Notes: generated by a model from the sequence alone, not told the origin. Positions 1 through 64,000 are shown, numbered from the stretch's first letter. The stretch is DNA of 64,000 nucleotides from Lachnospiraceae bacterium UBA3866 (GCA_002392345.1 DGGU01000042.1:14358-78357); one strand, 5' to 3'. Numbers and translations: made by a program.

Positions 1-1109
1 TATTTGCATTTGATGCACATATTGATACAGTTGGTATCGGAAATCGTGACAACTGGAACTTTGATCCATATGAAGGCTTTGAAGATGATACGAAAATTGG
101 AGGTCGTGGAGTATCTGACCAACTTGGTGGCATAGTTTCATCTGTATATGGCGCCAAAATCATGAAAGAGATGAATCTTATACCAGATGATGTAAAGATT
201 ATGGTTGTAGGCACAGTTCAGGAAGAAGATTGTGATGGACTTTGCTGGCAGTACATCATAAAAGAGGATAGGATAGTTCCTGAGTTTGTAGTTTCAACTG
301 AGCCTACTGATGGTGGTATCTATAGAGGCCATCGCGGCCGTATGGAGATAAGAGTAGATGTGAAAGGTATCTCATGCCATGGATCTGCACCAGAAAGAGG
401 TGATAATGCTATATATAAGATGGCAGATATATTAGAAGAAGTTAGAGCACTTAATGATAATGATGCTAATGGAGAGATCAAAGGACTAGTTAAGATGCTT
501 GATCCTAAGTTCAATAAAGAAGCCGAAGCAGCTAATTTCTTAGGTCGTGGTACAGTAACTGTATCGCAGATTGGCTATACATCACCAAGCCGCTGTGCTG
601 TTGCTGATGGATGCTGGGTGTCACTTGATAGAAGAATGACTGCAGGCGAGACATTTGAATCATGTCTTCAAGAGATAAGAAACTTGCCTGCTTGCAAGAA
701 ATATGAAAAGGATGTGAAAGTCTCTATGTACAATTATGATTCAGCATCTTATACAGGACTTGTATATCCTATAGAATGTTATTTCCCAACTTGGTGGCTT
801 ACTCCTGAAGATCCACTTTGCAAATCTATGGTTGAGACATATAAGAGTCTTTTCAATACTGATAAGAGAATGGGCGAGAGTGATACACTAGAGATGAGAG
901 AGAAGAGGCCACTACTTGATAAGTGGACATTCTCAACTAATGGTGTAACTATCAAAGGAAGAAATGGTGTAGACTGTATAGGATTTGGACCAGGTGCTGA
1001 AAGTCAGGCTCATGCACCTAATGAGATAACTTGGAAGAAGGACCTTGTAACATGTGCTGCTATGTATGCGGCTCTTCCAACTACTCATGCTGAAAATGTA
1101 AAGAAATAA
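1..1109 (+). CDS. ygeY: YgeY-like M20 peptidase (putative selenium-metabolism hydrolase); 5' end lies outside the window
   Basis: The frame of ORF 162..1109 stays open to the window edge (from nt 3: [26 protein letters not shown]...[11 protein letters not shown]). This is M20/ArgE-DapE-like sequence, and it lies next to ygeW as in the E. coli ygeW-ygeY region. Confidence 0.8.
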
Positions 1110-1110
1110 A

Positions 1111-1138
1111 CGTATGGGCGAGCTATGCGAACCCGGAA
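1111..1138 (+). repeat. Degenerate REP copy (CGTATGGGCGAGCTATGCGAACCCGGAA)
   Basis: 24/28 identity to the copy at 11480 (CGTAGGGGCGAGCACTGCGAGCCCGGAA). It has the same placement, between a stop codon and the next RBS. Confidence 0.55.
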
Positions 1139-1152
1139 AAGGAGATAAATTT

Positions 1153-2343
1153 ATGGATTTCAGTAAGGCAATAGAAAAATTAAGTAAACTAAATTTCAAA
1201 AATATGTACGAGGGAGATTTTTTCCTAACTTGGGACAAGACTGATGATGAGATAAAGGCAGTATGGGAAGTTGCAGATGCACTTCGTGCACTCCGTGAGA
1301 GAAATATCTCTACTAAAGTATTTGACTCAGGACTTGGTATATCACTATTCCGTGATAATTCAACAAGGACAAGATTTTCATTTGCATCAGCTTGCAATCT
1401 TCTTGGACTTGAAGTTCAAGACCTCGACGAAGGTAAATCACAGATTGCTCACGGTGAGACTGTTCGTGAGACAGCCAATATGATTTCATTTATGGCCGAT
1501 GTAATTGGTATAAGAGATGACATGTATATTGGTAAAGGCCACACATATCAAAAAGCTGTAGTTGATGCAGTTACTGAAGGCTATAAGGCGGGAGTTCTTG
1601 AGCAGAAGCCTACTCTTGTAAATCTTCAGTGTGATATAGATCACCCAACGCAAGTGATGGCAGATGCACTTCATGTTATCCATGAGTTTGGCGGCATCGA
1701 GAATCTTAAAGGCAAAAAGATTGCTATGACTTGGGCTTATAGCCCATCATATGGAAAGCCTCTCTCAGTTCCACAAGGTGTAATTGGACTTTTCACTCGT
1801 CTTGGTATGGATGTGATGCTCGCTCATCCAGAAGGCTATGAAGTTATGCCAGAGGTTGAAGAAGTTGCAAAGAAAAATGCAGCTGCTACAGGTGGCAAGT
1901 TCACTAAGACAAATGATATGAAAGAAGCATTCAAAGATGCTGATATAGTATATCCAAAATCATGGGCACCATTTAAAGCAATGGAGAAGAGAACTGATCT
2001 CTATGGCAAAGGCGATATGGATGGTATAAAAGCACTTGAGAAAGAACTTCTTGCACAAAATGCAAATCATAAAGACTGGGCTTGCACAGAAGAGATGATG
2101 AAACTTACTAAAGGTGGTAAAGCCCTCTATCTTCACTGTCTACCTGCAGACATAACTGGAGTATCTTGTGAGACAGGAGAAGTTGATGCATCAGTTTTTG
2201 ATAGATATAGAGATCCACTTTATAAGGAAGCAAGTTTTAAACCATATGTAATAGCAGCTATGATATTCCTTGCTAAGTTTAAAGATCCTATAGCAACACT
2301 TAAAGCACTTGAAAAAGATGGCAAAGTAAGAGTACACGCATAA
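1153..2343 (+). CDS. ygeW: YgeW-type knotted carbamoyltransferase (ATCase/OTCase family)
   Basis: STRTRFSF carbamoyl-phosphate motif, DHPTQ and HCLPA motifs. Start moved to ATG 1153, which follows RBS GGAGA; the track start at 1114 lies inside the REP copy. Confidence 0.85.
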   Translation: MDFSKAIEKLSKLNFKNMYEGDFFLTWDKTDDEIKAVWEVADALRALRERNISTKVFDSGLGISLFRDNSTRTRFSFASACNLLGLEVQDLDEGKSQIAHGETVRETANMISFMADVIGIRDDMYIGKGHTYQKAVVDAVTEGYKAGVLEQKPTLVNLQCDIDHPTQVMADALHVIHEFGGIENLKGKKIAMTWAYSPSYGKPLSVPQGVIGLFTRLGMDVMLAHPEGYEVMPEVEEVAKKNAAATGGKFTKTNDMKEAFKDADIVYPKSWAPFKAMEKRTDLYGKGDMDGIKALEKELLAQNANHKDWACTEEMMKLTKGGKALYLHCLPADITGVSCETGEVDASVFDRYRDPLYKEASFKPYVIAAMIFLAKFKDPIATLKALEKDGKVRVHA

Positions 2344-2370
2344 AACTAAAAATAAAGGAGAACATTAGTT

Positions 2371-2967
2371 ATGAAAGAATTAAAAAAGATGAAAATTATG
2401 ACATCAATAGTAGGTGTCCTTATGATTGTTGTAGGAATTTTGTTTTGTATATATCCTATAACATCATCATATGCTGCAGTTAAAGCTATTGCAGCTTTAT
2501 TTGTGGTATCAGGCATAATCAATATCGTTGGACATTTCCAATATAAGAATCTTGAAATGCTTCTCAACCGCAATGGTTTCTTAATTGGAATTTTAGATAT
2601 TATAATGGGTATAGTGATGTTTAAAGAAGAAACCATATCTATACTTGCGCTTTCTATAATGTTCAGCATGTATGTATTTTTTGCTGCTATAGAGATGTGT
2701 GAATATTCTGTAGCTATGAAGAGAGCAGGTGTAGATGGTTGGCTTCTAACTATGATTTTTTCTATATTATTAATCATAGATGCTGTAGTTATGATCGCCT
2801 TCCCAGGACTTGCATTTGGAACCATGACATTCTGGGTTGCATTCACTATGATGTTCACAGGAATATCTATCTTAGTTGGTGTATATAAAGTTAGCAATGC
2901 AGTTACAGTACATAAGGCTAATATGCAAAAAGTTGTAAATGATGTTAATAATACATTAAATGATTAG
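2371..2967 (+). CDS. HdeD/DUF308-like multi-pass membrane protein
   Basis: About six hydrophobic helices with repeated G-I-L-x-I-x-x-G-I type segments; RBS AAGGAG lies 11 nt upstream. Confidence 0.55.
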   Translation: MKELKKMKIMTSIVGVLMIVVGILFCIYPITSSYAAVKAIAALFVVSGIINIVGHFQYKNLEMLLNRNGFLIGILDIIMGIVMFKEETISILALSIMFSMYVFFAAIEMCEYSVAMKRAGVDGWLLTMIFSILLIIDAVVMIAFPGLAFGTMTFWVAFTMMFTGISILVGVYKVSNAVTVHKANMQKVVNDVNNTLND

Positions 2968-5900
2968 GTGAAGCTAGTAGCGACTAAAATAAAAAAACAT
3001 ATTGCGTGGATTTTAATCATTGCGATGATCCTCTCTTCGAATGCAATTATGGTTTTTGCAGAAGAGAATAATTTTATTGATGATTATAAAGAAACTGAAG
3101 GCAATAAAGTAGATAATTATGCTGTATATGAATCTGAGGAAGCTGAGATTATATATGAAGAAGAAACTATTGTCGGTAGTAGTAGTATTTTGCACGATGA
3201 AGAAGAATTAGAAGAAACGTTAGAAGAAGAATCAGAAGAAGAGTCAGAAGAAGAGTCAGAAGAAGATTCAATTGGTACTATATTATCAACAGAAAGTGAT
3301 GCTGACGAAGTTGGCTTTGAAGAGACTGAGATTGCTGCGTCAGTTAGGCAAACCCGAATAGCCAACGAAGAATTATTTGGCGCTGGGATACACAGTCATA
3401 AGATCTGTGGTGCAACTGGATCATGTATGCATACAACAGATATAGTTCCTGAACACATAGATGTCATAGATACTTGGCAAGCTCTGTCAACCCCATCAGA
3501 TGTATTAGATGATTCCATGGGACCATATTTTTATCTAACAGAAGATATGCAACTTGCTATTAGAGCAGTAACTAGGGACACATACATTTGTCTAAATGGA
3601 CATAAATTGACATATGCGGAAGACATCTACCAACCAACTTCTCATGTATATATATGTAATTGTAAGGATTATGCAGAAATTGATGATGCGGATTATAGCA
3701 TTACAACAAGTACTCAAATATATGGAAACATAACATATAGTTATGGTAAGCATATAGTAGATATTATTCCAAGCAATAGTAATCAAAACGTATATTTTTA
3801 TGGTGTTAATTTTGAACGAACTGGATCGGAAGAAGAAGAGGATTTTGTAATTGGTAGTAGTGATAGCTGCAAGATTACACTTGAAAAAGTAACTATGTTA
3901 AATTGCACCAAAACTTCCAATTTTTATACAGCAGGTTCAACGAATGGAGTTTTCAATATCATAGATTCTACTTTTGATTATGGAGGCAATGTAGTTTCTT
4001 ATGCTACTGCATCGCAAGTTAGAGGCTTCTTCCATGCACCTTATCAATCTAGTTATGCTGGAAATACTATCAATTTTAAAGGCAACAATGTTTTTAAAAA
4101 TTTAGTTTTAGAAAATCTTAGTTTGTTTAATACACAGAAAGTTGGACCATTACCAACTGATGCTGGCATACTTGGAGTTAATGGATTTGATATAAATGTT
4201 CTTGATGGAAATACTACATTTAGCAATATAGAGTTGATTGGCGATTATGCCAAAAATTTTATAGATAATAATGGTGGTGGCAAGTTAACTGTAAGTGAAT
4301 CTGCAACACTTGAATTAAATGGTATTGATTTAACTAATGATACATTTGAAGATCAGGATAGATTTTTATTATATCTTGATAACAATGATGAGATAAATGG
4401 AAATCTCATTATTGCTGGTTGCAAGAATAATGGTGATTATGGAAGGATTATAGATTTAAAGTCAAGTGAGACTTCACTTCCAGGTTATTTTAATATTGGT
4501 GATGGTAAATTATATATAGCTGATAATGAGGATGGTACCAGTGATAGTAATGTTGCAGGTATATTTTCAGAAGTTCCTGTGGCGACGAATTCAAGCATTT
4601 TAAATGTTGCCAGTGGCAGGACGATTAATATAGAAACATATATTGAAGGTGTGGCCATGAGATATGTTGCTACCTCATCTGAATACCGCACCGGCAATGT
4701 AATATCTAGTTGGTCTTTAGTTTCAGGAGGAAGGACTTGCCAAGATGTATTCACTGCTTATGATTGGCCAGATGATGATAGAAACTTTGGAGTCATACTT
4801 GATGGAGAAACTGTAAAACTTAAGGAAGTAACGACATATAAAGTTGAATTTAGAAATAGATATAAGGCGACTGATAGTTCTATGCCTAAAAGCATGACTA
4901 TTAATGAAAATTGTAAAATTCCTAAAGTTGCCACGCCAAGTGTAGGAGCTTATGAGACATTTCTAGGCTGGTATACCGATCTAACTGACGATACAACAAA
5001 GTGGGATTTTGATATAGACAGAGTAACTGAAGATATTACCTTATATGAAAAAGTACAAAGCACTTTAAAATATAGGCTAGCATTTGACCCAAATGGCGGA
5101 GAAGGCTCTATGCCTGCATTAGATAATATGCCAGTTGGCGATTATATCTCGCTCGCTACTAATTCATATACCAAAGAAGGATATATATTTGTAGGCTGGT
5201 GTGAGGATAGTGCCCACGCTACACCTGATCTTTGGGAAACTGTGGATCATTGGCATGATAAGGCGACGGATTTTATATATTGGACCGATGCGGCAGATAC
5301 TACAAAAACTATCTATGCTGTGTGGGTAATAAATCATATGCATAAGATCTGTGGTGTGACTGGTGACTGTACTCATTATATAGAAGGAAATAATCATACG
5401 AGTGCTGTGAATTATGCACCATTAGTAGATGCGGCAGACTTGAATGATACGACAAAGAGTGCGTACTTATATCTCAATTCAGATATAACGATTACAAGTG
5501 AACTTACAAGAACAATTTATCTATGTTTGAATGGGCATACTTTAAATACCGATGTCTCTTTATCCAATATCTATATATGTAATTGTGGCGTAACTTCTAA
5601 TATTGTAGCGAAGAGTTATGTTATAGAAGGCGATGCAGAAGTTTATGGTCAAAATAAAAATATATCTTTTATAGCATCGCATAGTTTCGTTAGACTTACA
5701 ACTGATGATGTTGATAGTGTATTTTTGTCAGATGTAACACTAAGTGGAGAACTTACAGATGGTGTACATGTCAATGATATAGTACATGCAAGTAGCAGTG
5801 TTGTATATTTCAACGATGTCAATATTGATGATGTAACTGTATATAGAAGCATATTTAGAAATGGTGGCAATGCAACAATAAAATTCATTGACAATACATT

Positions 5901-8900
5901 TGATAGTATCAACACTCCTGATCGCTCTCTCTTTTCTTCGGTGGGCGTTGCGACAGTTGGAAATGTACATTTTATTGATGACAATATGTTAAGGAATATA
6001 AACTTACGTGGTACACCTAGTGTGCCTATCTATGATGACGCTGATAAATGGTCGTTATATATGATAGGTGGCACTACTGCATTTGATGACATCGGATTTG
6101 CTGATACTACTTTAGGATATATATTCCCAAAGCATGTGAAATTGGGCGATGCGTTTACTTTAGTTAATAAGCCTGCGACCTTATCAATTATTAATTGTAA
6201 GATTTTTAGACATGAAATGGATGAATCGATTATTGATTTAAATGATTTTGATGGCAATGTATTTGAAATATATGGTAACTTAATAATTAAAAATAATAAG
6301 TATGTAAATTGCAATACTCAGGCTTCTGTATTATCTATAATTAACACTCGAGATAAACAGATAAGGCTTGGTAGTAATTCCTATATAATTATAAGTGGCA
6401 ATAAACCATATAGTGACCAAGAAGGTATAATCGAGCAAACTGATATAAATGGACAACATATATATAGTTTATATAGTACTATAGCAGATAATGCAACTCC
6501 AATTTTTATGATGGCGAATGGGGCTACATTTGATACAAATATGTATATTGACGGCGTTGCATTTTCAACTGCAAGTAATCACAAAGGGCATATAATCAAC
6601 AACAATACTAATAGAAAATGTTTCGTTGCAGATACTTATAATTCATCTGACCCCACAACTGCATTAGACCTTGAATCAGGTCTATCAGATGATGGACTAC
6701 ATGTCGTAGTTGATGAACCTAAAGTATATTATAGTATAAAGTATAATGCCAATGGCGGAAGTGGCACGATGGCAGATAGAATGGACATATTGACAGGACT
6801 CACGATAACTCTTGATGCCAATGCTTATACGAAAACTGGTTATAGATTTGTAGGCTGGGCAACAAATAGTTCTGCTACTACTGCAACTTGGGTAGATTCT
6901 GATACAACTTTTTCACATAATGCAACACAAGGCGAAGAGTATAATCTATATGCAGTGTGGAAGGTAAATAAATATAAAGTTAGATACAATAAAAATGAAG
7001 GTGGCGGAGTTATAGCGACTGGCTCTACTCCATCCGAGATGACGGGTTATTCGACGATTAATTTAACTCTCGCAGATAATACCGGTGGAGATCAAGGCTC
7101 GCTAACATCGACGGGATATTATCTCGTAGGTTGGAATGAAAATGAATATGGTACAGGAGCTGAATATACACTCGGTGGAACCATGAATAAGATTATAGAT
7201 GCGGCAGATGATGGTATGACTATTGATCTATATGCAATGTGGAGCGATAAGGTACCATATGTTATAGTTTTAGATAATAATGGTGGGGTAGGTGCTGAGG
7301 TAGACATACCTGCAAAATCTGATCAGCCAAAAAGTATCCCTACTAATACATTTACTAGAGAGAATTATAAATTCATAGGCTGGAGTGAAGATGCTAGTAT
7401 AGATCCCACTACATTTGACCCATCTGTATCTGGAAATTATCGAGCAACTGATTCGGTTGTTAAAACAATCGATGAGGCTCACAAGTATATGAGGGTGACA
7501 CTTTATGCTGTATGGAAAAGGATAACTTATACACTTCATTATGAAGGAAATGGTCATGATGGCGGAACTATTCCTAGTGATATGGTAGGTGTGGAATCAG
7601 GCGCTACTATACAGTTATCACCATCAGTTCCACTTAAAACCAATTACAAGTTCATTGGATGGGCAACTAGCAGTACAGCATCGGTAGCTTCGTATCAGCC
7701 TAGCGGTAATATAAGTTTTACAATTGGCGAAAGTGAATATGATACTGGATCTGCAGAACCTGTAAGAAAAATATATGCTGTATGGAAAAAGATAACATAT
7801 ACATTAATTTATGATGGAAATGGTGGTGATGGTGGCGTAGTTCCTGATGCCCGTGAGAATATAGAATCAGGAGAGACTATTCAGCTTTCAACATCAAGAC
7901 CTACTAGGACAGATTATAAGTTCCTTGGCTGGTCAGCTAATAGCACTTCAGTAACCTCATCCTATCTACCAGGCGGGGATATAAGTCATATTATACCAGA
8001 AGACGAATATGATCCTGGATCTGCAGAACCTACAAGGACTATATATGCAGTGTGGATAAGGCTTACATATCAAGTTGTATATAATGGAAATGGGAATGAC
8101 GGAGGAACTGTTCCTCCAGGACACACTGGATATTCTGGAACTGCAACTACACTTAGAACCAATGAAAATAATCTAACGAAAACTGGATTATATTTAAATG
8201 GTTGGTCTACATCATCAACTGTAATAGTTGCTGATTATGAACTAGGTGGTTCTATGCAGATAACTATTGCCGAAGCTGAAGATGGAGATCCGATTACACT
8301 TTATGCAGTCTGGGGTAGAGTGCCATATAAAATTAGACTTAATAGCAATGGCGGTGCAGGAAGTGCTAAAGAATATAAAGCTCAGTCAGAAGTTGATTTT
8401 GCACTACCTAATAATACATTTACAAGGTCTAATTATACTTTTGTAGGTTGGAGTGAAAATAGTAACATAAATGCCAATACATTTGATCCATCTGCATCAG
8501 GAAATTATCCAGTGTCAGGCGGAGTAGTTTATAGAGTAGTTTCAGAGTCTGATGCCAACACATACTATGATTTATATGCTATATGGAAATATAATGGTGG
8601 TGGAGGTCGAGTTGTGCCAAGCGGAGGCGGTGGTGGTGGCGGAGGCGGAGGCGGTGGCGGCGGCGGAATTGGCGGAGCAAGTCTTGTAAGTAGCACTTTA
8701 ACAATGGCTGAAGGACCTTCTATAAATGCTTTATCAATTAGAGCAACAAAAACGATTAAAGAGACAGTAAGTCAAAGTAACAGTTCTTGGCAATATGATG
8801 TAATTAATAATAAATGGAGACTGCATGGCAATAATATGTCAGGTCAAGAAATAGATATATATGATGGCTTCTATCTCATGGGCAATAAAACATATTACTT

Positions 8901-9120
8901 TGATGGCGATGGATTCATGTACACAGGATATGTTAAAACCATGGATGGCAGAACATATTATTTTAGTGTAGATAAGCAAGTCGACGAAGGAGTTATGGCT
9001 GTTGGGTGGAAGAAGATACAGGATAGTTGGTATTATTTTGAACCAGATGGCTCTATGCTTAAAAATGGCACTACACCTGATGGACATAAAGTTGACTCCA
9101 ATGGTGTGTGGCAGCAATAA
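2968..9120 (+). CDS. Giant secreted cell-surface protein (2050 aa)
   Basis: GTG start with signal peptide MKLVATKIKKHIAWILIIAMILSSNAIMVFA and an acidic EESEE tract. Two copies of the HxHKICGxTGxCxH ... (I/L)CLNGHxL ... YICNC module. About 12 repeats with YxxNGG...Y.F.GW...LYAVW signatures (Flg_new/InlB B-repeat type), then a G14 run. The tail has YYF/GW cell-wall-binding repeats (GNKTYYFDGDGFMYTG, GWKKIQDSWYYFEPDGSM). Confidence 0.85.
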   Translation: MKLVATKIKKHIAWILIIAMILSSNAIMVFAEENNFIDDYKETEGNKVDNYAVYESEEAEIIYEEETIVGSSSILHDEEELEETLEEESEEESEEESEEDSIGTILSTESDADEVGFEETEIAASVRQTRIANEELFGAGIHSHKICGATGSCMHTTDIVPEHIDVIDTWQALSTPSDVLDDSMGPYFYLTEDMQLAIRAVTRDTYICLNGHKLTYAEDIYQPTSHVYICNCKDYAEIDDADYSITTSTQIYGNITYSYGKHIVDIIPSNSNQNVYFYGVNFERTGSEEEEDFVIGSSDSCKITLEKVTMLNCTKTSNFYTAGSTNGVFNIIDSTFDYGGNVVSYATASQVRGFFHAPYQSSYAGNTINFKGNNVFKNLVLENLSLFNTQKVGPLPTDAGILGVNGFDINVLDGNTTFSNIELIGDYAKNFIDNNGGGKLTVSESATLELNGIDLTNDTFEDQDRFLLYLDNNDEINGNLIIAGCKNNGDYGRIIDLKSSETSLPGYFNIGDGKLYIADNEDGTSDSNVAGIFSEVPVATNSSILNVASGRTINIETYIEGVAMRYVATSSEYRTGNVISSWSLVSGGRTCQDVFTAYDWPDDDRNFGVILDGETVKLKEVTTYKVEFRNRYKATDSSMPKSMTINENCKIPKVATPSVGAYETFLGWYTDLTDDTTKWDFDIDRVTEDITLYEKVQSTLKYRLAFDPNGGEGSMPALDNMPVGDYISLATNSYTKEGYIFVGWCEDSAHATPDLWETVDHWHDKATDFIYWTDAADTTKTIYAVWVINHMHKICGVTGDCTHYIEGNNHTSAVNYAPLVDAADLNDTTKSAYLYLNSDITITSELTRTIYLCLNGHTLNTDVSLSNIYICNCGVTSNIVAKSYVIEGDAEVYGQNKNISFIASHSFVRLTTDDVDSVFLSDVTLSGELTDGVHVNDIVHASSSVVYFNDVNIDDVTVYRSIFRNGGNATIKFIDNTFDSINTPDRSLFSSVGVATVGNVHFIDDNMLRNINLRGTPSVPIYDDADKWSLYMIGGTTAFDDIGFADTTLGYIFPKHVKLGDAFTLVNKPATLSIINCKIFRHEMDESIIDLNDFDGNVFEIYGNLIIKNNKYVNCNTQASVLSIINTRDKQIRLGSNSYIIISGNKPYSDQEGIIEQTDINGQHIYSLYSTIADNATPIFMMANGATFDTNMYIDGVAFSTASNHKGHIINNNTNRKCFVADTYNSSDPTTALDLESGLSDDGLHVVVDEPKVYYSIKYNANGGSGTMADRMDILTGLTITLDANAYTKTGYRFVGWATNSSATTATWVDSDTTFSHNATQGEEYNLYAVWKVNKYKVRYNKNEGGGVIATGSTPSEMTGYSTINLTLADNTGGDQGSLTSTGYYLVGWNENEYGTGAEYTLGGTMNKIIDAADDGMTIDLYAMWSDKVPYVIVLDNNGGVGAEVDIPAKSDQPKSIPTNTFTRENYKFIGWSEDASIDPTTFDPSVSGNYRATDSVVKTIDEAHKYMRVTLYAVWKRITYTLHYEGNGHDGGTIPSDMVGVESGATIQLSPSVPLKTNYKFIGWATSSTASVASYQPSGNISFTIGESEYDTGSAEPVRKIYAVWKKITYTLIYDGNGGDGGVVPDARENIESGETIQLSTSRPTRTDYKFLGWSANSTSVTSSYLPGGDISHIIPEDEYDPGSAEPTRTIYAVWIRLTYQVVYNGNGNDGGTVPPGHTGYSGTATTLRTNENNLTKTGLYLNGWSTSSTVIVADYELGGSMQITIAEAEDGDPITLYAVWGRVPYKIRLNSNGGAGSAKEYKAQSEVDFALPNNTFTRSNYTFVGWSENSNINANTFDPSASGNYPVSGGVVYRVVSESDANTYYDLYAIWKYNGGGGRVVPSGGGGGGGGGGGGGGGIGGASLVSSTLTMAEGPSINALSIRATKTIKETVSQSNSSWQYDVINNKWRLHGNNMSGQEIDIYDGFYLMGNKTYYFDGDGFMYTGYVKTMDGRTYYFSVDKQVDEGVMAVGWKKIQDSWYYFEPDGSMLKNGTTPDGHKVDSNGVWQQ

Positions 9121-9138
9121 TAATATAAGGAGCAAAAT

Positions 9139-11478
9139 ATGGATTACATTGGAAAAAGTAATTTAAGAGTAGACGCATATGCAAAAGTGACTGGTAAGGC
9201 TTTGTATACTGCAGATATGGCACCAAGGGACTCTTATGTAGCAAAGGTTTTACATTCTACTATCGCAAATGGTGAAGTTGTGAGTATGGATGTGACTGAA
9301 GCGAAGAAAATTCCTGGTGTCATAGGAGTATTTACCTGCTTTGATGTGCCAGATGTTGAGTTCCCTACAGCAGGACATCCTTGGGGGCTTGAACCTGCTC
9401 ATCAAGATATAGCAGATAGGAAGCTTTTGAATAAAAGAGTTCGTCTATATGGCGATGACATCGCTGCAGTAGTTGCAGAAGATAATGTTGCATGTGATAA
9501 AGCACTTAAATTAATTAAAGTTGAATATAAAGAATACCCTGTTCATACTGATGCTCGTTCAATGGTTCAAGATAAGGATGCGCCACTTCTTCATCCAAAT
9601 TGGAGAGATGATAATGTAATAGCTCATACTAGTTTTAAATCATCACCTGATTTTAATTATGATGAAGCCAAAAAGAAAGCAATCGCAGAGTATGGCGAAG
9701 ATAATCTTATTGAAGTTGTAAAGAATGTAAAGACTCCAAGAATATCTCATAGCCATATAGAACTTCCTGTATCTTATGCTTATGTAGATGCCAATGGAAA
9801 AGTTACAGTCGTTGCATCAACTCAGATACCACATATTGGTCGCCGTATTATAGCACAAGCTTTAAATATTCCATGGGGAAAAGTTCGTGTTATAAAACCA
9901 TATATAGGTGGTGGATTTGGCAATAAACAAGATCTACTTTATGAGCCACTTAATGCTTGGCTATCAGTTAAGTGTGGTGGTCATCCAGTAATATTAGAGA
10001 TATCAAGAGAAGAAACTATAGTAGGAACTCGTACTCGTCACCCTATGGATGGTGATGTCAGGGGGCTTGCGACCAAGGATGGTAAATTATTATGCCGTGA
10101 ACTTGTGAACTATAGTACTAATGGTGGGTATGCAGCACACGGTCATTCAATCACTGCAAAGTGTGCTGGAATCTTCCAAAATCTATATAAGAATCCTTTG
10201 GGAGTAAATTCTGAAGCTTATACTGTCTGGACTAATGCTCCTACATCAGCTGCAATGCGTGCATATGGTGTACCTCAAGCTGTATCATTTGCAGAGACAC
10301 TTACTGATGACATATGTTTTAAAGGTGGCTTTGATCCATTAAAGTTTAGGATGGATAACCTATGTGATGAGAATCTTAAAGCAGGCGGAGTCGAGTTCTA
10401 TACATATGGATTAAAGAAGTGCCTTGAAATTGGTGCTAAAAAGATTGGTTGGGACAAGAAAAGAGAAGAGTATAAAAATCAAACTGGACCTATAAGAAGA
10501 GGCGTTGGAATGTGCTGCTTTATATATCAGACAGCAGTAGCACCTATAGCACTTGAAACTTCTTCTATAAGAATGATACTTAATCAAGACGGCTCTATGC
10601 AACTTCAAACTGGCGCTACAGAGATAGGACAAGGTGCTGATACTGTATTCACTCAGATTGCTGCAGAGTCTACTGGTATAACTCCTGATAAGATTTTCAT
10701 CATGTCTAATCAAGATACTGATGTAACTCCATTTGACACAGGTGCATATGGCTCTCGTCAAACTTATGTAGCGGGAAATTCGATAAAGGAATGCGGAAAA
10801 TTATTTAAACAAAGGATTTGTGAATATGCACTTACTATAGAAGATGAGGAGAAACTTCAAGGTAAGAAAGTAGAAGACCTTGATGTATGTGACAATCATA
10901 TAGTAGATGTTAAAACTAAGGAGCAATTAGTACCGCTTTCAAAAGTTGCTTTAACTGGATTTTATTCATTTAAACACAATCAACATATAACAGCAGAAAA
11001 GACTACCGATATCACTACTAATACTTTTGCATCTGGCTGCACATTTGTAGATATAGAAGTTGATATGCCGCTTGGTATTATCAATATTAAAGATATAATT
11101 AGTGTCCATGATTCAGGGACGATTATTAATCCAGCTCTTGCTACTGCTCAAGTTCATGGCGGTATGTCAATGAGTCTTGGGTATGGATTAAGTGAAGAGT
11201 TGATGCTTGATCCAAAAACTGGAAAGCCATATAATGATAATCTTCTTGATTATAAGATACCAACTGCTATGGACTCACCTGATTTTAAAGTCGAATTCGT
11301 TGAGATGAAAGACCCTACTGGTGGTTATGGCAACAAGGCTCTTGGTGAGCCTCCTACAGTTGCACCAGCAGTTGCAATTCGTAATGCAGTTTTAAATGCA
11401 ACTGGCATTGGTTTTAATGAGTTCCCTCTCACAGCACAAAGACTCGTGCATGAGTTTAAAGCACAAGGATTGATTTAA
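9139..11478 (+). CDS. xdhA: Xanthine dehydrogenase, molybdopterin-binding subunit
   Basis: 779 aa with an a/b-hammerhead N-terminus (RVDAYAKVTGKALYTADM), YIGGGFGNKQ, and a C-terminal GEPPTVAPAVAIRNAV motif typical of Mo-hydroxylases. Confidence 0.85.
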   Translation: MDYIGKSNLRVDAYAKVTGKALYTADMAPRDSYVAKVLHSTIANGEVVSMDVTEAKKIPGVIGVFTCFDVPDVEFPTAGHPWGLEPAHQDIADRKLLNKRVRLYGDDIAAVVAEDNVACDKALKLIKVEYKEYPVHTDARSMVQDKDAPLLHPNWRDDNVIAHTSFKSSPDFNYDEAKKKAIAEYGEDNLIEVVKNVKTPRISHSHIELPVSYAYVDANGKVTVVASTQIPHIGRRIIAQALNIPWGKVRVIKPYIGGGFGNKQDLLYEPLNAWLSVKCGGHPVILEISREETIVGTRTRHPMDGDVRGLATKDGKLLCRELVNYSTNGGYAAHGHSITAKCAGIFQNLYKNPLGVNSEAYTVWTNAPTSAAMRAYGVPQAVSFAETLTDDICFKGGFDPLKFRMDNLCDENLKAGGVEFYTYGLKKCLEIGAKKIGWDKKREEYKNQTGPIRRGVGMCCFIYQTAVAPIALETSSIRMILNQDGSMQLQTGATEIGQGADTVFTQIAAESTGITPDKIFIMSNQDTDVTPFDTGAYGSRQTYVAGNSIKECGKLFKQRICEYALTIEDEEKLQGKKVEDLDVCDNHIVDVKTKEQLVPLSKVALTGFYSFKHNQHITAEKTTDITTNTFASGCTFVDIEVDMPLGIINIKDIISVHDSGTIINPALATAQVHGGMSMSLGYGLSEELMLDPKTGKPYNDNLLDYKIPTAMDSPDFKVEFVEMKDPTGGYGNKALGEPPTVAPAVAIRNAVLNATGIGFNEFPLTAQRLVHEFKAQGLI

Positions 11479-11479
11479 T

Positions 11480-11505
11480 CGTAGGGGCGAGCACTGCGAG
11501 CCCGG
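11480..11505 (+). repeat. REP copy (CGTAGGGGCGAGCACTGCGAGCCCGG)
   Basis: Consensus GTAG head plus the imperfect palindrome GGGCGAGC-ACT-GCGAGCCC. It fills the 38-nt xdhA-xdhB spacer and abuts RBS GGAAGGAG. Confidence 0.85.
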
Positions 11506-11516
11506 AAGGAGCATAG

Positions 11517-12413
11517 ATGTTTGATGTAAGTTTTATATATGAAGCAAAAGATGTAAAAGATGCCATCAAAAAGTTAGTCGAGAATGAGAATTCCGAAGTG
11601 ATAAGCGGTGGCACTGATGTTTTAATTCGCGTCCGCGAAGGAAAAGATGCAGGCATGGGGCTTGTATCTATCCATAATATTGCTGAATTGAAAGGAGTAA
11701 AGAAGGATAGCGACGGCAGCATAATCATAGGCGCCGGCACTTCTTTTCACGATATAGCCTATAATGAAATAATTAAAGAGTGTCTTCCATCACTTGGTGA
11801 GGCAGTTGATACAGTTGGAGGTCCACAAGTAAGAGAGACAGCGACTATAGGTGGAAACATCTGTAATGGCGCTACATCTGCTGATTCTGCATCAACTCTT
11901 GTAGCCTTGCAGGCTGATATTGTACTTGAAGGACCAAATGGTGAAAGAGTGGTAAATATAAAAGATTTTTATACAGGACCAGGAAAAACTGTTCGTGATA
12001 GATGTGAAGTATGCAAATGCTTCAAGATCAAAAAAGAGAATTATGAGAATTATTATGGATATTATTTTAAATATGGTAAGAGAAAATCACTTGAGATAGC
12101 AACACTTGGATGTTCTGTACTTGTAAAACTCAATGCAAGTAAAGATGCTATAGAAGATGTGAAGATCGCATATGGTGTTGCAGCACCAACACCAAGTAGG
12201 GCATATAAGGCGGAAGAATTTGTAAAAGGGAAAAAACTTGATGACAAAAATTTACTTGATGGATTTGCAGAGCTTGCATTATCTGAGATGAAACCAAGAG
12301 ATAGCTGGAGAGCAAGCAAGGAGTTCCGTGAACAACTTATAAAAGAAATGGCCAAGAGGTCGCTTGTCAATTCAATAAGAAGAGCAGGAGGTAAGATAGA
12401 ATATTATGTCTAA
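11517..12413 (+). CDS. xdhB: Xanthine dehydrogenase, FAD-binding subunit
   Basis: 298 aa, PCMH-type FAD-binding segment (VISGGTDVLIRVREG), CO-dehydrogenase flavoprotein-like C-terminus. Operon position lies between the Mo and Fe-S subunits. Confidence 0.8.
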   Translation: MFDVSFIYEAKDVKDAIKKLVENENSEVISGGTDVLIRVREGKDAGMGLVSIHNIAELKGVKKDSDGSIIIGAGTSFHDIAYNEIIKECLPSLGEAVDTVGGPQVRETATIGGNICNGATSADSASTLVALQADIVLEGPNGERVVNIKDFYTGPGKTVRDRCEVCKCFKIKKENYENYYGYYFKYGKRKSLEIATLGCSVLVKLNASKDAIEDVKIAYGVAAPTPSRAYKAEEFVKGKKLDDKNLLDGFAELALSEMKPRDSWRASKEFREQLIKEMAKRSLVNSIRRAGGKIEYYV

Positions 12414-13005
12414 GAAGATTATAACTCTCCATGTGAATGGAAAAGATAGAGAGGTTGCCATAGATGAGAGAGAGTCTTTATATGAGACTCTTAGAAATGA
12501 ACTTTGTCTTACTTCTATAAAAAAAGGCTGCGAAGTAGGAGAATGTGGTGCCTGCTCAGTTCTGCTTAATGGAAGATGTATAGATAGTTGCATTTATCTT
12601 ACTGTGTGGGCAGTTGGCAAGGACATCGTAACTGTTGAAGGACTTCGTGATGAAGAAAATGATGATATAACTGATGTGCAGAAAGAGTTTATAAAACAGG
12701 CTGCAGTTCAATGTGGCTTCTGCACTCCAGGGTTTATCCTTAAAGCTGTAGAGATAGTTGGCCATAATAAACCATATACAAGAGAAGAAATTAAGAAATT
12801 AATTACTGGCAATCTTTGCAGATGTACAGGTTACATGAATATAGTTACTGCAATTGAGCATGCTATAAAACACAATATGGATAAATTAGGTGTGCCTTAT
12901 GAAGTAGCACCTGCTACAACATCATTTGACATACCAGATAGTGAAAAAGATAAGATGCTTGAAGGTGTGCTTGCTATGCAAGATAATGATGTAACAAAAT
13001 TTTAG
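12406..13005 (+). CDS. xdhC: Xanthine dehydrogenase, [2Fe-2S] subunit
   Basis: Cys clusters CEVGECGACSV and CGFCTPG...CRCTGY. Overlaps xdhB by 8 nt, suggesting translational coupling. Confidence 0.85.
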   Translation: MSKKIITLHVNGKDREVAIDERESLYETLRNELCLTSIKKGCEVGECGACSVLLNGRCIDSCIYLTVWAVGKDIVTVEGLRDEENDDITDVQKEFIKQAAVQCGFCTPGFILKAVEIVGHNKPYTREEIKKLITGNLCRCTGYMNIVTAIEHAIKHNMDKLGVPYEVAPATTSFDIPDSEKDKMLEGVLAMQDNDVTKF

Positions 13006-13076
13006 GGCGAAGCCCAACATAGGGTGAGCGTCCGAGCGGAGCAACAAAGTGCCCTTGGGGTGCACTGCGAGCCCGG
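13006..13076 (+). repeat. Long-form REP unit (GGCGAAGCC linker + ATAG head + about 39-nt hairpin cargo + ACTGCGAGCCCGG)
   Basis: Near-identical to units at 22193..22262 and, inverted, 27064..27135. It starts directly after the xdhC stop codon. Confidence 0.8.
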
Positions 13077-13093
13077 AAATATTTGAAATTGAT

Positions 13094-13807
13094 ATGGAAA
13101 ATGTAATCTTAGAAAGATTAATATATGAATTTGAGCATCATATTAGAAATGAATTATATTCAATATGTCAATTTAAACTTGCAGCAAGAAGTAATCAGAT
13201 AGAAGGAAATACGATGACAGAAGAAGACACAGCAGTGTTATTTGATACTCAACAAATTCCAAGTACTAGTTATAAAGCTAAGGAAATTGAAGAGGCACAG
13301 GGGCATTTCTTGATGTTTAACGAGATGTTAAAGACTATTAGTGAACCATTTAGTGAAGACATTATCAAGAGTTATCATAAGGCAATGACTGAAGGGATAT
13401 TTGAGTTTAAAGCTAATGGTGGTGTACCTGGAGAATATAAGATGAGGAATAACATTGCTGGAACGACAGAGACTATAGAGCCAAGTAAAGTTAAAGAAGA
13501 ATTAGTTAAACTTATAAATGAATATAATAGTAAAGATAAGCCAACTTTAAAAGATATTGCAATTTTTCATTGTAAATATGAAAAGATACATCCTTTTCAA
13601 GATTATAATGGTAGAACTGGTAGAATGATAGTTTTTAGAGAAACCTTAAAGTACTTAACACCAGTAGTAATCAATGTTAGTGATAGAAAAGAGTATATTG
13701 ATGCATTAGTTGATGCGCAAAACAATAATTATAATGTTGAAAAACTTGAAATAAAATTTAAAGAGTGGAAAGACGCATTTTATAAAGAAATTGAAAAATA
13801 TATTTAA
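13094..13807 (+). CDS. Fic-family protein (class II, N-terminal inhibitory helix)
   Basis: Fic motif HPFQDYNGRTGR (nt 13589..13624) and inhibitory motif SNQIEG (nt 13190..13207). Start moved to ATG 13094 because the track N-terminus (13049) is read through the REP element. Confidence 0.8.
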   Translation: MENVILERLIYEFEHHIRNELYSICQFKLAARSNQIEGNTMTEEDTAVLFDTQQIPSTSYKAKEIEEAQGHFLMFNEMLKTISEPFSEDIIKSYHKAMTEGIFEFKANGGVPGEYKMRNNIAGTTETIEPSKVKEELVKLINEYNSKDKPTLKDIAIFHCKYEKIHPFQDYNGRTGRMIVFRETLKYLTPVVINVSDRKEYIDALVDAQNNNYNVEKLEIKFKEWKDAFYKEIEKYI

Positions 13808-13810
13808 ATC

Positions 13811-14098
13811 ATGGCTAGTTCAGTAGAATATAAAGATTTTATATTAGACCAGTTAAACTTATTAGATAATATAACAAGTAAGAAAATGATGGGTGAGTAC
13901 TTATTATACTGTGATGGAATTTTGTTCGGTGGCATTTATGATAATAGATTGCTTGTAAAGAAAACTACAACTAATGAGAAATTTAAAATGGAAGAACAGT
14001 TTCCATACAAAGGTGCAAAACCTATGTACTTTGTGGAAGATGTGGATAGTAAGAAAATATTAAAGAGAATAGTAATTGAAACTTGTAAAGGATTATAA
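13811..14098 (+). CDS. TfoX N-terminal domain protein
   Basis: 95 aa; the pattern YKDFILDQL...KKMMGEYLLYCDGILFGGIYDNRLLVK is typical of the TfoX_N domain. Confidence 0.65.
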   Translation: MASSVEYKDFILDQLNLLDNITSKKMMGEYLLYCDGILFGGIYDNRLLVKKTTTNEKFKMEEQFPYKGAKPMYFVEDVDSKKILKRIVIETCKGL

Positions 14099-14110
14099 AG
14101 GAGGAGAGTT

Positions 14111-15442
14111 ATGATTTTAGTTTATAATGGTCGTGTAGTTACAAGAGACGAAAAACAACCACTTATCAACAGCGGTGCTGTTGCAATTGATGGCAACAAG
14201 ATTGTTGAAGTTGGTGATAGTAATGCACTTAAGGCAAAATATGGAAGTGCAGAGTTTATAGATGCTAAGGGCGCAGTAGTTATGCCAGCATTTATTAATA
14301 TGCATGAGCACATATATTCTGCACTTGCAAGAGGACTAAATATTAAAGGCTATGTTGCTAAAGATTTCTTAACTATTCTTGATGGCATGTGGTGGACTCT
14401 TGATAGAAATCTTGATAATGAGTTCACAAAACTTTCTGCAATGCAGACATATATTGAGTCAGTAAAGAACGGCTGCACTACAACATTTGATCATCATGCT
14501 TCATTTGGCGAGATAGATGGCTCTCTTGATGCTATAGAAGAAGCAGCAAGACTACTTGGAGTAAGATCGTGTCTTTGCTATGAGATTTCTGATAGAGATG
14601 GCATGGAAAAATCTAAAAAATCTGTTCTTGAAAACTCACGGTTTATAAAAAAGACATTAAAGGCTAATGATGATTTTATAAAAGCAATGTGTGGCATGCA
14701 TGCTCAATTCACTATTTCTAACGAGACTTTTGAGTTTGCAAGATCAGAGACACCAAAAGAAGTAGGTTTCCATATTCACGTTGCAGAAGGCATAGAAGAT
14801 CTTCATGACTGCCTAAAAAAACATGGCAAGAGAATAGTTGATAGACTTGATGATTTTGATATACTTGGACCAAAATCTTTACTTGCACATTGTATATATG
14901 TAAATTCACACGAGATGGATAGGATAAAAGAAACTGATACGATGGTTGTACATAATCCAGAGAGCAACATGGGTAATGCCTGTGGTTGCCCTCCAACTAT
15001 GGAGATGGTTCATAGAGGAATTCTTACAGGTCTTGGGACAGATGGCTATACACATGATATGATAGAATCATATAAAGTTGCCAATATCTTACATAAGCAT
15101 CATCTTTGCACTGGCACAGCTGCTTGGGCAGAAGTACCACATATGCTCTTTGAGAATAATGCTAAGATGGCCAATAGATATTTTGATATTCCGCTTGGAA
15201 AATTGAAAGAGGGATATGCTGCTGATGTTATAGTTACAGATTATTATCCACATACTCCTATGGATGCTTCAAATATCAATGGCAATATCTTATTTGGTAT
15301 GAATGGCCGTTCGGTTGTCACAACTATCGGCAATGGTAAAGTACTTATGAAAGATAGGAAACTTACTATGCTTGATGAAGAAAAAATGCTTTCTGATATT
15401 GCAGAAAAAACTAAGAAGCTTTGGGGCAGAATTAATAAATAA
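14111..15442 (+). CDS. ssnA: SsnA-type amidohydrolase (putative selenium-metabolism/purine-cluster aminohydrolase)
   Basis: 443 aa, amidohydrolase HxH (FINMHEHIYS), later HVAE and DGY metal ligands. Synteny with ygfK/xdhD as in E. coli. Confidence 0.75.
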   Translation: MILVYNGRVVTRDEKQPLINSGAVAIDGNKIVEVGDSNALKAKYGSAEFIDAKGAVVMPAFINMHEHIYSALARGLNIKGYVAKDFLTILDGMWWTLDRNLDNEFTKLSAMQTYIESVKNGCTTTFDHHASFGEIDGSLDAIEEAARLLGVRSCLCYEISDRDGMEKSKKSVLENSRFIKKTLKANDDFIKAMCGMHAQFTISNETFEFARSETPKEVGFHIHVAEGIEDLHDCLKKHGKRIVDRLDDFDILGPKSLLAHCIYVNSHEMDRIKETDTMVVHNPESNMGNACGCPPTMEMVHRGILTGLGTDGYTHDMIESYKVANILHKHHLCTGTAAWAEVPHMLFENNAKMANRYFDIPLGKLKEGYAADVIVTDYYPHTPMDASNINGNILFGMNGRSVVTTIGNGKVLMKDRKLTMLDEEKMLSDIAEKTKKLWGRINK

Positions 15443-15548
15443 TGATATGATAGATTTAAAAGATGATTTTATTGAGATATTCAACTATTGAAGAGTGAAA
15501 AGAATAATTTAAAAGTTAAGTTAAGATAGCAAAGAAGTAATTTTTTAT

Positions 15549-15839
15549 ATGACAGAATTTGAAGAAAAAGTATATTTAGAAGTTAAAAAGATACCAAAAG
15601 GGAAAGTTGATACTTACAGAGGAATTGCTATTAAAATAGGCTATCCAAACGCTGCAAGAGCGGTAGGAAATGCATTACATAAAAACCCTAGTCAGAAAAA
15701 CATACCTTGCCATAGAGTAGTAAATAGCAAAGGGGAATGCTCTGGTAGTTTTGCATTTGGAGGAAAATACGCACAGGAAAAACTACTTAGAAAAGATGGA
15801 ATTAAATTTGTTAATGGTAAAGTTGTTTTCAATGATTAA
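15549..15839 (+). CDS. MGMT-family protein (O6-alkylguanine-DNA alkyltransferase DNA-binding/active-site domain only)
   Basis: 96 aa with the active-site IPCHRVV motif and a YRGIA helix-turn-wing region. Confidence 0.8.
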   Translation: MTEFEEKVYLEVKKIPKGKVDTYRGIAIKIGYPNAARAVGNALHKNPSQKNIPCHRVVNSKGECSGSFAFGGKYAQEKLLRKDGIKFVNGKVVFND

Positions 15840-16494
15840 GAGCAGAACCACACAACTTATATATAAGTCAATTTACATAGGCATATCAATAATTGCAATA
15901 CTAGCAAGTTTTGGACTTTTTGATATGAGTTTTAGGTGGGACTTTTACATCCATTTTACTAATTTAAGCAATTATTTATGTATTATAGTTATACTCATAG
16001 AATTGATTGACACAGCTAAAAGAGCAGAAGATGGCTTTGTTAAAACATTTTCTACATTAAAATTCACGGCACTACTTAGTATTTTATTAACATCTATAAT
16101 ATATAATTTTATACTTTCATCTACAAGAGACATTAAAGATAGTTTTGTAGTTGGAAGTATAACATTACATATTATTTTACCATTAATGTTTGTATTTGAT
16201 TATATACTTTTTTGTGAGCATGGGAAACTAAAATGGTATTACCCTATAGTAGCAACTTCCTTTCCACTAACTTATGCAGGGCTTGTATATATAAACGCTT
16301 TTATAATGAAATTTGATACGAATATATTGTCATATGATAAAAGTGTGCCATTTATATATCCATACTTTTTCTTAAATTTGGAAAAGTTAGGTGTAAATGG
16401 TGTAATAAAAAACATTATATTAATAACTATATTTTTCATAATATTTGGATATGTAGTTATGGCTATTGATAAGTTATTGTCAAAAATTAATTGA
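15832..16494 (+). CDS. Six-TM integral membrane protein (Pr6Pr-like?)
   Basis: Hydrophobic multi-pass protein with an HFTNLSNYL motif. Start set at ATG 15832, overlapping the MGMT stop (ATGATTAA); the track N-terminal extension overlaps the MGMT CDS. Confidence 0.5.
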   Translation: MIKSRTTQLIYKSIYIGISIIAILASFGLFDMSFRWDFYIHFTNLSNYLCIIVILIELIDTAKRAEDGFVKTFSTLKFTALLSILLTSIIYNFILSSTRDIKDSFVVGSITLHIILPLMFVFDYILFCEHGKLKWYYPIVATSFPLTYAGLVYINAFIMKFDTNILSYDKSVPFIYPYFFLNLEKLGVNGVIKNIILITIFFIIFGYVVMAIDKLLSKIN

Positions 16495-16595
16495 TATGAA
16501 CATTATTTTGAATACTATTGATAATGATATTAGAGATTTAATGAATAAATTGCAAAAGATTTTGTAGATAAGAACAAGTAACCAGGAGGAAGCAT

Positions 16596-19500
16596 ATGAG
16601 CGAAGTAATGAAAATTATGCCATTCAAGAATTTGATGGAGTGGGTTATTGATGAGAATAAAACCCGCAAGTCTGTTTTTGGTGTGAAGAAGTACTATAAG
16701 GCTGATGTTAAGAAAGGCTTCAACATTTATAAAGAGCATATAGAGACACCAATTGGACCTGCAGCTGGACCAAATTCTCAACTTGCTCAAAATATCATTG
16801 CAAGCTATATGGCCGGTGCAAGATTCTTTGAACTAAAGACTGTTCAAGAGATGACTGGTGCTGACATGGTTAAATGTGTTAATAAGCCATGTATTAAAGC
16901 AGATGATGAATGCTACAATTGCGAATGGTCTACTGAGCTCTATATGGACGAAGCGATTCAGGAATACATCAAAGCTTGGGTCATGCTTCACTTCATTTCA
17001 AAAGAATTTGAATTAGGCGCAACTGATGGTTTTGTATTCAACATGTCAGTTGGCTATAACCTTGATGATATAAAGAAAAAAGACACAGATAAGTTTATAG
17101 AGTGTATGAAAGATGCGAATAAGCATCCTGTATTTAAAGGGGCAATCGATTATCTTAAGGCTCATGTAAATGAGTATAAGAATTTTAAATTAGAAGATAT
17201 AGAAAAAATTCCAAATCAAGTATGCCATTCTGTGACGGAATCTACTCTTCATGGTTGTCCTCCTGCTGAGATAGAGAGGATAGCTATGTATCTTATGGAA
17301 GAGAAGGGTCTCAATACATTTATCAAATGCAATCCAACTCTTCTCGGATACGAGAGAGCTCGTAAAATTTTAAACGACATGGGCTACACATATATTGCAT
17401 TTACTGATTCGCATTTCTTGACTGATCTTCAGTGGGATGATGCTGTTAAAATGCTTAAGAGACTTATGGAACATGCAGAGAAGAAAGGACTTACTTTTGG
17501 CGTAAAACTGACTAATACTTTCCCTGTAGATGTAACAAGAAATGAATTGCCATCTCAGGAGATGTATATGTCAGGGAAATCTCTTTTTGCACTTTCGACT
17601 AAGGTCGCTGAGATGCTTACAACAGAGTTTAACGGCAAACTTAAGATAGCTTATTCTGGTGGCGCTGATTATTTTAATATAGATAAATTAGTTGATGCTG
17701 GTATCTGGCCTGTGACAGTTGCTACAACGATTCTAAAGCCAGGTGGATATGATAGATTCCATCAGATGGCAGAAAAGGTTATGGCCAATGTATCTGACAT
17801 GGTTACATTTAACGGAGTAGATGTAAAGAAAGTTCAAAATCTTTCTGAAGAATGTAAAAAAGATAAACATCTTGTTAAAAAGTCACTTAGATTTAAACAA
17901 AATAAAATCAAGGTTAAAAATCCACTCACTGATTGCTTCATGTCACCTTGCTCCATGACTTGCCCTATAAATCAAGATATATCTCTTTATAATTATTATG
18001 TAAAGAATAATGAATTTGAAAAAGCACTTGAAGTAATATACCGCACGAATCCACTACCTTTTATGACTGGAAATATCTGTGCTCACCCTTGTACAACTTC
18101 ATGTATGAGAAATCATTATGAAGAGAATGTTGACATTCGTGGCAATAAACTTCTTGCAGCGAGAAACGCCTTTGATAAAGTCGTTAAAAATGTTAAGCCA
18201 GTTTCGCCTAATGGTAAAACTGTAGCAGTTGTCGGTGCTGGCCCTGGTGGTATAGCTGTTGCTACTTTCTTAGCGAGGGATGGATATGCAGTCACTGTAT
18301 ATGATAAAGAGAAGAAAGCTGGCGGAACAGTGTCTAATATAATTCCTCATTTTAGACTACCAGAGGAAGAAATTGAAAAAGATGTAGAGTATGCTAAGGC
18401 TTGGGGAGCAAAATTCGAACTTGGAGTTGAGATAAAAAGTATAAAAGAACTTAAAGATAAATTTGATTATGTTGTTATTGCTATAGGAGCACATAAAGAG
18501 AGCAAGGCTGGATTTACTGGCGATGACAAATGCATAAATGCTCATAAATTCCTTATAGATTTCAATGAGAAGAATGGCAAGCTTGATATAGGAAAGAATG
18601 CTGCAGTTATCGGTGCTGGCAATACTGCTATGGATGCAGTTCGTGCAGCAAAGAGAACTTCAGGTGTAGAGAATGTATACCTTGTATACAGAAGAAATAT
18701 GTTAAATGCACCTGCTGATGAAGATGAGATCAATCTTGCAATTAAAGATGGTGTGCAGATTAAAGAATTACTTGCGCCAGATAGTTATGAAAATGGTGTA
18801 CTTAAATGTAAAGTTTGTAAACTTGGACCTATCGGTGCTGATGGAAGAAATAGCATAGACGTAACAAACGATATAGCTGAGATTAAAGCGGATATTGTCA
18901 TAGCATCTATCGGAGAAAAAGTTGATGGTGAATTCTATAAATCAAATGGTATAGATGTAAATGATAAAGGACTTCCAGTTCTTGATTCTATGATGCAGAC
19001 ATCTATTAAAGATGTATATGCTATAGGCGATGGTGCACTTGGTGCTTCTATTATAGTAAAAGCTATAAGGGATGCAAAACTTGTATCAGTGGCAATAAGT
19101 GGCAAGTCGTTCGAAGGTAATGAAGTGCCAAATGAAAAAGTTGAAAATATATATAAAGACCGAGCAATACTTAAAGATCGAGTGGAAGTAAGTGCTAATA
19201 ATGTAGGGGCTGTAAGCCATGCGAGCCCTAATGATGCAAGCAGGTGTTTACACTGCAACAAAGTCTGTGAGACTTGCAACGAAGTATGTCCGAATCGTGC
19301 AAATGTACATATAGAACTTAAAGATGGCAGTCACCAGATAGTTCATGTAGACAGTATGTGTAATGAGTGTGGAAATTGTGCAGTATTTTGTCCATATGAT
19401 AGTCGTCCATATAAAGATAAATTCACTTTATTCTTTGATGAGGCTGCTATGAATGATTCTGAAAATAGTGGATTCTATTTTAAAGATGAAAACCTTGCAG

Positions 19501-19619
19501 TTGTAAGGATAGATGGAGTGAAATCTGAATATAAATTTCATACTAGCGATGCAAAACTCGGGAAGCTTGCTGAAGTCATAGATACTATAAAAGAAAAACA
19601 TTCGTACATGGTGTTTTAG
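16596..19619 (+). CDS. ygfK: YgfK-type putative selenate reductase / glutamate-synthase-like Fe-S flavoprotein
   Basis: 1007 aa with Rossmann motifs VVGAGPGGIAVA and VIGAGNTAMD. Cys clusters CxxxCPxxQD, and a C-terminal CLHCNKVCETCNEVCP ... CNECGNCAVFCP. Confidence 0.8.
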   Translation: MSEVMKIMPFKNLMEWVIDENKTRKSVFGVKKYYKADVKKGFNIYKEHIETPIGPAAGPNSQLAQNIIASYMAGARFFELKTVQEMTGADMVKCVNKPCIKADDECYNCEWSTELYMDEAIQEYIKAWVMLHFISKEFELGATDGFVFNMSVGYNLDDIKKKDTDKFIECMKDANKHPVFKGAIDYLKAHVNEYKNFKLEDIEKIPNQVCHSVTESTLHGCPPAEIERIAMYLMEEKGLNTFIKCNPTLLGYERARKILNDMGYTYIAFTDSHFLTDLQWDDAVKMLKRLMEHAEKKGLTFGVKLTNTFPVDVTRNELPSQEMYMSGKSLFALSTKVAEMLTTEFNGKLKIAYSGGADYFNIDKLVDAGIWPVTVATTILKPGGYDRFHQMAEKVMANVSDMVTFNGVDVKKVQNLSEECKKDKHLVKKSLRFKQNKIKVKNPLTDCFMSPCSMTCPINQDISLYNYYVKNNEFEKALEVIYRTNPLPFMTGNICAHPCTTSCMRNHYEENVDIRGNKLLAARNAFDKVVKNVKPVSPNGKTVAVVGAGPGGIAVATFLARDGYAVTVYDKEKKAGGTVSNIIPHFRLPEEEIEKDVEYAKAWGAKFELGVEIKSIKELKDKFDYVVIAIGAHKESKAGFTGDDKCINAHKFLIDFNEKNGKLDIGKNAAVIGAGNTAMDAVRAAKRTSGVENVYLVYRRNMLNAPADEDEINLAIKDGVQIKELLAPDSYENGVLKCKVCKLGPIGADGRNSIDVTNDIAEIKADIVIASIGEKVDGEFYKSNGIDVNDKGLPVLDSMMQTSIKDVYAIGDGALGASIIVKAIRDAKLVSVAISGKSFEGNEVPNEKVENIYKDRAILKDRVEVSANNVGAVSHASPNDASRCLHCNKVCETCNEVCPNRANVHIELKDGSHQIVHVDSMCNECGNCAVFCPYDSRPYKDKFTLFFDEAAMNDSENSGFYFKDENLAVVRIDGVKSEYKFHTSDAKLGKLAEVIDTIKEKHSYMVF
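19203..19228 (+). repeat. REP-like sequence embedded in frame within ygfK (GTAGGGGC-TGTAAGCCA-TGCGAGCCC)
   Basis: Both GC-rich flanks (8 and 9 nt) are identical to the REP consensus. Orientation matches the neighbouring + copies. It encodes VGAVSHASP. Confidence 0.6.
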
Positions 19620-19622
19620 TTT

Positions 19623-22190
19623 ATGGCTAAAATTTTTGTAAATGGAAAAGAATATGAGTTAGCTGATGACAAAAAAGTCATGAGTTTTCTTAGAGATGAA
19701 CTTAAACTCTTGTCAGTGAAAGATGGTTGTGCAGAAGGTGCTTGTGGAGCATGCACTGTACTTGCTGACGGCATCCCTACTAAAGTATGTGTGCAGACTG
19801 CTAAAAGAATGGAAGGCAAGCATATCTTGACTGTGGAAGGGCTAACCGATAGAGAGAAGGATGTATTTAAATATGCATTCGGCAAGGCTCAGGCTGTACA
19901 ATGCGGTTTCTGCATACCTGGTATGGTTATGTGTGCGAAGGCACTAATTGACAAGAATAATAATCCAACTCGTATAGAAGTAGCTGATGCAATTAAAAAC
20001 AATTATTGTCGCTGCACTGGTTACAAAAAAATAATTGATGCCATAATTCTTGCTGCAAAGATATTTAGAGAAAATACAGAAGTTAAATTTGAAAATAAAG
20101 TAATGGCCTTAGGTGAGAGTGATGTAAGAGTAGATGCTCCTGATAAGACCATGGGTACTGCAAAATATGCCGATGACATTTACCTTGATAATATGATTTA
20201 TGGCTCATGTGTACGTTCTCTGTATCCAAGAGCAAGAGTTAAAAACATCGACATAGAAGAGGCTAAGAAAGTTCCTGGAGTTGTCGGGATACTTACTGCT
20301 AAAGATTTACCAGGAAAAATGACTGGACACTTAAAGAAAGATTGGTTTGCACTTATCGATATTGGGGACATTACTCACTCACTTGGAGATGCAATTGTTG
20401 CAGTGTATGCTAAAGATAAAGAAACTCTAGAAAAGGCGAAGGCTCTTGTTAAAGTTGAGTATGAAGTGTTGCCTGCAGTATTTGATAGATATGAGGCAAT
20501 GAAAGAAGGAGCTCCTATAGTTCATGAAGAAGAAGAGACTAAGACAAATATATTAGTTGAAAAACATATAAAGAGAGGTGACCCTGATACTGCAATTAAA
20601 AATGCAAAATTCAAAGTTACCAATACCTATAAGACTCCATATACTGAGCATGCCTTCCTTGAACCAGAATGTGCTGTAGCACTTCCACTTCAAGATGGTG
20701 GTGTTATGATATACTCTTCAGATCAAAGTACTTATGATACAAGAAGAGAATGCAGTAACATCACAGGACTTCCAGAAGAAAAGATTATAGTAGAAAATTC
20801 ATATGTCGGTGGTGCATTTGGCGGAAAAGAAGATATGACTATACAACCACTTACCTGTGTAGCTGCTATGAAATATGGCGTAGCAGTCAAAATGAAACTT
20901 ACAAGACAGGAGAGTATGCAACTTCATCCAAAGCGTCATCCTATGGATGTAACTCTTACCACAGCTTGCGATGAAAATGGAATACTAGTTGGCATGAAAT
21001 GTGAAGTAGTATCTGATACTGGTTGTTATGCTTCACTTGGTGGACCAGTGCTAGAAAGGGCTTGTACACATGCCGCAGGACCATATAATTATCAAAATGT
21101 AGAGATACACGGAACAGCTGTATATACTAATAATCCGCCAGCAGGAGCATTTAGAGGCTTTGGTGTAACGCAAACTTGTTTTGCAACTGAGATGAATATA
21201 AATAAGCTTGCTGACATGGTAGGCATAGATTATTTTGAAATTAGAAGAAGAAATGCTATTAAGCCTGGTGATGTATTACCTAATGGCCAAGTCGCTGATG
21301 CAAGTACGGGCTTAATTGAGACACTTGATGCAGTAAAAGATATATATTATAAAAATAAATATGTTGGCATAGCGTGTGCGATGAAAAATGCAGGCGTTGG
21401 TGTTGGACTTCCTGATTATGGAAGATGCAAAATCCTTGTAAATGATGGAAAAGTTGTGATTCATTGCGGAGCTTCAGAAAATGGACAAGGTATAGGACAA
21501 GTTTTAGTGCAAACTGTAAGCAATGAATTAAAACTTCCAATTGATAAGATAGTTTGGAAAAATTCTAATAGTAAGAATGATCCTGATAGTGGCACAAGTT
21601 CTGGTAGTCGTCATACACTTATTTCTGGCGAAGCGTGTCTTAGAGCGACAAGAGAATTATATAAAGATTATATAGCAAATGATAAAGATCTAAACAAATT
21701 AAATGGTAAAGAATATGTAGCGGATTTCTTTGAGCCAACAGATAAACTCGGAGCGGATGTAGAGTTCCCTGTATCACATATTGGTTATGGTTTTGCAACC
21801 CAGCTTTGCATTCTTAATGATGATGGTACGATAAAAGAGATGGTAGGAGCTCATGAAGTTGGTAAGGCTATCAACAAACTTGGTGTTGAAGGACAGATAG
21901 AAGGTGGCATGGTGATGAGCATGGGTTATGCACTTACAGAAGACTTAAAAGTAATTGATGGCAAGGTAAATGCGAAATATGGAACTTATGGATTATTCCG
22001 TGCTAATAAAGTCCCAGAGCTCACTTCAATTGTTGTTGAAAAAGAAGGTATGAAGTGGGCCAATGGCGCTATAGGTTGTGGTGAGATTACAGCCATCCCT
22101 ACAGCCCCAGCTATCGCCCTCGCATATTATAGAAAAGATGGCGAGTTCCGCACGGAGCTCCCACTCAAAAACACGCCATATAGAAAATAG
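19623..22190 (+). CDS. xdhD: Selenium-dependent molybdenum hydroxylase (XdhD-like; 2Fe-2S domain fused to Mo-binding body)
   Basis: N-terminal CAEGACGACTV, CGFCIPG, CRCTGY, followed by hammerhead and Mo-hydroxylase domains (GGAFGGKED). Adjacent to ygfK. Confidence 0.8.
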   Translation: MAKIFVNGKEYELADDKKVMSFLRDELKLLSVKDGCAEGACGACTVLADGIPTKVCVQTAKRMEGKHILTVEGLTDREKDVFKYAFGKAQAVQCGFCIPGMVMCAKALIDKNNNPTRIEVADAIKNNYCRCTGYKKIIDAIILAAKIFRENTEVKFENKVMALGESDVRVDAPDKTMGTAKYADDIYLDNMIYGSCVRSLYPRARVKNIDIEEAKKVPGVVGILTAKDLPGKMTGHLKKDWFALIDIGDITHSLGDAIVAVYAKDKETLEKAKALVKVEYEVLPAVFDRYEAMKEGAPIVHEEEETKTNILVEKHIKRGDPDTAIKNAKFKVTNTYKTPYTEHAFLEPECAVALPLQDGGVMIYSSDQSTYDTRRECSNITGLPEEKIIVENSYVGGAFGGKEDMTIQPLTCVAAMKYGVAVKMKLTRQESMQLHPKRHPMDVTLTTACDENGILVGMKCEVVSDTGCYASLGGPVLERACTHAAGPYNYQNVEIHGTAVYTNNPPAGAFRGFGVTQTCFATEMNINKLADMVGIDYFEIRRRNAIKPGDVLPNGQVADASTGLIETLDAVKDIYYKNKYVGIACAMKNAGVGVGLPDYGRCKILVNDGKVVIHCGASENGQGIGQVLVQTVSNELKLPIDKIVWKNSNSKNDPDSGTSSGSRHTLISGEACLRATRELYKDYIANDKDLNKLNGKEYVADFFEPTDKLGADVEFPVSHIGYGFATQLCILNDDGTIKEMVGAHEVGKAINKLGVEGQIEGGMVMSMGYALTEDLKVIDGKVNAKYGTYGLFRANKVPELTSIVVEKEGMKWANGAIGCGEITAIPTAPAIALAYYRKDGEFRTELPLKNTPYRK

Positions 22191-22192
22191 AG

Positions 22193-22422
22193 TTGGCGAA
22201 GCCACACGTAGGGTGAGCGCCCGAGCGAAGCGACAAAGTGCCCTCGGGGTGCACTGCGAGCCTTTGGCGAAACCACCCGTAGGGGGAAAACAGTCCAGTG
22301 GACTGTTTTCCACTGCGAGCCCTTGGCGAAGCCATTTGTAGGGGCGAGCACTGCGAGCCCTTGGAACAACAACCACAGGTGAGCATATTACCATAACCGT
22401 AGGGGCGAGCACTGCGAGCCCG
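22193..22422 (+). repeat. Tandem array of four same-orientation REP units (BIME-like)
   Basis: GTAG heads at 22208, 22279, 22338 and 22399, each ending in ACTGCGAGCC(C). Units are joined by TTGGCGAAGCC linkers. The cargo between head and tail varies. Confidence 0.9.
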
Positions 22423-22432
22423 TTAATGTAAT

Positions 22433-23083
22433 ATGAAATATAAAGTAATAGATAAAGAAAAATATTATAGAAAAGATGTTTTTAATCACTTTACTAAAGA
22501 CTGCAAATGCTCTACATCAATTACATCAAGGATAGATGTAACCAAACTGGTAGAATATTCAAAGACTAAAGACACAAAGTTTTATATAAACTTTTTATAT
22601 ATTCTTTCAAAAGTTTTGAATTCGCAAGATGATTATAGAATGGGCTATTTATGGAAGATTGAAGAATTAGTTTGTTATGATGTAATTAATCCAGCTCATT
22701 ATGTATTCCATGATGATACTAAGACTTGCACAATGGTATATAGCAAATATTCTGTGAATTATAAAGATTTTTATGATAATGTCAAACTTGATATAGAGAA
22801 TGCAAAAGCAACACGAGAGTATAGATTTGATATTGTAAACCACCCAAACTGGTTTGATGCTTCTTACATACCATGGGTTTCATATGATTCTTTAAATATA
22901 GAATTGCCAGATGGATTTTTACATTTAGCACCTATAGTGAACTGGGGAAAATATAGAGAAGAAAATGGAAGACTAATGATGCCAGTAACAGTTCGAATGA
23001 ATCATGCTATAGCAGATGGTTACCTAATTGCAAATGTATTCTGCGAGTTACAAAACGAAATAGATTCATTTGTTAAACAGTAA
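22433..23083 (+). CDS. Chloramphenicol acetyltransferase (CAT, type A) family protein
   Basis: 216 aa with CAT-like length and layout. N-terminal YYRKDVFNHF; catalytic-His region MNHAIADGY (compare HHAVCDGFH). Confidence 0.7.
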   Translation: MKYKVIDKEKYYRKDVFNHFTKDCKCSTSITSRIDVTKLVEYSKTKDTKFYINFLYILSKVLNSQDDYRMGYLWKIEELVCYDVINPAHYVFHDDTKTCTMVYSKYSVNYKDFYDNVKLDIENAKATREYRFDIVNHPNWFDASYIPWVSYDSLNIELPDGFLHLAPIVNWGKYREENGRLMMPVTVRMNHAIADGYLIANVFCELQNEIDSFVKQ

Positions 23084-23084
23084 T

Positions 23085-23109
23085 CGTAGGGGCGAGCACT
23101 GCGAGCCCG
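23085..23109 (+). repeat. REP copy immediately upstream of the RAYT gene
   Basis: CGTAGGGGCGAGCACTGCGAGCCCG, a perfect consensus lying 13 nt before the RAYT start codon. Confidence 0.9.
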
Positions 23110-23122
23110 TTATAAATGCAAC

Positions 23123-23563
23123 ATGGAATTAAAAACAAGAAAGAATTTAAGACTAAAAGAATATGATTATTCACAACAAGGTTGGTACTTTATAACAATT
23201 TGTACTAAAAATATGCATAACTATTTTGGGCATATCGTTGATAATAAAGTAATGCTAAATGATGAGGGCATCAAACTTAAGAAGATTATTGATGATTATA
23301 ATAATGTAAGTGATAAAGTTAAAAATGAATTCTATCAAATAATGCCGAATCATTTACATATTATAATAAGGATCGAATCGGATGGAGAGCATAGTATTGG
23401 ATCAATAGTTTCAGGACTAAAGGGTAAGTGCACAAGAGAACTTAAGATTAAAGACTTATGGCAAAAGAATTATTATGAAAGAGTTATTAGAGATCAGAAA
23501 GAATATGATAGTATTGTTAAATATATAGCAGAGAACCCATTTAGAGATAAGTATACTTGGTAA
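23123..23563 (+). CDS. REP-associated tyrosine transposase (RAYT; IS200-like HUH/Y1 family)
   Basis: 146 aa with HUH motif in MPNHLHIIIRI and a catalytic-Tyr block LWQKNYYERVIRDQKEYDSIVKYIAENP. Flanked by REPs. Confidence 0.85.
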   Translation: MELKTRKNLRLKEYDYSQQGWYFITICTKNMHNYFGHIVDNKVMLNDEGIKLKKIIDDYNNVSDKVKNEFYQIMPNHLHIIIRIESDGEHSIGSIVSGLKGKCTRELKIKDLWQKNYYERVIRDQKEYDSIVKYIAENPFRDKYTW

Positions 23564-23581
23564 AATGGCGTTGGAGGCTAA

Positions 23582-24337
23582 ATGATTATTAAATGTCCAA
23601 ATTGTAAGGAAGAGATTTCTAGCAGAGCCGATAAGTGTGTTCATTGTGGAGTTGTATTTGGTGAACACTGCAAAGAGTGTGGAGCTCCACTTAATAAAGG
23701 CGATAAAATATGTGGTGCCTGTGGATGTCCAGCTGATTATGGGCATTCCAATAACCGTAAAAATATATCTAAAGCAATTCTTGGATTCTTAATTAGTTTT
23801 TTTATAATTGTGATACTCGTTGGTTTTGGTGTATTCTTTTACCAAAAACAATTGGATGTAGATTTTATAAACAATTATGCTTCTATTGTGCCAAAATTTA
23901 GCTATTCAAGTACTGACATAGACAGAAATGGTGAATTGTATAGAAAGGTATGGTACAATTCTATTTGGAAATCAAAAGATGATGAAACGGACCCTTATAC
24001 TAGAAAGAATGATGGAAAAGGCGCGTTTTATGATGATTTTAATGATGCATTATTGCTGCTTGACAATAGTCCAGATTATAAAAGCAAATGCGATGATATT
24101 ATTAAAACTCACGATGAGATTGTGGAAATAATGCAGAACATAATAAAACCAAGTGATAGATATTTAGATATTTATATAGAAATGAAGAAATGCTATGATG
24201 ACTATTTAGACTTATACCATATTGTAATTCATCCTGGTGGAGAATCATATAATTCTTATGAGGAAAAGTTTAAAAACAGAAGAGGCGCATTTAAAGATAG
24301 TTTACTAAAGTTAATGGATCATAAGGTTACTAATTAA
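23582..24337 (+). CDS. Double zinc-ribbon, single-pass membrane protein (hypothetical)
   Basis: N-terminal CPNCKEE..CVHCG and CKECG..CGACGC zinc ribbons, one TM helix (ILGFLISFFIIVILVGFGVFFY), and a C-terminal domain of about 160 aa with unknown function. Confidence 0.6.
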   Translation: MIIKCPNCKEEISSRADKCVHCGVVFGEHCKECGAPLNKGDKICGACGCPADYGHSNNRKNISKAILGFLISFFIIVILVGFGVFFYQKQLDVDFINNYASIVPKFSYSSTDIDRNGELYRKVWYNSIWKSKDDETDPYTRKNDGKGAFYDDFNDALLLLDNSPDYKSKCDDIIKTHDEIVEIMQNIIKPSDRYLDIYIEMKKCYDDYLDLYHIVIHPGGESYNSYEEKFKNRRGAFKDSLLKLMDHKVTN

Positions 24338-24357
24338 TTGTTTATATTAGGCGTATT

Positions 24358-24378
24358 TGGGCTCGCAGTGCTCACTCG
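24358..24378 (-). repeat. Truncated inverted REP copy (GGGCTCGCAGTGCTCACTCGG)
   Basis: 15/15 match to the REP tail in reverse orientation; the GTAG head is degenerate. Confidence 0.6.
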
Positions 24379-24398
24379 GATAAAAGGATGTGTATTTT

Positions 24399-24584
24399 AT
24401 GGCAATGACACCGAAAGAAATGGTAGATTTATTAGAAAAGAATGGATTTGTCAAGATTAGACAAAAGGGTTCGCATGCCATGTATAAAAATGCAGCAACC
24501 AATAGGCAAGTTACAGTTCCAATGCATGCTAAGGATTTGCCAAAAGGATTGGAAAAAGCTATAAAAAAACAAGCAGGAATATAA
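24399..24584 (+). CDS. hicA: HicA toxin (type II TA mRNA interferase)
   Basis: About 61 aa; LEKNGFVKIRQKGSHAMY...VTVPMHAKDLPKGLEKAIKKQAG is the typical HicA/YcfA fold signature. ATG 24399 is preferred, about 10 nt after AAAAGGA. Confidence 0.85.
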   Translation: MAMTPKEMVDLLEKNGFVKIRQKGSHAMYKNAATNRQVTVPMHAKDLPKGLEKAIKKQAGI

Positions 24585-24595
24585 GGAGTGATTTT

Positions 24596-24862
24596 ATGAA
24601 AAGAGTATTTTATTTAGCAATATTTCATGAAGAGAATAATGAATATTGGGTTTCATTTCCAGATTTTCCAGAGTGTTTTTCGCAAGGTACTACATTAGAA
24701 GATTCTTTTAAACATGCACAAGAAGCATTAGAGTTATGTATTGAAGAAAGATTAAGTAATAAAGAAAAATTACCTACTCCTACATTAGTTTATGACAAAA
24801 GTGGTAATGATAAACATGTTCTTATGTCGTGTGAGTATGATATGAATGCAATTGCAGCATAG
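24596..24862 (+). CDS. hicB: HicB-family antitoxin (short form)
   Basis: 88 aa; FHEENNEYWVSFPDFPECFSQGTTLEDSFKHAQEALELCIE is the HicB N-terminal fold. Lies directly downstream of hicA. Confidence 0.8.
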   Translation: MKRVFYLAIFHEENNEYWVSFPDFPECFSQGTTLEDSFKHAQEALELCIEERLSNKEKLPTPTLVYDKSGNDKHVLMSCEYDMNAIAA

Positions 24863-24885
24863 TTTAATGAGGGAGAATGATAACC

Positions 24886-25521
24886 ATGAAATGCAAATCT
24901 AATTCAAAATTATTGAAACAATTTTGTGTAATTATTGGCATTTTTGTTTTTTGCTTTGAATCTATTCAGGCAAGTAGTATTAATGATCTAAACCATAATG
25001 CACAATATGGTGTTATAAGAACAGCAACAAGTCCATCTTGGGAAATATTTTATGGTTTGGATTCTCGCTTTTTGGAACCTAATCCTAATAATCCAGGGAT
25101 TAAGAATAAGAATAACATAAAGGGGACTTTTTCTAATTCAGCGGCAAAATTTGAGAATTGTTATGCAACTTTGAGGTATTGGAAATCATCTGGAACTTTA
25201 GATGAATATTTTGATATGCTAATTTATGAATACGATTATATGTTTCCAGTGACAAATAATAGTATAAGTGATTATAGTAAGTATTATTGTACAATTAGGT
25301 TTAATAATACTGATTATAATTTTACAGCAAAATTGATAAAGAATGAATTGGTTTTTGATATTAATGGTCAAAATTATCTTAAGTTTTTTATGAATAGCGG
25401 TGTTGCATTTAAAATTTATATTGAAGAATATGTATCGTATATTCAGCCATCAACGTATTTATTTGAAATCAATAGTATGGGATTTCAGCCATTATACTCT
25501 CAGTTGAATACTATACAATAA
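24886..25521 (+). CDS. Secreted hypothetical protein
   Basis: Signal peptide MKCKSNSKLLKQFCVIIGIFVFCFESIQA; RBS GGGAG lies 10 nt before ATG 24886. No recognisable domain. Confidence 0.5.
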   Translation: MKCKSNSKLLKQFCVIIGIFVFCFESIQASSINDLNHNAQYGVIRTATSPSWEIFYGLDSRFLEPNPNNPGIKNKNNIKGTFSNSAAKFENCYATLRYWKSSGTLDEYFDMLIYEYDYMFPVTNNSISDYSKYYCTIRFNNTDYNFTAKLIKNELVFDINGQNYLKFFMNSGVAFKIYIEEYVSYIQPSTYLFEINSMGFQPLYSQLNTIQ

Positions 25522-25530
25522 AATATGTTG

Positions 25531-25645
25531 CGGGCTCGCAGTGCTCGCACCTACGAAGAATGAGTAAGATTACGCCAGCGGGCTCGCAGTGCTCGCCCCT
25601 ACGGGTGGCTTCGCCAAGGGCTAGCAGTGCTCGCCCCTACGGTGG
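25531..25645 (-). repeat. Array of three inverted-orientation REP units
   Basis: CGGGCTCGCAGTGCTCGC(A/C)CCTAC at 25531 and 25579, GGGCTAGCAGTGCTCGCCCCTAC at 25618, and a GGCTTCGCC linker. Confidence 0.9.
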
Positions 25646-25679
25646 AGATTTTAAATATTTGTTGGTAATAATGTAAATA

Positions 25680-27062
25680 ATGATGAGAAAAGTATTGCTG
25701 AAAAATGGTATAATAGTTAGTGGGAAGAAGTGTTATACTTCTGATGTTTTGATTGAAGGGGAAAAGATAAAAAAAGTAGGAAAGAATATAAAGGTAACGG
25801 GCTCGCTGTGCGAGGTGGTTGATTGCACCGGAAAATATATTTTCCCTGGCTTTATAGATGGGCATACGCATTTTGATTTGTCGGTGGCAGGAACAACTAC
25901 CATAGATGATTTTAATAGTGGAACAAAGGCTGCCATAAGCGGTGGGACTACAACCATCATAGATTATGGAACTCAGTATAAGGGCGAGACACTAAAACAA
26001 GGTTTGAAGAATTGGCTTAATAAGGCAAAGGATGGAGTGTCATGCGACTTTGGAGTTCACATGTCAATCTCTGATTGGAATCCTAGAGTTAAAAATGAAG
26101 TGAAGGACATGGTAAAAGCCGGTGTCACTTCATTTAAATTATATACAACTTACGATATAAAACTTGATGATGATGATATGCTTGCTGCATTAACGGAGAT
26201 AGCTAAGTGTAAAGGAATCACAGGAGTCCACTGTGAAAATGATGGCATCATAAAAGATTTAAGAAGCGAAGTCAAAGGAACTGATAACAAAAAAGTAATC
26301 TCACATGCACTAACTAGACCATCTGTGGCAGAAGCCGACTGTGTAAATCGTCTTTCATATATGTCACACATTACAGGTGCAGCATTTCTAGCAGTCCATG
26401 TGACTTGTGAAGAAGCATTAAATGAAGTGAAACTCGCAAAGAAAAAAGGCTACAAGGTATACGGCGAGACTTGTCCGCAGTATCTTTTCTTTGATGATAG
26501 TGTATATAATAAGAGTTTTGATGAGTCAAGTAAATACGTATGTGCGCCACCAATTAGAAAGAAAAAAGACATTAAGGCTTTGTGGAAGGCACTTAATGAT
26601 GGAAGTATAGATATAGTTTCAACAGACCACTGTTCATTTACTAAAAAGCAAAAAGCACTTGGTAAAAATGACTTTAGAAAGATACCAGGTGGACTAAATG
26701 GTGTTGAGCAGAGAGGCATATTACTTTTTGATGCAGTTCAAAAGAAAAAAATTTCTATAGAGAGAATGTGTGAACTTTTATCTGAAAACCCTGCGAAACT
26801 TTTTGGTCTTTGGGATAGGAAAGGATTTGTAAAAAAAGGATATGACGCAGATCTTGTTATAATCGATCCAAAGAAAACCACTACCTTAAGCTTGAAGAAC
26901 CAAGTTTCAAAATCAGACTATTGTGCTTTTGAGGGTAAGAAGTTAAAAGGAAAAATTGATGGAGTATTCTTAAGAGGAAAGCAAGTTGTCGACCAAAATA
27001 AAAATATTACTGATGGCATAGGTAAGTATATAAAAAGAAAAGTGTATAAAGACGTTAACTAA
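25680..27062 (+). CDS. hyuA: D-hydantoinase/dihydropyrimidinase family (HyuA/YgeZ-like)
   Basis: 460 aa; PGFIDGHTHFD metal site; cyclic-amidohydrolase layout; belongs to the ygeW-ygfK neighbourhood. Confidence 0.8.
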   Translation: MMRKVLLKNGIIVSGKKCYTSDVLIEGEKIKKVGKNIKVTGSLCEVVDCTGKYIFPGFIDGHTHFDLSVAGTTTIDDFNSGTKAAISGGTTTIIDYGTQYKGETLKQGLKNWLNKAKDGVSCDFGVHMSISDWNPRVKNEVKDMVKAGVTSFKLYTTYDIKLDDDDMLAALTEIAKCKGITGVHCENDGIIKDLRSEVKGTDNKKVISHALTRPSVAEADCVNRLSYMSHITGAAFLAVHVTCEEALNEVKLAKKKGYKVYGETCPQYLFFDDSVYNKSFDESSKYVCAPPIRKKKDIKALWKALNDGSIDIVSTDHCSFTKKQKALGKNDFRKIPGGLNGVEQRGILLFDAVQKKKISIERMCELLSENPAKLFGLWDRKGFVKKGYDADLVIIDPKKTTTLSLKNQVSKSDYCAFEGKKLKGKIDGVFLRGKQVVDQNKNITDGIGKYIKRKVYKDVN

Positions 27063-27063
27063 T

Positions 27064-27172
27064 CGGGCTCGCAGTGCACCCCGAGGGCACTTTGTCGCTT
27101 CGCTCGGGCGCTCACCCTACGAATGGCTTCGCCAAGGGCTCGCAGTACGCTCACCCTACGGATGGCTAGCCC
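27064..27172 (-). repeat. Two inverted REP units (long form plus cargo-less form)
   Basis: The reverse complement of 27064..27135 equals unit 22193..22262 except for the linker. 27136..27159 is GGGCTCGCAGTACGCTCACCCTAC. Confidence 0.9.
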
Positions 27173-27229
27173 TTATGATTGGTAATCTCGCATAAAAGCG
27201 ATATTATATATAATTATTAGGAGGATTAT

Positions 27230-28612
27230 ATGGAAAAATTTTTCAAGCTTTCAGAAAAGAAGACAGATGTTCGTACTGAAGTGCTCGCTGGTATTACTAC
27301 ATTTATGGCAATGGCTTATATTCTTGCTGTAAATCCTAACATTTTATCGGCTTCAGGTATGGATGCAGGGGCTGTATTTACTGCAACTGCACTTTCATCA
27401 GCCGTTGCTACAATTCTTATGGGCGTAATTGGAAACTTCCCATTTGCTTTATCAGCAGGTATGGGTCTCAATGCTTACTTTACTTACACAGTAGTATTTG
27501 GACTTGGTGCAAGCTGGCAATTTGCTCTTGCTGCAGTATTTACAGAAGGTGTTATATTCTTGCTTCTTTCTGTAGTTAATGTTCGTGAGGCTATGTTCAA
27601 TGCTATACCACTTTCTCTTAAGACAGGTGTATCTGCTGGTATAGGACTTTTTATTACTATCATAGCTCTTATCAATGCTAAAGTGCTTCAAGATAACCCA
27701 AGTACTTTAGTTCAACTTATTCCTTTTCATCAAGCTATTGTTGGACAAGATCCAGCACTTAAACTCCAAGCTGTATCTGCAATGCTTTGCCTTGTTGGCG
27801 TAGTTATCACGGCACTACTCATCTATAAAAATGTTCGTGGAAATATTCTTGTAGGTATTCTTATCACATGGGTTCTTGGAATTATCTGTCAGCTTGCTGG
27901 TGTATATAAACCAGATCCATCACTTGGGTTTTATTCTGTTATCCCTACAGGTATTATAGCATTGCCTGCATCTATGGCTCCAACATTTGGAAAGTTTGCG
28001 GATGGATTTAAAGAGATAAGCACACGTGGTATGTTCAATTTCATAATTGTTGTAGTATCATTCCTTTTCGTAGATATATTTGATACTTTAGGAACACTTA
28101 TTGGATGTGCTAAAGCAGGAAATATGCTTAATGAGAAAGGTCGTCTTCATAATGTAAAATATGCACTCCTTGCTGATGCAGTTGGAACTACATTTGGTGC
28201 AGTTGCAGGTACTTCTACTATCACTACATTCGTTGAGTCTGCTTCTGGCGTGCAAGCGGGAGGTCGCACTGGACTTACAGCTATAACTACTGCAGTGCTT
28301 TTCTTACTTGCTATGTTCTTCTGGCCATTATTCTCAGTTATACCATCATTTGCAACAGCTCCAGCACTTATCATCGTTGGATATCTTATGATGAAAAATG
28401 TTGTTGATATTCCTTGGAATGATCCAACAGAAGCTATACCTGCCTTCCTTGCTATAATAGCTATGCCATTTTTCTATAGCATATCTGAAGGTATTGCATT
28501 TGGAATCATATCTTATACGGCTATTAACCTTATAACAGGAAATGGGAAAAAGATTACGCCAACATTATTTGTAATTGCTTTATTATTTATACTTAAGTAT
28601 ATATTCGTATAG
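27230..28612 (+). CDS. NCS2/AzgA-family purine permease (adenine/guanine/hypoxanthine)
   Basis: 460 aa, about 13 TM helices, N-terminal KTDVRTEVLAGITTFMAMAYILAVNP typical of PbuG/GhxP-type permeases. Confidence 0.85.
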   Translation: MEKFFKLSEKKTDVRTEVLAGITTFMAMAYILAVNPNILSASGMDAGAVFTATALSSAVATILMGVIGNFPFALSAGMGLNAYFTYTVVFGLGASWQFALAAVFTEGVIFLLLSVVNVREAMFNAIPLSLKTGVSAGIGLFITIIALINAKVLQDNPSTLVQLIPFHQAIVGQDPALKLQAVSAMLCLVGVVITALLIYKNVRGNILVGILITWVLGIICQLAGVYKPDPSLGFYSVIPTGIIALPASMAPTFGKFADGFKEISTRGMFNFIIVVVSFLFVDIFDTLGTLIGCAKAGNMLNEKGRLHNVKYALLADAVGTTFGAVAGTSTITTFVESASGVQAGGRTGLTAITTAVLFLLAMFFWPLFSVIPSFATAPALIIVGYLMMKNVVDIPWNDPTEAIPAFLAIIAMPFFYSISEGIAFGIISYTAINLITGNGKKITPTLFVIALLFILKYIFV

Positions 28613-28635
28613 AACACCATAAGAGAGGTGATTAT

Positions 28636-30417
28636 ATGGCTAATAAAGGTAGTGTTGATTTTAATGCACTCAAAAAACGTGTTAAAGTTGCGATGAATCA
28701 TGTTAAAGCTGACTTGGTTCTTAAGAATGCTAATTATGTAAATGTATTCACTGAATCAATTGAGACTGGCGATATAGCTATAGTTGATGGTTACATAGTT
28801 GGTATTGGAACTTATCATGGGAAAAAGGAAATCAACTGTAAAAACAAAATCATAGCTCCAGCACTTCTTGATGGCCATATGCACCTTGAATCATCTATGG
28901 TTAGTCCAAGATGTTTTAGAGACTTAGTAGTTCCACATGGAACTTGTGCGGTAATTGCAGACCCACATGAGATAATTAATGTCGCAGGTATTGAAGGTCT
29001 TGATTATATATATGAGATGACTGAGGGCCTCGACCTCTTTGTAGGGATAATGGCGCCATCATGTGTGCCATCTACACCACTTGACGAGGCCGGGGCAATA
29101 CTTACAAGCAAAGACATAAAACCATTATATAAGAGAGAGAGAATCTTAGGACTAGCTGAGATGATGAATGCATATGGTGTGACTCATGAAGATAAAGAAT
29201 GCCTTACGAAAGTAGCAGATGCACTTTCAGAAGACAAATTTGTTGATGGCCATGCGCCTGCACTTTCTGGCAATGCTTTAAATGCTTATCTATCTACCAA
29301 TATAACCACTGACCATGAGTGTGTAAATATCAATGAAGCATTGGAAAAACTGAGCCGTGGTCAATGGATAGAGATAAGAGAAGGCACAGTATGTAAAGAC
29401 CTATCACCACTTATTGATTTATTTAAGGCACCATATTATGAAAGATGTATGCTCGTTACAGATGATAATCATCCTGACACAATAGTTGATTACGGACATA
29501 TTGATAAGATTATAAGAAAGGCTATAAAACTTGGAGCAAATCCTATAAAAGCAATCAAGATGGGAAGTTTTAATACTGCAATGCATTATAATCTTAAAGA
29601 CTATGGAGCCATAGGAGTGGGATATCTTGCTAACTTTATTATACTTGATGATCTTAAGTCATTTAAGATAAGCGAAGTATATCTAAAAGGTGAGTTGGTT
29701 GCTAAGAATCATAAGCCACTTAAGATGTATTCTGCTAAGAGCAATACTCTTAGTAAAACTAAGTATAAAAAGGTATATAATTCATTCAACCTAAGGAAAG
29801 TCATTGCAAAAGATTTTGCATTTAAATCAAAAGGAAAAAAATTAAGAGCTATAGAACTTATCCCTGAAAGTATAGTCTCAAGAGAAAAGATATGTGACTT
29901 AGTTGTAAGTAAGGATTATCCTTATGGAGTAGATGTAGATAGAGATATAGCAAAAATTGCTGTAGTCGAGAGACATAATAATACTGGTCACATAGGGCTT
30001 GGATTTATAACGGGATTTAAAATTAAGAAAGGTGCTATAGCATCAAGTATCGGTCATGATTCACATAATATAATAGTTATTGGTGTGAACGATGAAGATA
30101 TGGCGCTAGCAGTTAACACTGTTAATAAAAATAATGGTGGACTTTCTGCAACTTGTGACGGGAAAGTACTAGGTGACTTAAAACTTGAAGTCGCTGGACT
30201 TATGACAGAAAAGAAGGCTGATTATGTAATAGAAAAATTAGATAAATTAAAAAGCATCGCATATAATAAATTCGGTATGAATAAACTTCATGATCCATTT
30301 ATGACACTTGCATTTATGCAACTTCCTGTCATACCAGATCTAAAGATTATACCAAAGGGACTTGTTGATGTTAAAAATCAAGTAATTATAGATGCGATAT
30401 TTAATGGAGGTAAATAA
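28636..30417 (+). CDS. ade: Adenine deaminase
   Basis: 593 aa; LLDGHMHLESSMV metal site; two-domain Ade architecture. Confidence 0.85.
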   Translation: MANKGSVDFNALKKRVKVAMNHVKADLVLKNANYVNVFTESIETGDIAIVDGYIVGIGTYHGKKEINCKNKIIAPALLDGHMHLESSMVSPRCFRDLVVPHGTCAVIADPHEIINVAGIEGLDYIYEMTEGLDLFVGIMAPSCVPSTPLDEAGAILTSKDIKPLYKRERILGLAEMMNAYGVTHEDKECLTKVADALSEDKFVDGHAPALSGNALNAYLSTNITTDHECVNINEALEKLSRGQWIEIREGTVCKDLSPLIDLFKAPYYERCMLVTDDNHPDTIVDYGHIDKIIRKAIKLGANPIKAIKMGSFNTAMHYNLKDYGAIGVGYLANFIILDDLKSFKISEVYLKGELVAKNHKPLKMYSAKSNTLSKTKYKKVYNSFNLRKVIAKDFAFKSKGKKLRAIELIPESIVSREKICDLVVSKDYPYGVDVDRDIAKIAVVERHNNTGHIGLGFITGFKIKKGAIASSIGHDSHNIIVIGVNDEDMALAVNTVNKNNGGLSATCDGKVLGDLKLEVAGLMTEKKADYVIEKLDKLKSIAYNKFGMNKLHDPFMTLAFMQLPVIPDLKIIPKGLVDVKNQVIIDAIFNGGK

Positions 30418-30418
30418 A

Positions 30419-30802
30419 ATGTTTAAACAAATTGTAACAAAGGATGCACCTGCAGCTATAGGACCATATAGTCAAGGAATAGTTGTAGGAAATGTATTTT
30501 ATGCTTCAGGAGCTATACCTGTAGACCCAGCAACTGGAGATATCAAAGGTACAACCATAGAAGAGCAAGCTGAGCAATCTATGAAGAATGTTGGCGGACT
30601 TCTTAAAGCCGCTGGCATGGATTATGCCAATGTCGTAAAGACAACTTGCTTCCTTGCTGACATGGGTGATTTTGCAAAATTTAATGAAGTATATGCAAAA
30701 TATTTTTCTGCTGATCCAAAGCCAGCAAGATCATGTGTAGCAGTTAAAACTATTCCAAAGGGATGCCTTTGTGAAGTAGAAGTGCTTGCTATAAAAGAAT
30801 AA
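30419..30802 (+). CDS. ridA: RidA/YjgF-family reactive-intermediate deaminase
   Basis: APAAIGPYSQG ... ARSCVAVKTIPKGCLCEVEV. Start at ATG 30419, after GGAGG. Confidence 0.85.
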   Translation: MFKQIVTKDAPAAIGPYSQGIVVGNVFYASGAIPVDPATGDIKGTTIEEQAEQSMKNVGGLLKAAGMDYANVVKTTCFLADMGDFAKFNEVYAKYFSADPKPARSCVAVKTIPKGCLCEVEVLAIKE

Positions 30803-30820
30803 TTATATAAAGGGATTACT

Positions 30821-32086
30821 ATGGACTTCGCTCTAAAGGGAGATATATTATATTCAAAAAGTCTAAATAAAGTTTCTGAAAATGCTCGATCATATCTTGT
30901 GTGTGTAGATGGAAAGTGTGAAGGAGTATTTAAGAAACTTCCAAGTAAGTATAAGGGTATCAAAGTATATGATTATAGTGGCAATCTTATAATACCGGGA
31001 CTTGTTGACATGCATTTGCATGCACCACAGTATATGTTTATAGGTCTACATATGGATCTTGAACTTATAGATTGGCTTAATACATATACTTTTCCGACAG
31101 AAGCAAGATACAAAGATATTAGATTTGCTAAAAAAGCATATGATATCTTTGTCAATGACCTTATTCATTCGCCAACTACAAGGTTTTCAATGTTCGCAAC
31201 TATACATAATGACGCTACTTTATATCTGGTAGATAAGCTTGATAAAATTGGATTTAAGGGTTATGTCGGCAAAATCAATATGGACCGTAATAGTCCTAAG
31301 TATCTAATTGAAAAGACAGAAAAATCTATCAAAGACACGATAAAATATATAGAGAGTGTAAAAAAGTATAAAAATATAAAGCCTATCATAACTCCGAGAT
31401 TCATACCAAGTTGCAGTGACACACTTATGAGAAAACTGTCGGACATAGTAAAGACATATGATCTGCCAGTTCAATCACATCTATCAGAAAATAGAGCTGA
31501 AATTGAGTGGGTTAAAGAACTTATGCCAAGCGTGAAATGTTATGAAGAGGCATATGATAGATTCGATATGCTTGGAAGTGTGACTAGTACTATCATGGCA
31601 CACTATGTATGGCCAGATGAGAAAGGCATAGAACTTATGAAAAAGAGGAATGTCTGGGTAGCACATTGTCCTTCATCCAACAGAAATCTTTCATCAGGTA
31701 TAGCGCCTGTAGGAAGGTTCTTAAGAGAAAAGATCAAAGTTGGACTTGCTACTGATGTGGCAGGCGGGTCTTATCTATCAATGTTTAGAGCGATGGAAGA
31801 TGCGATAACTACTTCCAAAATTCGTAAGTGCCTCTATGATCCAGAGTACTACAATGTGACTATAGAGCAAGCACTATATCTTGCTACTATCAGTGGTGGA
31901 GAGTTCTTTGGAAAGGTTGGAAGCTTTGAAAAAGGCTATGAGTTCGATGCAGTAGTTATAGATGAGAAGAGTATCCCTACGGTACTTATGAAAGAATTGA
32001 CTGTCCTTGAAAGATTTGAGAGGTTTGTCTATAGAGCTAAAAATAAAGTAAAAGCAAAATTCATTGCTGGTAAAAAAGTAATATAG
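30821..32086 (+). CDS. guaD: Guanine deaminase
   Basis: Blocks matching E. coli GuaD: PGLVDMHLHAPQ, IDWLNTYTFPTE, MDRNSP, ITPRFIPS, HLSENRAEIEWVKELMP, CPSSNRNLSSG. Confidence 0.8.
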   Translation: MDFALKGDILYSKSLNKVSENARSYLVCVDGKCEGVFKKLPSKYKGIKVYDYSGNLIIPGLVDMHLHAPQYMFIGLHMDLELIDWLNTYTFPTEARYKDIRFAKKAYDIFVNDLIHSPTTRFSMFATIHNDATLYLVDKLDKIGFKGYVGKINMDRNSPKYLIEKTEKSIKDTIKYIESVKKYKNIKPIITPRFIPSCSDTLMRKLSDIVKTYDLPVQSHLSENRAEIEWVKELMPSVKCYEEAYDRFDMLGSVTSTIMAHYVWPDEKGIELMKKRNVWVAHCPSSNRNLSSGIAPVGRFLREKIKVGLATDVAGGSYLSMFRAMEDAITTSKIRKCLYDPEYYNVTIEQALYLATISGGEFFGKVGSFEKGYEFDAVVIDEKSIPTVLMKELTVLERFERFVYRAKNKVKAKFIAGKKVI

Positions 32087-32142
32087 ATATATGAAGATAC
32101 TAAGTAAAAATGATTTTATAGCTAGATTGGAGGGGCGAGATT

Positions 32143-32988
32143 ATGAGTAAGGCTGATAAGATTTTTATCAACATGTGTAGGGATATAATAGATAATGGTA
32201 CTGACACTAAAGGCGAGAAAGTTCGTCCACATTGGGAGGATGGTACACCTGCTTACACTATTAAAAAATTTGGTGTGTGCAACCGTTATGATTTAAGAGA
32301 GGAGTTCCCTGCGATTACACTTCGACCTACTGGACTCAAAAGTTGTTTTGATGAGCTGCTTTGGATATGGCAGAAGAAATCTAATGACATAAGGGATCTC
32401 GGTTCTCACATCTGGGATGAGTGGGCAGGAGAAGATCACACTATTGGTAAAGCCTATGGGTATCAATTATCGGTCAAGCATAAATATAAAGAGGGAGACT
32501 TTGACCAAGTAGATAGAGTTATATATGATCTAAAGAATAATCCTTATTCAAGGAGAATCATGACCAATATCTATGTGCATCAAGATCTTCATGAGATGAA
32601 TCTATATCCTTGTGCTTACTCCATGACATTCAATGTCACTAAAGATAAAGATGGCAATTTAGTTTTAAATGGTCTTCTCAATCAAAGGTCAAGCGATGTG
32701 CTTGTAGCAAATAACTGGAATGTGTGTCAATATGCGATACTTCTCATGATGATGGCAAGGACTTGCGATATGATAGCAGGAGAACTTGTACACATGATTG
32801 CTGACTGCCACATCTACGATAGACATATACCTATAGTTGAAGAGATGCTTAAAAGACCACAGTTCCCTGCACCTAAGGTTACTTTAAATCCTGATAAGAA
32901 GGATTTCTATGAATTCACAAAAGATGACCTAATCATAGAAGACTATCAGAAGAATGAGCAGATAAAAAATATACCTGTAGCTATTTAG
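32143..32988 (+). CDS. thyA: Thymidylate synthase
   Basis: 281 aa; ELLWIW, SRRIMTNIY, active-site YPCAYSMTF, NQRSSDV. Confidence 0.9.
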   Translation: MSKADKIFINMCRDIIDNGTDTKGEKVRPHWEDGTPAYTIKKFGVCNRYDLREEFPAITLRPTGLKSCFDELLWIWQKKSNDIRDLGSHIWDEWAGEDHTIGKAYGYQLSVKHKYKEGDFDQVDRVIYDLKNNPYSRRIMTNIYVHQDLHEMNLYPCAYSMTFNVTKDKDGNLVLNGLLNQRSSDVLVANNWNVCQYAILLMMMARTCDMIAGELVHMIADCHIYDRHIPIVEEMLKRPQFPAPKVTLNPDKKDFYEFTKDDLIIEDYQKNEQIKNIPVAI

Positions 32989-34131
32989 ATGAAATATTTC
33001 GACAGATTTAAAAGCATTTTTGCAATACTAAGTTTTGCATTGATAGTAGCATTTCCATACTATGCTACTATTTTTAAGTTTGACGAAAATCTTGTCGGTG
33101 CTGAAGAAAAAGTAGAGCTAAGCTTTAAAAATATCGATGATTATATAATGCAAAACTTCCCAGGAAGGACACTCATTGTCAATACAAAAAATAGATTTTT
33201 GTATGAGACTTTTGACATATCACCTAATTCGTCTATCACTAAGGTCAAAGATAATCTTTTTGCTATAGAGACACTCAATTATTATTATCATGGGCTATAT
33301 AATATAAGTGATGCCGAAGTTAGGGCATTGGTTAGGAAACTCGAGAAGTTCAATGATTATTGCAAGAAAAACGATAAGAAATTACTGATTATAACAACGC
33401 CAACTAAACCAAGGTATTATAATGGCCCTATGCCTATAGTTGATTATATAATATCCAATAATCAGGATGATAGTTATGATACTGATGGTCTAAGATCGTA
33501 TGATGTCTTTAGGGATGAATTAAAAAAGACGGATATATACTTTTTTGATACAATAGAGGCGATAGACAATAATAAGAATAAATATCTTAAGGGGAATATC
33601 CCGTTATTTTATAAAGGTGCACACCACTGGTCTAATTATAAAGCAAGACTAGTATCATTTGAATTACATGACTATATGAGGGATGTGATGGGGCTTAAAA
33701 TCCCACATATGGATGCTGTGGCATCAAAATCTGATGTTGCGATGCCACCAGATTCGGATTTATTCGATGTATTAAACTTAGGGATAAAATCACATGATGA
33801 TTATTATACAGTAACTGATAAGATGCTTAAATATGAGAGCGATAACTTAAATTATATCATACGGGGTGGGAGTTTCATGACAGGACTTGTGCTTATACCT
33901 ATCACGGCAGGATATAATGACACAGTTCTTATGTCTAACAAATTAGTTTTTTATAATAATTATAATAATCAAGAAGAGTTTGAAACTTACGACGAATTAG
34001 AAGATCGGATTGGCTTACTTGATAAGATTAAAAACGCAGACGTATTTATATTTGAAGTTCATGAAATCAATGTGTATAATGCCACATTTGGATTTCTTGA
34101 TTATATATTAGAGCATATGGAGGAGATATAA
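32989..34131 (+). CDS. AlgJ/AlgX/DltD-like SGNH O-acetyltransferase partner protein
   Basis: N-terminal TM anchor and a GAHHWSNY (DxHW-like) motif. Lies immediately upstream of an MBOAT gene. Confidence 0.55.
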   Translation: MKYFDRFKSIFAILSFALIVAFPYYATIFKFDENLVGAEEKVELSFKNIDDYIMQNFPGRTLIVNTKNRFLYETFDISPNSSITKVKDNLFAIETLNYYYHGLYNISDAEVRALVRKLEKFNDYCKKNDKKLLIITTPTKPRYYNGPMPIVDYIISNNQDDSYDTDGLRSYDVFRDELKKTDIYFFDTIEAIDNNKNKYLKGNIPLFYKGAHHWSNYKARLVSFELHDYMRDVMGLKIPHMDAVASKSDVAMPPDSDLFDVLNLGIKSHDDYYTVTDKMLKYESDNLNYIIRGGSFMTGLVLIPITAGYNDTVLMSNKLVFYNNYNNQEEFETYDELEDRIGLLDKIKNADVFIFEVHEINVYNATFGFLDYILEHMEEI

Positions 34132-34132
34132 T

Positions 34133-35539
34133 ATGGTATTTTCTTCTCCAGTCTTTTTATTTTTATTTTTGCCACTATGCATTATAACTTATTTTATAGT
34201 TAGTATATTTAAGAATCAAAAGGCAAATAACATATGCTTGCTTATATTTTCGATAATGTTTTATGCATATGGCAGTTTTGACTTTTTGCCTATATTACTT
34301 ATATCAATAGTAATTAATTATTATTTGTCACAGACTTATAGTAGATTAAGAATTAAGAAAAAGAAAAAGCTGTATTTTATTATTTCAATCGTATTTAATG
34401 TGCTTCTGCTTTTTGTATATAAATATTTGAATTTGTTTTCAGGATTACTGCTTGGAGTAGAACATGCGACTAAGATAAGACTTCCTATAGGTATATCATT
34501 TTATACATTTCAAGTTATATCATATCATATAGATGTATACAGGAAGACTGTAAAGAGAAGTGACAGTGCTATAGATTTTTCGCTTTTCACAATGCTTTTC
34601 CCACAACTTATCGCAGGGCCAATTGTTAGATATAGCGATATTGTTGATAGGTTAAAGAAGAGAACTACTAATCTTGATAATATATCGAGTGGCCTCATTA
34701 GATTTATGGTTGGCTTCTCTAAGAAGATACTTTTTGCAAATGCACTTGGAAACATTGCTGATATTGCATTTGGAAATCTTGATAAATTTGTACTCGGCTT
34801 TGCATTATCAGTATTTTGCATAATCTGTTATACTATACAGATTTATCTGGATTTTTCTGCATATTCAGATATGGCTATCGGAATTGGAATGATCTTTGGA
34901 TTTGAGTTCCCAGAGAACTTTAATCAGCCTTTTTCGTCAAGAAGTCTCACAGAGTTTTGGAAAAGATGGCATATAACCCTTTCGTCCTTCTTTAGTGATT
35001 ATGTGTATAAACCACTTGGTGGTAGTAGAAAGGGACTTTTTAGAACCTGTATAAATCTTATTATAGTATTTGCCTTATCTGGATTTTGGCACGGTGCTAA
35101 TTTTAATTATCTTATATGGGGGTTATATAACGGATTATTTCTTGTGATAGAGAGGGTGATCACGACCAAGACTAAGTTTAGATTCGATAAGCCGATTTTA
35201 CTAATTTATGCAAATATAGTATGGATAATAGGCATGATATTATTTAGATTCGATAATTTTAATACATTTTTACTGTATATTAATGGATTATTTTCAGCGC
35301 CTAAGCTTAATTATAATACAAGATGGCTATTACAAGAGATATTTAACCCGTATTTTTATGCATGCTTCATAATCTCAATATTGTATTTGACACCATTTTT
35401 TGATAAAATATATTGCACTTTTTTAAAGACTAGATTTGGGACGGTAGTTATATACGTAGTTGTCATATTGACATTCGTATATGGAATCATGGAGATGCTA
35501 ACTAATGGATTTAATCCATTTATATATTTTAGATTCTAG
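34133..35539 (+). CDS. MBOAT-family membrane O-acyltransferase (AlgI/DltB-like)
   Basis: 468 aa, multi-TM, with conserved EFWKRWHITLSSFF and GFWHGANFNY blocks. Confidence 0.85.
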   Translation: MVFSSPVFLFLFLPLCIITYFIVSIFKNQKANNICLLIFSIMFYAYGSFDFLPILLISIVINYYLSQTYSRLRIKKKKKLYFIISIVFNVLLLFVYKYLNLFSGLLLGVEHATKIRLPIGISFYTFQVISYHIDVYRKTVKRSDSAIDFSLFTMLFPQLIAGPIVRYSDIVDRLKKRTTNLDNISSGLIRFMVGFSKKILFANALGNIADIAFGNLDKFVLGFALSVFCIICYTIQIYLDFSAYSDMAIGIGMIFGFEFPENFNQPFSSRSLTEFWKRWHITLSSFFSDYVYKPLGGSRKGLFRTCINLIIVFALSGFWHGANFNYLIWGLYNGLFLVIERVITTKTKFRFDKPILLIYANIVWIIGMILFRFDNFNTFLLYINGLFSAPKLNYNTRWLLQEIFNPYFYACFIISILYLTPFFDKIYCTFLKTRFGTVVIYVVVILTFVYGIMEMLTNGFNPFIYFRF

Positions 35540-35547
35540 GAGTAGAT

Positions 35548-36798
35548 ATGGGTGTATATGAAGAATTAGTAGAAAGAGGACTTATAGCCCAAGTTACGGA
35601 TGAAGAAGAGATTAAGAAACTTGTAAATACAGGCAAGGCAGTATTTTATATTGGCTTTGATCCAACGGCTGATTCACTTCATGTAGGACATTTTATGGCA
35701 CTTTGTCTTATGAAGAGACTTCAAGAAGCTGGAAATCGCCCTATAGCACTTGTTGGTGGTGGCACCGGTATGATAGGTGACCCATCAGGTAGAAGTGATC
35801 TTAGAAAAGTTTTGACTGTAGATGACATAGATAGAAACTGCGAATGCTTTAAGAAGCAGATGTCACGATTTATAGATTTTGGCGAAGGCAAGGCCATGAT
35901 GGTCAATAATGCTGATTGGCTTAGAAATTTAAATTATATAGAATTCCTTCGTGATGTAGGACCTCATTTTTCTGTAAATAGGATGCTTACAGCAGAGTGT
36001 TATAAACTCCGTATGGAGCAGGGGCTTACCTTCCTTGAGTTCAATTATATGATTATGCAGGCATTTGACTTCTATTCTCTATATAAGAATTATGGATGCA
36101 ATATGCAGTTTGGTGGAGATGATCAATGGTCTAACATGCTTGCAGGAACTGAACTTATAAGGAGAAAACTCGGCAAAGATGCTTATGCTATGACTATCAA
36201 CCTTCTTACTAAGTCAGATGGAACTAAGATGGGAAAGACTTCAGGTGGGGCGGTATGGCTTGATCCTGTAAAAACAAAACCTTATGAGTTCTATCAATAT
36301 TGGAGAAATGTTGATGATGCCGATGTTATAAAATGTATCAAGATGCTTACTTTCCTTCCTCTTGATGAGATCAAAGAGATGGAATCATGGAAGGGATCAA
36401 AGTTAAATGAAGCTAAAACCATACTTGCATATGAATTAACTAAGCTTGTGCATGGAAAGGAAGAAGCAGATAAATGTGACGCTGCAGCTAAAGCCGTATT
36501 TACTGGTGACATGTCCAATGCCGATATGCCAAAACTTTCACTTAAAGAGAGTGATCTCACTGATGGGAAGATTGATATAATTAAAGCCCTTGTGTTATCT
36601 GGATTTTGTACTTCAAATGGCGATGCAAGGAGAAATATAGAGCAGGGCGGAGTATTTGTCGATGACGAGAAAGTGACGGACATTAAGATGACGCTCGATA
36701 TTGATAAACTTAAGAAAGATGGTGTGATAGTGAAAAAAGGAAAGAAAAATTTTATAAAAGTTATACTTAGTTCGATTCTTGCTTGTTTTTTTGCATAA
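35548..36798 (+). CDS. tyrS: Tyrosyl-tRNA synthetase
   Basis: HIGH-type SLHVGHF, KMSKS-type KMGKTSGG, and a C-terminal S4 domain. The hydrophobic tail SSILACFFA is unusual. Confidence 0.9.
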   Translation: MGVYEELVERGLIAQVTDEEEIKKLVNTGKAVFYIGFDPTADSLHVGHFMALCLMKRLQEAGNRPIALVGGGTGMIGDPSGRSDLRKVLTVDDIDRNCECFKKQMSRFIDFGEGKAMMVNNADWLRNLNYIEFLRDVGPHFSVNRMLTAECYKLRMEQGLTFLEFNYMIMQAFDFYSLYKNYGCNMQFGGDDQWSNMLAGTELIRRKLGKDAYAMTINLLTKSDGTKMGKTSGGAVWLDPVKTKPYEFYQYWRNVDDADVIKCIKMLTFLPLDEIKEMESWKGSKLNEAKTILAYELTKLVHGKEEADKCDAAAKAVFTGDMSNADMPKLSLKESDLTDGKIDIIKALVLSGFCTSNGDARRNIEQGGVFVDDEKVTDIKMTLDIDKLKKDGVIVKKGKKNFIKVILSSILACFFA

Positions 36799-37400
36799 AC
36801 CTAGTATTTGCAACCAGTGTTGATACGATAAGTGAATTAGCATATATGGATGTAACTGCTACAGATAATGAGACAAACAGCGAAGCAGGTGCTAGGGTTA
36901 TCAAAGGCGGAGAGAATGAACCGGATATAAATTCAGGCATTGAAGGATCTGATTTTGTTATTAGTAATGCTGTTATAGATCCAAGTTCAAAGGGAAATAT
37001 CGAGACTTATATAGTTAAAGATAATGCCAAGATTGGATTCTATATAATCAATAGCAAGATTAATCCGCAAGATGTATATATACAAAATTACTATTATATG
37101 CCTATCGGCAATAGAAATGCTAAGATAAGATGTAGAGATTATCGCTATAACATCTTTGGTACTTATAATATAGCTCCAGATAAAGTCTATGGTAATCTTA
37201 AATCAACAGATAAGATATCAGATTGCCTTTTCATATACCAGATAGATTATAAGATTAGCGGTGAGGAAGAAAATAAAACTTTAACATTTGCTTATAAGAT
37301 TGTATCTGATGATGAGTTTGTAATGTATCAAAATATGGATATAAAACCAGTTATAGAAAAAGATGGTGAAATCAAAAGACCTAAAAAAGTCACTGAATAG
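36783..37400 (+). CDS. Hypothetical protein with an uncertain start
   Basis: The ORF is open from 36771, but only TTG 36783 or ATG 36846 are available as starts and neither has an SD sequence. No recognisable domain. Confidence 0.4.
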   Translation: MFFCINLVFATSVDTISELAYMDVTATDNETNSEAGARVIKGGENEPDINSGIEGSDFVISNAVIDPSSKGNIETYIVKDNAKIGFYIINSKINPQDVYIQNYYYMPIGNRNAKIRCRDYRYNIFGTYNIAPDKVYGNLKSTDKISDCLFIYQIDYKISGEEENKTLTFAYKIVSDDEFVMYQNMDIKPVIEKDGEIKRPKKVTE

Positions 37401-37412
37401 GAAGGAGAACAT

Positions 37413-37895
37413 ATGCCAGAAAATAATACTGTAAAACAACAAATATCAAAGGAAGGCCTTGAAAAATATCTTGAGGAATTGAATTATCTTAAAGGCGAGA
37501 GAAGAGCTGAGATAGCAGAGAAGATAAAAGATGCAAGAGAACAAGGTGATCTCTCTGAGAATGCTGAGTATGATGCAGCTAAAGATGAACAAAGAGAGAT
37601 AGAACTCAGGATTGAGACCATAGAAAATATCATAAAGAATGCAGAAGTGGTTGAAAAATCTGATTTGAAACGTGGAACTATTGGAGTTGGTAGCCATGTT
37701 AAACTTTTTGATTTGAAAGAAAAGGAAGAGATCGAATACGATATAGTTGGTGCAAGTGAAGCCAATAGTCTTAACGGCAAGATCTCAAACGAATCACCAC
37801 TTGGCAAAGAACTTCTTGGAAAGAGAAAAGGCGATGTAGTCGAAATCCAACTAACCCGTGGAAAATTAAAAGTTGAGATCCTAAAAGTATCATAG
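37413..37895 (+). CDS. greA: Transcription elongation factor GreA
   Basis: 160 aa; coiled-coil N-terminus with DLSENAEYDAAKDEQ and a C-terminal FKBP-like domain. The greA-lysS synteny is typical of Firmicutes. Confidence 0.9.
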   Translation: MPENNTVKQQISKEGLEKYLEELNYLKGERRAEIAEKIKDAREQGDLSENAEYDAAKDEQREIELRIETIENIIKNAEVVEKSDLKRGTIGVGSHVKLFDLKEKEEIEYDIVGASEANSLNGKISNESPLGKELLGKRKGDVVEIQLTRGKLKVEILKVS

Positions 37896-37903
37896 GGGTA
37901 TAT

Positions 37904-39793
37904 ATGTCAGAAGAGATTAGAGAACAAACCATAGAAGATATTAATAAACTTGAGAAAGCCAAACTCGATAAGTTTAATGAGTTTCTTGCTGAAGGTAAGA
38001 ATCCATTTTTAATTACAAAATATGATGTGACTAATCATACGATGGACATTAAAAATGATTTTGAAGGTTTTGATGGGAAGACTGTATCGCTTGCAGGAAG
38101 GCTCATGCTAAAAAGAGTTATGGGTAAGGCTTCATTTGCCAATATAGAAGATAGAGAAGGGAACATCCAACTTTATGTTGCTCGCGACGATATAGGCGAA
38201 GAGAGTTACAAGGATTTTAAGAAGTACGATATAGGCGATATCATAGGTGTTAAGGGATTTGTATTTAAAACCCAGACTGGTGAGATATCCGTTCATGCTA
38301 AAGAAGTAGTACTTCTCTCTAAATCACTTGCGGTTCTTCCAGAAAAATTTCATGGATTCCAAGATAGGGATCTTCGATATAGACAGAGATATATAGACCT
38401 CATAATGAATCCAGATGTGAAGAAGACTTTCATAATGAGATCTAAAATTATAAAAGAGATAAGAAACTTCCTTGATGGTCGTGATTTTATAGAAGTTGAG
38501 ACGCCAATATTAGTAGAAAATGCAGGTGGTGCGAATGCAAGACCATTTGAGACGCATTTCAATGCACTCTCTGAAGATAGAAAGCTTCGTATCTCACTTG
38601 AGCTTTATCTTAAGAGACTTATCGTTGGTGGACTTGAGAGAGTATATGAGATAGGTAGAGTTTTTAGAAATGAAGGAACTGATACTAAACATAATCCAGA
38701 GTTCACTCTTATGGAATTATACGAGGCTTATACTGACTATGAAGGCATGATGGAACTCACTGAATCTATGTTTAAGCATATAGCGAAGAATGTAGTTGGA
38801 ACTTTAAAACTCCCTTATGGCGATAATGTGATAGATTTTGAAAAGCCATTTGCGAAGATTACTATGATGGATGCAGTTAAGAAATATAGCGGTGTAGACT
38901 TTACTGCTATAAAAGATGACGAAGAGGCTAAAAAAATTGCACTTGAGAAGAAAGTTGAATTCTTACCTCATCATACGAAGGGAGATATACTCAATCTTTT
39001 CTTTGATGAATTTGTCGAGAAAGAGCTTATACAGCCAACCTTCGTCATAGACCATCCTATAGAAGTATCACCACTTACTAAGAAGAAACCAGGTGATGAA
39101 AGTCTTACTGAGAGATTTGAATTATATATCAATGGTTATGAGATGGCCAATGCCTACTCAGAGTTAAATGATCCAATAGACCAAAGAGAGAGATTTGTAG
39201 CGCAGGAAAAACTAAAAGCACTAGGCGATGAAGAGGCAAATAGCATGGATGAAGATTTCTTACATGCTCTTAAGATTGGTATGCCTCCAACAGGTGGCAT
39301 AGGATATGGCATAGATAGGCTTGTAATGCTTATGACAAATAGCCAGGCCATTCGCGATGTTTTGCTTTTCCCTACCCTCAAATCTGAAAAGACTGGATCT
39401 GAAGAAGACAAGAAAATAGATTTTTCTAAAGTTGTTATAGAACCATTATTCACAGAACTTGTAGATTTTGAAACATTCAGTAAATCAGATTTTAGAGCAG
39501 TGAAAGTAAAGGCGTGCGAGGCGGTACCAAAGTCTAAGAAACTCCTTAAATTCACCCTTGATGATGGATCAGGCACTGATAGAACCATACTTAGTGGCAT
39601 TCATGCTTTCTATGAACCAGAACAATTAATAGGAAAGACACTTATCGCTATCGTCAATCTTCCACCAAGAGCAATGATGGGAATTGACAGTTGTGGCATG
39701 ATACTTTCAGCCATCTACAAAGAAGGCGACGAAGAGAGACTCAACCTCTTAATTGTTGATAACAACATACCGGCAGGGGCGAAATTGTATTGA
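37904..39793 (+). CDS. lysS: Lysyl-tRNA synthetase (class II) with C-terminal Trbp111/EMAPII-like tRNA-binding domain
   Basis: OB-fold N-terminus, motif 2 RVFRNEG, motif 3 GIGYGIDRLVM. An extra ~136-aa tail (nt 39383..39790) reads FRAVKVKACEAVPKSKKLLKFTLDDGSG...IVNLPPRAMMGIDSCGMIL, like the MetRS C-terminal domain. Confidence 0.85.
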   Translation: MSEEIREQTIEDINKLEKAKLDKFNEFLAEGKNPFLITKYDVTNHTMDIKNDFEGFDGKTVSLAGRLMLKRVMGKASFANIEDREGNIQLYVARDDIGEESYKDFKKYDIGDIIGVKGFVFKTQTGEISVHAKEVVLLSKSLAVLPEKFHGFQDRDLRYRQRYIDLIMNPDVKKTFIMRSKIIKEIRNFLDGRDFIEVETPILVENAGGANARPFETHFNALSEDRKLRISLELYLKRLIVGGLERVYEIGRVFRNEGTDTKHNPEFTLMELYEAYTDYEGMMELTESMFKHIAKNVVGTLKLPYGDNVIDFEKPFAKITMMDAVKKYSGVDFTAIKDDEEAKKIALEKKVEFLPHHTKGDILNLFFDEFVEKELIQPTFVIDHPIEVSPLTKKKPGDESLTERFELYINGYEMANAYSELNDPIDQRERFVAQEKLKALGDEEANSMDEDFLHALKIGMPPTGGIGYGIDRLVMLMTNSQAIRDVLLFPTLKSEKTGSEEDKKIDFSKVVIEPLFTELVDFETFSKSDFRAVKVKACEAVPKSKKLLKFTLDDGSGTDRTILSGIHAFYEPEQLIGKTLIAIVNLPPRAMMGIDSCGMILSAIYKEGDEERLNLLIVDNNIPAGAKLY

Positions 39794-39822
39794 TTTAATG
39801 ATAAATTGAAATTTATTAAAAT

Positions 39823-39844
39823 AAGCGACCTTGTGGTCGCTTTT
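39823..39844. terminator. Bidirectional rho-independent terminator (lysS / HTH gene)
   Basis: AAGCGACC-TTGT-GGTCGCTT stem-loop flanked by A and T runs. Confidence 0.75.
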
Positions 39845-40061
39845 ATAGTGATTGATCTTTACTTGAGTGCTTATATTTTATGATATTCTCCACCTTGCAG
39901 TTGAAAATTCTACAAAAATCGTTTATTGTTCTAGTGGTTATATCTTTATTATTCTTAATTCGGCTAAGTGTATTAAAAGAGATATGATGCACTTTGGTTA
40001 AAGTGTACCAAGATTCATTTGATTTTCTTAAAGTTTCCCAAAAAGGCGAATAATCAATCAT
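39843..40061 (-). CDS. XRE/Cro-type helix-turn-helix protein (candidate R-M controller)
   Basis: 72 aa; YTLTKVHHISFNTLSRIKNNKDITTRTINDFCRIF matches an HTH_26/Cro-C1 pattern. Divergent from the methyltransferase gene. Confidence 0.65.
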   Translation of the reverse strand: MIDYSPFWETLRKSNESWYTLTKVHHISFNTLSRIKNNKDITTRTINDFCRIFNCKVENIIKYKHSSKDQSL

Positions 40062-40081
40062 ATAGTCTATTTTAGACTATA
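40061..40081. promoter_or_regulatory. Perfect palindrome TATAGTCTA-TTT-TAGACTATA (candidate operator/C-box)
   Basis: 9-bp arms abutting the HTH start codon and overlapping a candidate minus-strand -10 (TATAGT). Confidence 0.5.
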
Positions 40082-40119
40082 TTTTTTTACTTGCATATAT
40101 TCAAAAAATTGAATATAAT
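40076..40119. promoter_or_regulatory. Overlapping divergent sigma-A-type promoters
   Basis: Plus strand: TTGCAT (40091..40096), 17 nt, TATAAT (40114..40119), upstream of the MTase. Minus strand: TTGAAT (complement of 40099..40104), 17 nt, TATAGT (complement of 40076..40081), upstream of the HTH gene. Confidence 0.45.
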
Positions 40120-40152
40120 ATATACAATATATAGAATATACAAATTTAAACA

Positions 40153-41088
40153 ATGAAAGCCCAAAGAAATAAAACTATAGATTTTGATTTGGATGTTGGT
40201 GAACCATTTTTGAAAAGATGCATAACGGTCGCTAATGATGTTTCTATTGAACAAATAATAAATAAAACGATTATAGGCGACACATTTGATGTTTTGGATT
40301 ATTTGCCAAATGAATTTGCAGATTTAATAATAGCTGATCCACCATATAATTTATCTAAAAACTACAATGGCAATAAATTCAATAAAGTGTCATATAGCAA
40401 ATACGTAGAATATACTGATGGCTGGATAAAAAAAATATTTAAATTATTGAAAAATAATGGAAGTATTTATGTGTGTTGTGATTGGAAAAGTAGTTCTTCA
40501 ATTGAGATGGTATTAAAAGATTATTTTGTCATCCAAAATAGAATTACGTGGCAACGAGAGAAAGGCCGAGGTGCCTTGAATAATTGGAAAAATGCAATGG
40601 AGGATATATGGTTTGCCAGTAAATCTAAAGAATATACTTTCAATGTTGATAGAGTGAAAATAAGGCGAAAAGTAATAGCTCCTTATAAAATAGATGGAAA
40701 ACCAAAAGATTGGGAGGAAACACAATATGGTAATTTTAGAAACACATATCCATCAAATTTTTGGGATGATATATCTATACCATACTGGTCTATGCCAGAA
40801 AATACAGCACATCCAACTCAAAAACCGGAAAAGTTAATTGCTAAATTAATATTAGCTAGTTCAAACGAAAATGATATAATTCTTGATCCTTTTCTTGGAT
40901 CTGGAACTACTTCAGTAGTTGCAAAAAAATTAAAAAGAAAATATGTGGGAATAGAACAAAATAAGCAATACTGCGCATGGGCAGAAAAAAGGATTGAAGA
41001 TGCAAAATACGACAATATAATACAAGGTTATGCTAATGGAGTTTTTTGGGAAAGAAATACATCAAATTTACAGAAGAAATTTGAATGA
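40153..41088 (+). CDS. Beta-class DNA methyltransferase (N6-adenine/N4-cytosine; N6_N4_Mtase family)
   Basis: Motif IV DPPY (nt 40336..40347) precedes motif I DPFLGSGTT, which is the beta-class permutation. Confidence 0.85.
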   Translation: MKAQRNKTIDFDLDVGEPFLKRCITVANDVSIEQIINKTIIGDTFDVLDYLPNEFADLIIADPPYNLSKNYNGNKFNKVSYSKYVEYTDGWIKKIFKLLKNNGSIYVCCDWKSSSSIEMVLKDYFVIQNRITWQREKGRGALNNWKNAMEDIWFASKSKEYTFNVDRVKIRRKVIAPYKIDGKPKDWEETQYGNFRNTYPSNFWDDISIPYWSMPENTAHPTQKPEKLIAKLILASSNENDIILDPFLGSGTTSVVAKKLKRKYVGIEQNKQYCAWAEKRIEDAKYDNIIQGYANGVFWERNTSNLQKKFE

Positions 41089-41102
41089 AAAGAAATATAT
41101 AA

Positions 41103-41762
41103 ATGAATAAGCTGTTTACAAAAAAATATAGAGATAAAGTGCAAATTGAGGTTATTAAATCGTTGAATAATACCGATTTAGTAAATTCGCTATTATCTAG
41201 TAGCCCAAGAGCCATTGGTGATGCAGTTCAAAATTATTTAGAAGATAATTTTGTCAAATGCTTGCCAAAAGAATTGATAAAGGACTACAATAACCAATTT
41301 GCAAGACGTTCAATGGCAGATTTTGCTTTTACAGATATAAATAGTAATTATTATGCAGTAGATAGCAAAACGCATAATGTTGATACTGCTTTTAATATGC
41401 CGAATTTGACTTCAGTTGAACGATTATCAAGATTTTACGAAGACCATGAAAATTACTTTACAATTTTGATGACATCTTATAGTATATCTAAACAAAAAAA
41501 ACCAATATTTACATCTTGCGATTTTGTGCCTATTGAGATGCTGGATTGGAATTGTTTGACGTTGGGTGCTCTTGGGTGGGGTCAGATTCAAATTGCTAAT
41601 TCTAATTATATTAGTATTAACGAAACCAATACAAGAAAAAAGTGGATGTTGCAATTATGTGATAATTTAGAGATTTTTTATCCGAATGAAATTGCGAAAA
41701 TTAATGAGCGTATAAATAGATTTAAAAGCATACGCAAGTTTTGGGAAAAACAACCAGATTAA
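41103..41762 (+). CDS. Putative type II restriction endonuclease
   Basis: 219 aa, 14 nt downstream of the MTase. PD-(D/E)xK-like arrangement: D73 (nt 41319) ... D87-S-K89 (nt 41361..41369). No other family recognised. Confidence 0.55.
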   Translation: MNKLFTKKYRDKVQIEVIKSLNNTDLVNSLLSSSPRAIGDAVQNYLEDNFVKCLPKELIKDYNNQFARRSMADFAFTDINSNYYAVDSKTHNVDTAFNMPNLTSVERLSRFYEDHENYFTILMTSYSISKQKKPIFTSCDFVPIEMLDWNCLTLGALGWGQIQIANSNYISINETNTRKKWMLQLCDNLEIFYPNEIAKINERINRFKSIRKFWEKQPD

Positions 41763-41819
41763 AATAATAATATATTATGTGATTTAATTTTAATATATTT
41801 TAAGCATGGTGGCAAGAAT

Positions 41820-42008
41820 ATGAACGTATATGTTGATAAAAATTCAAATGAAAATAGAAGCAATATTTCGACTAAAAAGAAACATAAAGCCTTTGGATGT
41901 TTACATAAGTATGCTAATCCAGCATTAATTGGCAAAGAAAGAGAGATAGTTGCTGAAACTATTGCAGAAAAATATATAGGGAAAGTTGAAAAGCTTTATG
42001 AAGATTGA
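41820..42008 (+). CDS. Small hypothetical protein (62 aa)
   Basis: ORF followed by a strong terminator. The KYANPALIGKERE segment is reminiscent of tails of AbrB/MazE-type antitoxins; this rests on memory-level similarity only. Confidence 0.3.
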   Translation: MNVYVDKNSNENRSNISTKKKHKAFGCLHKYANPALIGKEREIVAETIAEKYIGKVEKLYED

Positions 42009-42034
42009 AAAAAGTGACCCTAGGTCACTTTTTT
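42009..42034. terminator. Bidirectional rho-independent terminator
   Basis: AAAAAAGTGACC-CTA-GGTCACTTTTTT. Confidence 0.8.
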
Positions 42035-42062
42035 GCTACTAATTGCCGATTACTATATGCTC

Positions 42063-43259
42063 CTAATTATTTGTATAATTATCAAAATACCCTTGTATAA
42101 GCACGAAAGGTGTCCCCTTATCGCCTGAGCCGGATGTTAAGTCACATAGGCTTCCAAGTAAGTCAGTAATCTGTCTTGGGGTAGTGCCTTCTGAAACCAT
42201 GTTGCCTTTGAGGTCTTTATCCTTTTTAGTGATAGATTCCTTGATGGCATTTTTTAATGCATCGCCGGATAGATCTTTATAGTCATTATCTGCAAGATAT
42301 TTTAATTTTAATTCATTAGGTGTGCCGACGAGACCTTTGGTATAAGCTGGTGATACAACTGGGTCAGCAAGCTCCCAGATCTTACCTTGAGGATCTTTGA
42401 ATGCTCCATCGCCATAGACCATAACTTCTATATGCTTGCCAGTTTTTTCAATTAATTCCTTCTGTATATTTTCAACTAATTTCTGACAACTGCTATTTGG
42501 AAAAAGTTTCACCTTATCTTCGGTTGCTTTGTTGGAACCAAGGAGACCATATTTTTCATTAAAGCCAGAGCCCTCTACTGATTCGGTAAGTATCTCATCA
42601 AGGCCATATACTATCTTTGCGCCACTGGCCTTAAGCAGTCTTTTTGTCCTTGCTCTTGTATGTATGTCGCAATTAAGGATGCAGTCAGTGTATTTAAGTA
42701 TAGTTTTAACTTGGTTTGCGAAAACTATCTCGCAAGCACAACCTTCACTTTCTACAAGTTCTTTATAATAGTCTATATAATCTACACCAGTGAACTCGTG
42801 TATCTTGCGGCCAAATAACTCTCTATATTTTTCAAGTGATAGTACATCACTATAAGGATTGACATTTTTCTCATCAAGATCATCATAGGTTAGAAGTGCA
42901 TTGCCAACTTCGTCAGATGGGTATGATAGCATGAGAACGATCTTTTTTGCACCTCTTGCTATACCGCGAAGTAGTATGGCAAAACGATTTCTTGATGTGA
43001 TAGGATGTATGACACCTATAGTGTTATCGCCAAATTTATCCTTTATATCTTTAGCAATTTGATCAACTGTAGCATAATTGCCATTTGCCCTTGCAACTAC
43101 TGATTCAGTGATACAGACCACGTCTTTATCATGAAGAGGGATATTTTCTGATGCAGTAGCATCTAAGACTGATTTTACAACAATTTTGCAGAGATCGTCA
43201 CCTTCTCTTATAATAGGCCCTCTTATACCAATAGATTTAACGCCAGTTAATCTTTCCAT
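42063..43259 (-). CDS. CofE/F420-0:gamma-glutamyl ligase-like family protein
   Basis: MERLTGVKSIGIRGPIIREGDDL...VVCITESVVARANG is the typical N-terminus of this family. Start set at the ATG (complement of 43257..43259), after GGAGGAG. Confidence 0.65.
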   Translation of the reverse strand: MERLTGVKSIGIRGPIIREGDDLCKIVVKSVLDATASENIPLHDKDVVCITESVVARANGNYATVDQIAKDIKDKFGDNTIGVIHPITSRNRFAILLRGIARGAKKIVLMLSYPSDEVGNALLTYDDLDEKNVNPYSDVLSLEKYRELFGRKIHEFTGVDYIDYYKELVESEGCACEIVFANQVKTILKYTDCILNCDIHTRARTKRLLKASGAKIVYGLDEILTESVEGSGFNEKYGLLGSNKATEDKVKLFPNSSCQKLVENIQKELIEKTGKHIEVMVYGDGAFKDPQGKIWELADPVVSPAYTKGLVGTPNELKLKYLADNDYKDLSGDALKNAIKESITKKDKDLKGNMVSEGTTPRQITDLLGSLCDLTSGSGDKGTPFVLIQGYFDNYTNN

Positions 43260-43449
43260 ATATACTCCTCCAATAAAGCGCATTATTGACACTCTATTAT
43301 ACAATATTAAACTGAAAAAATAAATAATTTAGAATTGATGGCTTTGCCATATGGTAATATGTAGTGGTAGTCTAATATCTCTTATGAATACATAGTATAA
43401 CCCCAATGATAAAAGTGAGAAAAAGTCGCCGTATTAGTGGCGATTTTGT

Positions 43450-43478
43450 TTGAAATGGAATATTATATGTGTTAAAAT
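43450..43478 (+). promoter_or_regulatory. Candidate sigma-A promoter of metQNI
   Basis: TTGAAA, 17 nt, TAAAAT, lying 45 nt upstream of the metQ start. Confidence 0.45.
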
Positions 43479-43522
43479 GAATATTTAGCGTTTAAGACAT
43501 GCGATTTAAGGAGGATTTATTT

Positions 43523-44413
43523 ATGAAAAATAAGAAATTAATTTTATTAACAGCATTAGCGTTTGTAGTTATGGCTTTTTTTGCTGCTTGTAGCGGAAGC
43601 AATAAGCAAGCGGCAGCTGAGTCTGAAACTGTTACTGAGAGCATAGAAGCTACTGAGGCTAGCGAAACTACACAAAATGTCACACTTACTGTTGGTGCAA
43701 GTTCTACACCTCATGCTGAGATTTTGGAAATTGCAAAACCAATTCTTGCTGACAAAGGGATAGATATTAATATCATTATATATGATGATTATGTCCTTCC
43801 TAATACAGCATTACAAGATGGAACTCTTGATGCTAATTATTTTCAACATACACCTTATATGAATAGCTTCAATGAATCAAATGGCACAGATCTTGTATCA
43901 GCTGGTATGATTCACTATGAACCATTTGGAATATATAGTTTCGCAGTAAAAGATCTTAATGACAAAGAAGCATTCAAAACTATAATCGTTCCTGATGATG
44001 ACTCAAATCAGACAAGAGCCTTACTTCTTCTTAGACAAGAAGGGCTTGTAGATTTGCCAGAAGATGCTTCTGTAGATAAAGGGGTTAGCGTGCTTGATAT
44101 AGTTGATGATCATGGCTACACTATCAACGCAGCACAGGCTGATGCCATACCTTCACTCCTTAAGAGTGGTGGCGACGATGTGATAGCAGTTATCAATTAT
44201 AACTATGCACTTGGTGCAGGACTTAAGACTACTGATGCCCTTGCAGTTGAAGATGCAAGTGGAGATGCGGCAAGGACTTATGCCAATGTAATTGCAGTTA
44301 GAAGAGGGGACGAAGGAACTCCTGCAATTAGAACTTTAGTATCAGTACTTCAAGATGGTATAGTAGACAAGTATAACAATAATACTGGTGCTGGTATCAT
44401 GCCAATAAAGTAA
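43523..44413 (+). CDS. metQ: Methionine ABC transporter substrate-binding lipoprotein (MetQ/NlpA family)
   Basis: Lipoprotein signal MKNKKLILLTALAFVVMAFFAAC; NlpA-family body; followed by metN and metI. Confidence 0.85.
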   Translation: MKNKKLILLTALAFVVMAFFAACSGSNKQAAAESETVTESIEATEASETTQNVTLTVGASSTPHAEILEIAKPILADKGIDINIIIYDDYVLPNTALQDGTLDANYFQHTPYMNSFNESNGTDLVSAGMIHYEPFGIYSFAVKDLNDKEAFKTIIVPDDDSNQTRALLLLRQEGLVDLPEDASVDKGVSVLDIVDDHGYTINAAQADAIPSLLKSGGDDVIAVINYNYALGAGLKTTDALAVEDASGDAARTYANVIAVRRGDEGTPAIRTLVSVLQDGIVDKYNNNTGAGIMPIK

Positions 44414-44441
44414 TATTGTTATGCTAAAGTAAGGTTGATAT

Positions 44442-45431
44442 ATGATTGAATTTCGACATCTTAGTAAAACTTATAAAACTGCCGATAAAGAGATAGTTGC
44501 ACTTGAAGATATTAATTTAACTATTAATGATGGTGAAATCTATGGTATTATCGGTTTATCGGGTGCTGGGAAAAGCACCCTTGTACGTTGTATTAATCTT
44601 CTTGAAAAGCCTACTTCAGGTAAAGTCTTTATAGATGGTAAAGATATAACTATACTTGACAATAAAAGCCTCTTAGAACTTAGAAGAACTATAGGGATGA
44701 TATTTCAAGGCTTTAATCTGCTTGATCAGAGATCTGTTATTCGTAACGTCACTTTTCCACTTGAAGTATCAGGTGTAAGCATGGATAGAGCAAGAGTTAG
44801 AGCAATGGAACTTCTTGAGATAGTGGGGCTTAAAGACCGCGCTAATTCTTATCCATCACAATTATCAGGTGGCCAGAAACAAAGAGTTGCTATAGCCCGT
44901 GCACTTGCCACTAATCCTAAGTACCTTCTTTGCGATGAAGCTACATCAGCACTTGATCCTAACACAACGAGATCTATACTAGATTTACTTAAAGAAATCA
45001 ATAAAACTATGGGTGTTACTATAGTTGTTATCACTCATGAGATGAAAGTAATAGAGCAAATATGTGATAAGGTCGCAGTACTCGATAAGAGCAAGATTGT
45101 AGAAGAGGGTGATGTTAAAGAAGTATTTATAAACCCTATCTCAGATATAGCGAAAGAACTGATTCTGCCAAAAGAAGGTAATAATTTCGGGATACATAAA
45201 GGAAGGAAGGTGAGACTTACATTCCGATCAGAGTATTCTGGAAAACCTCTTATATCTGCAATGGTGCTTGAATGTAAAACTTCGGTCAATATACTTTTTG
45301 CTGATACGAAAGAGATGGATGGTGGTATATACGGACATATGGTTATAGGCTTGCCAGATGATGAAAAAGAGGCAGAGAGAATTATTGCTTGGCTTAAAAA
45401 TAGTTCTATAGAATGGCAGGAAGAGGTGTAG
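44442..45431 (+). CDS. metN: Methionine ABC transporter ATP-binding protein
   Basis: Walker A GLSGAGKST, signature LSGGQKQR, Walker B LLCDEATSALD, C-terminal NIL domain. Confidence 0.9.
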   Translation: MIEFRHLSKTYKTADKEIVALEDINLTINDGEIYGIIGLSGAGKSTLVRCINLLEKPTSGKVFIDGKDITILDNKSLLELRRTIGMIFQGFNLLDQRSVIRNVTFPLEVSGVSMDRARVRAMELLEIVGLKDRANSYPSQLSGGQKQRVAIARALATNPKYLLCDEATSALDPNTTRSILDLLKEINKTMGVTIVVITHEMKVIEQICDKVAVLDKSKIVEEGDVKEVFINPISDIAKELILPKEGNNFGIHKGRKVRLTFRSEYSGKPLISAMVLECKTSVNILFADTKEMDGGIYGHMVIGLPDDEKEAERIIAWLKNSSIEWQEEV

Positions 45432-45434
45432 TAT

Positions 45435-46115
45435 ATGTTTTCTGAGATGTTTATAAAACTTTGGCAAAATGGTATCATACAAAAAGGTATATGGGAAACT
45501 ATATATATGACTGTCACCTCATCTGCCATAGCTTACATCATAGGTCTCCCAATTGGTGTGATACTCAATATAACAGATAAAGATGGTATATATCCTATAC
45601 CTTGGCTTAGTACAATACTTGGTTTTATAGTTAATTTCTTTAGAAGTATACCATTTATCATACTTATGGTTGCCATGCTCCCAGTTGCTAAGTTTTTTGT
45701 AGGTGTGAGTCTTGGCAATAAGGCGATGATTGTTATGCTTGTAATTGCAGCAGCTCCCTATATAGCAAGAATGGTTGAGAGTTCTCTTAAAGAAGTGAAT
45801 GCAGGTGTCATAGAAGCTGCTAAAGCGATGGGGGCCAATAATTTTCAGATAATCACTAAAGTGCTTCTCCCTGAAGCAAAGCCATCTCTTATAATAGGTG
45901 CAGTGATATCTATGGTTACTATCTTAGGATATTCTGCGATGGCAGCGACAATAGGTGGGACAGGACTTGGACAGATAGCTGTAAGCTATGGACACCAGAG
46001 ATTTAATCCTGATATCACCTGGTGTTGTGTATTTCTTACAGTTATAATAGTTCAGATAATACAAGAAGTAGGGACATGGATTGCACATAAGAGTGATAAG
46101 AGATATAAAAATTAA
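45435..46115 (+). CDS. metI: Methionine ABC transporter permease
   Basis: 226 aa, five TM helices, EAA-like loop (EAAKAMGAN). Confidence 0.9.
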   Translation: MFSEMFIKLWQNGIIQKGIWETIYMTVTSSAIAYIIGLPIGVILNITDKDGIYPIPWLSTILGFIVNFFRSIPFIILMVAMLPVAKFFVGVSLGNKAMIVMLVIAAAPYIARMVESSLKEVNAGVIEAAKAMGANNFQIITKVLLPEAKPSLIIGAVISMVTILGYSAMAATIGGTGLGQIAVSYGHQRFNPDITWCCVFLTVIIVQIIQEVGTWIAHKSDKRYKN

Positions 46116-46146
46116 AAAAGAGGCTCTATGAAGAACCTCTTTTTTG
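46115..46146. terminator. Bidirectional rho-independent terminator
   Basis: AAAAAAGAGG-ctctatgaagaa-CCTCTTTTTT between the convergent metI and ADH genes. Confidence 0.75.
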
Positions 46147-46153
46147 ATTACTA

Positions 46154-47323
46154 TTATAAAGCAAGTTCAAGTATTTCCATGAATTCTTTCGCATGTAGTG
46201 GTATGTAGTGACCAACAGTATTCTTGTCATCGTTAGTTGCTCTCATAGCCATATCTTTAAAATGTTCTCTATCTATCTCGTATTCTGTAAGAGTAGTTTT
46301 TAAATTAATTTTTTCAAAAAATTCTTTTAACTTGTCTGAAAGTATAAGTGCCATCTCTTTCTCTGTATAATCATGGTAATCAACATTAAAGACTCTGTTA
46401 GCGAGCTGAGCCATCTTCTTTGGAAGTTTATCTGCCATATATTTAGTGTAAGCAACAAGCACTACTGCCATACCTGCACCATGGGTAATATTATATTGAC
46501 CACTGAGTTCATGTTCAATTCTATGTGAAGCCCAGTCAGTAGCACGGCCAAGATCGAGCATACCATTATGTGCGAGTGATGCGAGAAGTTGCATCTCAGC
46601 TCTTGCATTATAATTGCTTGGGTCTTTAACTAGACGGAGAGCGTTAAGCATACATGCTTTTATAGCTCCTTCAAGTAGATAGTCAGTGACATCTACATTT
46701 TCAGTAGTTGTAAAATATCTTTCTAATAGATGCGAGAGTATATCAGCGCATCCTGCTGATGTCTGAAATGGTGGAAGACCAAGTGTGTAGGTAGGATTCA
46801 TAATGGCGAATTTTGGAAGAATTAAATCATCCTCAACACCTTTTTTGTATAGACCATTTGATAGGATCGCAGCATTGGATGTCTCTGAACCTGAAGCTGG
46901 GATAGTAGTGATAGCACCAAGAGAAATAGCAGACTTAGGTGTAGCCTTGCCATCATAGAAATCCCATACATCGCCTTCGTAAGGTATGCCAAGTGCAACA
47001 GATTTTGCTGTATCTATAGGACTGCCACCTCCTACAGCAAGTATAAAATCAACATTATTTTCCTTTCCTATTTGAATAAGTTCACGAACTAATTCTACTT
47101 TAGGGTTAGCTACAACTTTTAGTGATTCTATATATTTTGCGCCGATTTTTTTGCAAGCATTTTCTACTTCATCACATATGCCGAGTCTTCTTGCTGAACC
47201 GCCAGAACCTCCTATAAGGAGTACTGTGTGGGCGCCATATTCTTTTAAAAGTGAATCAAGTTTTTTAATTGATTCATCACCAAAGACGATTCTTGATGGG
47301 TTTTTGAAATCAAAATTAATCAT
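46154..47323 (-). CDS. Iron-containing alcohol dehydrogenase (BdhA/YqhD-like)
   Basis: AVGGGSPIDTAKSVA and His-rich metal-site blocks. Start at MINFDF, after AGGAGG. Confidence 0.85.
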   Translation of the reverse strand: MINFDFKNPSRIVFGDESIKKLDSLLKEYGAHTVLLIGGSGGSARRLGICDEVENACKKIGAKYIESLKVVANPKVELVRELIQIGKENNVDFILAVGGGSPIDTAKSVALGIPYEGDVWDFYDGKATPKSAISLGAITTIPASGSETSNAAILSNGLYKKGVEDDLILPKFAIMNPTYTLGLPPFQTSAGCADILSHLLERYFTTTENVDVTDYLLEGAIKACMLNALRLVKDPSNYNARAEMQLLASLAHNGMLDLGRATDWASHRIEHELSGQYNITHGAGMAVVLVAYTKYMADKLPKKMAQLANRVFNVDYHDYTEKEMALILSDKLKEFFEKINLKTTLTEYEIDREHFKDMAMRATNDDKNTVGHYIPLHAKEFMEILELAL

Positions 47324-47519
47324 AAAACCTCCTATGTTTAAAAATACAATAAATATGCATATTATTATTAATGATTCTATCATACTAGGAATATAATATC
47401 AATAAAATGTCAAATAAAATTAAGATTTTTGTTGATTTTTATTCATTTTTAATATATAATTTAATTATTGAATATACACGGTGCGGTGTATAAAAATTTA
47501 TTGATTTCGGAGGAGAGTT

Positions 47520-48860
47520 ATGAAAGAAAAAGGTAGTTTTCTAGGCCTCGTACCAATTCTAGTATTTCTTATTGTATATTTTGCAGTTGGTATAGGAACA
47601 GGAGCATTTGATCAAAGTTTACCTCTTATGATGGGTATCTTTATTGCATCAGTGCTTTCACTTGTGCTTGACAACCATACTGGATCAGAGAAAAAGACAT
47701 TAGCTGAAAAGATTGTTATGTTCTGTAAGGGTGGTGGAGATGACACACTTATACTTATGGTTCTCATCTACATGCTTGCAGGTGCATTTTATTCAATCTC
47801 TATAGCAACTGGTGCTCGTGAAGCAATGGGACAACTTGGTGTTGCATTACTCCCACCAAGACTTATACTCCCTGCAATATTCTTAGTTTCAATGGCATTC
47901 AGCTTTTCTATGGGTACTTCAATGGGAACAGTTAATACTGTTATGACATTCGCTACAGCATTTGCTCCACTTATCAGTTTCGGAACAGAGCAGACAAAGC
48001 TTGCTGTAATATGCGGTATCGTAGTTGGCGGTGCTATGTTTGGTGATAACTTATCATTCATATCTGATACTACTATAGCAGCTACTTCTACTCAAGAAGT
48101 ATCAATGAAATCTAAGTTCCAACAAAACATTCTTATGTGCTTACCAGCAGTTATTATTACATTTATAGCACTTGCATTTATTCCTATCACAGTTCCTGAA
48201 GCAACAACACTTGCAGGTATCAACTGGATAGTTTTACTTCCATTCTTACTTATCATTGTTCTCTCACTTATTGGTATGCACGTACTTCCTGCTATGACTA
48301 TATCAATTACTGTTGCAGCTATAATTGGTGTTGCAATTGGTAAGTTCCCATTATTCCATACTGGAGATACAGCTGGCGTATTCGAAGTTATCCATGAAGG
48401 TATGATGTGGATGCAAGATATGGCTGTTATAGCTATATTCATCGGTGGTATATGTGCTATGATGCATTACCTTGGTGGTATACAATGGCTTATCAATACA
48501 TTATCTAAGAACGTTAAGACTTCAAAGGGTTGCGAGCTTGCATTAGCATTCTTAGCATTTATCGTTGATGTTGCTACTACTAACAATACAGTTTCAATCA
48601 TAGCTATAGGACCTATCGCAAAGGAACTTGGTGATAAGTTCGGTGTTGCAAGAGAGAGAATAGCATCTATACTTGATATCTTCTCATCAGTAGGTAATGG
48701 TATATCTCCACACGCAGGACAACTGCTTGCTGCTGGATCACTTGCTGGTATCTCACCTGCATCAATAGTTGTATGGTGTTGGTACCCAATTTTAATGGGC
48801 ATATCAAGTCTTATATTTATAATTCTTGGTATAGCAGTTCCTGCTAAGAAAAAAGATTAA
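47520..48860 (+). CDS. NhaC-family Na+/H+ antiporter-type transporter
   Basis: 446 aa, about 12 TM helices, N-terminal GLVPILVFLIVYFAVGIGTGAF typical of the NhaC family. Confidence 0.7.
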   Translation: MKEKGSFLGLVPILVFLIVYFAVGIGTGAFDQSLPLMMGIFIASVLSLVLDNHTGSEKKTLAEKIVMFCKGGGDDTLILMVLIYMLAGAFYSISIATGAREAMGQLGVALLPPRLILPAIFLVSMAFSFSMGTSMGTVNTVMTFATAFAPLISFGTEQTKLAVICGIVVGGAMFGDNLSFISDTTIAATSTQEVSMKSKFQQNILMCLPAVIITFIALAFIPITVPEATTLAGINWIVLLPFLLIIVLSLIGMHVLPAMTISITVAAIIGVAIGKFPLFHTGDTAGVFEVIHEGMMWMQDMAVIAIFIGGICAMMHYLGGIQWLINTLSKNVKTSKGCELALAFLAFIVDVATTNNTVSIIAIGPIAKELGDKFGVARERIASILDIFSSVGNGISPHAGQLLAAGSLAGISPASIVVWCWYPILMGISSLIFIILGIAVPAKKKD

Positions 48861-48917
48861 TTCGTACTTTTTAAAAAACTAATATCGTTGTGATTATGTC
48901 ACAGCATTTTAATAGAA

Positions 48918-48953
48918 CTTCCACAGCGATATAATGCTGTGGAAGTTTTGTTT
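48918..48953 (+). terminator. Rho-independent terminator
   Basis: CTTCCACAGC-gatataat-GCTGTGGAAG followed by TTTTGTTT. Confidence 0.8.
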
Positions 48954-48966
48954 ATAAGGAGAATAT

Positions 48967-49950
48967 ATGAAACTTTATATTAGAACGCCATATACTGAAG
49001 ATAAGATAGAGGAACTTAGAAAATATTTTGACGAGATAGTTTATGAACCATGGACAGATACAGGCGAGAGATATTATGAAGACGAGATGCTTGAGAAGCT
49101 TCTTCTGGTAAAGCCTAATGTAGTGGTGACAGAACTTGATAGGATTACTGAAAAAGTACTATCAGGTTATGAAGGACTTAAATTTATAGGTGATTGTCGT
49201 GCTACCCCTGCTAATATAGAAGTCGAAGCATGTACAAAACATAAAGTGCCTATACTTTGCACACCAGGTCGTAATTCTCAAGCAGTTGCAGAGATGGTTG
49301 TAGGACTTCTACTTACAGAGATGAGAAATATCATCCCTTCGACTAATTGGATCAAAGAAGGTAAATGGGTTAAAGGAACTACACCTTATTATACTTGGAT
49401 GGGCAATGAACTTTGTGGCAAAGAAGTTGGCTTTGTAGGTATGGGAGCGATCGCCAAGATAGTTGCAAATATCTTAGAGGCATTTGGATGCAAGATATCA
49501 TTCTATGATCCATTTCTTGAAACTTATAAGAATTATAAGAAGAAAGATTTAAATGCTATATTTAAAGATTCAGATATAGTAACTATACATGTCCCAGTTA
49601 TTGATAGCACTCATAAGATGATTAAGAAAGAACATTTTGATCTTATGAAACCTACATCAATATTTGTCAATGTATCAAGGACATGGATGGTAGATATGGA
49701 TGCATTTTATGACACGATGAAAAATAAAAAGATAAAAGCGGCTATAACAGACGTTCTTGATGAAGAGCCACCTACAGAGGAGGCGCTTAAGATTGGAAAA
49801 CTTGATAATGTACTTCTTACACCTCATATCTGCGGGGCTACATTTGAAGTTGCTAATCATCAAACTGATATTATCAATGATAGAATTATAAGATATCTTG
49901 AGGGCAAAGATCTTGATAAGATTGTATATAACAAAGATGTATTGAAATAA
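48967..49950 (+). CDS. D-isomer-specific 2-hydroxyacid dehydrogenase family
   Basis: NAD fold GFVGMGAIAKIVA; catalytic region LLTPHICGAT. Confidence 0.8.
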   Translation: MKLYIRTPYTEDKIEELRKYFDEIVYEPWTDTGERYYEDEMLEKLLLVKPNVVVTELDRITEKVLSGYEGLKFIGDCRATPANIEVEACTKHKVPILCTPGRNSQAVAEMVVGLLLTEMRNIIPSTNWIKEGKWVKGTTPYYTWMGNELCGKEVGFVGMGAIAKIVANILEAFGCKISFYDPFLETYKNYKKKDLNAIFKDSDIVTIHVPVIDSTHKMIKKEHFDLMKPTSIFVNVSRTWMVDMDAFYDTMKNKKIKAAITDVLDEEPPTEEALKIGKLDNVLLTPHICGATFEVANHQTDIINDRIIRYLEGKDLDKIVYNKDVLK

Positions 49951-49974
49951 TAATCAAACTCGAAAGGATAAGTT

Positions 49975-51417
49975 ATGGAAAGAAATTATTTGGTAGTAGA
50001 TATTGGTACAGGTAATTCAAGAGTTGCATTAGTTACTTCAACTGGTGCCATCATTGATATGGATTCATTTGAAAATGTATATCATAGAGATACATTGTAT
50101 GAGGATGCTCAATACTTTGTCCCATCTGATTGGAAGAAAAGAATCATGGAGGGCTGCAAAAAAGTAATTGGCAACCACAAAGATTTAAAGATATCTGGTA
50201 TATCTGCATCAGGAGCGAGAGAGACTATCGTATGCTACGATGAGAATGGCGATGATTTTCTAGGACTTCCTAATATAGATAATCGTGGTGCAAAATGGAT
50301 GGACGAGATACCTGAAAAAAGTTATGTCTATGAGAAGACTGGTAGATGGTGCACTGAAGATTTTCCTGCGGCGAAACTTATGGGATTTAGGAAGATGCAT
50401 AAAGAAGAATTTGCTAAGATTAAAAAGATGACAAGTCTTTCTGAATGGATAGGAGAGATATTCACAGGTAATATCGTAATTGAGCCATCTATGGCATGCG
50501 AGACTCAGCTTTATGATATAGATGATATGAAATGGTCAGAAAAAATCTGCGGCTTCTTTAAGATCCCTATGGAGATTTTGCCTGAAGTAAAATGTGCTGG
50601 AGAGAGCATAGGTAAGATTACAAAAAAGATTTCTGATGAACTTGGGATAGATGAGAACGCTGAGTTTATCGTTGGCGGTGCTGATACTCAACTTGCTGCT
50701 AAAGCGATGAATGTAAAAGTAGGAGACATATGTATAGTATCTGGAACTACATCACCAGTAGTGACAATACTCGATAAGAAGTATTATGATGACAAAGAGA
50801 GATGCTGGACTGATCTAAATCTTGGCGGAAAGACTTATCAAGTTGAAACAAACCCAGGCGTCACAGGAAATAACTTCCAGAGATTTAAAAAAGTTATGTT
50901 TCCTAATACTTCATACCCAGAACTTGATGAGATACTTGCTAAGAAAAAAGACTTTGTATGTACGGCTACATTTTCATCACTTAATTTCACACAGCGTAAG
51001 TCTCTAAAAAAAGGTGGTTTTGTGATGAGAGCACCATTCCCACAAAATATGGATTTAGGAGATTTTGCACTTGCTGTACTTTCTGATGTTGCTTGCTCTA
51101 TCTATCTTCAATATCAAAACTTAAAAGAGATGATACCTAATTCTAATGATTATATACTTGGTTGTGGTGGTGGATTTAAACAAAAATATCTATGCCATGC
51201 TATAGCAGATCTTACAGGAAAAGAACTTATGATGTATGAGGGATTTGATCAAGCTACAGTTCTTGGCTGTGTAAAACTTCTCAATGAGTACTTCGGTATA
51301 GACAATAAAGAAAGTACAAGTGCGCCACTAGTATATAAGCCTAATAATGATCCTGATTCACTCATCGAGAGATATTTCCATGAGTGGAGAATCAATCGTA
51401 ATATTTTGAACCCATAA
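49975..51417 (+). CDS. FGGY-family carbohydrate kinase
   Basis: N-terminal VVDIGTGNSRVAL phosphate-1 motif, GGADTQLAA, 480 aa. Confidence 0.8.
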   Translation: MERNYLVVDIGTGNSRVALVTSTGAIIDMDSFENVYHRDTLYEDAQYFVPSDWKKRIMEGCKKVIGNHKDLKISGISASGARETIVCYDENGDDFLGLPNIDNRGAKWMDEIPEKSYVYEKTGRWCTEDFPAAKLMGFRKMHKEEFAKIKKMTSLSEWIGEIFTGNIVIEPSMACETQLYDIDDMKWSEKICGFFKIPMEILPEVKCAGESIGKITKKISDELGIDENAEFIVGGADTQLAAKAMNVKVGDICIVSGTTSPVVTILDKKYYDDKERCWTDLNLGGKTYQVETNPGVTGNNFQRFKKVMFPNTSYPELDEILAKKKDFVCTATFSSLNFTQRKSLKKGGFVMRAPFPQNMDLGDFALAVLSDVACSIYLQYQNLKEMIPNSNDYILGCGGGFKQKYLCHAIADLTGKELMMYEGFDQATVLGCVKLLNEYFGIDNKESTSAPLVYKPNNDPDSLIERYFHEWRINRNILNP

Positions 51418-51429
51418 GGAGATAAAGTT

Positions 51430-52083
51430 ATGTATGAGAATGAAAAAAAAGAAATAGTTGAATATGGAAAGAAATTAATCACAGATCGTCTAACTACTGG
51501 TACAAGTGGCAACATAAGTATATACGATCCAGAGAAGAAATTGATGCTTATAAGCCCATCTGGTATAGCATACTTTGATACAAAACCAGAAGACATAGTT
51601 GTTATGGATCTTGATGGTAATGTAGTTGAGGGCGATAAGAAACCATCATCAGAGCATGGTCTTCATGCTGCTATGTATAAAGCAAAGCCAAATGCAAGAG
51701 CAGCTGTACATACTCATTCTATGTATTGTACTGTGCTTGCAGTGCTTCATGAACCAATTAGAGCAGCTCACTATGTAGTTGCTGATGCTGGCGATGTACT
51801 TGTACCTTGCGCTGAATATCAAACTTATGGTACTATGGAACTTGCAAAGGCTGCAACTAATGCTATGGGTGCATCTGATGCTGTACTTCTTGCCAATCAT
51901 GGTATGATAGCAGTAGGAAAGTCACTAAAGAGTGCATATGGGCTTGCTGCTGGCATGGAGTATTGCGCAGAAGTATATTATAGAGCATTATGCACGAATA
52001 AGACTCCTCATATATTGCCTGATGATGAGATGAGAAGAGTTATAGAGAAGTTTAAAGGATATGGACAGACAAAGACAAAATAG
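51430..52083 (+). CDS. Class II aldolase/adducin-family protein (fuculose-phosphate aldolase/epimerase-like)
   Basis: GTSGNISIYD, SSEHGLHAAMY, HTHSMY metal ligands. Confidence 0.8.
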   Translation: MYENEKKEIVEYGKKLITDRLTTGTSGNISIYDPEKKLMLISPSGIAYFDTKPEDIVVMDLDGNVVEGDKKPSSEHGLHAAMYKAKPNARAAVHTHSMYCTVLAVLHEPIRAAHYVVADAGDVLVPCAEYQTYGTMELAKAATNAMGASDAVLLANHGMIAVGKSLKSAYGLAAGMEYCAEVYYRALCTNKTPHILPDDEMRRVIEKFKGYGQTKTK

Positions 52084-52109
52084 ATGTTACCAACATGATT
52101 TAGATTTAT

Positions 52110-53057
52110 ATGGATTACCAAAATATTAAAAAAGATGCAAAGAGTGTGAAGATTGATAATGCTGCAAAGGAGATACCTGATTATGCCTTTGCATCTTTTT
52201 ATAATATAGAAGAGATAAACATACCCGATAGTGTAGAGAAGATAGGAAGGGGGGCTTTTCAAAATTGCTCAAAACTTTCTAAGGTTAGACTTCCAAAGAA
52301 CTTACTTGAACTACAAAACAATACTTTCTTTGGCTGCAGGAAATTAGAAAATATAGAGTTGCCAGATTCACTTAATAGAATTGGCGACCAAGTCTTTTTT
52401 GGAACTGGATTAAAGGAGATAATCATCCCTGATAAAGTTGTGACTATCGGTAATAGTGCTTTTACTGGAGTATCAGAGTTCACTATAAGAGATGATTTCA
52501 ATTATACAGTTAATAAATATAATATATTCAACTGGCTAAGTGAACCAATATATGACAGAGAAGCAGATGGGAAGATTCCTGAGACCTATCAATTTATAAA
52601 AAATGTAGTAGTTACAATTTTAGATAATGATAAGAAAGTAAAATTTAAATTTTTGATACCATTCAATGATAAATTCGACTTTTTTTCTATATCACATGAG
52701 ATATTTAGAGATAATAGACTGGATCTTGGCCTTCTTGATAGGCAGTTCCAGATGATAAGAGATTTTGAAAATAAGACAAAATATGTATATTATAGAATAC
52801 AATATCCATATAAACTTACTGATGAGAACAAAAATCTATTTGAGAGATTTATAGTAGCAAATGATGTGAGTATAGCGAAAGGTTTTATTGATGGAAACCA
52901 AGTAAAACCACTTATAAAACTAGAATCTTTAGGGCTCATCAACTCAAAGAATATAGATGGCCTTATAGAGTATGCCAATGTAAATAGAAAATTTAATGTG
53001 TTATCATATCTTATGAATTATAAAAATGAGCATTTCGGTGACAGATACGCAATATAA
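52110..53057 (+). CDS. BspA-type leucine-rich repeat (LRR_5) protein, no signal peptide
   Basis: Repeats such as IPDSVEKIGRGAFQNCSKLSKVRLPKNLLELQNNTFFGCRKLENIELPDSLNRIGDQVFFGTGLKEIIIPDKVVTIGNSAF. Confidence 0.7.
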   Translation: MDYQNIKKDAKSVKIDNAAKEIPDYAFASFYNIEEINIPDSVEKIGRGAFQNCSKLSKVRLPKNLLELQNNTFFGCRKLENIELPDSLNRIGDQVFFGTGLKEIIIPDKVVTIGNSAFTGVSEFTIRDDFNYTVNKYNIFNWLSEPIYDREADGKIPETYQFIKNVVVTILDNDKKVKFKFLIPFNDKFDFFSISHEIFRDNRLDLGLLDRQFQMIRDFENKTKYVYYRIQYPYKLTDENKNLFERFIVANDVSIAKGFIDGNQVKPLIKLESLGLINSKNIDGLIEYANVNRKFNVLSYLMNYKNEHFGDRYAI

Positions 53058-54855
53058 AAAGATAATATCACTCACTGAAGATCTGATGAGTCAAGTAAAA
53101 GCTGAAGCATTAGTGTCGCTTCGCTTTCTTGATGTTGCTCTATATAAATTAAAACATAAATACGATTTTAACACTACAATATATACAGACGGCACATATC
53201 TTATAATGAATCCTTACCATATATTTAAATTATACAAAGAAGAATACAACATGTTACTTAGAACATATCTTCATGTAATTCTTCACTGTATATTATTTCA
53301 TCTTTTTGTTGATAAAGCAGTCGATGATAAGATATGGAACCTAGCATGCGACATATCAGTTGAAAATATAATCAATGAATTTTCGCTTTCGACTCTTATT
53401 AGCGATAAGGATAATCCTGAGATAGCTGAGATTAATGTATTGAGGCAAAAAGTAGATGAATTGACCGCTGAAAAGATATATAGATATTTCGTAGATACTG
53501 ATATTTCTAACTTTGAAATAGAAAGATTAAGTAGTATATTTGCGAGAGACGACCATACACATTGGTATAATGAAGAACTTAAAGGCACTTCATCGAATGA
53601 TAAAGAAAATAAAAATGATGATTATAATTCACAAGAGAAAGATGAGATAAATGAAGATGATGTAGAAAGGACAGAACACGAAGAAAAGAGTGAGGATAAG
53701 GAAAAAGAATCTAATAATAAAGAAGATTATAATGATTTATTAAGAGATAGAGAAGAAGAAAAAGATGATGAGGAAAATGGTGATGACGCATCTAATGTAG
53801 ATGGTGATAAGAATAAGTCTGATACAGGGGAAGATGAGAATCCTGATGCTGATTCCACTAATAAGAGTGATGTCAATGAAGATAGCAAGAACGAAGAAGA
53901 AAGACTTGGCGGTGAAGAAACTGATCGAGATGTTAAAACTAAAAACATAGATGAAAATAAATCTGGAGATGAGTATAAGTCTGCCAAAGAGAAATTAGAT
54001 GAACATCTTGGAAAGGGAAAAGAAAAAACTGATAAGAATGACTTAGAAAATAAAGATGAGTCAGCTTCTGATAAGAATGCCAAAACGATGAAGACTAAAA
54101 AAGATGATGAGAAAAATTCATCGTATTATGATTGGAAGAATATAAGCGAGAGAACCAAAGAAGACCTTCTGATGTTTGAGAATGCTTTTGGCAATAAAAC
54201 TCATACGATAAAGCAGTATATAGAATTTGTCAATGAAGAGCATTTTAAATATGAAGATTTCTTAGAGAAATTTGCTGTAATGAATGAAAATGTCGAACTT
54301 AACGATGATGAGTTTGACAACGTGTACTATACTTTTGGCTTAAATATGTATAAAAATATACCTTTAGTAGAGCCGCTTGAATATAAAGAATCTAATCGAA
54401 TTAAAGATTTTGTAATAGCTATAGATGTGAGTGGCTCTGTGAAAGGGGAACTGGTTGAGAAGTTTCTTGAAAAGACTTATAATATACTTGTAAGAAGGGA
54501 TAATTATTTTAATAAGGTAAATATACATATAGTTTTATGTGATGCAGAGATTAAAGATGTGTATAAGGTAACGACCTTAAGCGATATTAAAACGGTGCTT
54601 AATGATATAACCTTATCTGGTTTTGGCGGGACGGACTTTAGACCTGTATTTGACTATGTAGAGAAGAAGAAAAAAGAAGGAGAACTAAGAAGTCTTAAAG
54701 GTCTTATATATTTTACTGATGGCTTCGGAGAATACCCCAAAAATATTCCAAGTTTTGAGACAGCATTTGTATTTTTGAAGGACCAGTATAAGAGAGATGA
54801 GCGAAAAATCCACGTACCACCATGGGCAATAAAGCTTGTCTTGGAGGATGTATAA
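53026..54855 (+). CDS. DUF2201-type protein: N-terminal putative metallopeptidase-like domain + ~180-aa charged linker + C-terminal VWA domain
   Basis: YLHVILHCILFH block, K/E/D-rich low-complexity segment (nt 53581..54123), and VWA MIDAS DVSGS (nt 54424..54438). Overlaps the LRR gene by 32 nt. Confidence 0.7.
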   Translation: MSISVTDTQYKKIISLTEDLMSQVKAEALVSLRFLDVALYKLKHKYDFNTTIYTDGTYLIMNPYHIFKLYKEEYNMLLRTYLHVILHCILFHLFVDKAVDDKIWNLACDISVENIINEFSLSTLISDKDNPEIAEINVLRQKVDELTAEKIYRYFVDTDISNFEIERLSSIFARDDHTHWYNEELKGTSSNDKENKNDDYNSQEKDEINEDDVERTEHEEKSEDKEKESNNKEDYNDLLRDREEEKDDEENGDDASNVDGDKNKSDTGEDENPDADSTNKSDVNEDSKNEEERLGGEETDRDVKTKNIDENKSGDEYKSAKEKLDEHLGKGKEKTDKNDLENKDESASDKNAKTMKTKKDDEKNSSYYDWKNISERTKEDLLMFENAFGNKTHTIKQYIEFVNEEHFKYEDFLEKFAVMNENVELNDDEFDNVYYTFGLNMYKNIPLVEPLEYKESNRIKDFVIAIDVSGSVKGELVEKFLEKTYNILVRRDNYFNKVNIHIVLCDAEIKDVYKVTTLSDIKTVLNDITLSGFGGTDFRPVFDYVEKKKKEGELRSLKGLIYFTDGFGEYPKNIPSFETAFVFLKDQYKRDERKIHVPPWAIKLVLEDV

Positions 54856-56546
54856 TGAATATAAAAGAAGCAAAACAACAAATTAAAAACACTATGATTG
54901 CTTACTTTAGTAAGGATGAGTTCGGCAATTATGTGATACCGGTAGAGAAGCAGAGACCTATATTTATGATAGGAGCTCCCGGTATAGGAAAGACTGCAAT
55001 TATGAAACAAATTGCAGAGGAACTTAACGTGGGACTCGTATCTTATTCTATGACTCATCATACAAGACAGAGTGCACTTGGACTTCCTATCATAGAAAAG
55101 AAAGTGTATGACAATGTTGAGTACAATATATCAAGATACTCTATGAGCGAAATCATAGCAGCAACTTATGATTTGATGGAAGAGACTGGGTATAAGGAGG
55201 GCATACTATTCCTTGATGAGATCAACTGCGTATCAGAGACACTTGCTCCATCTATGCTTCAGTTTCTTCAATATAAGATATTTGGTCAGCATAGTCTTCC
55301 AAGTGGCTGGATAGTTGTGACTGCTGGCAACCCACCAGAGTATAATAAATCAGTTAAGGAATATGATATAGTTACACTTGATAGATTAAAGGTTTTAAAT
55401 GTAGAACCCGATTATGAGGTTTGGAAAGAATATGCTTTAAATAATAACATACATGGTAGCATAATAAGTTTTCTTGACATTAAGAACGAGTGCTTCTATA
55501 TAGTTGAGACTACAACTGAAGGTAAAAATTATGTGACTGCTCGTGGTTGGGAAGATCTTTCAAAGATGATTGACATATATGAAGCAAAGGATATCAAAAT
55601 TGATGAAATATTAATATCAGAGTATATTCACCATAAAAATATTGCTAAAGAATTTGCAGTGTATTATGACCTATATAATAAATACAAATCAGATTATAAG
55701 GTTTATGATATAGTGAATGGGAATGCAAGCGAAGAGATAAAGGATAGAGCTAAAAAGGCAAAATTTGATGAGAGGATCTCTCTTCTTGGACTTCTCATAG
55801 ATAATATAAGTGATAGCATGACGAATGTTGTTGATATGGATATCTGTCTCATGGAATATAGAGAGATACTAAAGCACATAAAGGCTGAGATAACAGGTGA
55901 CTTTACTAAGATAAAAGAAGAAGAGAAAAAACTCAAAGAAAAATATGAGGCAAGTGGCTATGACATAGAACATGAAGTTGATCTACTTGCGAGTGGAGTT
56001 GAGGTTGGAGAAAATAACTCTCAATTAAAAGTAAGAGTCAAAAAAGATCCTAAGGCTGATGCTGATAAGTATAAAAAGCTTGATTATATGACTTCTTTAA
56101 ATAAGCACATACTTGAAGAAAGGGATAAATTAAAGAAATTCATGCTAAGCGGAGCCCTCACAAAAGACGACAACAAGAAGTTCAATTGGACTATAAAAAC
56201 TCTTATGTATATGCTTGCAGAATTGAAAAATGAGAATATATTGAGTGATGATACTGCTCTTCAGCTTATAGAGAGGGATTACGAGGCCAAAGTTAAGACA
56301 CATAAGGATAATGTATCGCTCGTAAAGTCTCATATAGAAAATGTATTTGATTTTGTAGAAAAAGTGTATGGAAATGGCCAAGAGATGGTGGTACTTGTGG
56401 CAGAACTTACAACGAGATATAATGCGGCAAGGTTTATAAGCACTTTTGGCTCAGATTCGTATTTTAAGTACAATAAAGAGATACTTTTTTATGAGCGAAA
56501 AGAAGAGTTGACTAAGAAGATTGAGGAACTTGAGAGTAATAAATGA
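54855..56546 (+). CDS. MoxR/AAA_5-type ATPase with long helical C-terminal region
   Basis: Walker A GAPGIGKT, Walker B ILFLDEIN. Start ATG 54855 overlaps the upstream stop (TAATG), after GGAGGA. Confidence 0.8.
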   Translation: MNIKEAKQQIKNTMIAYFSKDEFGNYVIPVEKQRPIFMIGAPGIGKTAIMKQIAEELNVGLVSYSMTHHTRQSALGLPIIEKKVYDNVEYNISRYSMSEIIAATYDLMEETGYKEGILFLDEINCVSETLAPSMLQFLQYKIFGQHSLPSGWIVVTAGNPPEYNKSVKEYDIVTLDRLKVLNVEPDYEVWKEYALNNNIHGSIISFLDIKNECFYIVETTTEGKNYVTARGWEDLSKMIDIYEAKDIKIDEILISEYIHHKNIAKEFAVYYDLYNKYKSDYKVYDIVNGNASEEIKDRAKKAKFDERISLLGLLIDNISDSMTNVVDMDICLMEYREILKHIKAEITGDFTKIKEEEKKLKEKYEASGYDIEHEVDLLASGVEVGENNSQLKVRVKKDPKADADKYKKLDYMTSLNKHILEERDKLKKFMLSGALTKDDNKKFNWTIKTLMYMLAELKNENILSDDTALQLIERDYEAKVKTHKDNVSLVKSHIENVFDFVEKVYGNGQEMVVLVAELTTRYNAARFISTFGSDSYFKYNKEILFYERKEELTKKIEELESNK

Positions 56547-56549
56547 TAT

Positions 56550-56578
56550 TTGAAATAGTACTTTATATATGATATTAT
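56550..56578 (+). promoter_or_regulatory. Candidate sigma-A promoter of the desulfoferrodoxin gene
   Basis: TTGAAA, 17 nt, TATTAT. Confidence 0.45.
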
Positions 56579-56617
56579 ATATACGAATTAGTAAAATATA
56601 TTTTAAGGAGGTATGTT

Positions 56618-56989
56618 ATGAATTTTTTTAAGTGTGAAAAATGCGGTAAGATAGTTGCATTAGTTAAGAGTAGTGCTTGTGACACTATCATGTGTTGTGG
56701 TGAGCCAATGAAAGAGATAGTTGCCAATACTGTAGATGCAGCAAAAGAGAAACACGTACCTGTATATAAAGTTGAAGGTAATGTTGTTACTGTATGTGTA
56801 GGTGATGTTGCTCATCCTATGACTGAAGAGCATCTTATAGAGTGGGTAGCCTTAGAAACTGAGCAAGGTAATCAAAGGAAGCTTCTAAAAGCAGGTCAAG
56901 AGCCTAAGGTGACATTTGCATTGGTTGATGGAGATAAAGTGAAATCAGTATATGCATACTGCAACCTCCATGGACTCTGGAAAGCATAG
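56618..56989 (+). CDS. dfx: Desulfoferrodoxin (2Fe superoxide reductase)
   Basis: Desulforedoxin-type CEKCGK...MCCGEPM N-terminal domain; SOR centre EKHVP...H...CNLHG. Confidence 0.9.
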   Translation: MNFFKCEKCGKIVALVKSSACDTIMCCGEPMKEIVANTVDAAKEKHVPVYKVEGNVVTVCVGDVAHPMTEEHLIEWVALETEQGNQRKLLKAGQEPKVTFALVDGDKVKSVYAYCNLHGLWKA

Positions 56990-57820
56990 ATGAGAGGCTA
57001 TATATTGATGTTAAAAAAATGTCTAAACATTATACTTGTAATTTTAATGCCGATAATTCTTTCATCTTGTTTGAAGACAGCGGAATTATCTAAGAAAAAT
57101 TATTCTATTGATACAATCACAGAAGACGATAGGATTAAAGTAGACCCAGATAACCCTGACAGGATAGCTGTCAATCTTGATGCAGATTTTTTTGACACAG
57201 TGGAACTTGGCACACTTGATGGTAAACCAATCACTTGGTATATCATTATAAGTGATGACGAACATCAGATTCTCATGAGTAAATATATTATAGACACAAA
57301 ACCATACAATGAGGAAAATGTCAAGGTGGAATGGTCAGACTCTACACTTTATGATTATCTCAATTCAGATTTCTTTAATGAATGCTTTAACAAAGAAGAA
57401 CAAGAAAAGATCCTATTTATCAATGAGGAAGATGATGCGAGAGTTACTATGCCATCGCTCAATAACCTTATAGACTTATACGGAGAGATCTTCTATATGC
57501 CTAATTCTTATTATGGTGATCCTAATTCTTTTGATTGCAACCCTTTGATTATTGCTAAACCTACTGCTAGGGCTACCTATAATGAGATAGAGGTATTTGA
57601 CAATGAGACATTTGCTGAAATTATGCAGACTGATCTAGACTCAAGATATAATTTTGCAAATGGCGCAGCAACTTATTGGGTACTTGATACAGATGAAGAA
57701 TCGAATGATGCGTATTATGTATCAGCGACTGGATTCATCAATCATCTGCCGCCTAATACGATGTATATAGGTTTTAGACCGATTATAAGGATTAAAAGTG
57801 AGGATTCACTTGACAATTAA
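56990..57820 (+). CDS. Lipoprotein, DUF6273-like
   Basis: Lipobox ILSSC (an alternative start is MLKKC at 57008). The body ITWYIIISDDEHQILMSKYIIDTKPYNEE...WSDSTLYDYLNSDFFNECF resembles DUF6273 proteins. Confidence 0.55.
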   Translation: MRGYILMLKKCLNIILVILMPIILSSCLKTAELSKKNYSIDTITEDDRIKVDPDNPDRIAVNLDADFFDTVELGTLDGKPITWYIIISDDEHQILMSKYIIDTKPYNEENVKVEWSDSTLYDYLNSDFFNECFNKEEQEKILFINEEDDARVTMPSLNNLIDLYGEIFYMPNSYYGDPNSFDCNPLIIAKPTARATYNEIEVFDNETFAEIMQTDLDSRYNFANGAATYWVLDTDEESNDAYYVSATGFINHLPPNTMYIGFRPIIRIKSEDSLDN

Positions 57821-57838
57821 TCCGTTTCGTAGTATACT
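57810..57838 (+). promoter_or_regulatory. Sigma-A promoter of dnaJ
   Basis: TTGACA, 17 nt, TATACT, immediately upstream of the CIRCE element. Confidence 0.6.
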
Positions 57839-57839
57839 A

Positions 57840-57866
57840 TTAGCACTCACATATGGTGAGTGCTAC
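57840..57866 (+). promoter_or_regulatory. CIRCE element (HrcA operator)
   Basis: TTAGCACTC-N9-GAGTGCTAC matches 17/18 positions of the consensus TTAGCACTC-N9-GAGTGCTAA. Confidence 0.9.
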
Positions 57867-57918
57867 TTTATTTATAAGGGCTTTTGTTTTAAGAGCCTAT
57901 AAAGGAGACTACTTACTT

Positions 57919-59037
57919 ATGGCAGAAAAAAGAGATTACTATGAAGTGCTTGGGGTATCCAAATCTGCAAGTGCTGATGAAATTAAAAAAGCATATAGAG
58001 CATTAGCCAAGAAATATCATCCAGATGCAAATCCTGGAGATAAGACTGCAGAAGCGAAGTTTAAAGAAGCTTCAGAAGCTTATGCTGTGCTTTCTGATCC
58101 AGATAAGAAGAAGGCATATGATACATATGGTCATGCTGCATTTGATCCAAACTCAGCTGCTGGTGCTGCATCAGGTTTTGGTGGCTTTGACTTTGGCTCT
58201 ATGGACTTTTCTGATATATTTGAAGATTTATTTGGCAGCGCTTTTGGTGGAGGCTTCAGTGGATTTTCATCTTATGGCGGAAGAAGAGACTCAAGGCCAA
58301 GACAAGGCGATAGTATAAGGACAAGAATTTCTATAACATTTGATGAAGCAATGAAAGGCTGCACAAAGCAAGTGACGATACCTTATCTTGAAGAGTGTTC
58401 ATCTTGCCATGGCACAGGTGCCAAAGCTGGTACAAGTCCAGTTACTTGCAGTAGATGTGGAGGTCGCGGTCAAGTCGCAGTAAAACAGAGAACACCATTT
58501 GGCATGATGCAATCTGTATCAACTTGTCCAGAGTGTAATGGAACAGGACAGGTTATTAAAGAAAAATGTGGCAGCTGTAATGGCACAGGATATAACAAAA
58601 CAAATAAGACATTTGAGGTAACTATACCTGCAGGAATAGATAATGGCCAATCAGTTAGACTTAGCGGCAAAGGTAATCCTGGTGAAAATGGAGGCAGTAG
58701 AGGAGATCTGCTTGTGGCCGTTAGTGTAGCTCAGCATCCAATACTTAAGAGACAAGGCATCAATATCTATTCAACTGTATCTATAGATTATCCAACTGCT
58801 GTCTTAGGTGGAGAAACTAAAGTTAAAACTGCAGATGGTGATGTCATGCTTACAATAAAGCCAGGGACTCAAAGTGATGTAAAGATGAGACTTAAAGGAA
58901 AAGGCGTTCCACAGCTTAGAAATCCTAAGATGAGAGGAGATCAGATAGTGACAGTTGTGGTAAATGTGCCAACCAACCTTACAAAAGAGCAGAAAACTGC
59001 CCTTGAAAACTACCGAGCTACACTTAGCAATAATTAA
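57919..59037 (+). CDS. dnaJ: Molecular chaperone DnaJ
   Basis: J domain with HPD (KKYHPDAN), a G/F-rich region, four CxxCxGxG motifs, and a C-terminal substrate-binding domain. Start ATG 57919, after AAAGGAG. Confidence 0.9.
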
Positions 59038-59198
59038 AATAGTATTAGGGAACCTCTAAAAAGGAGCATTTTTGAAAGCTTGCTTTCATAAAATGCGACG
59101 AATTTAAGGTTACAGTTGGGCACACACTCGAAAAACGGAGTTTTTCGAGGTGCCCATTAATAATCTATAGTATGATTGCAAGAAAATATGTTATATGA

Positions 59199-59204
59199 TA
59201 AAAT
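59199..59204 (+). promoter_or_regulatory. -10 box of candidate darA promoter (TTGCAA at 59176, 17 nt, TAAAAT)
   Basis: Consensus-like hexamers with 17-nt spacing, 38 nt before the ATG. Confidence 0.4.
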
Positions 59205-59241
59205 ATTAACATAACGATATGCGATAAAAAGGAGGTGCGCT

Positions 59242-59574
59242 ATGAAACTTATGTACATAATAGTTAGACAGGACAATGAATCAGATGTAGTAAATGCTCT
59301 TATCAAAGAAAACTATAGGATTACTAAACTTGCCACTTCAGGAGGTTTTTTAAGACGTGGTAACACTACTCTTTTTAGCTGTGTAGAAGATAGCGATGTT
59401 GATAAGGCCATAGATATAGTGAAGGCTGAGTGTGGAAAGAGACAGAAGATTCAAGTTGATATGCCGGTGAACCTCCCATCAACAGCCATTAATTATACGA
59501 CCTTACCTACAACGATAGAAATTGGTGGTGCAACGATTATAGTCACAGATGTATGCAAGTTTGAAAAATTTTAA
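59242..59574 (+). CDS. darA: PII-like cyclic-di-AMP receptor (DarA/PstA, DUF970)
   Basis: 110 aa; MKLMYIIVRQDN...ITKLATSGGFLRRGNTTLF is the family signature. Confidence 0.8.
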   Translation: MKLMYIIVRQDNESDVVNALIKENYRITKLATSGGFLRRGNTTLFSCVEDSDVDKAIDIVKAECGKRQKIQVDMPVNLPSTAINYTTLPTTIEIGGATIIVTDVCKFEKF

Positions 59575-59585
59575 TAAAAGGAAAT

Positions 59586-59618
59586 AAAAAAATAGCAGGC
59601 TGATGACCTGCTATTTTT
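59586..59618. terminator. Bidirectional rho-independent terminator
   Basis: AAAAAATAGCAGG-ctgatga-CCTGCTATTTTT between the convergent darA and brnQ genes. Confidence 0.8.
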
Positions 59619-59654
59619 ATGTAAAAATGCTGATTTTCAAAATTCTTTATAAGA

Positions 59655-61004
59655 TTATACTTTTCGTTTTGAAGCACTAGACCAGACTAACCCGAATACA
59701 ACTCCTATGATAGTAGGGACTATCCAACCAAGGCCGAGGCTGTAGAATGGGAAGAAGCGATTGCCGAACATCTGGGCTGTTGTTACAAAATCTTCTGGAA
59801 CTATGCCAACAGGAAGTGCACCGATTAAATCAAATGCTGCTGCTACCATGTTAAAGATAGTTGCTACTACAAATACTTTTTTGTCATAATTGAAGAACCT
59901 GCCGAAAAGCGCAAGTAGGATTATGCTTATAGTGAGTGGATATAAGAACATAAGTACTGGCACCGCCCAAGTTATAATTGCATCAAGGCCGAAGTTAGAT
60001 ACTACGAATGAAAAAACAGTGAATATGATAGCCCAAGTTTTCTCACTTATGAAATTAGGAAACATAGTGTGGAACATCTCAGAACAACTAATTACAAGTG
60101 AAAGAGCAGTTTTTAAGCAGGCAAGAGTGACTGTAGCAAGTAAGAAATATATGCCAAAACGTCCAAAATAATGTTGAGTGATCTCTGATAGAGCAACACC
60201 ACCATTTGATGATACTTCGAATTTTCCAAGACTCATGGTTCCCATGAGAGTTGTGAGCGCATATATAACTGCCATGACAGCACAACCGATAGCACCAGCT
60301 TTTATAGTGTTGACTGCTACATCAGTTTCATTTTTAATTCCAAGATCTCTTACAACTCTTATAACTGTGATACCAAATGCGAGTGATGCTATAGCATCCA
60401 TAGTTCCATATCCTTCAAGGAAACCTTTGAAGAAGGCGTTGCCATTTCCGTAGGCTGCATCTCCTGCATATGAGGTGATATCACCAAGAGGATTGATGAA
60501 AGCTACTACTATAAGTATCACTAAAAAGATAAGGAAGATAGGGTTGATATATTGGCCTACCCATTTCATGATACCACTTGGACGAAGAGAAAAGAAGAGA
60601 ACTATAGCAAAAAATACAAAGGTAAAAATAAGTCTTGGTACAGTCTCTGAACCATTGATAAGTGGAAGCATACCTATGGTAAATGATGTTGATGCACATC
60701 TTGGTATTGCAAAAAATGGTCCTATGGTGAGATATAAGACTATAGTAAGAAAATATCTATACTTGTCGCCGACAAGTCCTGCTAGATCAAATAAACTATC
60801 CTTTTTGCTTATGCCTAGACAAGCAACACCAAGTAGCGGTATGCCGACGCCTGTTAAAATGAAGCCAATGATTGCTGGCCAGACATTAGCACCTGCAAGC
60901 TGTCCCATGTGAACAGGAAAGATAAGATTGCCTGCACCAAAGAACATACCAAAAAGCATACTGCCTACGATAATGCTTTCTTTTAATGTTAGAGATTTTT
61001 TCAT
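59655..61004 (-). CDS. brnQ: Branched-chain amino acid transporter (LIVCS family)
   Basis: 449 aa, 12 TM helices; N-terminal GSMLFGMFFGAGNLIFPVHMGQLAG is the BrnQ signature. Confidence 0.9.
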   Translation of the reverse strand: MKKSLTLKESIIVGSMLFGMFFGAGNLIFPVHMGQLAGANVWPAIIGFILTGVGIPLLGVACLGISKKDSLFDLAGLVGDKYRYFLTIVLYLTIGPFFAIPRCASTSFTIGMLPLINGSETVPRLIFTFVFFAIVLFFSLRPSGIMKWVGQYINPIFLIFLVILIVVAFINPLGDITSYAGDAAYGNGNAFFKGFLEGYGTMDAIASLAFGITVIRVVRDLGIKNETDVAVNTIKAGAIGCAVMAVIYALTTLMGTMSLGKFEVSSNGGVALSEITQHYFGRFGIYFLLATVTLACLKTALSLVISCSEMFHTMFPNFISEKTWAIIFTVFSFVVSNFGLDAIITWAVPVLMFLYPLTISIILLALFGRFFNYDKKVFVVATIFNMVAAAFDLIGALPVGIVPEDFVTTAQMFGNRFFPFYSLGLGWIVPTIIGVVFGLVWSSASKRKV

Positions 61005-61016
61005 ACTTCGCTCCTT

Positions 61017-61895
61017 CTATATATAGTTTTTAAAGTTTTTGATTATGTATTCTTTAAGGTCTGATACTGCTTTTGATTGATAACCATTTTTCCATTCTAT
61101 AATTATAAATCTTTTGCAATTTGGATGATGTATCCTGACAAGTTTTATTCTGTCGTTAGATACTATCTCTTTCCAAGTTATGGATGGGATGATTGCAAAG
61201 CCAAGGCCAGTCTTTATATATTCTTTTATAACATAAGGTGAATTATTTTCAAAACAAAACTTTGGTTTAAAGCCTGCTATATTGCAATAGTAGTCATTGA
61301 TCTCTCGAAGATCTTTATTGGCAGAGAGAGAGATGAGGTTTTCATCTGCAATTTCTGATAAATCTATAGAAGATTTTTTAGCAAGCTTATGTTTTTTCGG
61401 AATAGATACAATAAGATGCTCCTCGAGAAGTCCTTTAACAGTCTTGCCAGGTGTGAACACTGTGTCTGATCTTATAATTAAATCAAAATCATTTTTTCTT
61501 TCTCTATACTCTGTCTTATCAAGCTGGCTGACTTTTATATTGATATTTTTATTGGCTCTCTGATAATCGACTAGAAGTTTTCTCATCTGAGATGAGGCTG
61601 AGTTGACAAGTATAGTCACTGTATTATTAGTCACATTTTTTAGATCATTAATTTCAGAACTTATGCTACTTAATTCATCAAGTATAAGTTTTGTGTGACG
61701 ATGAAGAGCCTCGCCATAAGGACTTAATGTTACATTACGACCTTTTTTAACAAAGAGCTCCACTTTAAGTTCGGATTCAAGAGCTTTTATAGCCCTTGAA
61801 AGTGCAGGTTGAGATACATTTAAGTTTTTGGCTGCCGCAGTAAAATGTGATGTATTTGCCACTTCATTAAAATAGGTTATTTCTGTTAAATTCAT
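61017..61895 (-). CDS. LysR-family transcriptional regulator
   Basis: N-terminal wHTH (FTAAAKNLNVSQPALSRAIKALE) plus a LysR substrate-binding domain. Confidence 0.9.
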   Translation of the reverse strand: MNLTEITYFNEVANTSHFTAAAKNLNVSQPALSRAIKALESELKVELFVKKGRNVTLSPYGEALHRHTKLILDELSSISSEINDLKNVTNNTVTILVNSASSQMRKLLVDYQRANKNINIKVSQLDKTEYRERKNDFDLIIRSDTVFTPGKTVKGLLEEHLIVSIPKKHKLAKKSSIDLSEIADENLISLSANKDLREINDYYCNIAGFKPKFCFENNSPYVIKEYIKTGLGFAIIPSITWKEIVSNDRIKLVRIHHPNCKRFIIIEWKNGYQSKAVSDLKEYIIKNFKNYI

Positions 61896-61983
61896 CTATA
61901 TTTCTCCATTTAAAGTCTAAAATGATATGCTTTTATGTAGGTTCTCTTATTATAATTAAATTGAATTATAATGTCAAGAATCC

Positions 61984-61999
61984 ATAACATTTTAGTTAT
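61984..61999. promoter_or_regulatory. ATAAC-N6-GTTAT dyad (candidate LysR-type T-N11-A box)
   Basis: Inverted repeat in the lysR/mdcA divergent intergenic region. Confidence 0.3.
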
Positions 62000-62111
62000 A
62001 AGGTTATGACTAGAATGAGTATTATTTTTATCTATTTGCTATGCTATAATTAGTAATGTAAATGTAAGAAAAAATTAATATAAAGCATTAGTTAAAAGGG
62101 GGAGGACAACT

Positions 62112-63752
62112 ATGGAGTGGAATAAGAATAAACTCTTGAAAAAAGAGAGAATGAATTCTATTGCTTCATTTTTGGATGGCAAAGTCATAAAGACAAGTGA
62201 CATTGTAGAAGTTTTGAATCGTGTCATAAAACCAGGTGACAATCTTATCTTGGAAGGTGATAATCAAAAGCAAGCATCATTTCTTGCTAAGGCTATGACT
62301 AAAGTTAATCCAAAGGATGTACACGACATACATCTTATCATACCTTCAATATCAAGAGATGAACATCTTGATCTTTTTGAAAAAGGAATTGCATCACTTA
62401 TTGATTTTGCATTTGCAGGAACTCAAAGTCTAAGACTTAGTCAGATGATGAATAGTGGTGTATGTAAAGTTGGTGCTATACATACTTACTTTGAACTTTA
62501 TGCAAGACTCTTTGTTGATCTCATACCTAAGATTTGTCTTGTTGCTGCTGATAGTGCAGATAGAGAAGGCAATCTCTATACAGGAGCCAACACAGAAGAG
62601 ACTCCAACTCTTGTTGAGGCAACTGCATTTAAAGACGGTATCGTTATAGCTCAAGTCAACAAGATAGTCGATAAAGTTCCAAGAGTAGATATACCTGGTG
62701 ATTGGGTTGATGCTATCGTTGAAGCAGATGAACCATTCCCAATGGAACCACTTTTCACAAGAGAACCAGATAAGATAAAGGATCATCACATACTTGAAGC
62801 TATGATGATCATCAAAGGTATATATGAGAAACATCAAGTTATATCACTTAACCATGGTATCGGTTACAATGGCGGTGCTATAGAACTTATACTTCCAACT
62901 TATGGAGAGGAACTTGGACTCAAGGGAAAGATATGTAAGAACTGGGTTCTCAACCCGCATCCAACACTTATCCCAGCAATTGAAGCGGGATGGGTTGAGT
63001 CAGTATATGCATTCGGCGGTGAGACTGGTATGAGTAGATATACTGCTGCTCGTCCAGATATATTCTTCACAGGTCGCGATGGCATGATGAGATCTAATCG
63101 TCCACTTGCACAGCTTGCAGGACTTTATGCTATGGATCTGTTCCTCGGTGCAACTCTTCAGCTTGATTACTTTGGTAACTCATCAACTGTCACAGGCAAT
63201 CGTGTATCAGGATTTGGTGGTGCTCCTAACATGGGACATGACTCAGGTGGAAGAAGACATTCTACTCCTGCTTGGTCAGCAATGAAAGATCCTAATCGTC
63301 CACTTCGTGGTGGAAGAAAACTCGTAGTTCAGATTGTATCTACAAGTTATAAGAACAAAGAAGGAAAAGTAATACCTTGTATAGTGCCTGAACTTGATGC
63401 AGTTAGAGTAGGAAAAGAAACTGGCATGCCTATAACACCAGTTATGATATATGGAGAAGATGTAACTCATGTAGTTACAGAGCAAGGTATAGCATATACA
63501 TATATGGCTAAGACCAATGAAGAGAGACGAGAGCTGATAGCAGCTGTATCGCGTGGTATACCTATAGAAAGTTATTGTAGCGATAAGAGAAGAGAAGAAC
63601 TCATCAATGAAGGAAAGATAGCGTTCCCTGAGACTCTCGGCATAGATAGAGGAAGAGCCAATAAGGAGCTTCTGGCAGCTAAGAACCTAGAGGAGATAAG
63701 AGAGATATCAGGTGGACTTTATGATATACCAGAGAAATTCTTGGCAAAGTAG
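62112..63752 (+). CDS. mdcA: Malonate decarboxylase alpha subunit-like acyl/CoA transferase (MdcA/MadA family)
   Basis: 546 aa. The N-terminus (KKERMNSIASFLDGKVIKTSDIVEVLNRVIKPGDNLILEGDNQKQASFLA) and overall length are typical of MdcA. Confidence 0.7.
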   Translation: MEWNKNKLLKKERMNSIASFLDGKVIKTSDIVEVLNRVIKPGDNLILEGDNQKQASFLAKAMTKVNPKDVHDIHLIIPSISRDEHLDLFEKGIASLIDFAFAGTQSLRLSQMMNSGVCKVGAIHTYFELYARLFVDLIPKICLVAADSADREGNLYTGANTEETPTLVEATAFKDGIVIAQVNKIVDKVPRVDIPGDWVDAIVEADEPFPMEPLFTREPDKIKDHHILEAMMIIKGIYEKHQVISLNHGIGYNGGAIELILPTYGEELGLKGKICKNWVLNPHPTLIPAIEAGWVESVYAFGGETGMSRYTAARPDIFFTGRDGMMRSNRPLAQLAGLYAMDLFLGATLQLDYFGNSSTVTGNRVSGFGGAPNMGHDSGGRRHSTPAWSAMKDPNRPLRGGRKLVVQIVSTSYKNKEGKVIPCIVPELDAVRVGKETGMPITPVMIYGEDVTHVVTEQGIAYTYMAKTNEERRELIAAVSRGIPIESYCSDKRREELINEGKIAFPETLGIDRGRANKELLAAKNLEEIREISGGLYDIPEKFLAK

Positions 63753-63773
63753 AAATAAAGGAGGAAAGAATTA

Positions 63774-64000
63774 ATGTCACGAAAGCTAACAGAGTTAAAC
63801 GAACTTAAGTCAAAACTTATGAGTGGCGGCGGAGAGAAAGCGATTGAAAAGCAACATTCTCTTGGCAAGATGACTGCTAGAGAAAGGCTTACTAAGCTTT
63901 TCGATCCTGGTACATTTGTTGAGACAGGGCTTTTTGTAAAGCACAGATGTACAAACTTTGGCATGGACAAGAAAGAAAGTCCAGCTGAAGGTGTGGTTAC
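63774..64000 (+). CDS. Acyl-CoA carboxyltransferase / (methyl)malonyl-CoA decarboxylase alpha-type subunit (3' end outside window)
   Basis: Not in the ORF track because it has no stop in the window. My translation: MSRKLTELNELKSKLMSGGGEKAIEKQHSLGKMTARERLTKLFDPGTFVETGLFVKHRCTNFGM, the typical N-terminus of PccB/MmdA carboxyltransferases. RBS AAGGAGGA. Confidence 0.75.
   Translation, partial: MSRKLTELNELKSKLMSGGGEKAIEKQHSLGKMTARERLTKLFDPGTFVETGLFVKHRCTNFGMDKKESPAEGVV

Follow-up and report, generated by a model that had tools for sequence, protein, structure and literature searches.

The stretch of DNA analysed here (referred to below as the window) comprises 64,000 nucleotides from Lachnospiraceae bacterium UBA3866, and all coordinates refer to it. 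Within positions 1112-27159 there are 15 copies of a repeat (REP) of the form Y-GTAGGGGCGAGCACTGCGAGCCC, where none is expected by chance, in agreement with the approximately 15 copies that the original prediction had placed in the first 27 kb. The copies were located by a regular expression and by nhmmer, with a profile built from 268 copies. When up to three mismatches are allowed, the full 25-mer gives 7 matches in the window and 0 in 100 shuffles, and the core ACTGCGAGCC, with up to one mismatch, gives 14 matches versus 1.0 expected. Nine copies, all on the plus strand, lie upstream of ORF 23123..23563, which codes for a protein of the RAYT (TnpA-REP) type, and six copies on the minus strand lie within 4 kb downstream of it. 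To the right of position 27160, viz. in the right-hand 37 kb, nhmmer with the 268-copy profile detects nothing significant, as had been anticipated; on the same contig, plus-strand copies return about 2 and 8 kb past the right end of the window. The view of the window's own genome covers about 82 kb of one contig, with 15 copies plus 2.

The leftmost copy (1112..1134, +) is a degenerate REP, GTATGGGCGAGCTATGCGAACCC, with a GTATGG head (nhmmer E = 0.0056), and it has a stop codon on one side and the ribosome-binding site of the next gene on the other. The consensus REP at 11481..11503 (+), found by both the 25-mer search and nhmmer, starts 2 nt past the stop of ORF 9139..11478 and lies directly 5' of the GGAAGGAG ribosome-binding site of the ORF beginning at 11517. 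A 56-nt long-form REP with an ATAGG head follows at 13019..13074 (+; regex/nhmmer), in which a 32-nt insert separates the 5' half from ACTGCGAGCCC. The predicted positions agree with ours to within 1-2 nt, except that the copy placed at 13006 is in fact the mini-hairpin linker GGGCGAAGCCC (13005..13015, +), which lies in the sequence 3 nt 5' of this REP head. The 26-nt variant GTAGGGGC-TGTAAGCCAT-GCGAGCCC at 19203..19228 (+) is not extragenic, and it is present in frame within a YgfK-like ORF. A head-to-tail cluster of four plus-strand copies is located between a xanthine-dehydrogenase-like gene and a CAT gene. It consists of a 56-nt long-form REP (22208..22263), a 44-nt form (22279..22322) with a perfect 12-bp hairpin in place of its centre (DNA fold -16.7 kcal/mol, z = -4.8), and two consensus REPs at 22338..22360 and 22399..22421 (25-mer search, nhmmer), the latter 11 nt upstream of the CAT start codon; the linker mini-hairpin TGGCGAAGCCA is found in the sequence at 22194..22204, 22265-22275 and 22324-22334 (+). 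ORF 22026..22412 (128 aa) in this region is a spurious ORF call caused by the repeats.

The last plus-strand copy, a consensus REP at 23086..23108 (25-mer search, nhmmer), has the same sense as the RAYT gene, lies 14 nt upstream of its start codon, and forms the left arm of a REPtron. The first inverted copy, ATCCGAGTGAGCACTGCGAGCCC at 24359..24381 (-), retains an intact 3' 17 nt, over which nhmmer gives E = 6.5e-4, and is without the GTAG head that had been ascribed to it. Three inverted REPs in head-to-tail arrangement (25532-25554, 25580-25602 and 25618-25640, -; 25-mer search, nhmmer) are followed by an inverted 56-nt long-form REP (27065-27120, -) and an inverted 24-nt variant (27136-27159, -), both found by nhmmer. 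Inspection of the sequence also places the linker TGGCGAAGCCA at 25606-25616 (-) in the three-copy cluster, and a linker at 27124-27134 (-) between the last two copies.

The repeat unit and its hairpin

Based on 273 copies, the unit is sharply bounded and consists of 23 nt that are 82-100% conserved, with a pyrimidine at position -1 and random flanks on both sides. The GTAG head (G 99%, T 98%, A 100%, G 97%) is followed, from the next base, by GGGC/GA/GC-ACT-GC/GA/GCCC, which can be read as an outer stem of 4 bp and an inner stem of 2 bp, separated by a conserved tandem G.A/A.G mismatch, with a loop of 3 nt. The imperfect palindrome of the original prediction finds support in covariation: pair 7-19 is C-G in 243 copies, T.G in 36, T-A in 16 and C.A in 12 (odds ratio 9, p = 3.5e-7), and pair 11-15 is C-G in 288 and T-A in 9. 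However, as a fold it is weak, since the short REP as single-stranded DNA has an energy of -4.2 kcal/mol (z = -0.5 versus shuffles) and is no more stable than shuffled sequences. Loop positions 12-14 vary most, whereas the G.A and A.G mismatches are retained in about 95% of copies. The hairpin is thus supported by covariation, by the variable loop and by compensatory changes in the inner stem (described below), and not by folding energy.

The RAYT protein

ORF 23123..23563 (+, 146 aa) is present as predicted, with its NHLHIII HUH motif and WQKNYYERVIR segment, and the profile search that had been proposed for it gives a match to Pfam Y1_Tnp at 27.1 bits (cutoff 23). The NCBIfam equivalog REP_Tyr_transpos is the top match at 61 bits, which is under its cutoff of 80, and the NCBIfam IS200 model scores 18 bits. 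In a phmmer comparison the protein matches E. coli TnpA-REP (4ER8) with E = 1.9e-6, the identity to this only solved RAYT being 21%. The AF2 model (pLDDT 87.7) has 4er8_A as its best Foldseek match by TM-score and rmsd (query-normalised TMq 0.63, rmsd 3.8 A, E = 3.4e-7), and the next 28 matches are all TnpA proteins of the IS200/IS605 family, led by those of IS608 and ISDra2.

RAYTs are recognised by a HUH motif and by a catalytic Tyr with an Asn or Gln four residues on in the same helix, and both are found in this protein: PNHLHII (H77, H79) aligns with E. coli PEHMHCI, and in VKYIAENP the catalytic Y134 and N138 align with E. coli Y115 and N119 (Tyr-x3-Asn). The WQxxYYERVIR segment had been taken for the tyrosine block. 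However, LWQKNYYERVIR of the window protein aligns with IWQPRFWEHAIR of 4ER8, so that its W113, Q114, E119, R120 and R123, predicted to contact GTAG, correspond to E. coli W94, Q95, E100, H101 and R104, whose roles are taken from earlier work (PMC6006769, PMC8266576). The window protein therefore carries the block W-Q-x4-E/D-H/R-x2-R, which is specific to RAYTs and separates them from IS200/IS605 TnpA. Across 20 homologues, H77, H79, W113, Q114, R123, Y134 and N138 are invariant, and an N-terminal R-L-K-E-Y-D-Y motif is conserved. From its Pfam match, alignment and predicted fold, ORF 23123..23563 is identified as encoding a Y1/HUH protein of the RAYT type.

RAYT loci and their repeats

Orthologues of this RAYT were compared at six loci, viz. 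the window, L102 (73% identity), L047 (68%), L099 (62%), L100 (58%) and L101 (53%). All six have a same-sense REP 10-40 nt upstream of the gene and one or more inverted REPs downstream; in the window this bracket is formed by the copy at 23086 (+) and those at 24359 and 25532-25640 (-). The predicted flip in orientation at the RAYT gene is thus the canonical REPtron layout, although it is a local feature, as the distal copies on the contig are again on the plus strand. The loci in the window, L102 and L047 share the REP GTAGGGGCGAGCACTGCGAGCCC, while the variants are ..GCGAAGCAYCGCGAGCCC at L099, ..GCGAAGCTTYGCGAGCCC at L100, and both ..GCGAACGCTTGCGGAGCCC and ..GCGAATGCTTGCAGAGCCC at L101. 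Each RAYT lineage therefore has its own REP variant, in which the inner stem changes from GC/GC to CG/CG to TG/CA in a compensatory manner, as expected if protein and repeat have co-evolved. At more distant RAYTs (30-39% identity), the flanking repeats are canonical GTAGGGGCG...CGCCCC palindromes (e.g. GTAGGGGCGAGCATTGCTCGCCCCTAC at L177). Further, the RAYT of L102 is found at a syntenic locus, with xanthine dehydrogenase upstream and an orthologue of the 214-aa ORF (68% identity), dihydropyrimidinase and a permease downstream, and this synteny in two species indicates that the gene has apparently been inherited vertically.

If the ORF and its flanking hairpins were an autonomous insertion sequence of the IS200/IS605 type, the dispersed repeats would be its solo ends, and the protein indeed shares its fold and Pfam family with the TnpA of IS608 and ISDra2. 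However, this explanation is exceedingly improbable, as the flanking hairpins are inverted, whereas those of IS200/IS605 lie on one strand, tnpB is absent, and the protein has the WQ..E[HR]..R block specific to RAYTs. In addition, the gene is syntenic in two species and occurs once per contig where found, as against at least 60-150 occurrences of the 23-mer.

Dispersal and arrays

Copies of the motif extend beyond this locus, as those further along the same contig already indicate: the exact 22-mer is present in 92 stretches from many contigs of eight MAGs, seven of which are rumen Lachnospiraceae or Clostridia. In sampled 8-kb blocks from many contigs of two MAGs the copy number is at least 149 and at least 64, this genome-wide picture being drawn from species related to that of the window. 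Of neighbouring copies within 300 bp, 126 pairs have the same orientation and only 3 of 129 the opposite one, so that an inverted or alternating organisation of the REPIN/BIME type is absent. The head-to-tail copies are regularly spaced, with periods of 29-30, 39-40 and about 61 nt, and strains that are 97-100% identical can have 1 or 3 REP copies, differing by whole 61-nt units. The REP at 11481..11503 is missing from the orthologous intergenic site of L056, providing an example of filled and empty sites.

Head-to-tail arrays could expand by replication slippage or unequal recombination, for which no nuclease is needed. The periodicity of the arrays, the predominance of head-to-tail neighbours and the strain differences in whole 61-nt units are all in keeping with a simple repeat that is spread by slippage, unequal crossing-over and gene conversion, and whose association with a Y1 gene is coincidental. 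However, as an account of the entire family this is highly improbable: single copies with unrelated flanks occur on dozens of contigs, cognate inverted repeats bracket all six RAYT loci, and a second RAYT in one MAG is bracketed by a different REP, which is likewise dispersed.

Location of the repeats relative to genes

In genes co-directional with replication, 75 REPs are in the sense and 14 in the antisense orientation, and in head-on genes all 8 are sense. This strong bias suggests that selection at the level of RNA or protein, besides transposition, shapes their distribution. Many copies lie exactly between a stop codon and the following ribosome-binding site. This family is not confined to extragenic sites, as REPs are expected to be: 56 of 139 clusters (about 40%) are located in ORFs of 90 aa or more; in a minority of cases the ORF is spurious or the true start of the gene is downstream of the copy. 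Many of the intragenic copies are real in-frame insertions, often in essential genes, which were verified for KsgA, MnmA and YgfK, and they encode VGASTASP or RGEHCEP in two frames of one 23-mer. The copy at 19203..19228 is in phase 0 in the 1007-aa YgfK-like ORF 16596..19619, where it encodes VGAVSHASP in the linker preceding the C-terminal 4Fe-4S domain; in the alignment of YgfK-like proteins, REP-like inserts are found at this site in variable form in close homologues and are missing from distant ones. Intragenic REPs are known from other families (PMC3733652).

The orientation of the repeats with the sense strand of genes, their position between stop codons and ribosome-binding sites, and their extreme conservation among species with no more than about 70-80% identity between orthologous genes would also be accounted for if they were mainly functional RNA or DNA elements under selection (mRNA stabilisers, modulators of translational coupling or protein-binding sites in operons), with the RAYT a seeding or maintenance factor or not involved. 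We consider this quite unlikely. A search of Rfam with the repeat gave no family match, the copies when checked were not terminator-like, and the hairpin is weak. Antisense copies and intragenic copies in two coding frames exist, due to which no one RNA or peptide function suits all copies, and each RAYT lineage is flanked by its own REP variant.

Proposed mechanism and relationship to known systems

Based on these results, the window very probably contains a REP/RAYT system, viz. a REPtron and the dispersed REP family that belongs to it, in the genome of a rumen Lachnospiraceae species. We infer that the window RAYT binds, cleaves and mobilises the REP. The 146-aa HUH/Y1 protein would be the cognate single-strand DNA nuclease-ligase of the 23-nt REP and would bind its folded top strand, reading the GTAG head through the W113-Q114...E119-R120...R123 block. 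Single-stranded DNA nearby would be cut by Y134, with H77 and H79 holding the metal, and rejoining of strands by the RAYT would lead to REP units being copied or moved. Selection would afterwards retain them in short intergenic gaps, and within genes they would persist only in the two sense frames that contain no stop.

The E. coli system (RAYT group 2, Quentin subclass 2.2; PDB 4ER8; REPtron Ec) shares with this one a GTAG head directly at the base of an imperfect hairpin in which an internal mismatch is conserved, the HUH, Tyr-x3-Asn and W-Q...E-[HR]...R signatures, the bracketing of the RAYT by inverted REPs, and a RAYT gene that is apparently single-copy and vertically inherited. However, the unit here measures 23 nt and combines a 4+2-bp stem with a tandem G.A mismatch, as compared with about 35 nt and an A-A/G-C bulge in E. 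coli, and its arrays are head-to-tail whereas E. coli BIMEs alternate in orientation. The window RAYT also lacks the C-terminal tail in which G160 and E161 of E. coli TnpA-REP contact GTAG (PMC8266576), and it differs in its low identity (21%) and in scoring below the NCBIfam equivalog cutoff. With Pseudomonas and Stenotrophomonas (group 3/subclass 2.5) it has in common short GTAG-headed REPs, a RAYT without C-terminal extension, and the presence in one genome of several REP families, each having a RAYT of its own; however, the replicating unit in that group is an inverted doublet (REPIN), while inverted neighbours here are 3 of 129, the stem is imperfect, and the host belongs to Lachnospiraceae rather than Proteobacteria.

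RAYTs of subclass 2.4 (Bertels group 4) occur in Cyanobacteria, Bacteroidetes and scattered phyla; their REPs are long or of the double-foot type, and in-frame insertions of REPs are known. The distant relatives of the window RAYT resemble these RAYTs in being flanked by GTAGGGGCG...CGCCCCTAC double-foot REPs, as does the present system in its N-terminal R-L-K-E-Y-D-Y motif and common in-frame insertions; the Lachnospiraceae RAYTs, however, form a compact clade (142-146 aa) without an insert between the HUH and Tyr motifs, and perfect symmetry is no longer seen in their REP, the 3' arm of which has GA in place of TC. Like the intragenic GTAG REPs of Opitutus terrae and the Rickettsia palindromic elements, which add 8-30 residues in loops or linkers (PMC3733652), the repeats occur in frame in housekeeping genes, although sequences and hosts differ and here one 23-mer encodes VGASTASP and RGEHCEP, with strong sense bias. 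IS200/IS605 elements (IS608, ISDra2) share the fold, a tetranucleotide guide 5' of the hairpin and, by analogy, probably the HUH/Y1 single-strand DNA chemistry, but they are autonomous and multi-copy, with both end hairpins on one strand and often with tnpB.

One can tentatively propose, although we regard it as rather doubtful, that the lifestyle of this REP family is unlike the REPIN model, with a single-REP unit, head-to-tail arrays, transcription-coupled orientation and routine in-frame coding modules. The replicating unit may then be the single 23-nt REP and not the inverted doublet; orientation may be coupled to transcription rather than replication, possibly by insertion into the exposed non-template strand; and the repeats may serve as modules of 8-10 codons (VGASTASP or RGEHCEP) in essential genes.

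Descriptions of REP/RAYT systems come mainly from Proteobacteria, and the surveys consulted add Cyanobacteria, Chloroflexi, the PVC group (Planctomycetes, Verrucomicrobia, Chlamydiae) and Bacteroidetes; no REP-rich Firmicutes or Lachnospiraceae genome is described in them (PMC3733652, PMC2817692, PMC5581495, PMC6006769). Our literature search found no publication containing this REP motif or a Lachnospiraceae REP/RAYT system. In practical terms, the repeats fragment MAG assemblies and raise the number of spurious ORF calls. The REP/RAYT system described here extends the host range of such systems to abundant rumen anaerobes. With 23 nt and a conserved tandem G.A mismatch, its REP would be a very small substrate on which DNA recognition by a minimal 146-aa RAYT can be studied, and the in-frame insertions in KsgA, MnmA and further housekeeping proteins constitute a natural data set. 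If the reading that departs from the REPIN model is true, the RAYT would give rise to variation in protein linkers in rumen Lachnospiraceae.

Linkage of RAYT and REP sequences across loci

The RAYT gene and its orthologues (53–100% identity) were inspected at six loci and an identical layout was found in all of them: one or two REPs in the sense of the gene precede its start codon by 10–40 nt, and downstream there are inverted REPs, which form tandems of up to five. By the defining properties of such loci (PMC2817692, PMC6006769), this RAYT locus is a REPtron. The REP variants differ between the RAYT lineages. The window and the stretches L102 and L047 (RAYT identity of 73% and 68%) share the variant ...GCGAGCACTGCGAGCCC, whereas L099 (62%) carries ...GCGAAGCAYCGCGAGCCC, L100 (58%) carries ...GCGAAGCTTYGCGAGCCC and L101 (53%) carries both ...GCGAACGCTTGCGGAGCCC and ...GCGAATGCTTGCAGAGCCC. 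The REPs of these lineages retain the same head, outer stem and GA(A)/GA internal loop and differ in the inner stem, where the changes are compensatory (viz. GC/GC, CG/CG and TG/CA). Further, L102 and the window show synteny, with RAYT located in both between xanthine-dehydrogenase genes and a 214-aa ORF (68% identity), a dihydropyrimidinase and a permease, which indicates that RAYT was inherited vertically.

A second RAYT (~34% identity), found in the MAG RGIG6119 (L028, 6845–7421), has a perfect-palindrome REP of its own, GTAGGGGCGGATAYCATCCGCCC, on both sides; this REP also occurs in frame in genes (peptide VGADTIRP). A third REP family was seen in translations (peptide VGDDILSS, DNA GTAGG.GACGA..TCGTC). 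In L100, where RAYT lies between hsdS and hsdR, three tandem REPs (5837–5919, period 30 nt) are found antisense inside the type I restriction gene hsdR, 1.4 kb downstream of RAYT.

REP copies in the window and along its contig

Within the window the 25-mer CGTAGGGGCGAGCACTGCGAGCCCG has 7 matches at ≤3 mismatches, with none in 100 shuffles, and the core ACTGCGAGCC has 14 matches versus 1.0 expected. All 15 REP copies of the original prediction were recovered by regex and profile searches, nine on the plus strand (1112, 11481, 13019, 19203, 22208, 22279, 22338, 22399 and 23086) and six on the minus strand (24359, 25532, 25580, 25618, 27065 and 27136). However, what had been placed at 13006 is a GGGCGAAGCCC linker, the actual REP head there being ATAGG at 13019; the copy at 24359 has lost its GTAG head and that at 19203 is intragenic. 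The absence of copies from the right-hand part of the window was borne out, as a profile built from 268 copies detected nothing significant in the window to the right of 27160. On the contig, two further plus-strand copies were found past the right end of the window, at distances of ~2 and ~8 kb, and none in the 7.6 kb beyond its left edge.

The orientation of the REPs had been suggested to flip at the RAYT gene. The change itself is real, and because all genes in the first 30 kb of the window are on the plus strand and the GC skew is positive throughout, it reflects neither a switch of gene strand nor one of replichore. However, the distal copies on the contig are again in plus orientation, so that minus copies occur solely within the 4 kb that follow RAYT. 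The flip should therefore be interpreted as a local feature of the REPtron and not as a genome-wide switch of polarity.

The REP-rich part of the window (1–30000) is a purine/pyrimidine catabolism cluster, with xanthine-dehydrogenase family subunits, a YgfK-like protein, dihydropyrimidinase-like amidohydrolases, a xanthine/uracil permease and adenine deaminase; a 2050-aa ORF at 2968..9120 showed no Pfam matches. A CAT-family (chloramphenicol acetyltransferase) gene (22433–23083) is tightly bracketed by the same-strand REPs at 22399 and 23086, and in L102 a Na/H exchanger gene occupies the syntenic position. No evidence supported the idea that this gene forms a REP-bounded mobile cassette, since no locus other than that of the window was found to encode the exact CAT protein. 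Between RAYT and the 214-aa ORF (23582–24862) there are a zinc-ribbon membrane ORF (251 aa) and a HicA/HicB toxin-antitoxin pair; these are missing from the syntenic L102 and thus represent lineage-specific insertions beside REPs. The 128-aa ORF at 22026–22412 (minus strand), which the public assembly (L001) annotates as a gene and which runs antisense across the GC-rich REP cluster, is almost certainly spurious.

The RAYT protein

The assignment of ORF 23123..23563 (146 aa) to the Y1/HUH transposases is upheld by Pfam Y1_Tnp, whose cutoff of 23 bits it passes with 27.1 bits; its best NCBIfam match, REP_Tyr_transpos, is sub-threshold (61 bits versus a cutoff of 80). The protein matches the sequence of E. 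coli TnpA-REP (PDB 4ER8) with E = 1.9e-6, and 4ER8 is also the top match of its AF2 model (pLDDT 87.7; query-normalised TM-score 0.63, rmsd 3.8 Å), followed by the IS608 and ISDra2 transposases. In the alignment, the histidines of the HUH motif correspond to H77 and H79. The WQxxYYERVIR segment, in contrast, was mistaken for the tyrosine block. According to the alignment it is the GTAG-recognition block, in which the predicted contact residues W113 Q114 .. E119 R120 .. R123 align with W94 Q95 E100 H101 R104 of the E. coli protein (for their roles see PMC6006769 and PMC8266576), and the predicted catalytic tyrosine is Y134, with N138. That this block is conserved fits with the strictly conserved GTAG of the REPs. 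A metagenome scan yielded only distant RAYT relatives (30–39% identity) and no close ones.

Structure of the repeat

In 273 copies, from blocks of eight MAGs, the 23 positions of GTAGGGGCGAGCACTGCGAGCCC are conserved at 82–100%, and the repeat is sharply bounded, with a pyrimidine at position −1 and random flanks on either side. The short form accounts for 217 of 272 tail-anchored copies, and in forms of 41–69 nt the centre contains an insert. A conserved 56-nt long form, consisting of the 24-nt variant (27136–27159) plus a 32-nt internal insert, is present three times in the window (13019–13074, 22208–22263 and 27065–27120) and is also found at L080 6840–6987, in frame within a 2395-aa ORF of the MAG UBA3633. 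Six REP heads in the window are preceded, 3 nt to their 5' side, by the mini-hairpin linker TGGCGAAGCCA (13005–13015, 22194–22204, 22265–22275 and 22324–22334 on the plus strand; 25606–25616 and 27124–27134 on the minus strand). This linker includes GCGAAGC, a very stable DNA mini-hairpin, and linker and REP together are a composite repeat unit.

The predicted single-stranded DNA fold of the REP is GTAG followed by GGGC/GA/GC-ACT-GC/GA/GCCC. Its stability (−4.2 kcal/mol, z = −0.5) is not above that of shuffled sequence; covariation, however, supports the fold. The counts for pair 7–19 are 243 C-G, 36 T.G, 16 T-A and 12 C.A (odds ratio 9, p = 3.5e-7), and those for pair 11–15 are 288 C-G and 9 T-A; variability is highest in the loop, and both G.A mismatches are retained in ~95% of the copies. 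An alternative hairpin (GGG + GCG-loop-YGC + GAG bulge + CCC) was dropped, since T7 changes together with A19 and T11 together with A15, which is the pairing expected under the G.A-mismatch model and not that of the alternative. Distant RAYT relatives are flanked by perfect palindromes, one example being GTAGGGGCGAGCATTGCTCGCCCCTAC (L177), from which the window REP differs in having GA instead of TC in its 3' arm. Similar to the REPs of E. coli, it is imperfectly palindromic and contains an internal mismatch. The REPs do not resemble terminators; the sole terminator-like match within a REP is the inserted hairpin of the 44-nt copy when the minus strand is read, and an Rfam scan of the whole window at gathering thresholds found no RNA family.

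Dispersal and recent change

That the motif is dispersed was confirmed by an exact-match scan, with one genome per species, in which the REP 22-mer was found in 92 stretches from eight MAGs, all from species other than that of the window and none with >82% nucleotide identity to it. Seven of these MAGs are rumen Lachnospiraceae or Clostridia and one belongs to Acidaminococcales. The copies in the latter could be due to horizontal transfer or a binning error. At L074 1250–1305 of this MAG, two exact 23-mers with heads facing, 12 nt apart, occupy the gap between convergent genes, with a T-run after them, a REPIN-like or terminator-like arrangement in a different bacterial class.

The REP copy number between the CAT gene and RAYT has changed recently, as this gap holds one REP in the window (23084–23122) versus three (61-nt unit) in strains that are 97–100% identical (L002 5145–5300 and L003 663–820). 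Further, the REP at 11481 is missing from the orthologous intergenic site of another species, and a filled/empty comparison revealed a 48-nt in-frame insertion distinguishing two orthologues. Exact insertion junctions or target sites could not be defined from these orthologous sites, which are too divergent.

Orientation, arrays and intragenic copies

Neighboring REPs within 300 bp share the same orientation in 126 cases and are opposite in 3, which is unlike REPINs and BIMEs. The arrays comprise up to 17 units with periods of 29–30, 39–40 or ~61 nt, A/C-rich spacers and regular truncated half-units; they are not CRISPR-like, as the spacers are 7–8 nt long and conserved. REP orientation tracks the sense strand of genes. 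Clusters in genes that run in the direction of the local GC skew are sense in 75 cases and antisense in 14, and in or beside head-on genes all eight clusters, a small sample, are sense and thus on the C-rich strand. These eight clusters speak against an IS608-like targeting of the replication lagging strand.

Inside ORFs, nearly all clusters are sense (56 of 139 clusters are intragenic, a count including some spurious ORFs or ORFs whose true start is downstream of the REP). They are read in phase 0 (VGASTASP) in 26 cases and in phase 1 ([C/R]RGEHCEP) in 17, and the phase reading TAG is essentially missing. Checked against solved homologues, KsgA has two REP insertions in two different frames, and MnmA has an in-frame four-copy block as well as one single copy. 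In the YgfK-like protein, the linker that precedes the C-terminal ferredoxin domain contains VGAVSHASP, which is encoded by the REP at 19203–19228; inserts at this spot are variable and REP-like in close homologues (e.g. VGASSASP) and absent from homologues of 42–49% identity. Intragenic REPs are known from Opitutus terrae, Rickettsia and other bacteria (PMC3733652).

Possible mechanism and relationship to known systems

By analogy with the models for IS200/IS605 and E. coli TnpA-REP (PMC3479197, PMC8266576), RAYT would most likely bind the folded top strand of the REP, recognizing GTAG and the mismatched stem, and cleave nearby single-stranded DNA via Y134 to give a covalent 5'-phosphotyrosine link; the rejoining of strands would then duplicate or relocate REP units. 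Slippage probably also contributes to the growth of the arrays. Copies introducing stop codons or harmful peptides may then be purged by selection, which would account for the frame and strand biases.

REP/RAYT is already known as a kind of system, and two homologues (62% and 56% identity) are auto-annotated as 'REP element-mobilizing transposase RayT'. Surveys have recorded GTAG REPs in Proteobacteria, Cyanobacteria, Chloroflexi and the PVC group, and RAYT groups in many classes. We found no description of a REP-rich Firmicutes genome in the REP/RAYT surveys consulted, and our literature search retrieved no paper joining RAYTs with Firmicutes or containing the window REP motif. The orientation within arrays, the sense-strand bias and the in-frame copies are unusual departures from textbook REPs.

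Follow-up and report, generated by a model that had tools for sequence, protein, structure and literature searches.

[quoted passage not shown] A GTAG tag 5′ of the hairpin foot is the defining feature of a REP (PMC6006769, PMC8266576). In Escherichia coli, whose REP/BIME system is served by the group 2 RAYT TnpA_REP (PDB 4ER8), the tag precedes a G+C-rich imperfect hairpin with a conserved stem irregularity, an AA/GC bulge, that is needed by the enzyme (PMC8266576), and the GTAG is contacted by residues W94, Q95, E100 and R104 of the protein (PMC6006769, PMC8266576). A single transposase gene situated between inverted cognate REPs is termed a REPtron (PMC6006769, PMC8266576), and several REP subfamilies may be found in one genome (PMC8266576). 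The REPINs of Pseudomonas and their group 3 RAYTs combine short REPs, which are perfect palindromes, with a vertically inherited, single-copy RAYT that is flanked by its own REPs and whose lineage co-varies with REP sequence (PMC3116915, PMC5581495). A broader GTAG superfamily was described by Di Nocera et al. in 2013; its members have a GTAG head, a stem of 5-13 bp and a loop of 2-20 nt, are often clustered, may lie within genes and are associated with tyrosine transposases (PMC3733652). Firmicutes and Clostridia are not mentioned in the text of that study, a literature search for REP/RAYT systems in Clostridia or Lachnospiraceae returned nothing specific, and the surveys consulted leave REPs of Firmicutes out. 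Two further groups invite comparison, namely the Rickettsia palindromic elements (RPEs), which are inserted into housekeeping genes without breaking the reading frame and lengthen the products by short peptides (PMC3733652), and the IS200/IS605 insertion sequences, whose transposases of HUH Y1 fold recognize single-stranded hairpins, work strand-specifically and are known to act on the lagging-strand template (PMC6006769).

In this study, we analysed a stretch of 64,000 nucleotides (hereafter the window, G+C content about 35%) from Lachnospiraceae bacterium UBA3866. A GC-rich block on the + strand, at 22193-22421, consists of same-strand units with a common GTAGGG head and a ACTGCGAGCC(C) tail. 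We consider it very likely that this and the neighbouring arrays are GTAG-superfamily REP elements belonging to a REP/RAYT system, organized as a REPtron, in the genome of an uncultured, low-GC member of the Clostridia, and that the REPs are probably spread by the RAYT encoded beside them, which the window has in a single copy. This reading is built on the anatomy of the units, their covariation, the identity of the RAYT, the REPtron layout, a head-to-tail rule, polymorphism among strains and copies lying in frame within genes. Systems of the REP/RAYT kind are already known; what sets this version apart is the family itself, its host group, its direct arrays, a hairpin with a tandem G.A and the many copies in frame within genes. 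With inverted pairs nearly absent, a stem whose irregularity is a tandem G.A and an unconstrained hairpin tip, this family offers a direct test of both the recognition of REPs by RAYTs and the nature of the mobile unit.

The array follows the stop codon of a xanthine-dehydrogenase-like (xdh-like) gene (19623-22190) and precedes a chloramphenicol-acetyltransferase-like (CAT) gene (22433-23083). Its parse (Table 1) agrees with the coordinates and sequences given in an earlier note on this DNA. The observation made in that note is real, and its list of units was incomplete: seven more were found, at 1112-1134, 11481-11503, 23086-23108, 24359-24381, 25532-25554, 25580-25602 and 25618-25640. Altogether about 17 related units are spread between 1.1 and 27.2 kb, over about 26 kb of the window, and none was found at 27.2-64 kb. 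The tail CACTGCGAGCC, with at most one mismatch, occurs 14 times in the window (0.17 expected), the pattern of head, 6-36 nt and tail seven times (0.00 expected) and the heptamer GCGAAGC 10 times (2.2 expected), seven of these 10 being within REP arrays. A tail-like match at 25800 was rejected as a REP unit; it lies within an amidohydrolase coding sequence and shows no indel relative to the orthologue.

Table 1. REP units, linkers and the RAYT gene in the 64,000-nt window.
Position	Strand	Feature	Evidence or remark
1112-1134	+	Single REP of a sister subfamily (GTATGGGCGAGCTATGCGAACCC)	Same subfamily in L149, L164, L169 and L171
11481-11503	+	Lone short REP separating a stop codon from the ribosome-binding site that follows	
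13005-13074 (unit 13019-13073)	+	GGGCGAAGCCC mini-hairpin, then a long unit in decay (mutated head ATAGGG; 5 substitutions)	
22193-22207	+	Linker TTGGCGAAGCCACAC, 15 nt, with GGC-GAA-GCC mini-hairpin	Folds as mini-hairpin
22208-22262	+	Long REP unit: GTAGGG, T-type 5′ arm TGAGCG, 33-nt apical-loop extension, ACTGCGAGCC	
22263-22278	+	Linker with mutated mini-hairpin (TTTGGCGAAACCACCC; GGCGAAACC in the array parse)	
22279-22322	+	Palindrome REP unit: GTAGGG, 13-bp-arm palindrome GGAAAACAGTCCA-G-TGGACTGTTTTCC, ACTGCGAGCCC	
22323-22337	+	Linker TTGGCGAAGCCATTT	
22338-22360	+	Short (canonical) REP unit GTAGGGGCGAGCACTGCGAGCCC	Hairpin with covariation support
22361-22398	+	38-nt spacer, interpreted as a decayed 15-nt linker plus T-type unit	Alignment against shuffles
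22399-22421	+	Short REP unit, last of the array; CAT gene 11 nt further on	
23086-23108	+	Short REP unit 14 nt 5′ of the RAYT start codon; left REPtron arm	
23123-23563	+	Predicted RAYT/TnpA_REP gene, HUH Y1 transposase, 146 aa	Pfam, NCBIfam and 4ER8 sequence and fold matches
24359-24381	-	Degenerate headless REP (CCGAGTGAGCACTGCGAGCCC), inverted; right REPtron arm, past the zinc-ribbon gene	
25532-25640	-	Three-unit head-to-tail array (25618-25640, 25580-25602, 25532-25554); GGCGAAGCC linker 25603-25617	
27065-27159	-	Two-unit array: T-type short unit 27136-27159, linker 27121-27135, long unit 27065-27120	

The short unit, of 23 nt, folds straight after the GTAG into the hairpin GGGC-GA-GC-ACT-GC-GA-GCCC, whose stem is made of six Watson-Crick pairs and a tandem G.A; the inner stem of the unit has 2-3 bp. 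GTAG stands immediately 5′ of GGGC...GCCC in all canonical units, with GTAT and GTAA as variants, as it stands 5′ of the hairpin in E. coli and throughout the GTAG superfamily. The other traits of that superfamily are shared as well, namely the lengths of stem and loop, the clustering, the copies within genes and the link with a tyrosine transposase. The inner stem is backed by covariation among 22 different variants of 23 nt, drawn from the window and from related contigs (numbered with an L). Pair 12-16 is C:G in 14, T:A in seven and T.G in one of them, pair 11-17 is G:C in 18, A:T in two and G.T in two, and neither is ever unpaired; the observed covariation score was reached by none of 500 shuffles. 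Among longer variants, an inner stem of CGC/GCG is exchanged for TGC/GCA. The tandem G.A/A.G mismatch between the stems is conserved in 20 of the 22, the remaining two, from perfect-palindrome subfamilies, having G:C. The units thus resemble E. coli REPs in keeping a stem irregularity (PMC8266576), which distinguishes them from the perfectly palindromic group 3 REPs, whereas their hairpin is much shorter than that of E. coli and their host belongs to the low-GC Clostridia rather than to the proteobacteria. As DNA the short hairpin is weak (-4.2 kcal/mol, z = -0.5), and this counts against the RAYT explanation.

The open reading frame at 23123-23563 encodes, by sequence and modelled structure, a REP-associated tyrosine transposase, predicted to be a single-stranded DNA endonuclease-ligase. 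It matches Pfam Y1_Tnp, and among NCBIfam models it scores highest with that of REP-associated tyrosine transposases (REP_Tyr_transpos, NF047646; 61 bits, E 1e-16), while the IS200 model NF033573 reaches only 18 bits. Since 61 bits is below the curated NCBI cut-off of 80, this RAYT is a divergent one, a point against the RAYT explanation. The best sequence match in the PDB is 4ER8. In the alignment, HLH falls on the HUH motif of that protein, Y134 on the catalytic Y115, N138 on N119, and a W-Q, an E and an R on the GTAG-contacting W94, Q95, E100 and R104, so that both catalytic and contact residues of TnpA_REP are conserved. Across 33 homologues, some with as little as 40% identity, these key residues are invariant or nearly so (at least 90%), with H77-x-H79, Y134 and N138 invariant, and several of the homologues were named 'REP element-mobilizing transposase RayT' by JGI. 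The AlphaFold (AF2) model (pLDDT 85.7) has 4ER8_A as its top Foldseek match (TM 0.69), followed by IS200/IS605 transposases. Unlike TnpA_REP, the protein is short and without a C-terminal tail, which hints at the published subclass 2.4 or 2.7 (PMC6006769). The HUH Y1 fold and, by our reading, the recognition of single-stranded hairpins and strand-specific action are shared with IS200/IS605, but the gene is not bracketed by distinct hairpins at a left and a right end, has a single copy in the window and is syntenic in a relative of about 79% nucleotide identity.

The presence of a RAYT gene explains the repeat system. The earlier note passed over this key neighbour, situated some 700 nt from the array; its proposal that the element works as folded single-stranded DNA fits an HUH transposase at that distance.

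Within the window, all units 5′ of the RAYT gene (1.1-23.1 kb) are on the + strand and all those 3′ of it (24.3-27.2 kb) on the - strand. The flanking genes are all on the + strand and the GC skew shows no change of sign, so the strand switch is centred on the RAYT gene, and the locus is a REPtron, with a single transposase gene between inverted REPs as in E. coli and with a RAYT flanked by its own REPs as in Pseudomonas. The same layout, + on the 5′ side and - on the 3′ side, was found in six lineages, namely the window and five relatives. The closest of these, a Lachnospiraceae MAG (L126-128; RAYT 73% identical), has the gene in synteny, the same REP as the window on the + strand upstream and one - copy downstream; this - copy (L126) lies one gene beyond the RAYT, just as a gene separates the RAYT from the - copy in the window. 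L126 also has one unit at the place orthologous to the three-unit array at 25532-25640. In the other four, L129 (62%), L130 (53%), L174 (58%) and L175 (52%), the immediate flanks of the RAYT hold + units upstream and - head-to-tail arrays downstream, each with its own REP variant (GTAGGGGCGAAGCACCGCGAGCCC, GTAGGGGCGAATGCTTGCAGAGCCC, GTAGGGGCGAAGCTTTGCGAGCCC and GTAGGGGCGAACGTGTACGGAGCCC, respectively), in the manner of the co-variation of REPs and RAYT lineages known from group 3.

How this RAYT would act, where it would cut and how arrays would grow is deduced here from work with E. coli and IS608 (PMC8266576). The RAYT would bind the folded top strand of the REP while the DNA is single-stranded and would recognize three features of it: GTAG, G+C foot and the irregularity formed by the tandem G.A. 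It would then cut beside the hairpin and rejoin the strands, so that a REP, possibly together with its linker, would be copied or moved in a strand-specific way. With recognition placed in head and foot, the tip would be free to vary, giving rise to the short, T-type, long-loop and palindrome subfamilies. Head-to-tail arrays would arise from strand-specific insertion beside a REP already in place, combined with slippage or unequal exchange, and the units would afterwards decay through point mutation. Of the two strands, the one richer in G locally carries the GTAG at 60 sites and lacks it at 24, a bias that fits action on the lagging-strand template but is confounded with gene orientation.

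The position of the units relative to genes also suggests another function, in which the hairpins are mainly RNA-level elements that, at 3′ ends, protect upstream mRNA against 3′ exonucleases or attenuate read-through from one operon gene to the next, as has been shown for some REPs of E. coli, the RAYT being relevant to their origin only. Units do lie right after stop codons and ahead of the next ribosome-binding site; between co-directional genes the GTAG strand is sense at 24 sites and antisense at three; the short unit reaches -10.3 kcal/mol as RNA against -4.2 as DNA; and E. coli REPs have been reported to take part in mRNA stability and termination (PMC8266576). We nevertheless hold a primarily RNA-based role to be doubtful, as three of the eight sites in the window are antisense to the flanking genes, many copies lie within coding sequence, arrays are gained and lost between close strains, a terminator scan found no hairpin followed by a T-run on the + strand of the arrays, and a search of the whole window against Rfam 15 at gathering score gave no match. 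An effect of transcribed hairpins on mRNA stability or attenuation is compatible with the RAYT explanation.

The most distinctive trait of the family is the orientation of its units. We counted 130 units in 389 kb, comprising the window and non-redundant related contigs: 61 are singletons and the others form 28 arrays of 2-5 units. Adjacent pairs are head-to-tail in 40 of 41 cases, with a single pair on opposite strands, which bears out the earlier description of direct tandem rather than inverted units. The alternating or inverted pairing of BIMEs and REPINs is almost absent from this family; whereas the REPIN model takes an inverted doublet as the unit that replicates, singletons and direct arrays predominate here. 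The REPs of a distant relative of the RAYT, in L176 (36% identity), are perfect palindromes and form inverted pairs of the classical kind; the head-to-tail habit is therefore specific to the clade of 142-146 aa RAYTs. Tentatively, and with a probability that we would place well short of even, the Clostridia RAYTs of this clade may mobilize single REP hairpins with a 15-nt mini-hairpin linker, and no inverted doublets, inserting them strand-specifically beside existing REPs and into coding sequences, whatever the tip. In that case recognition may require no more than three elements (GTAG head, GGGC/GCCC foot and tandem G.A), and open frames together with the small-residue peptide VGASTASP may explain why coding sequences tolerate the insertions. 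If true, nature would here contradict the REPIN-doublet model, and housekeeping proteins of rumen and gut Clostridia would be receiving peptide insertions from a widespread source.

Comparison of strains at orthologous sites, which the earlier note had recommended, revealed gain and loss of units in three spacers. Between the CAT and RAYT genes the window has a single unit, whereas L121 and L122, 98-99% identical in this region, have three. L144, a closely related strain, 95-97.5% identical in the aligned flanks, has only a palindrome unit, a decayed unit and one short unit 3′ of the xdh-like gene, hence two units against four in the window, not counting the decayed one. At this locus the strain is without the CAT-RAYT-zinc-ribbon block (window 22180-24399) and yet retains its REPs, which counts against the RAYT explanation. 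Finally, the spacer (37888-37911) 3′ of a greA-like gene is empty in the window, while L154 (98.5%) and L160 have one unit there and L083 has three, belonging to different subfamilies.

Such turnover could be produced by slippage and unequal recombination only, the RAYT being an inactive or domesticated relic. Because the array differences in L121 and L122 are whole multiples of the 61-nt unit plus linker, slippage alone could suffice for changes in length, a point that weighs against the RAYT explanation; collapsed units (GTAGGGGCGAGCCC) in L174 and tandem repeats of only the head and 5′ arm, cut at the loop and lying 5′ of full units in L135, L138, L130 and L175, resemble slippage products; and RAYTs act like housekeeping genes (PMC5581495). 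As a complete account this is improbable, since slippage cannot seed new sites, whereas the unit sequence is dispersed over 43 metagenome contigs and other species, insertion points differ between orthologous genes, and the catalytic residues of the RAYT are all intact and conserved to 40% identity.

Variation at the hairpin tip was previously described as a grammar of head, exchangeable cargo and tail. The ends are indeed constant and the middle variable; the supposed cargoes are better seen as subfamilies of the hairpin tip. The short form, GCGAGC, is merely the 5′ arm of the hairpin, according to fold and covariation. Unit 27136-27159 reads GTAGGG-TGAGCGT-ACTGCGAGCCC, a T-type hairpin whose foot contains a G.T and whose loop has 5 nt, and was rightly likened to the long form minus its insert, as the two share the T-type arm and differ by 33 nt of extra apical loop.

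The 39-nt insert is present three times in the window as had been stated, within the long units at 13019-13073, 22208-22262 and, on the - strand, 27066-27120, and the last two are identical. The long unit recurs at four sites in all, the fourth being a diverged copy in L149. Its insert had been called structured; it folds no better than shuffled sequence (z = +0.36), and its inner stem is broken in L149, where GCGAAGC is missing too. Changes in the copy at 13019-13073 had been taken to preserve pairing. They amount to five substitutions, four of them transitions, some of which abolish the GTAG head and the internal GCGAAGC, and those thought to preserve pairing are two one-sided C-to-T transitions. 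The copies at 13019 and in L149 are products of decay rather than of compensatory change. The presence of GCGAAGC in the long unit might be explained by a decayed REP-linker-REP dimer, but this was rejected, as 607 of 2000 shuffles scored equally well.

The palindrome, considered unique, is single in the window; the same junctions occur in L139, L144 and twice in L164. The palindrome unit accordingly occupies three non-orthologous sites (L139 and two in L164), besides the orthologous site with a shorter array in L144, and is a subfamily, not a unique insert. Recurrence of both long and palindromic middles at non-orthologous sites identifies them as modules, unlike flanking sequence, as the note had supposed. 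In L152, a related palindrome adjoins a REP and lies outside the unit. As single-stranded DNA the palindrome unit folds well (z = -3.9). Its canonical 5′ arm is replaced and only the GGG/CCC foot pairs, so that recognition by the RAYT is not obvious, and this counts against our explanation. The strong form of the cargo idea, a single-stranded element with a fixed frame, a functional GCGAAGC and exchange of payloads, can draw on the constant ends with a varied and recurrent middle, on the recurring linker mini-hairpin and on the loop-cut half-units, yet it is the least probable of the accounts considered, because the long insert is without special structure and conserves neither stem nor GCGAAGC, the short cargo is the hairpin arm itself, mutated linkers are uncompensated and the freedom of the hairpin tip accounts for the variation.

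The oligonucleotide d(GCGAAGC) forms a stable DNA mini-hairpin. Spacers between units fall into three classes, of 3-10 nt, of 15-16 nt with a GGCGAAGCC core and of 38 nt, and the GGCGAAGCC core is this mini-hairpin lengthened by one pair. It was found in at least 10 arrays on five or more contigs, including L142, L164 and L171, and as the variant GGCAAAGCC in L169; the mutated linkers GGCGAAACC and GGCAAAGCC show no compensating change. Of the two places in which GCGAAGC had been noted, the linker is thus a recurrent module, whereas the heptamer has been lost from two of the four long copies. The 38-nt spacer appears from its alignment to be a decayed linker and T-type unit: aligned to the linker plus GTAGGGTGAGCGTACTGCGAGCCC it beats 3000 of 3000 shuffles, and its length equals 15 + 23. 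Read in this way it brings the number of units in the array at 22193-22421 to five. The same spacer accompanies a REP in a different intergenic spacer of strains L121 and L122; the decayed unit has moved along with the REP, which shows that linker and unit are copied together.

Roughly one third of the clusters in metagenome contigs lie in frame within long open reading frames. A unit is open in two of three sense frames and in all three antisense frames, and in-frame units read VGASTASP (frame 1) or RGEHCEP/RGELCEP (frame 2). Host genes encode RumA-like methyltransferases, a TPP enzyme, the GyrA C-terminal domain, a RecF-like protein, an ABC ATPase and others, and the positions or compositions of the units vary among orthologues. 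Entire arrays occur in coding frame as well, their linker translating conceptually as LAKP or MAKP and the palindrome as VGGKQSSGLFSTASP. Precedents exist in intragenic REPs and in the RPEs (PMC3733652), which resemble the present units in adding short peptides to housekeeping proteins. RPEs are mostly longer, and RPE-4 and RPE-6 belong to CGTC families without a dedicated transposase (PMC3733652), whereas here 23 nt suffice for VGASTASP or RGEHCEP and whole arrays, linker included, are in coding frame. Copies in gyrA, recF-like and rumA-like genes show that these repeats reshape proteins in gut and rumen Clostridia. In the window itself, a REP-like 26-mer at 19203-19228, in the coding sequence 16596-19619, reads NN-VGAVSHASP-ND and coincides with a 4-aa indel relative to the orthologue; from its sequence it is only suggestive of an in-frame REP copy.

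An exact 22-mer of the unit is present in 43 metagenome contigs, 21 of which come from a single assembly. A scan of genome contigs with the pattern GTAGGGN{6,36}ACTGCGAGCC returned at least 119 loci, nearly all of them chance matches in high-GC genomes, and among the loci listed only L083 and L106 are real. L106, a MAG from sheep omasum, is among the nearest named relatives; the remaining samples would seem to be of rumen or gut origin. Arrays of this type disrupt metagenome assemblies and generate spurious open reading frames: the L121 assembly has a run of N at this very array, and a spurious frame across it, at 22026-22412 on the - strand, has been called as a gene in L120.

The interval between the xanthine-dehydrogenase-like gene and the amidohydrolase gene is a variable island with REPs at its borders. 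In a closely related strain (L144), 95-97.5% identical to the window across the aligned flanks, the block comprising the chloramphenicol-acetyltransferase-like (CAT) gene, the RAYT and the zinc-ribbon gene is wholly missing (window 22180-24399 versus L144:735-872), and REP units occupy the junction. A related species (L126) carries a Na+/H+ exchanger gene where the window has CAT, and lacks both the zinc-ribbon and the HicAB genes. The zinc-ribbon ORF is found only in contigs of the window's species, with none in any other RAYT relative examined. Surrounding genes (window 9139-33000) encode RidA, a xanthine/uracil permease, molybdenum hydroxylases that are xanthine-dehydrogenase-like, and several amidohydrolases of hydantoinase-like and adenine-deaminase-like types; together they resemble a cluster for the breakdown of purines or pyrimidines.

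The G+C-rich array is itself a source of artefacts. A 128-aa ORF on its opposite strand (window 22026-22412, minus strand, equivalent to L120:8904-9290) carries a gene annotation in the public assembly, very likely a spurious call; another related contig, L121, has a run of N, an assembly gap, in place of this array.

As to the palindrome cargo, a relative, TGCAAATAGTCCACTGGACTGTTTGCC, lies in L152 (3020-3046) 8 nt upstream of a REP and outside any REP. This position beside rather than within a unit hints that the palindrome was formerly an independent hairpin, fused afterwards into the REP frame. REP number also varies downstream of the greA-like gene, where the spacer holds 0, 1 or 3 REPs depending on strain or species. 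The window copy retains just tcaTAGGGGtatat, so that the stop codon overlaps a possible remnant of a REP head.

REP units, even entire arrays, also occur in frame within long recognisable genes, at eight loci in related contigs. The host genes are RumA-like, a TPP enzyme, a GyrA C-terminal domain, RecF-like, an ABC ATPase and a membrane protein. The intragenic units encode VGASTASP or RGEHCEP, the linker in such arrays is translated as LAKP and half-units give VGASDQS repeats; the site or composition of the insertions varies among orthologues. Within the window, GTAGGGGCTGTAAGCCATGCGAGCCC may be an old in-frame REP: its translation, VGAVSHASP, is in the frame style of the intragenic units, the L126 orthologue differs by a 4-aa indel at this site, and a similar variant sits between genes in L142.

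Coordinates of REP-bearing and neighbouring features
Feature	Coordinates	Strand	Position
ORF with in-frame REPs	L167:442-1971	-	
ORF with in-frame REPs	L150:15-1520	-	
ORF with in-frame REPs	L164:676-1869	-	
ORF with in-frame REPs	L161:698-2017	-	
ORF with in-frame REPs	L159:2120-3313	-	
ORF with in-frame REPs	L149:2282-4186		
ORF with in-frame REPs	L106:999-2888		
ORF with in-frame REPs	L138:3925-5316		
REP-like GTAGGGGCTGTAAGCCATGCGAGCCC	window 19203-19228		within CDS 16596-19619
251-aa ORF, N-terminal double zinc ribbon	window 23582-24337		between RAYT and inverted REP remnant
HicA/HicB toxin-antitoxin pair	window 24390-24862		directly downstream of REPtron
Spacer	window 37888-37911; L154:5417-5514; L160:5600-5690; L083:5567-5680		3' of greA-like gene
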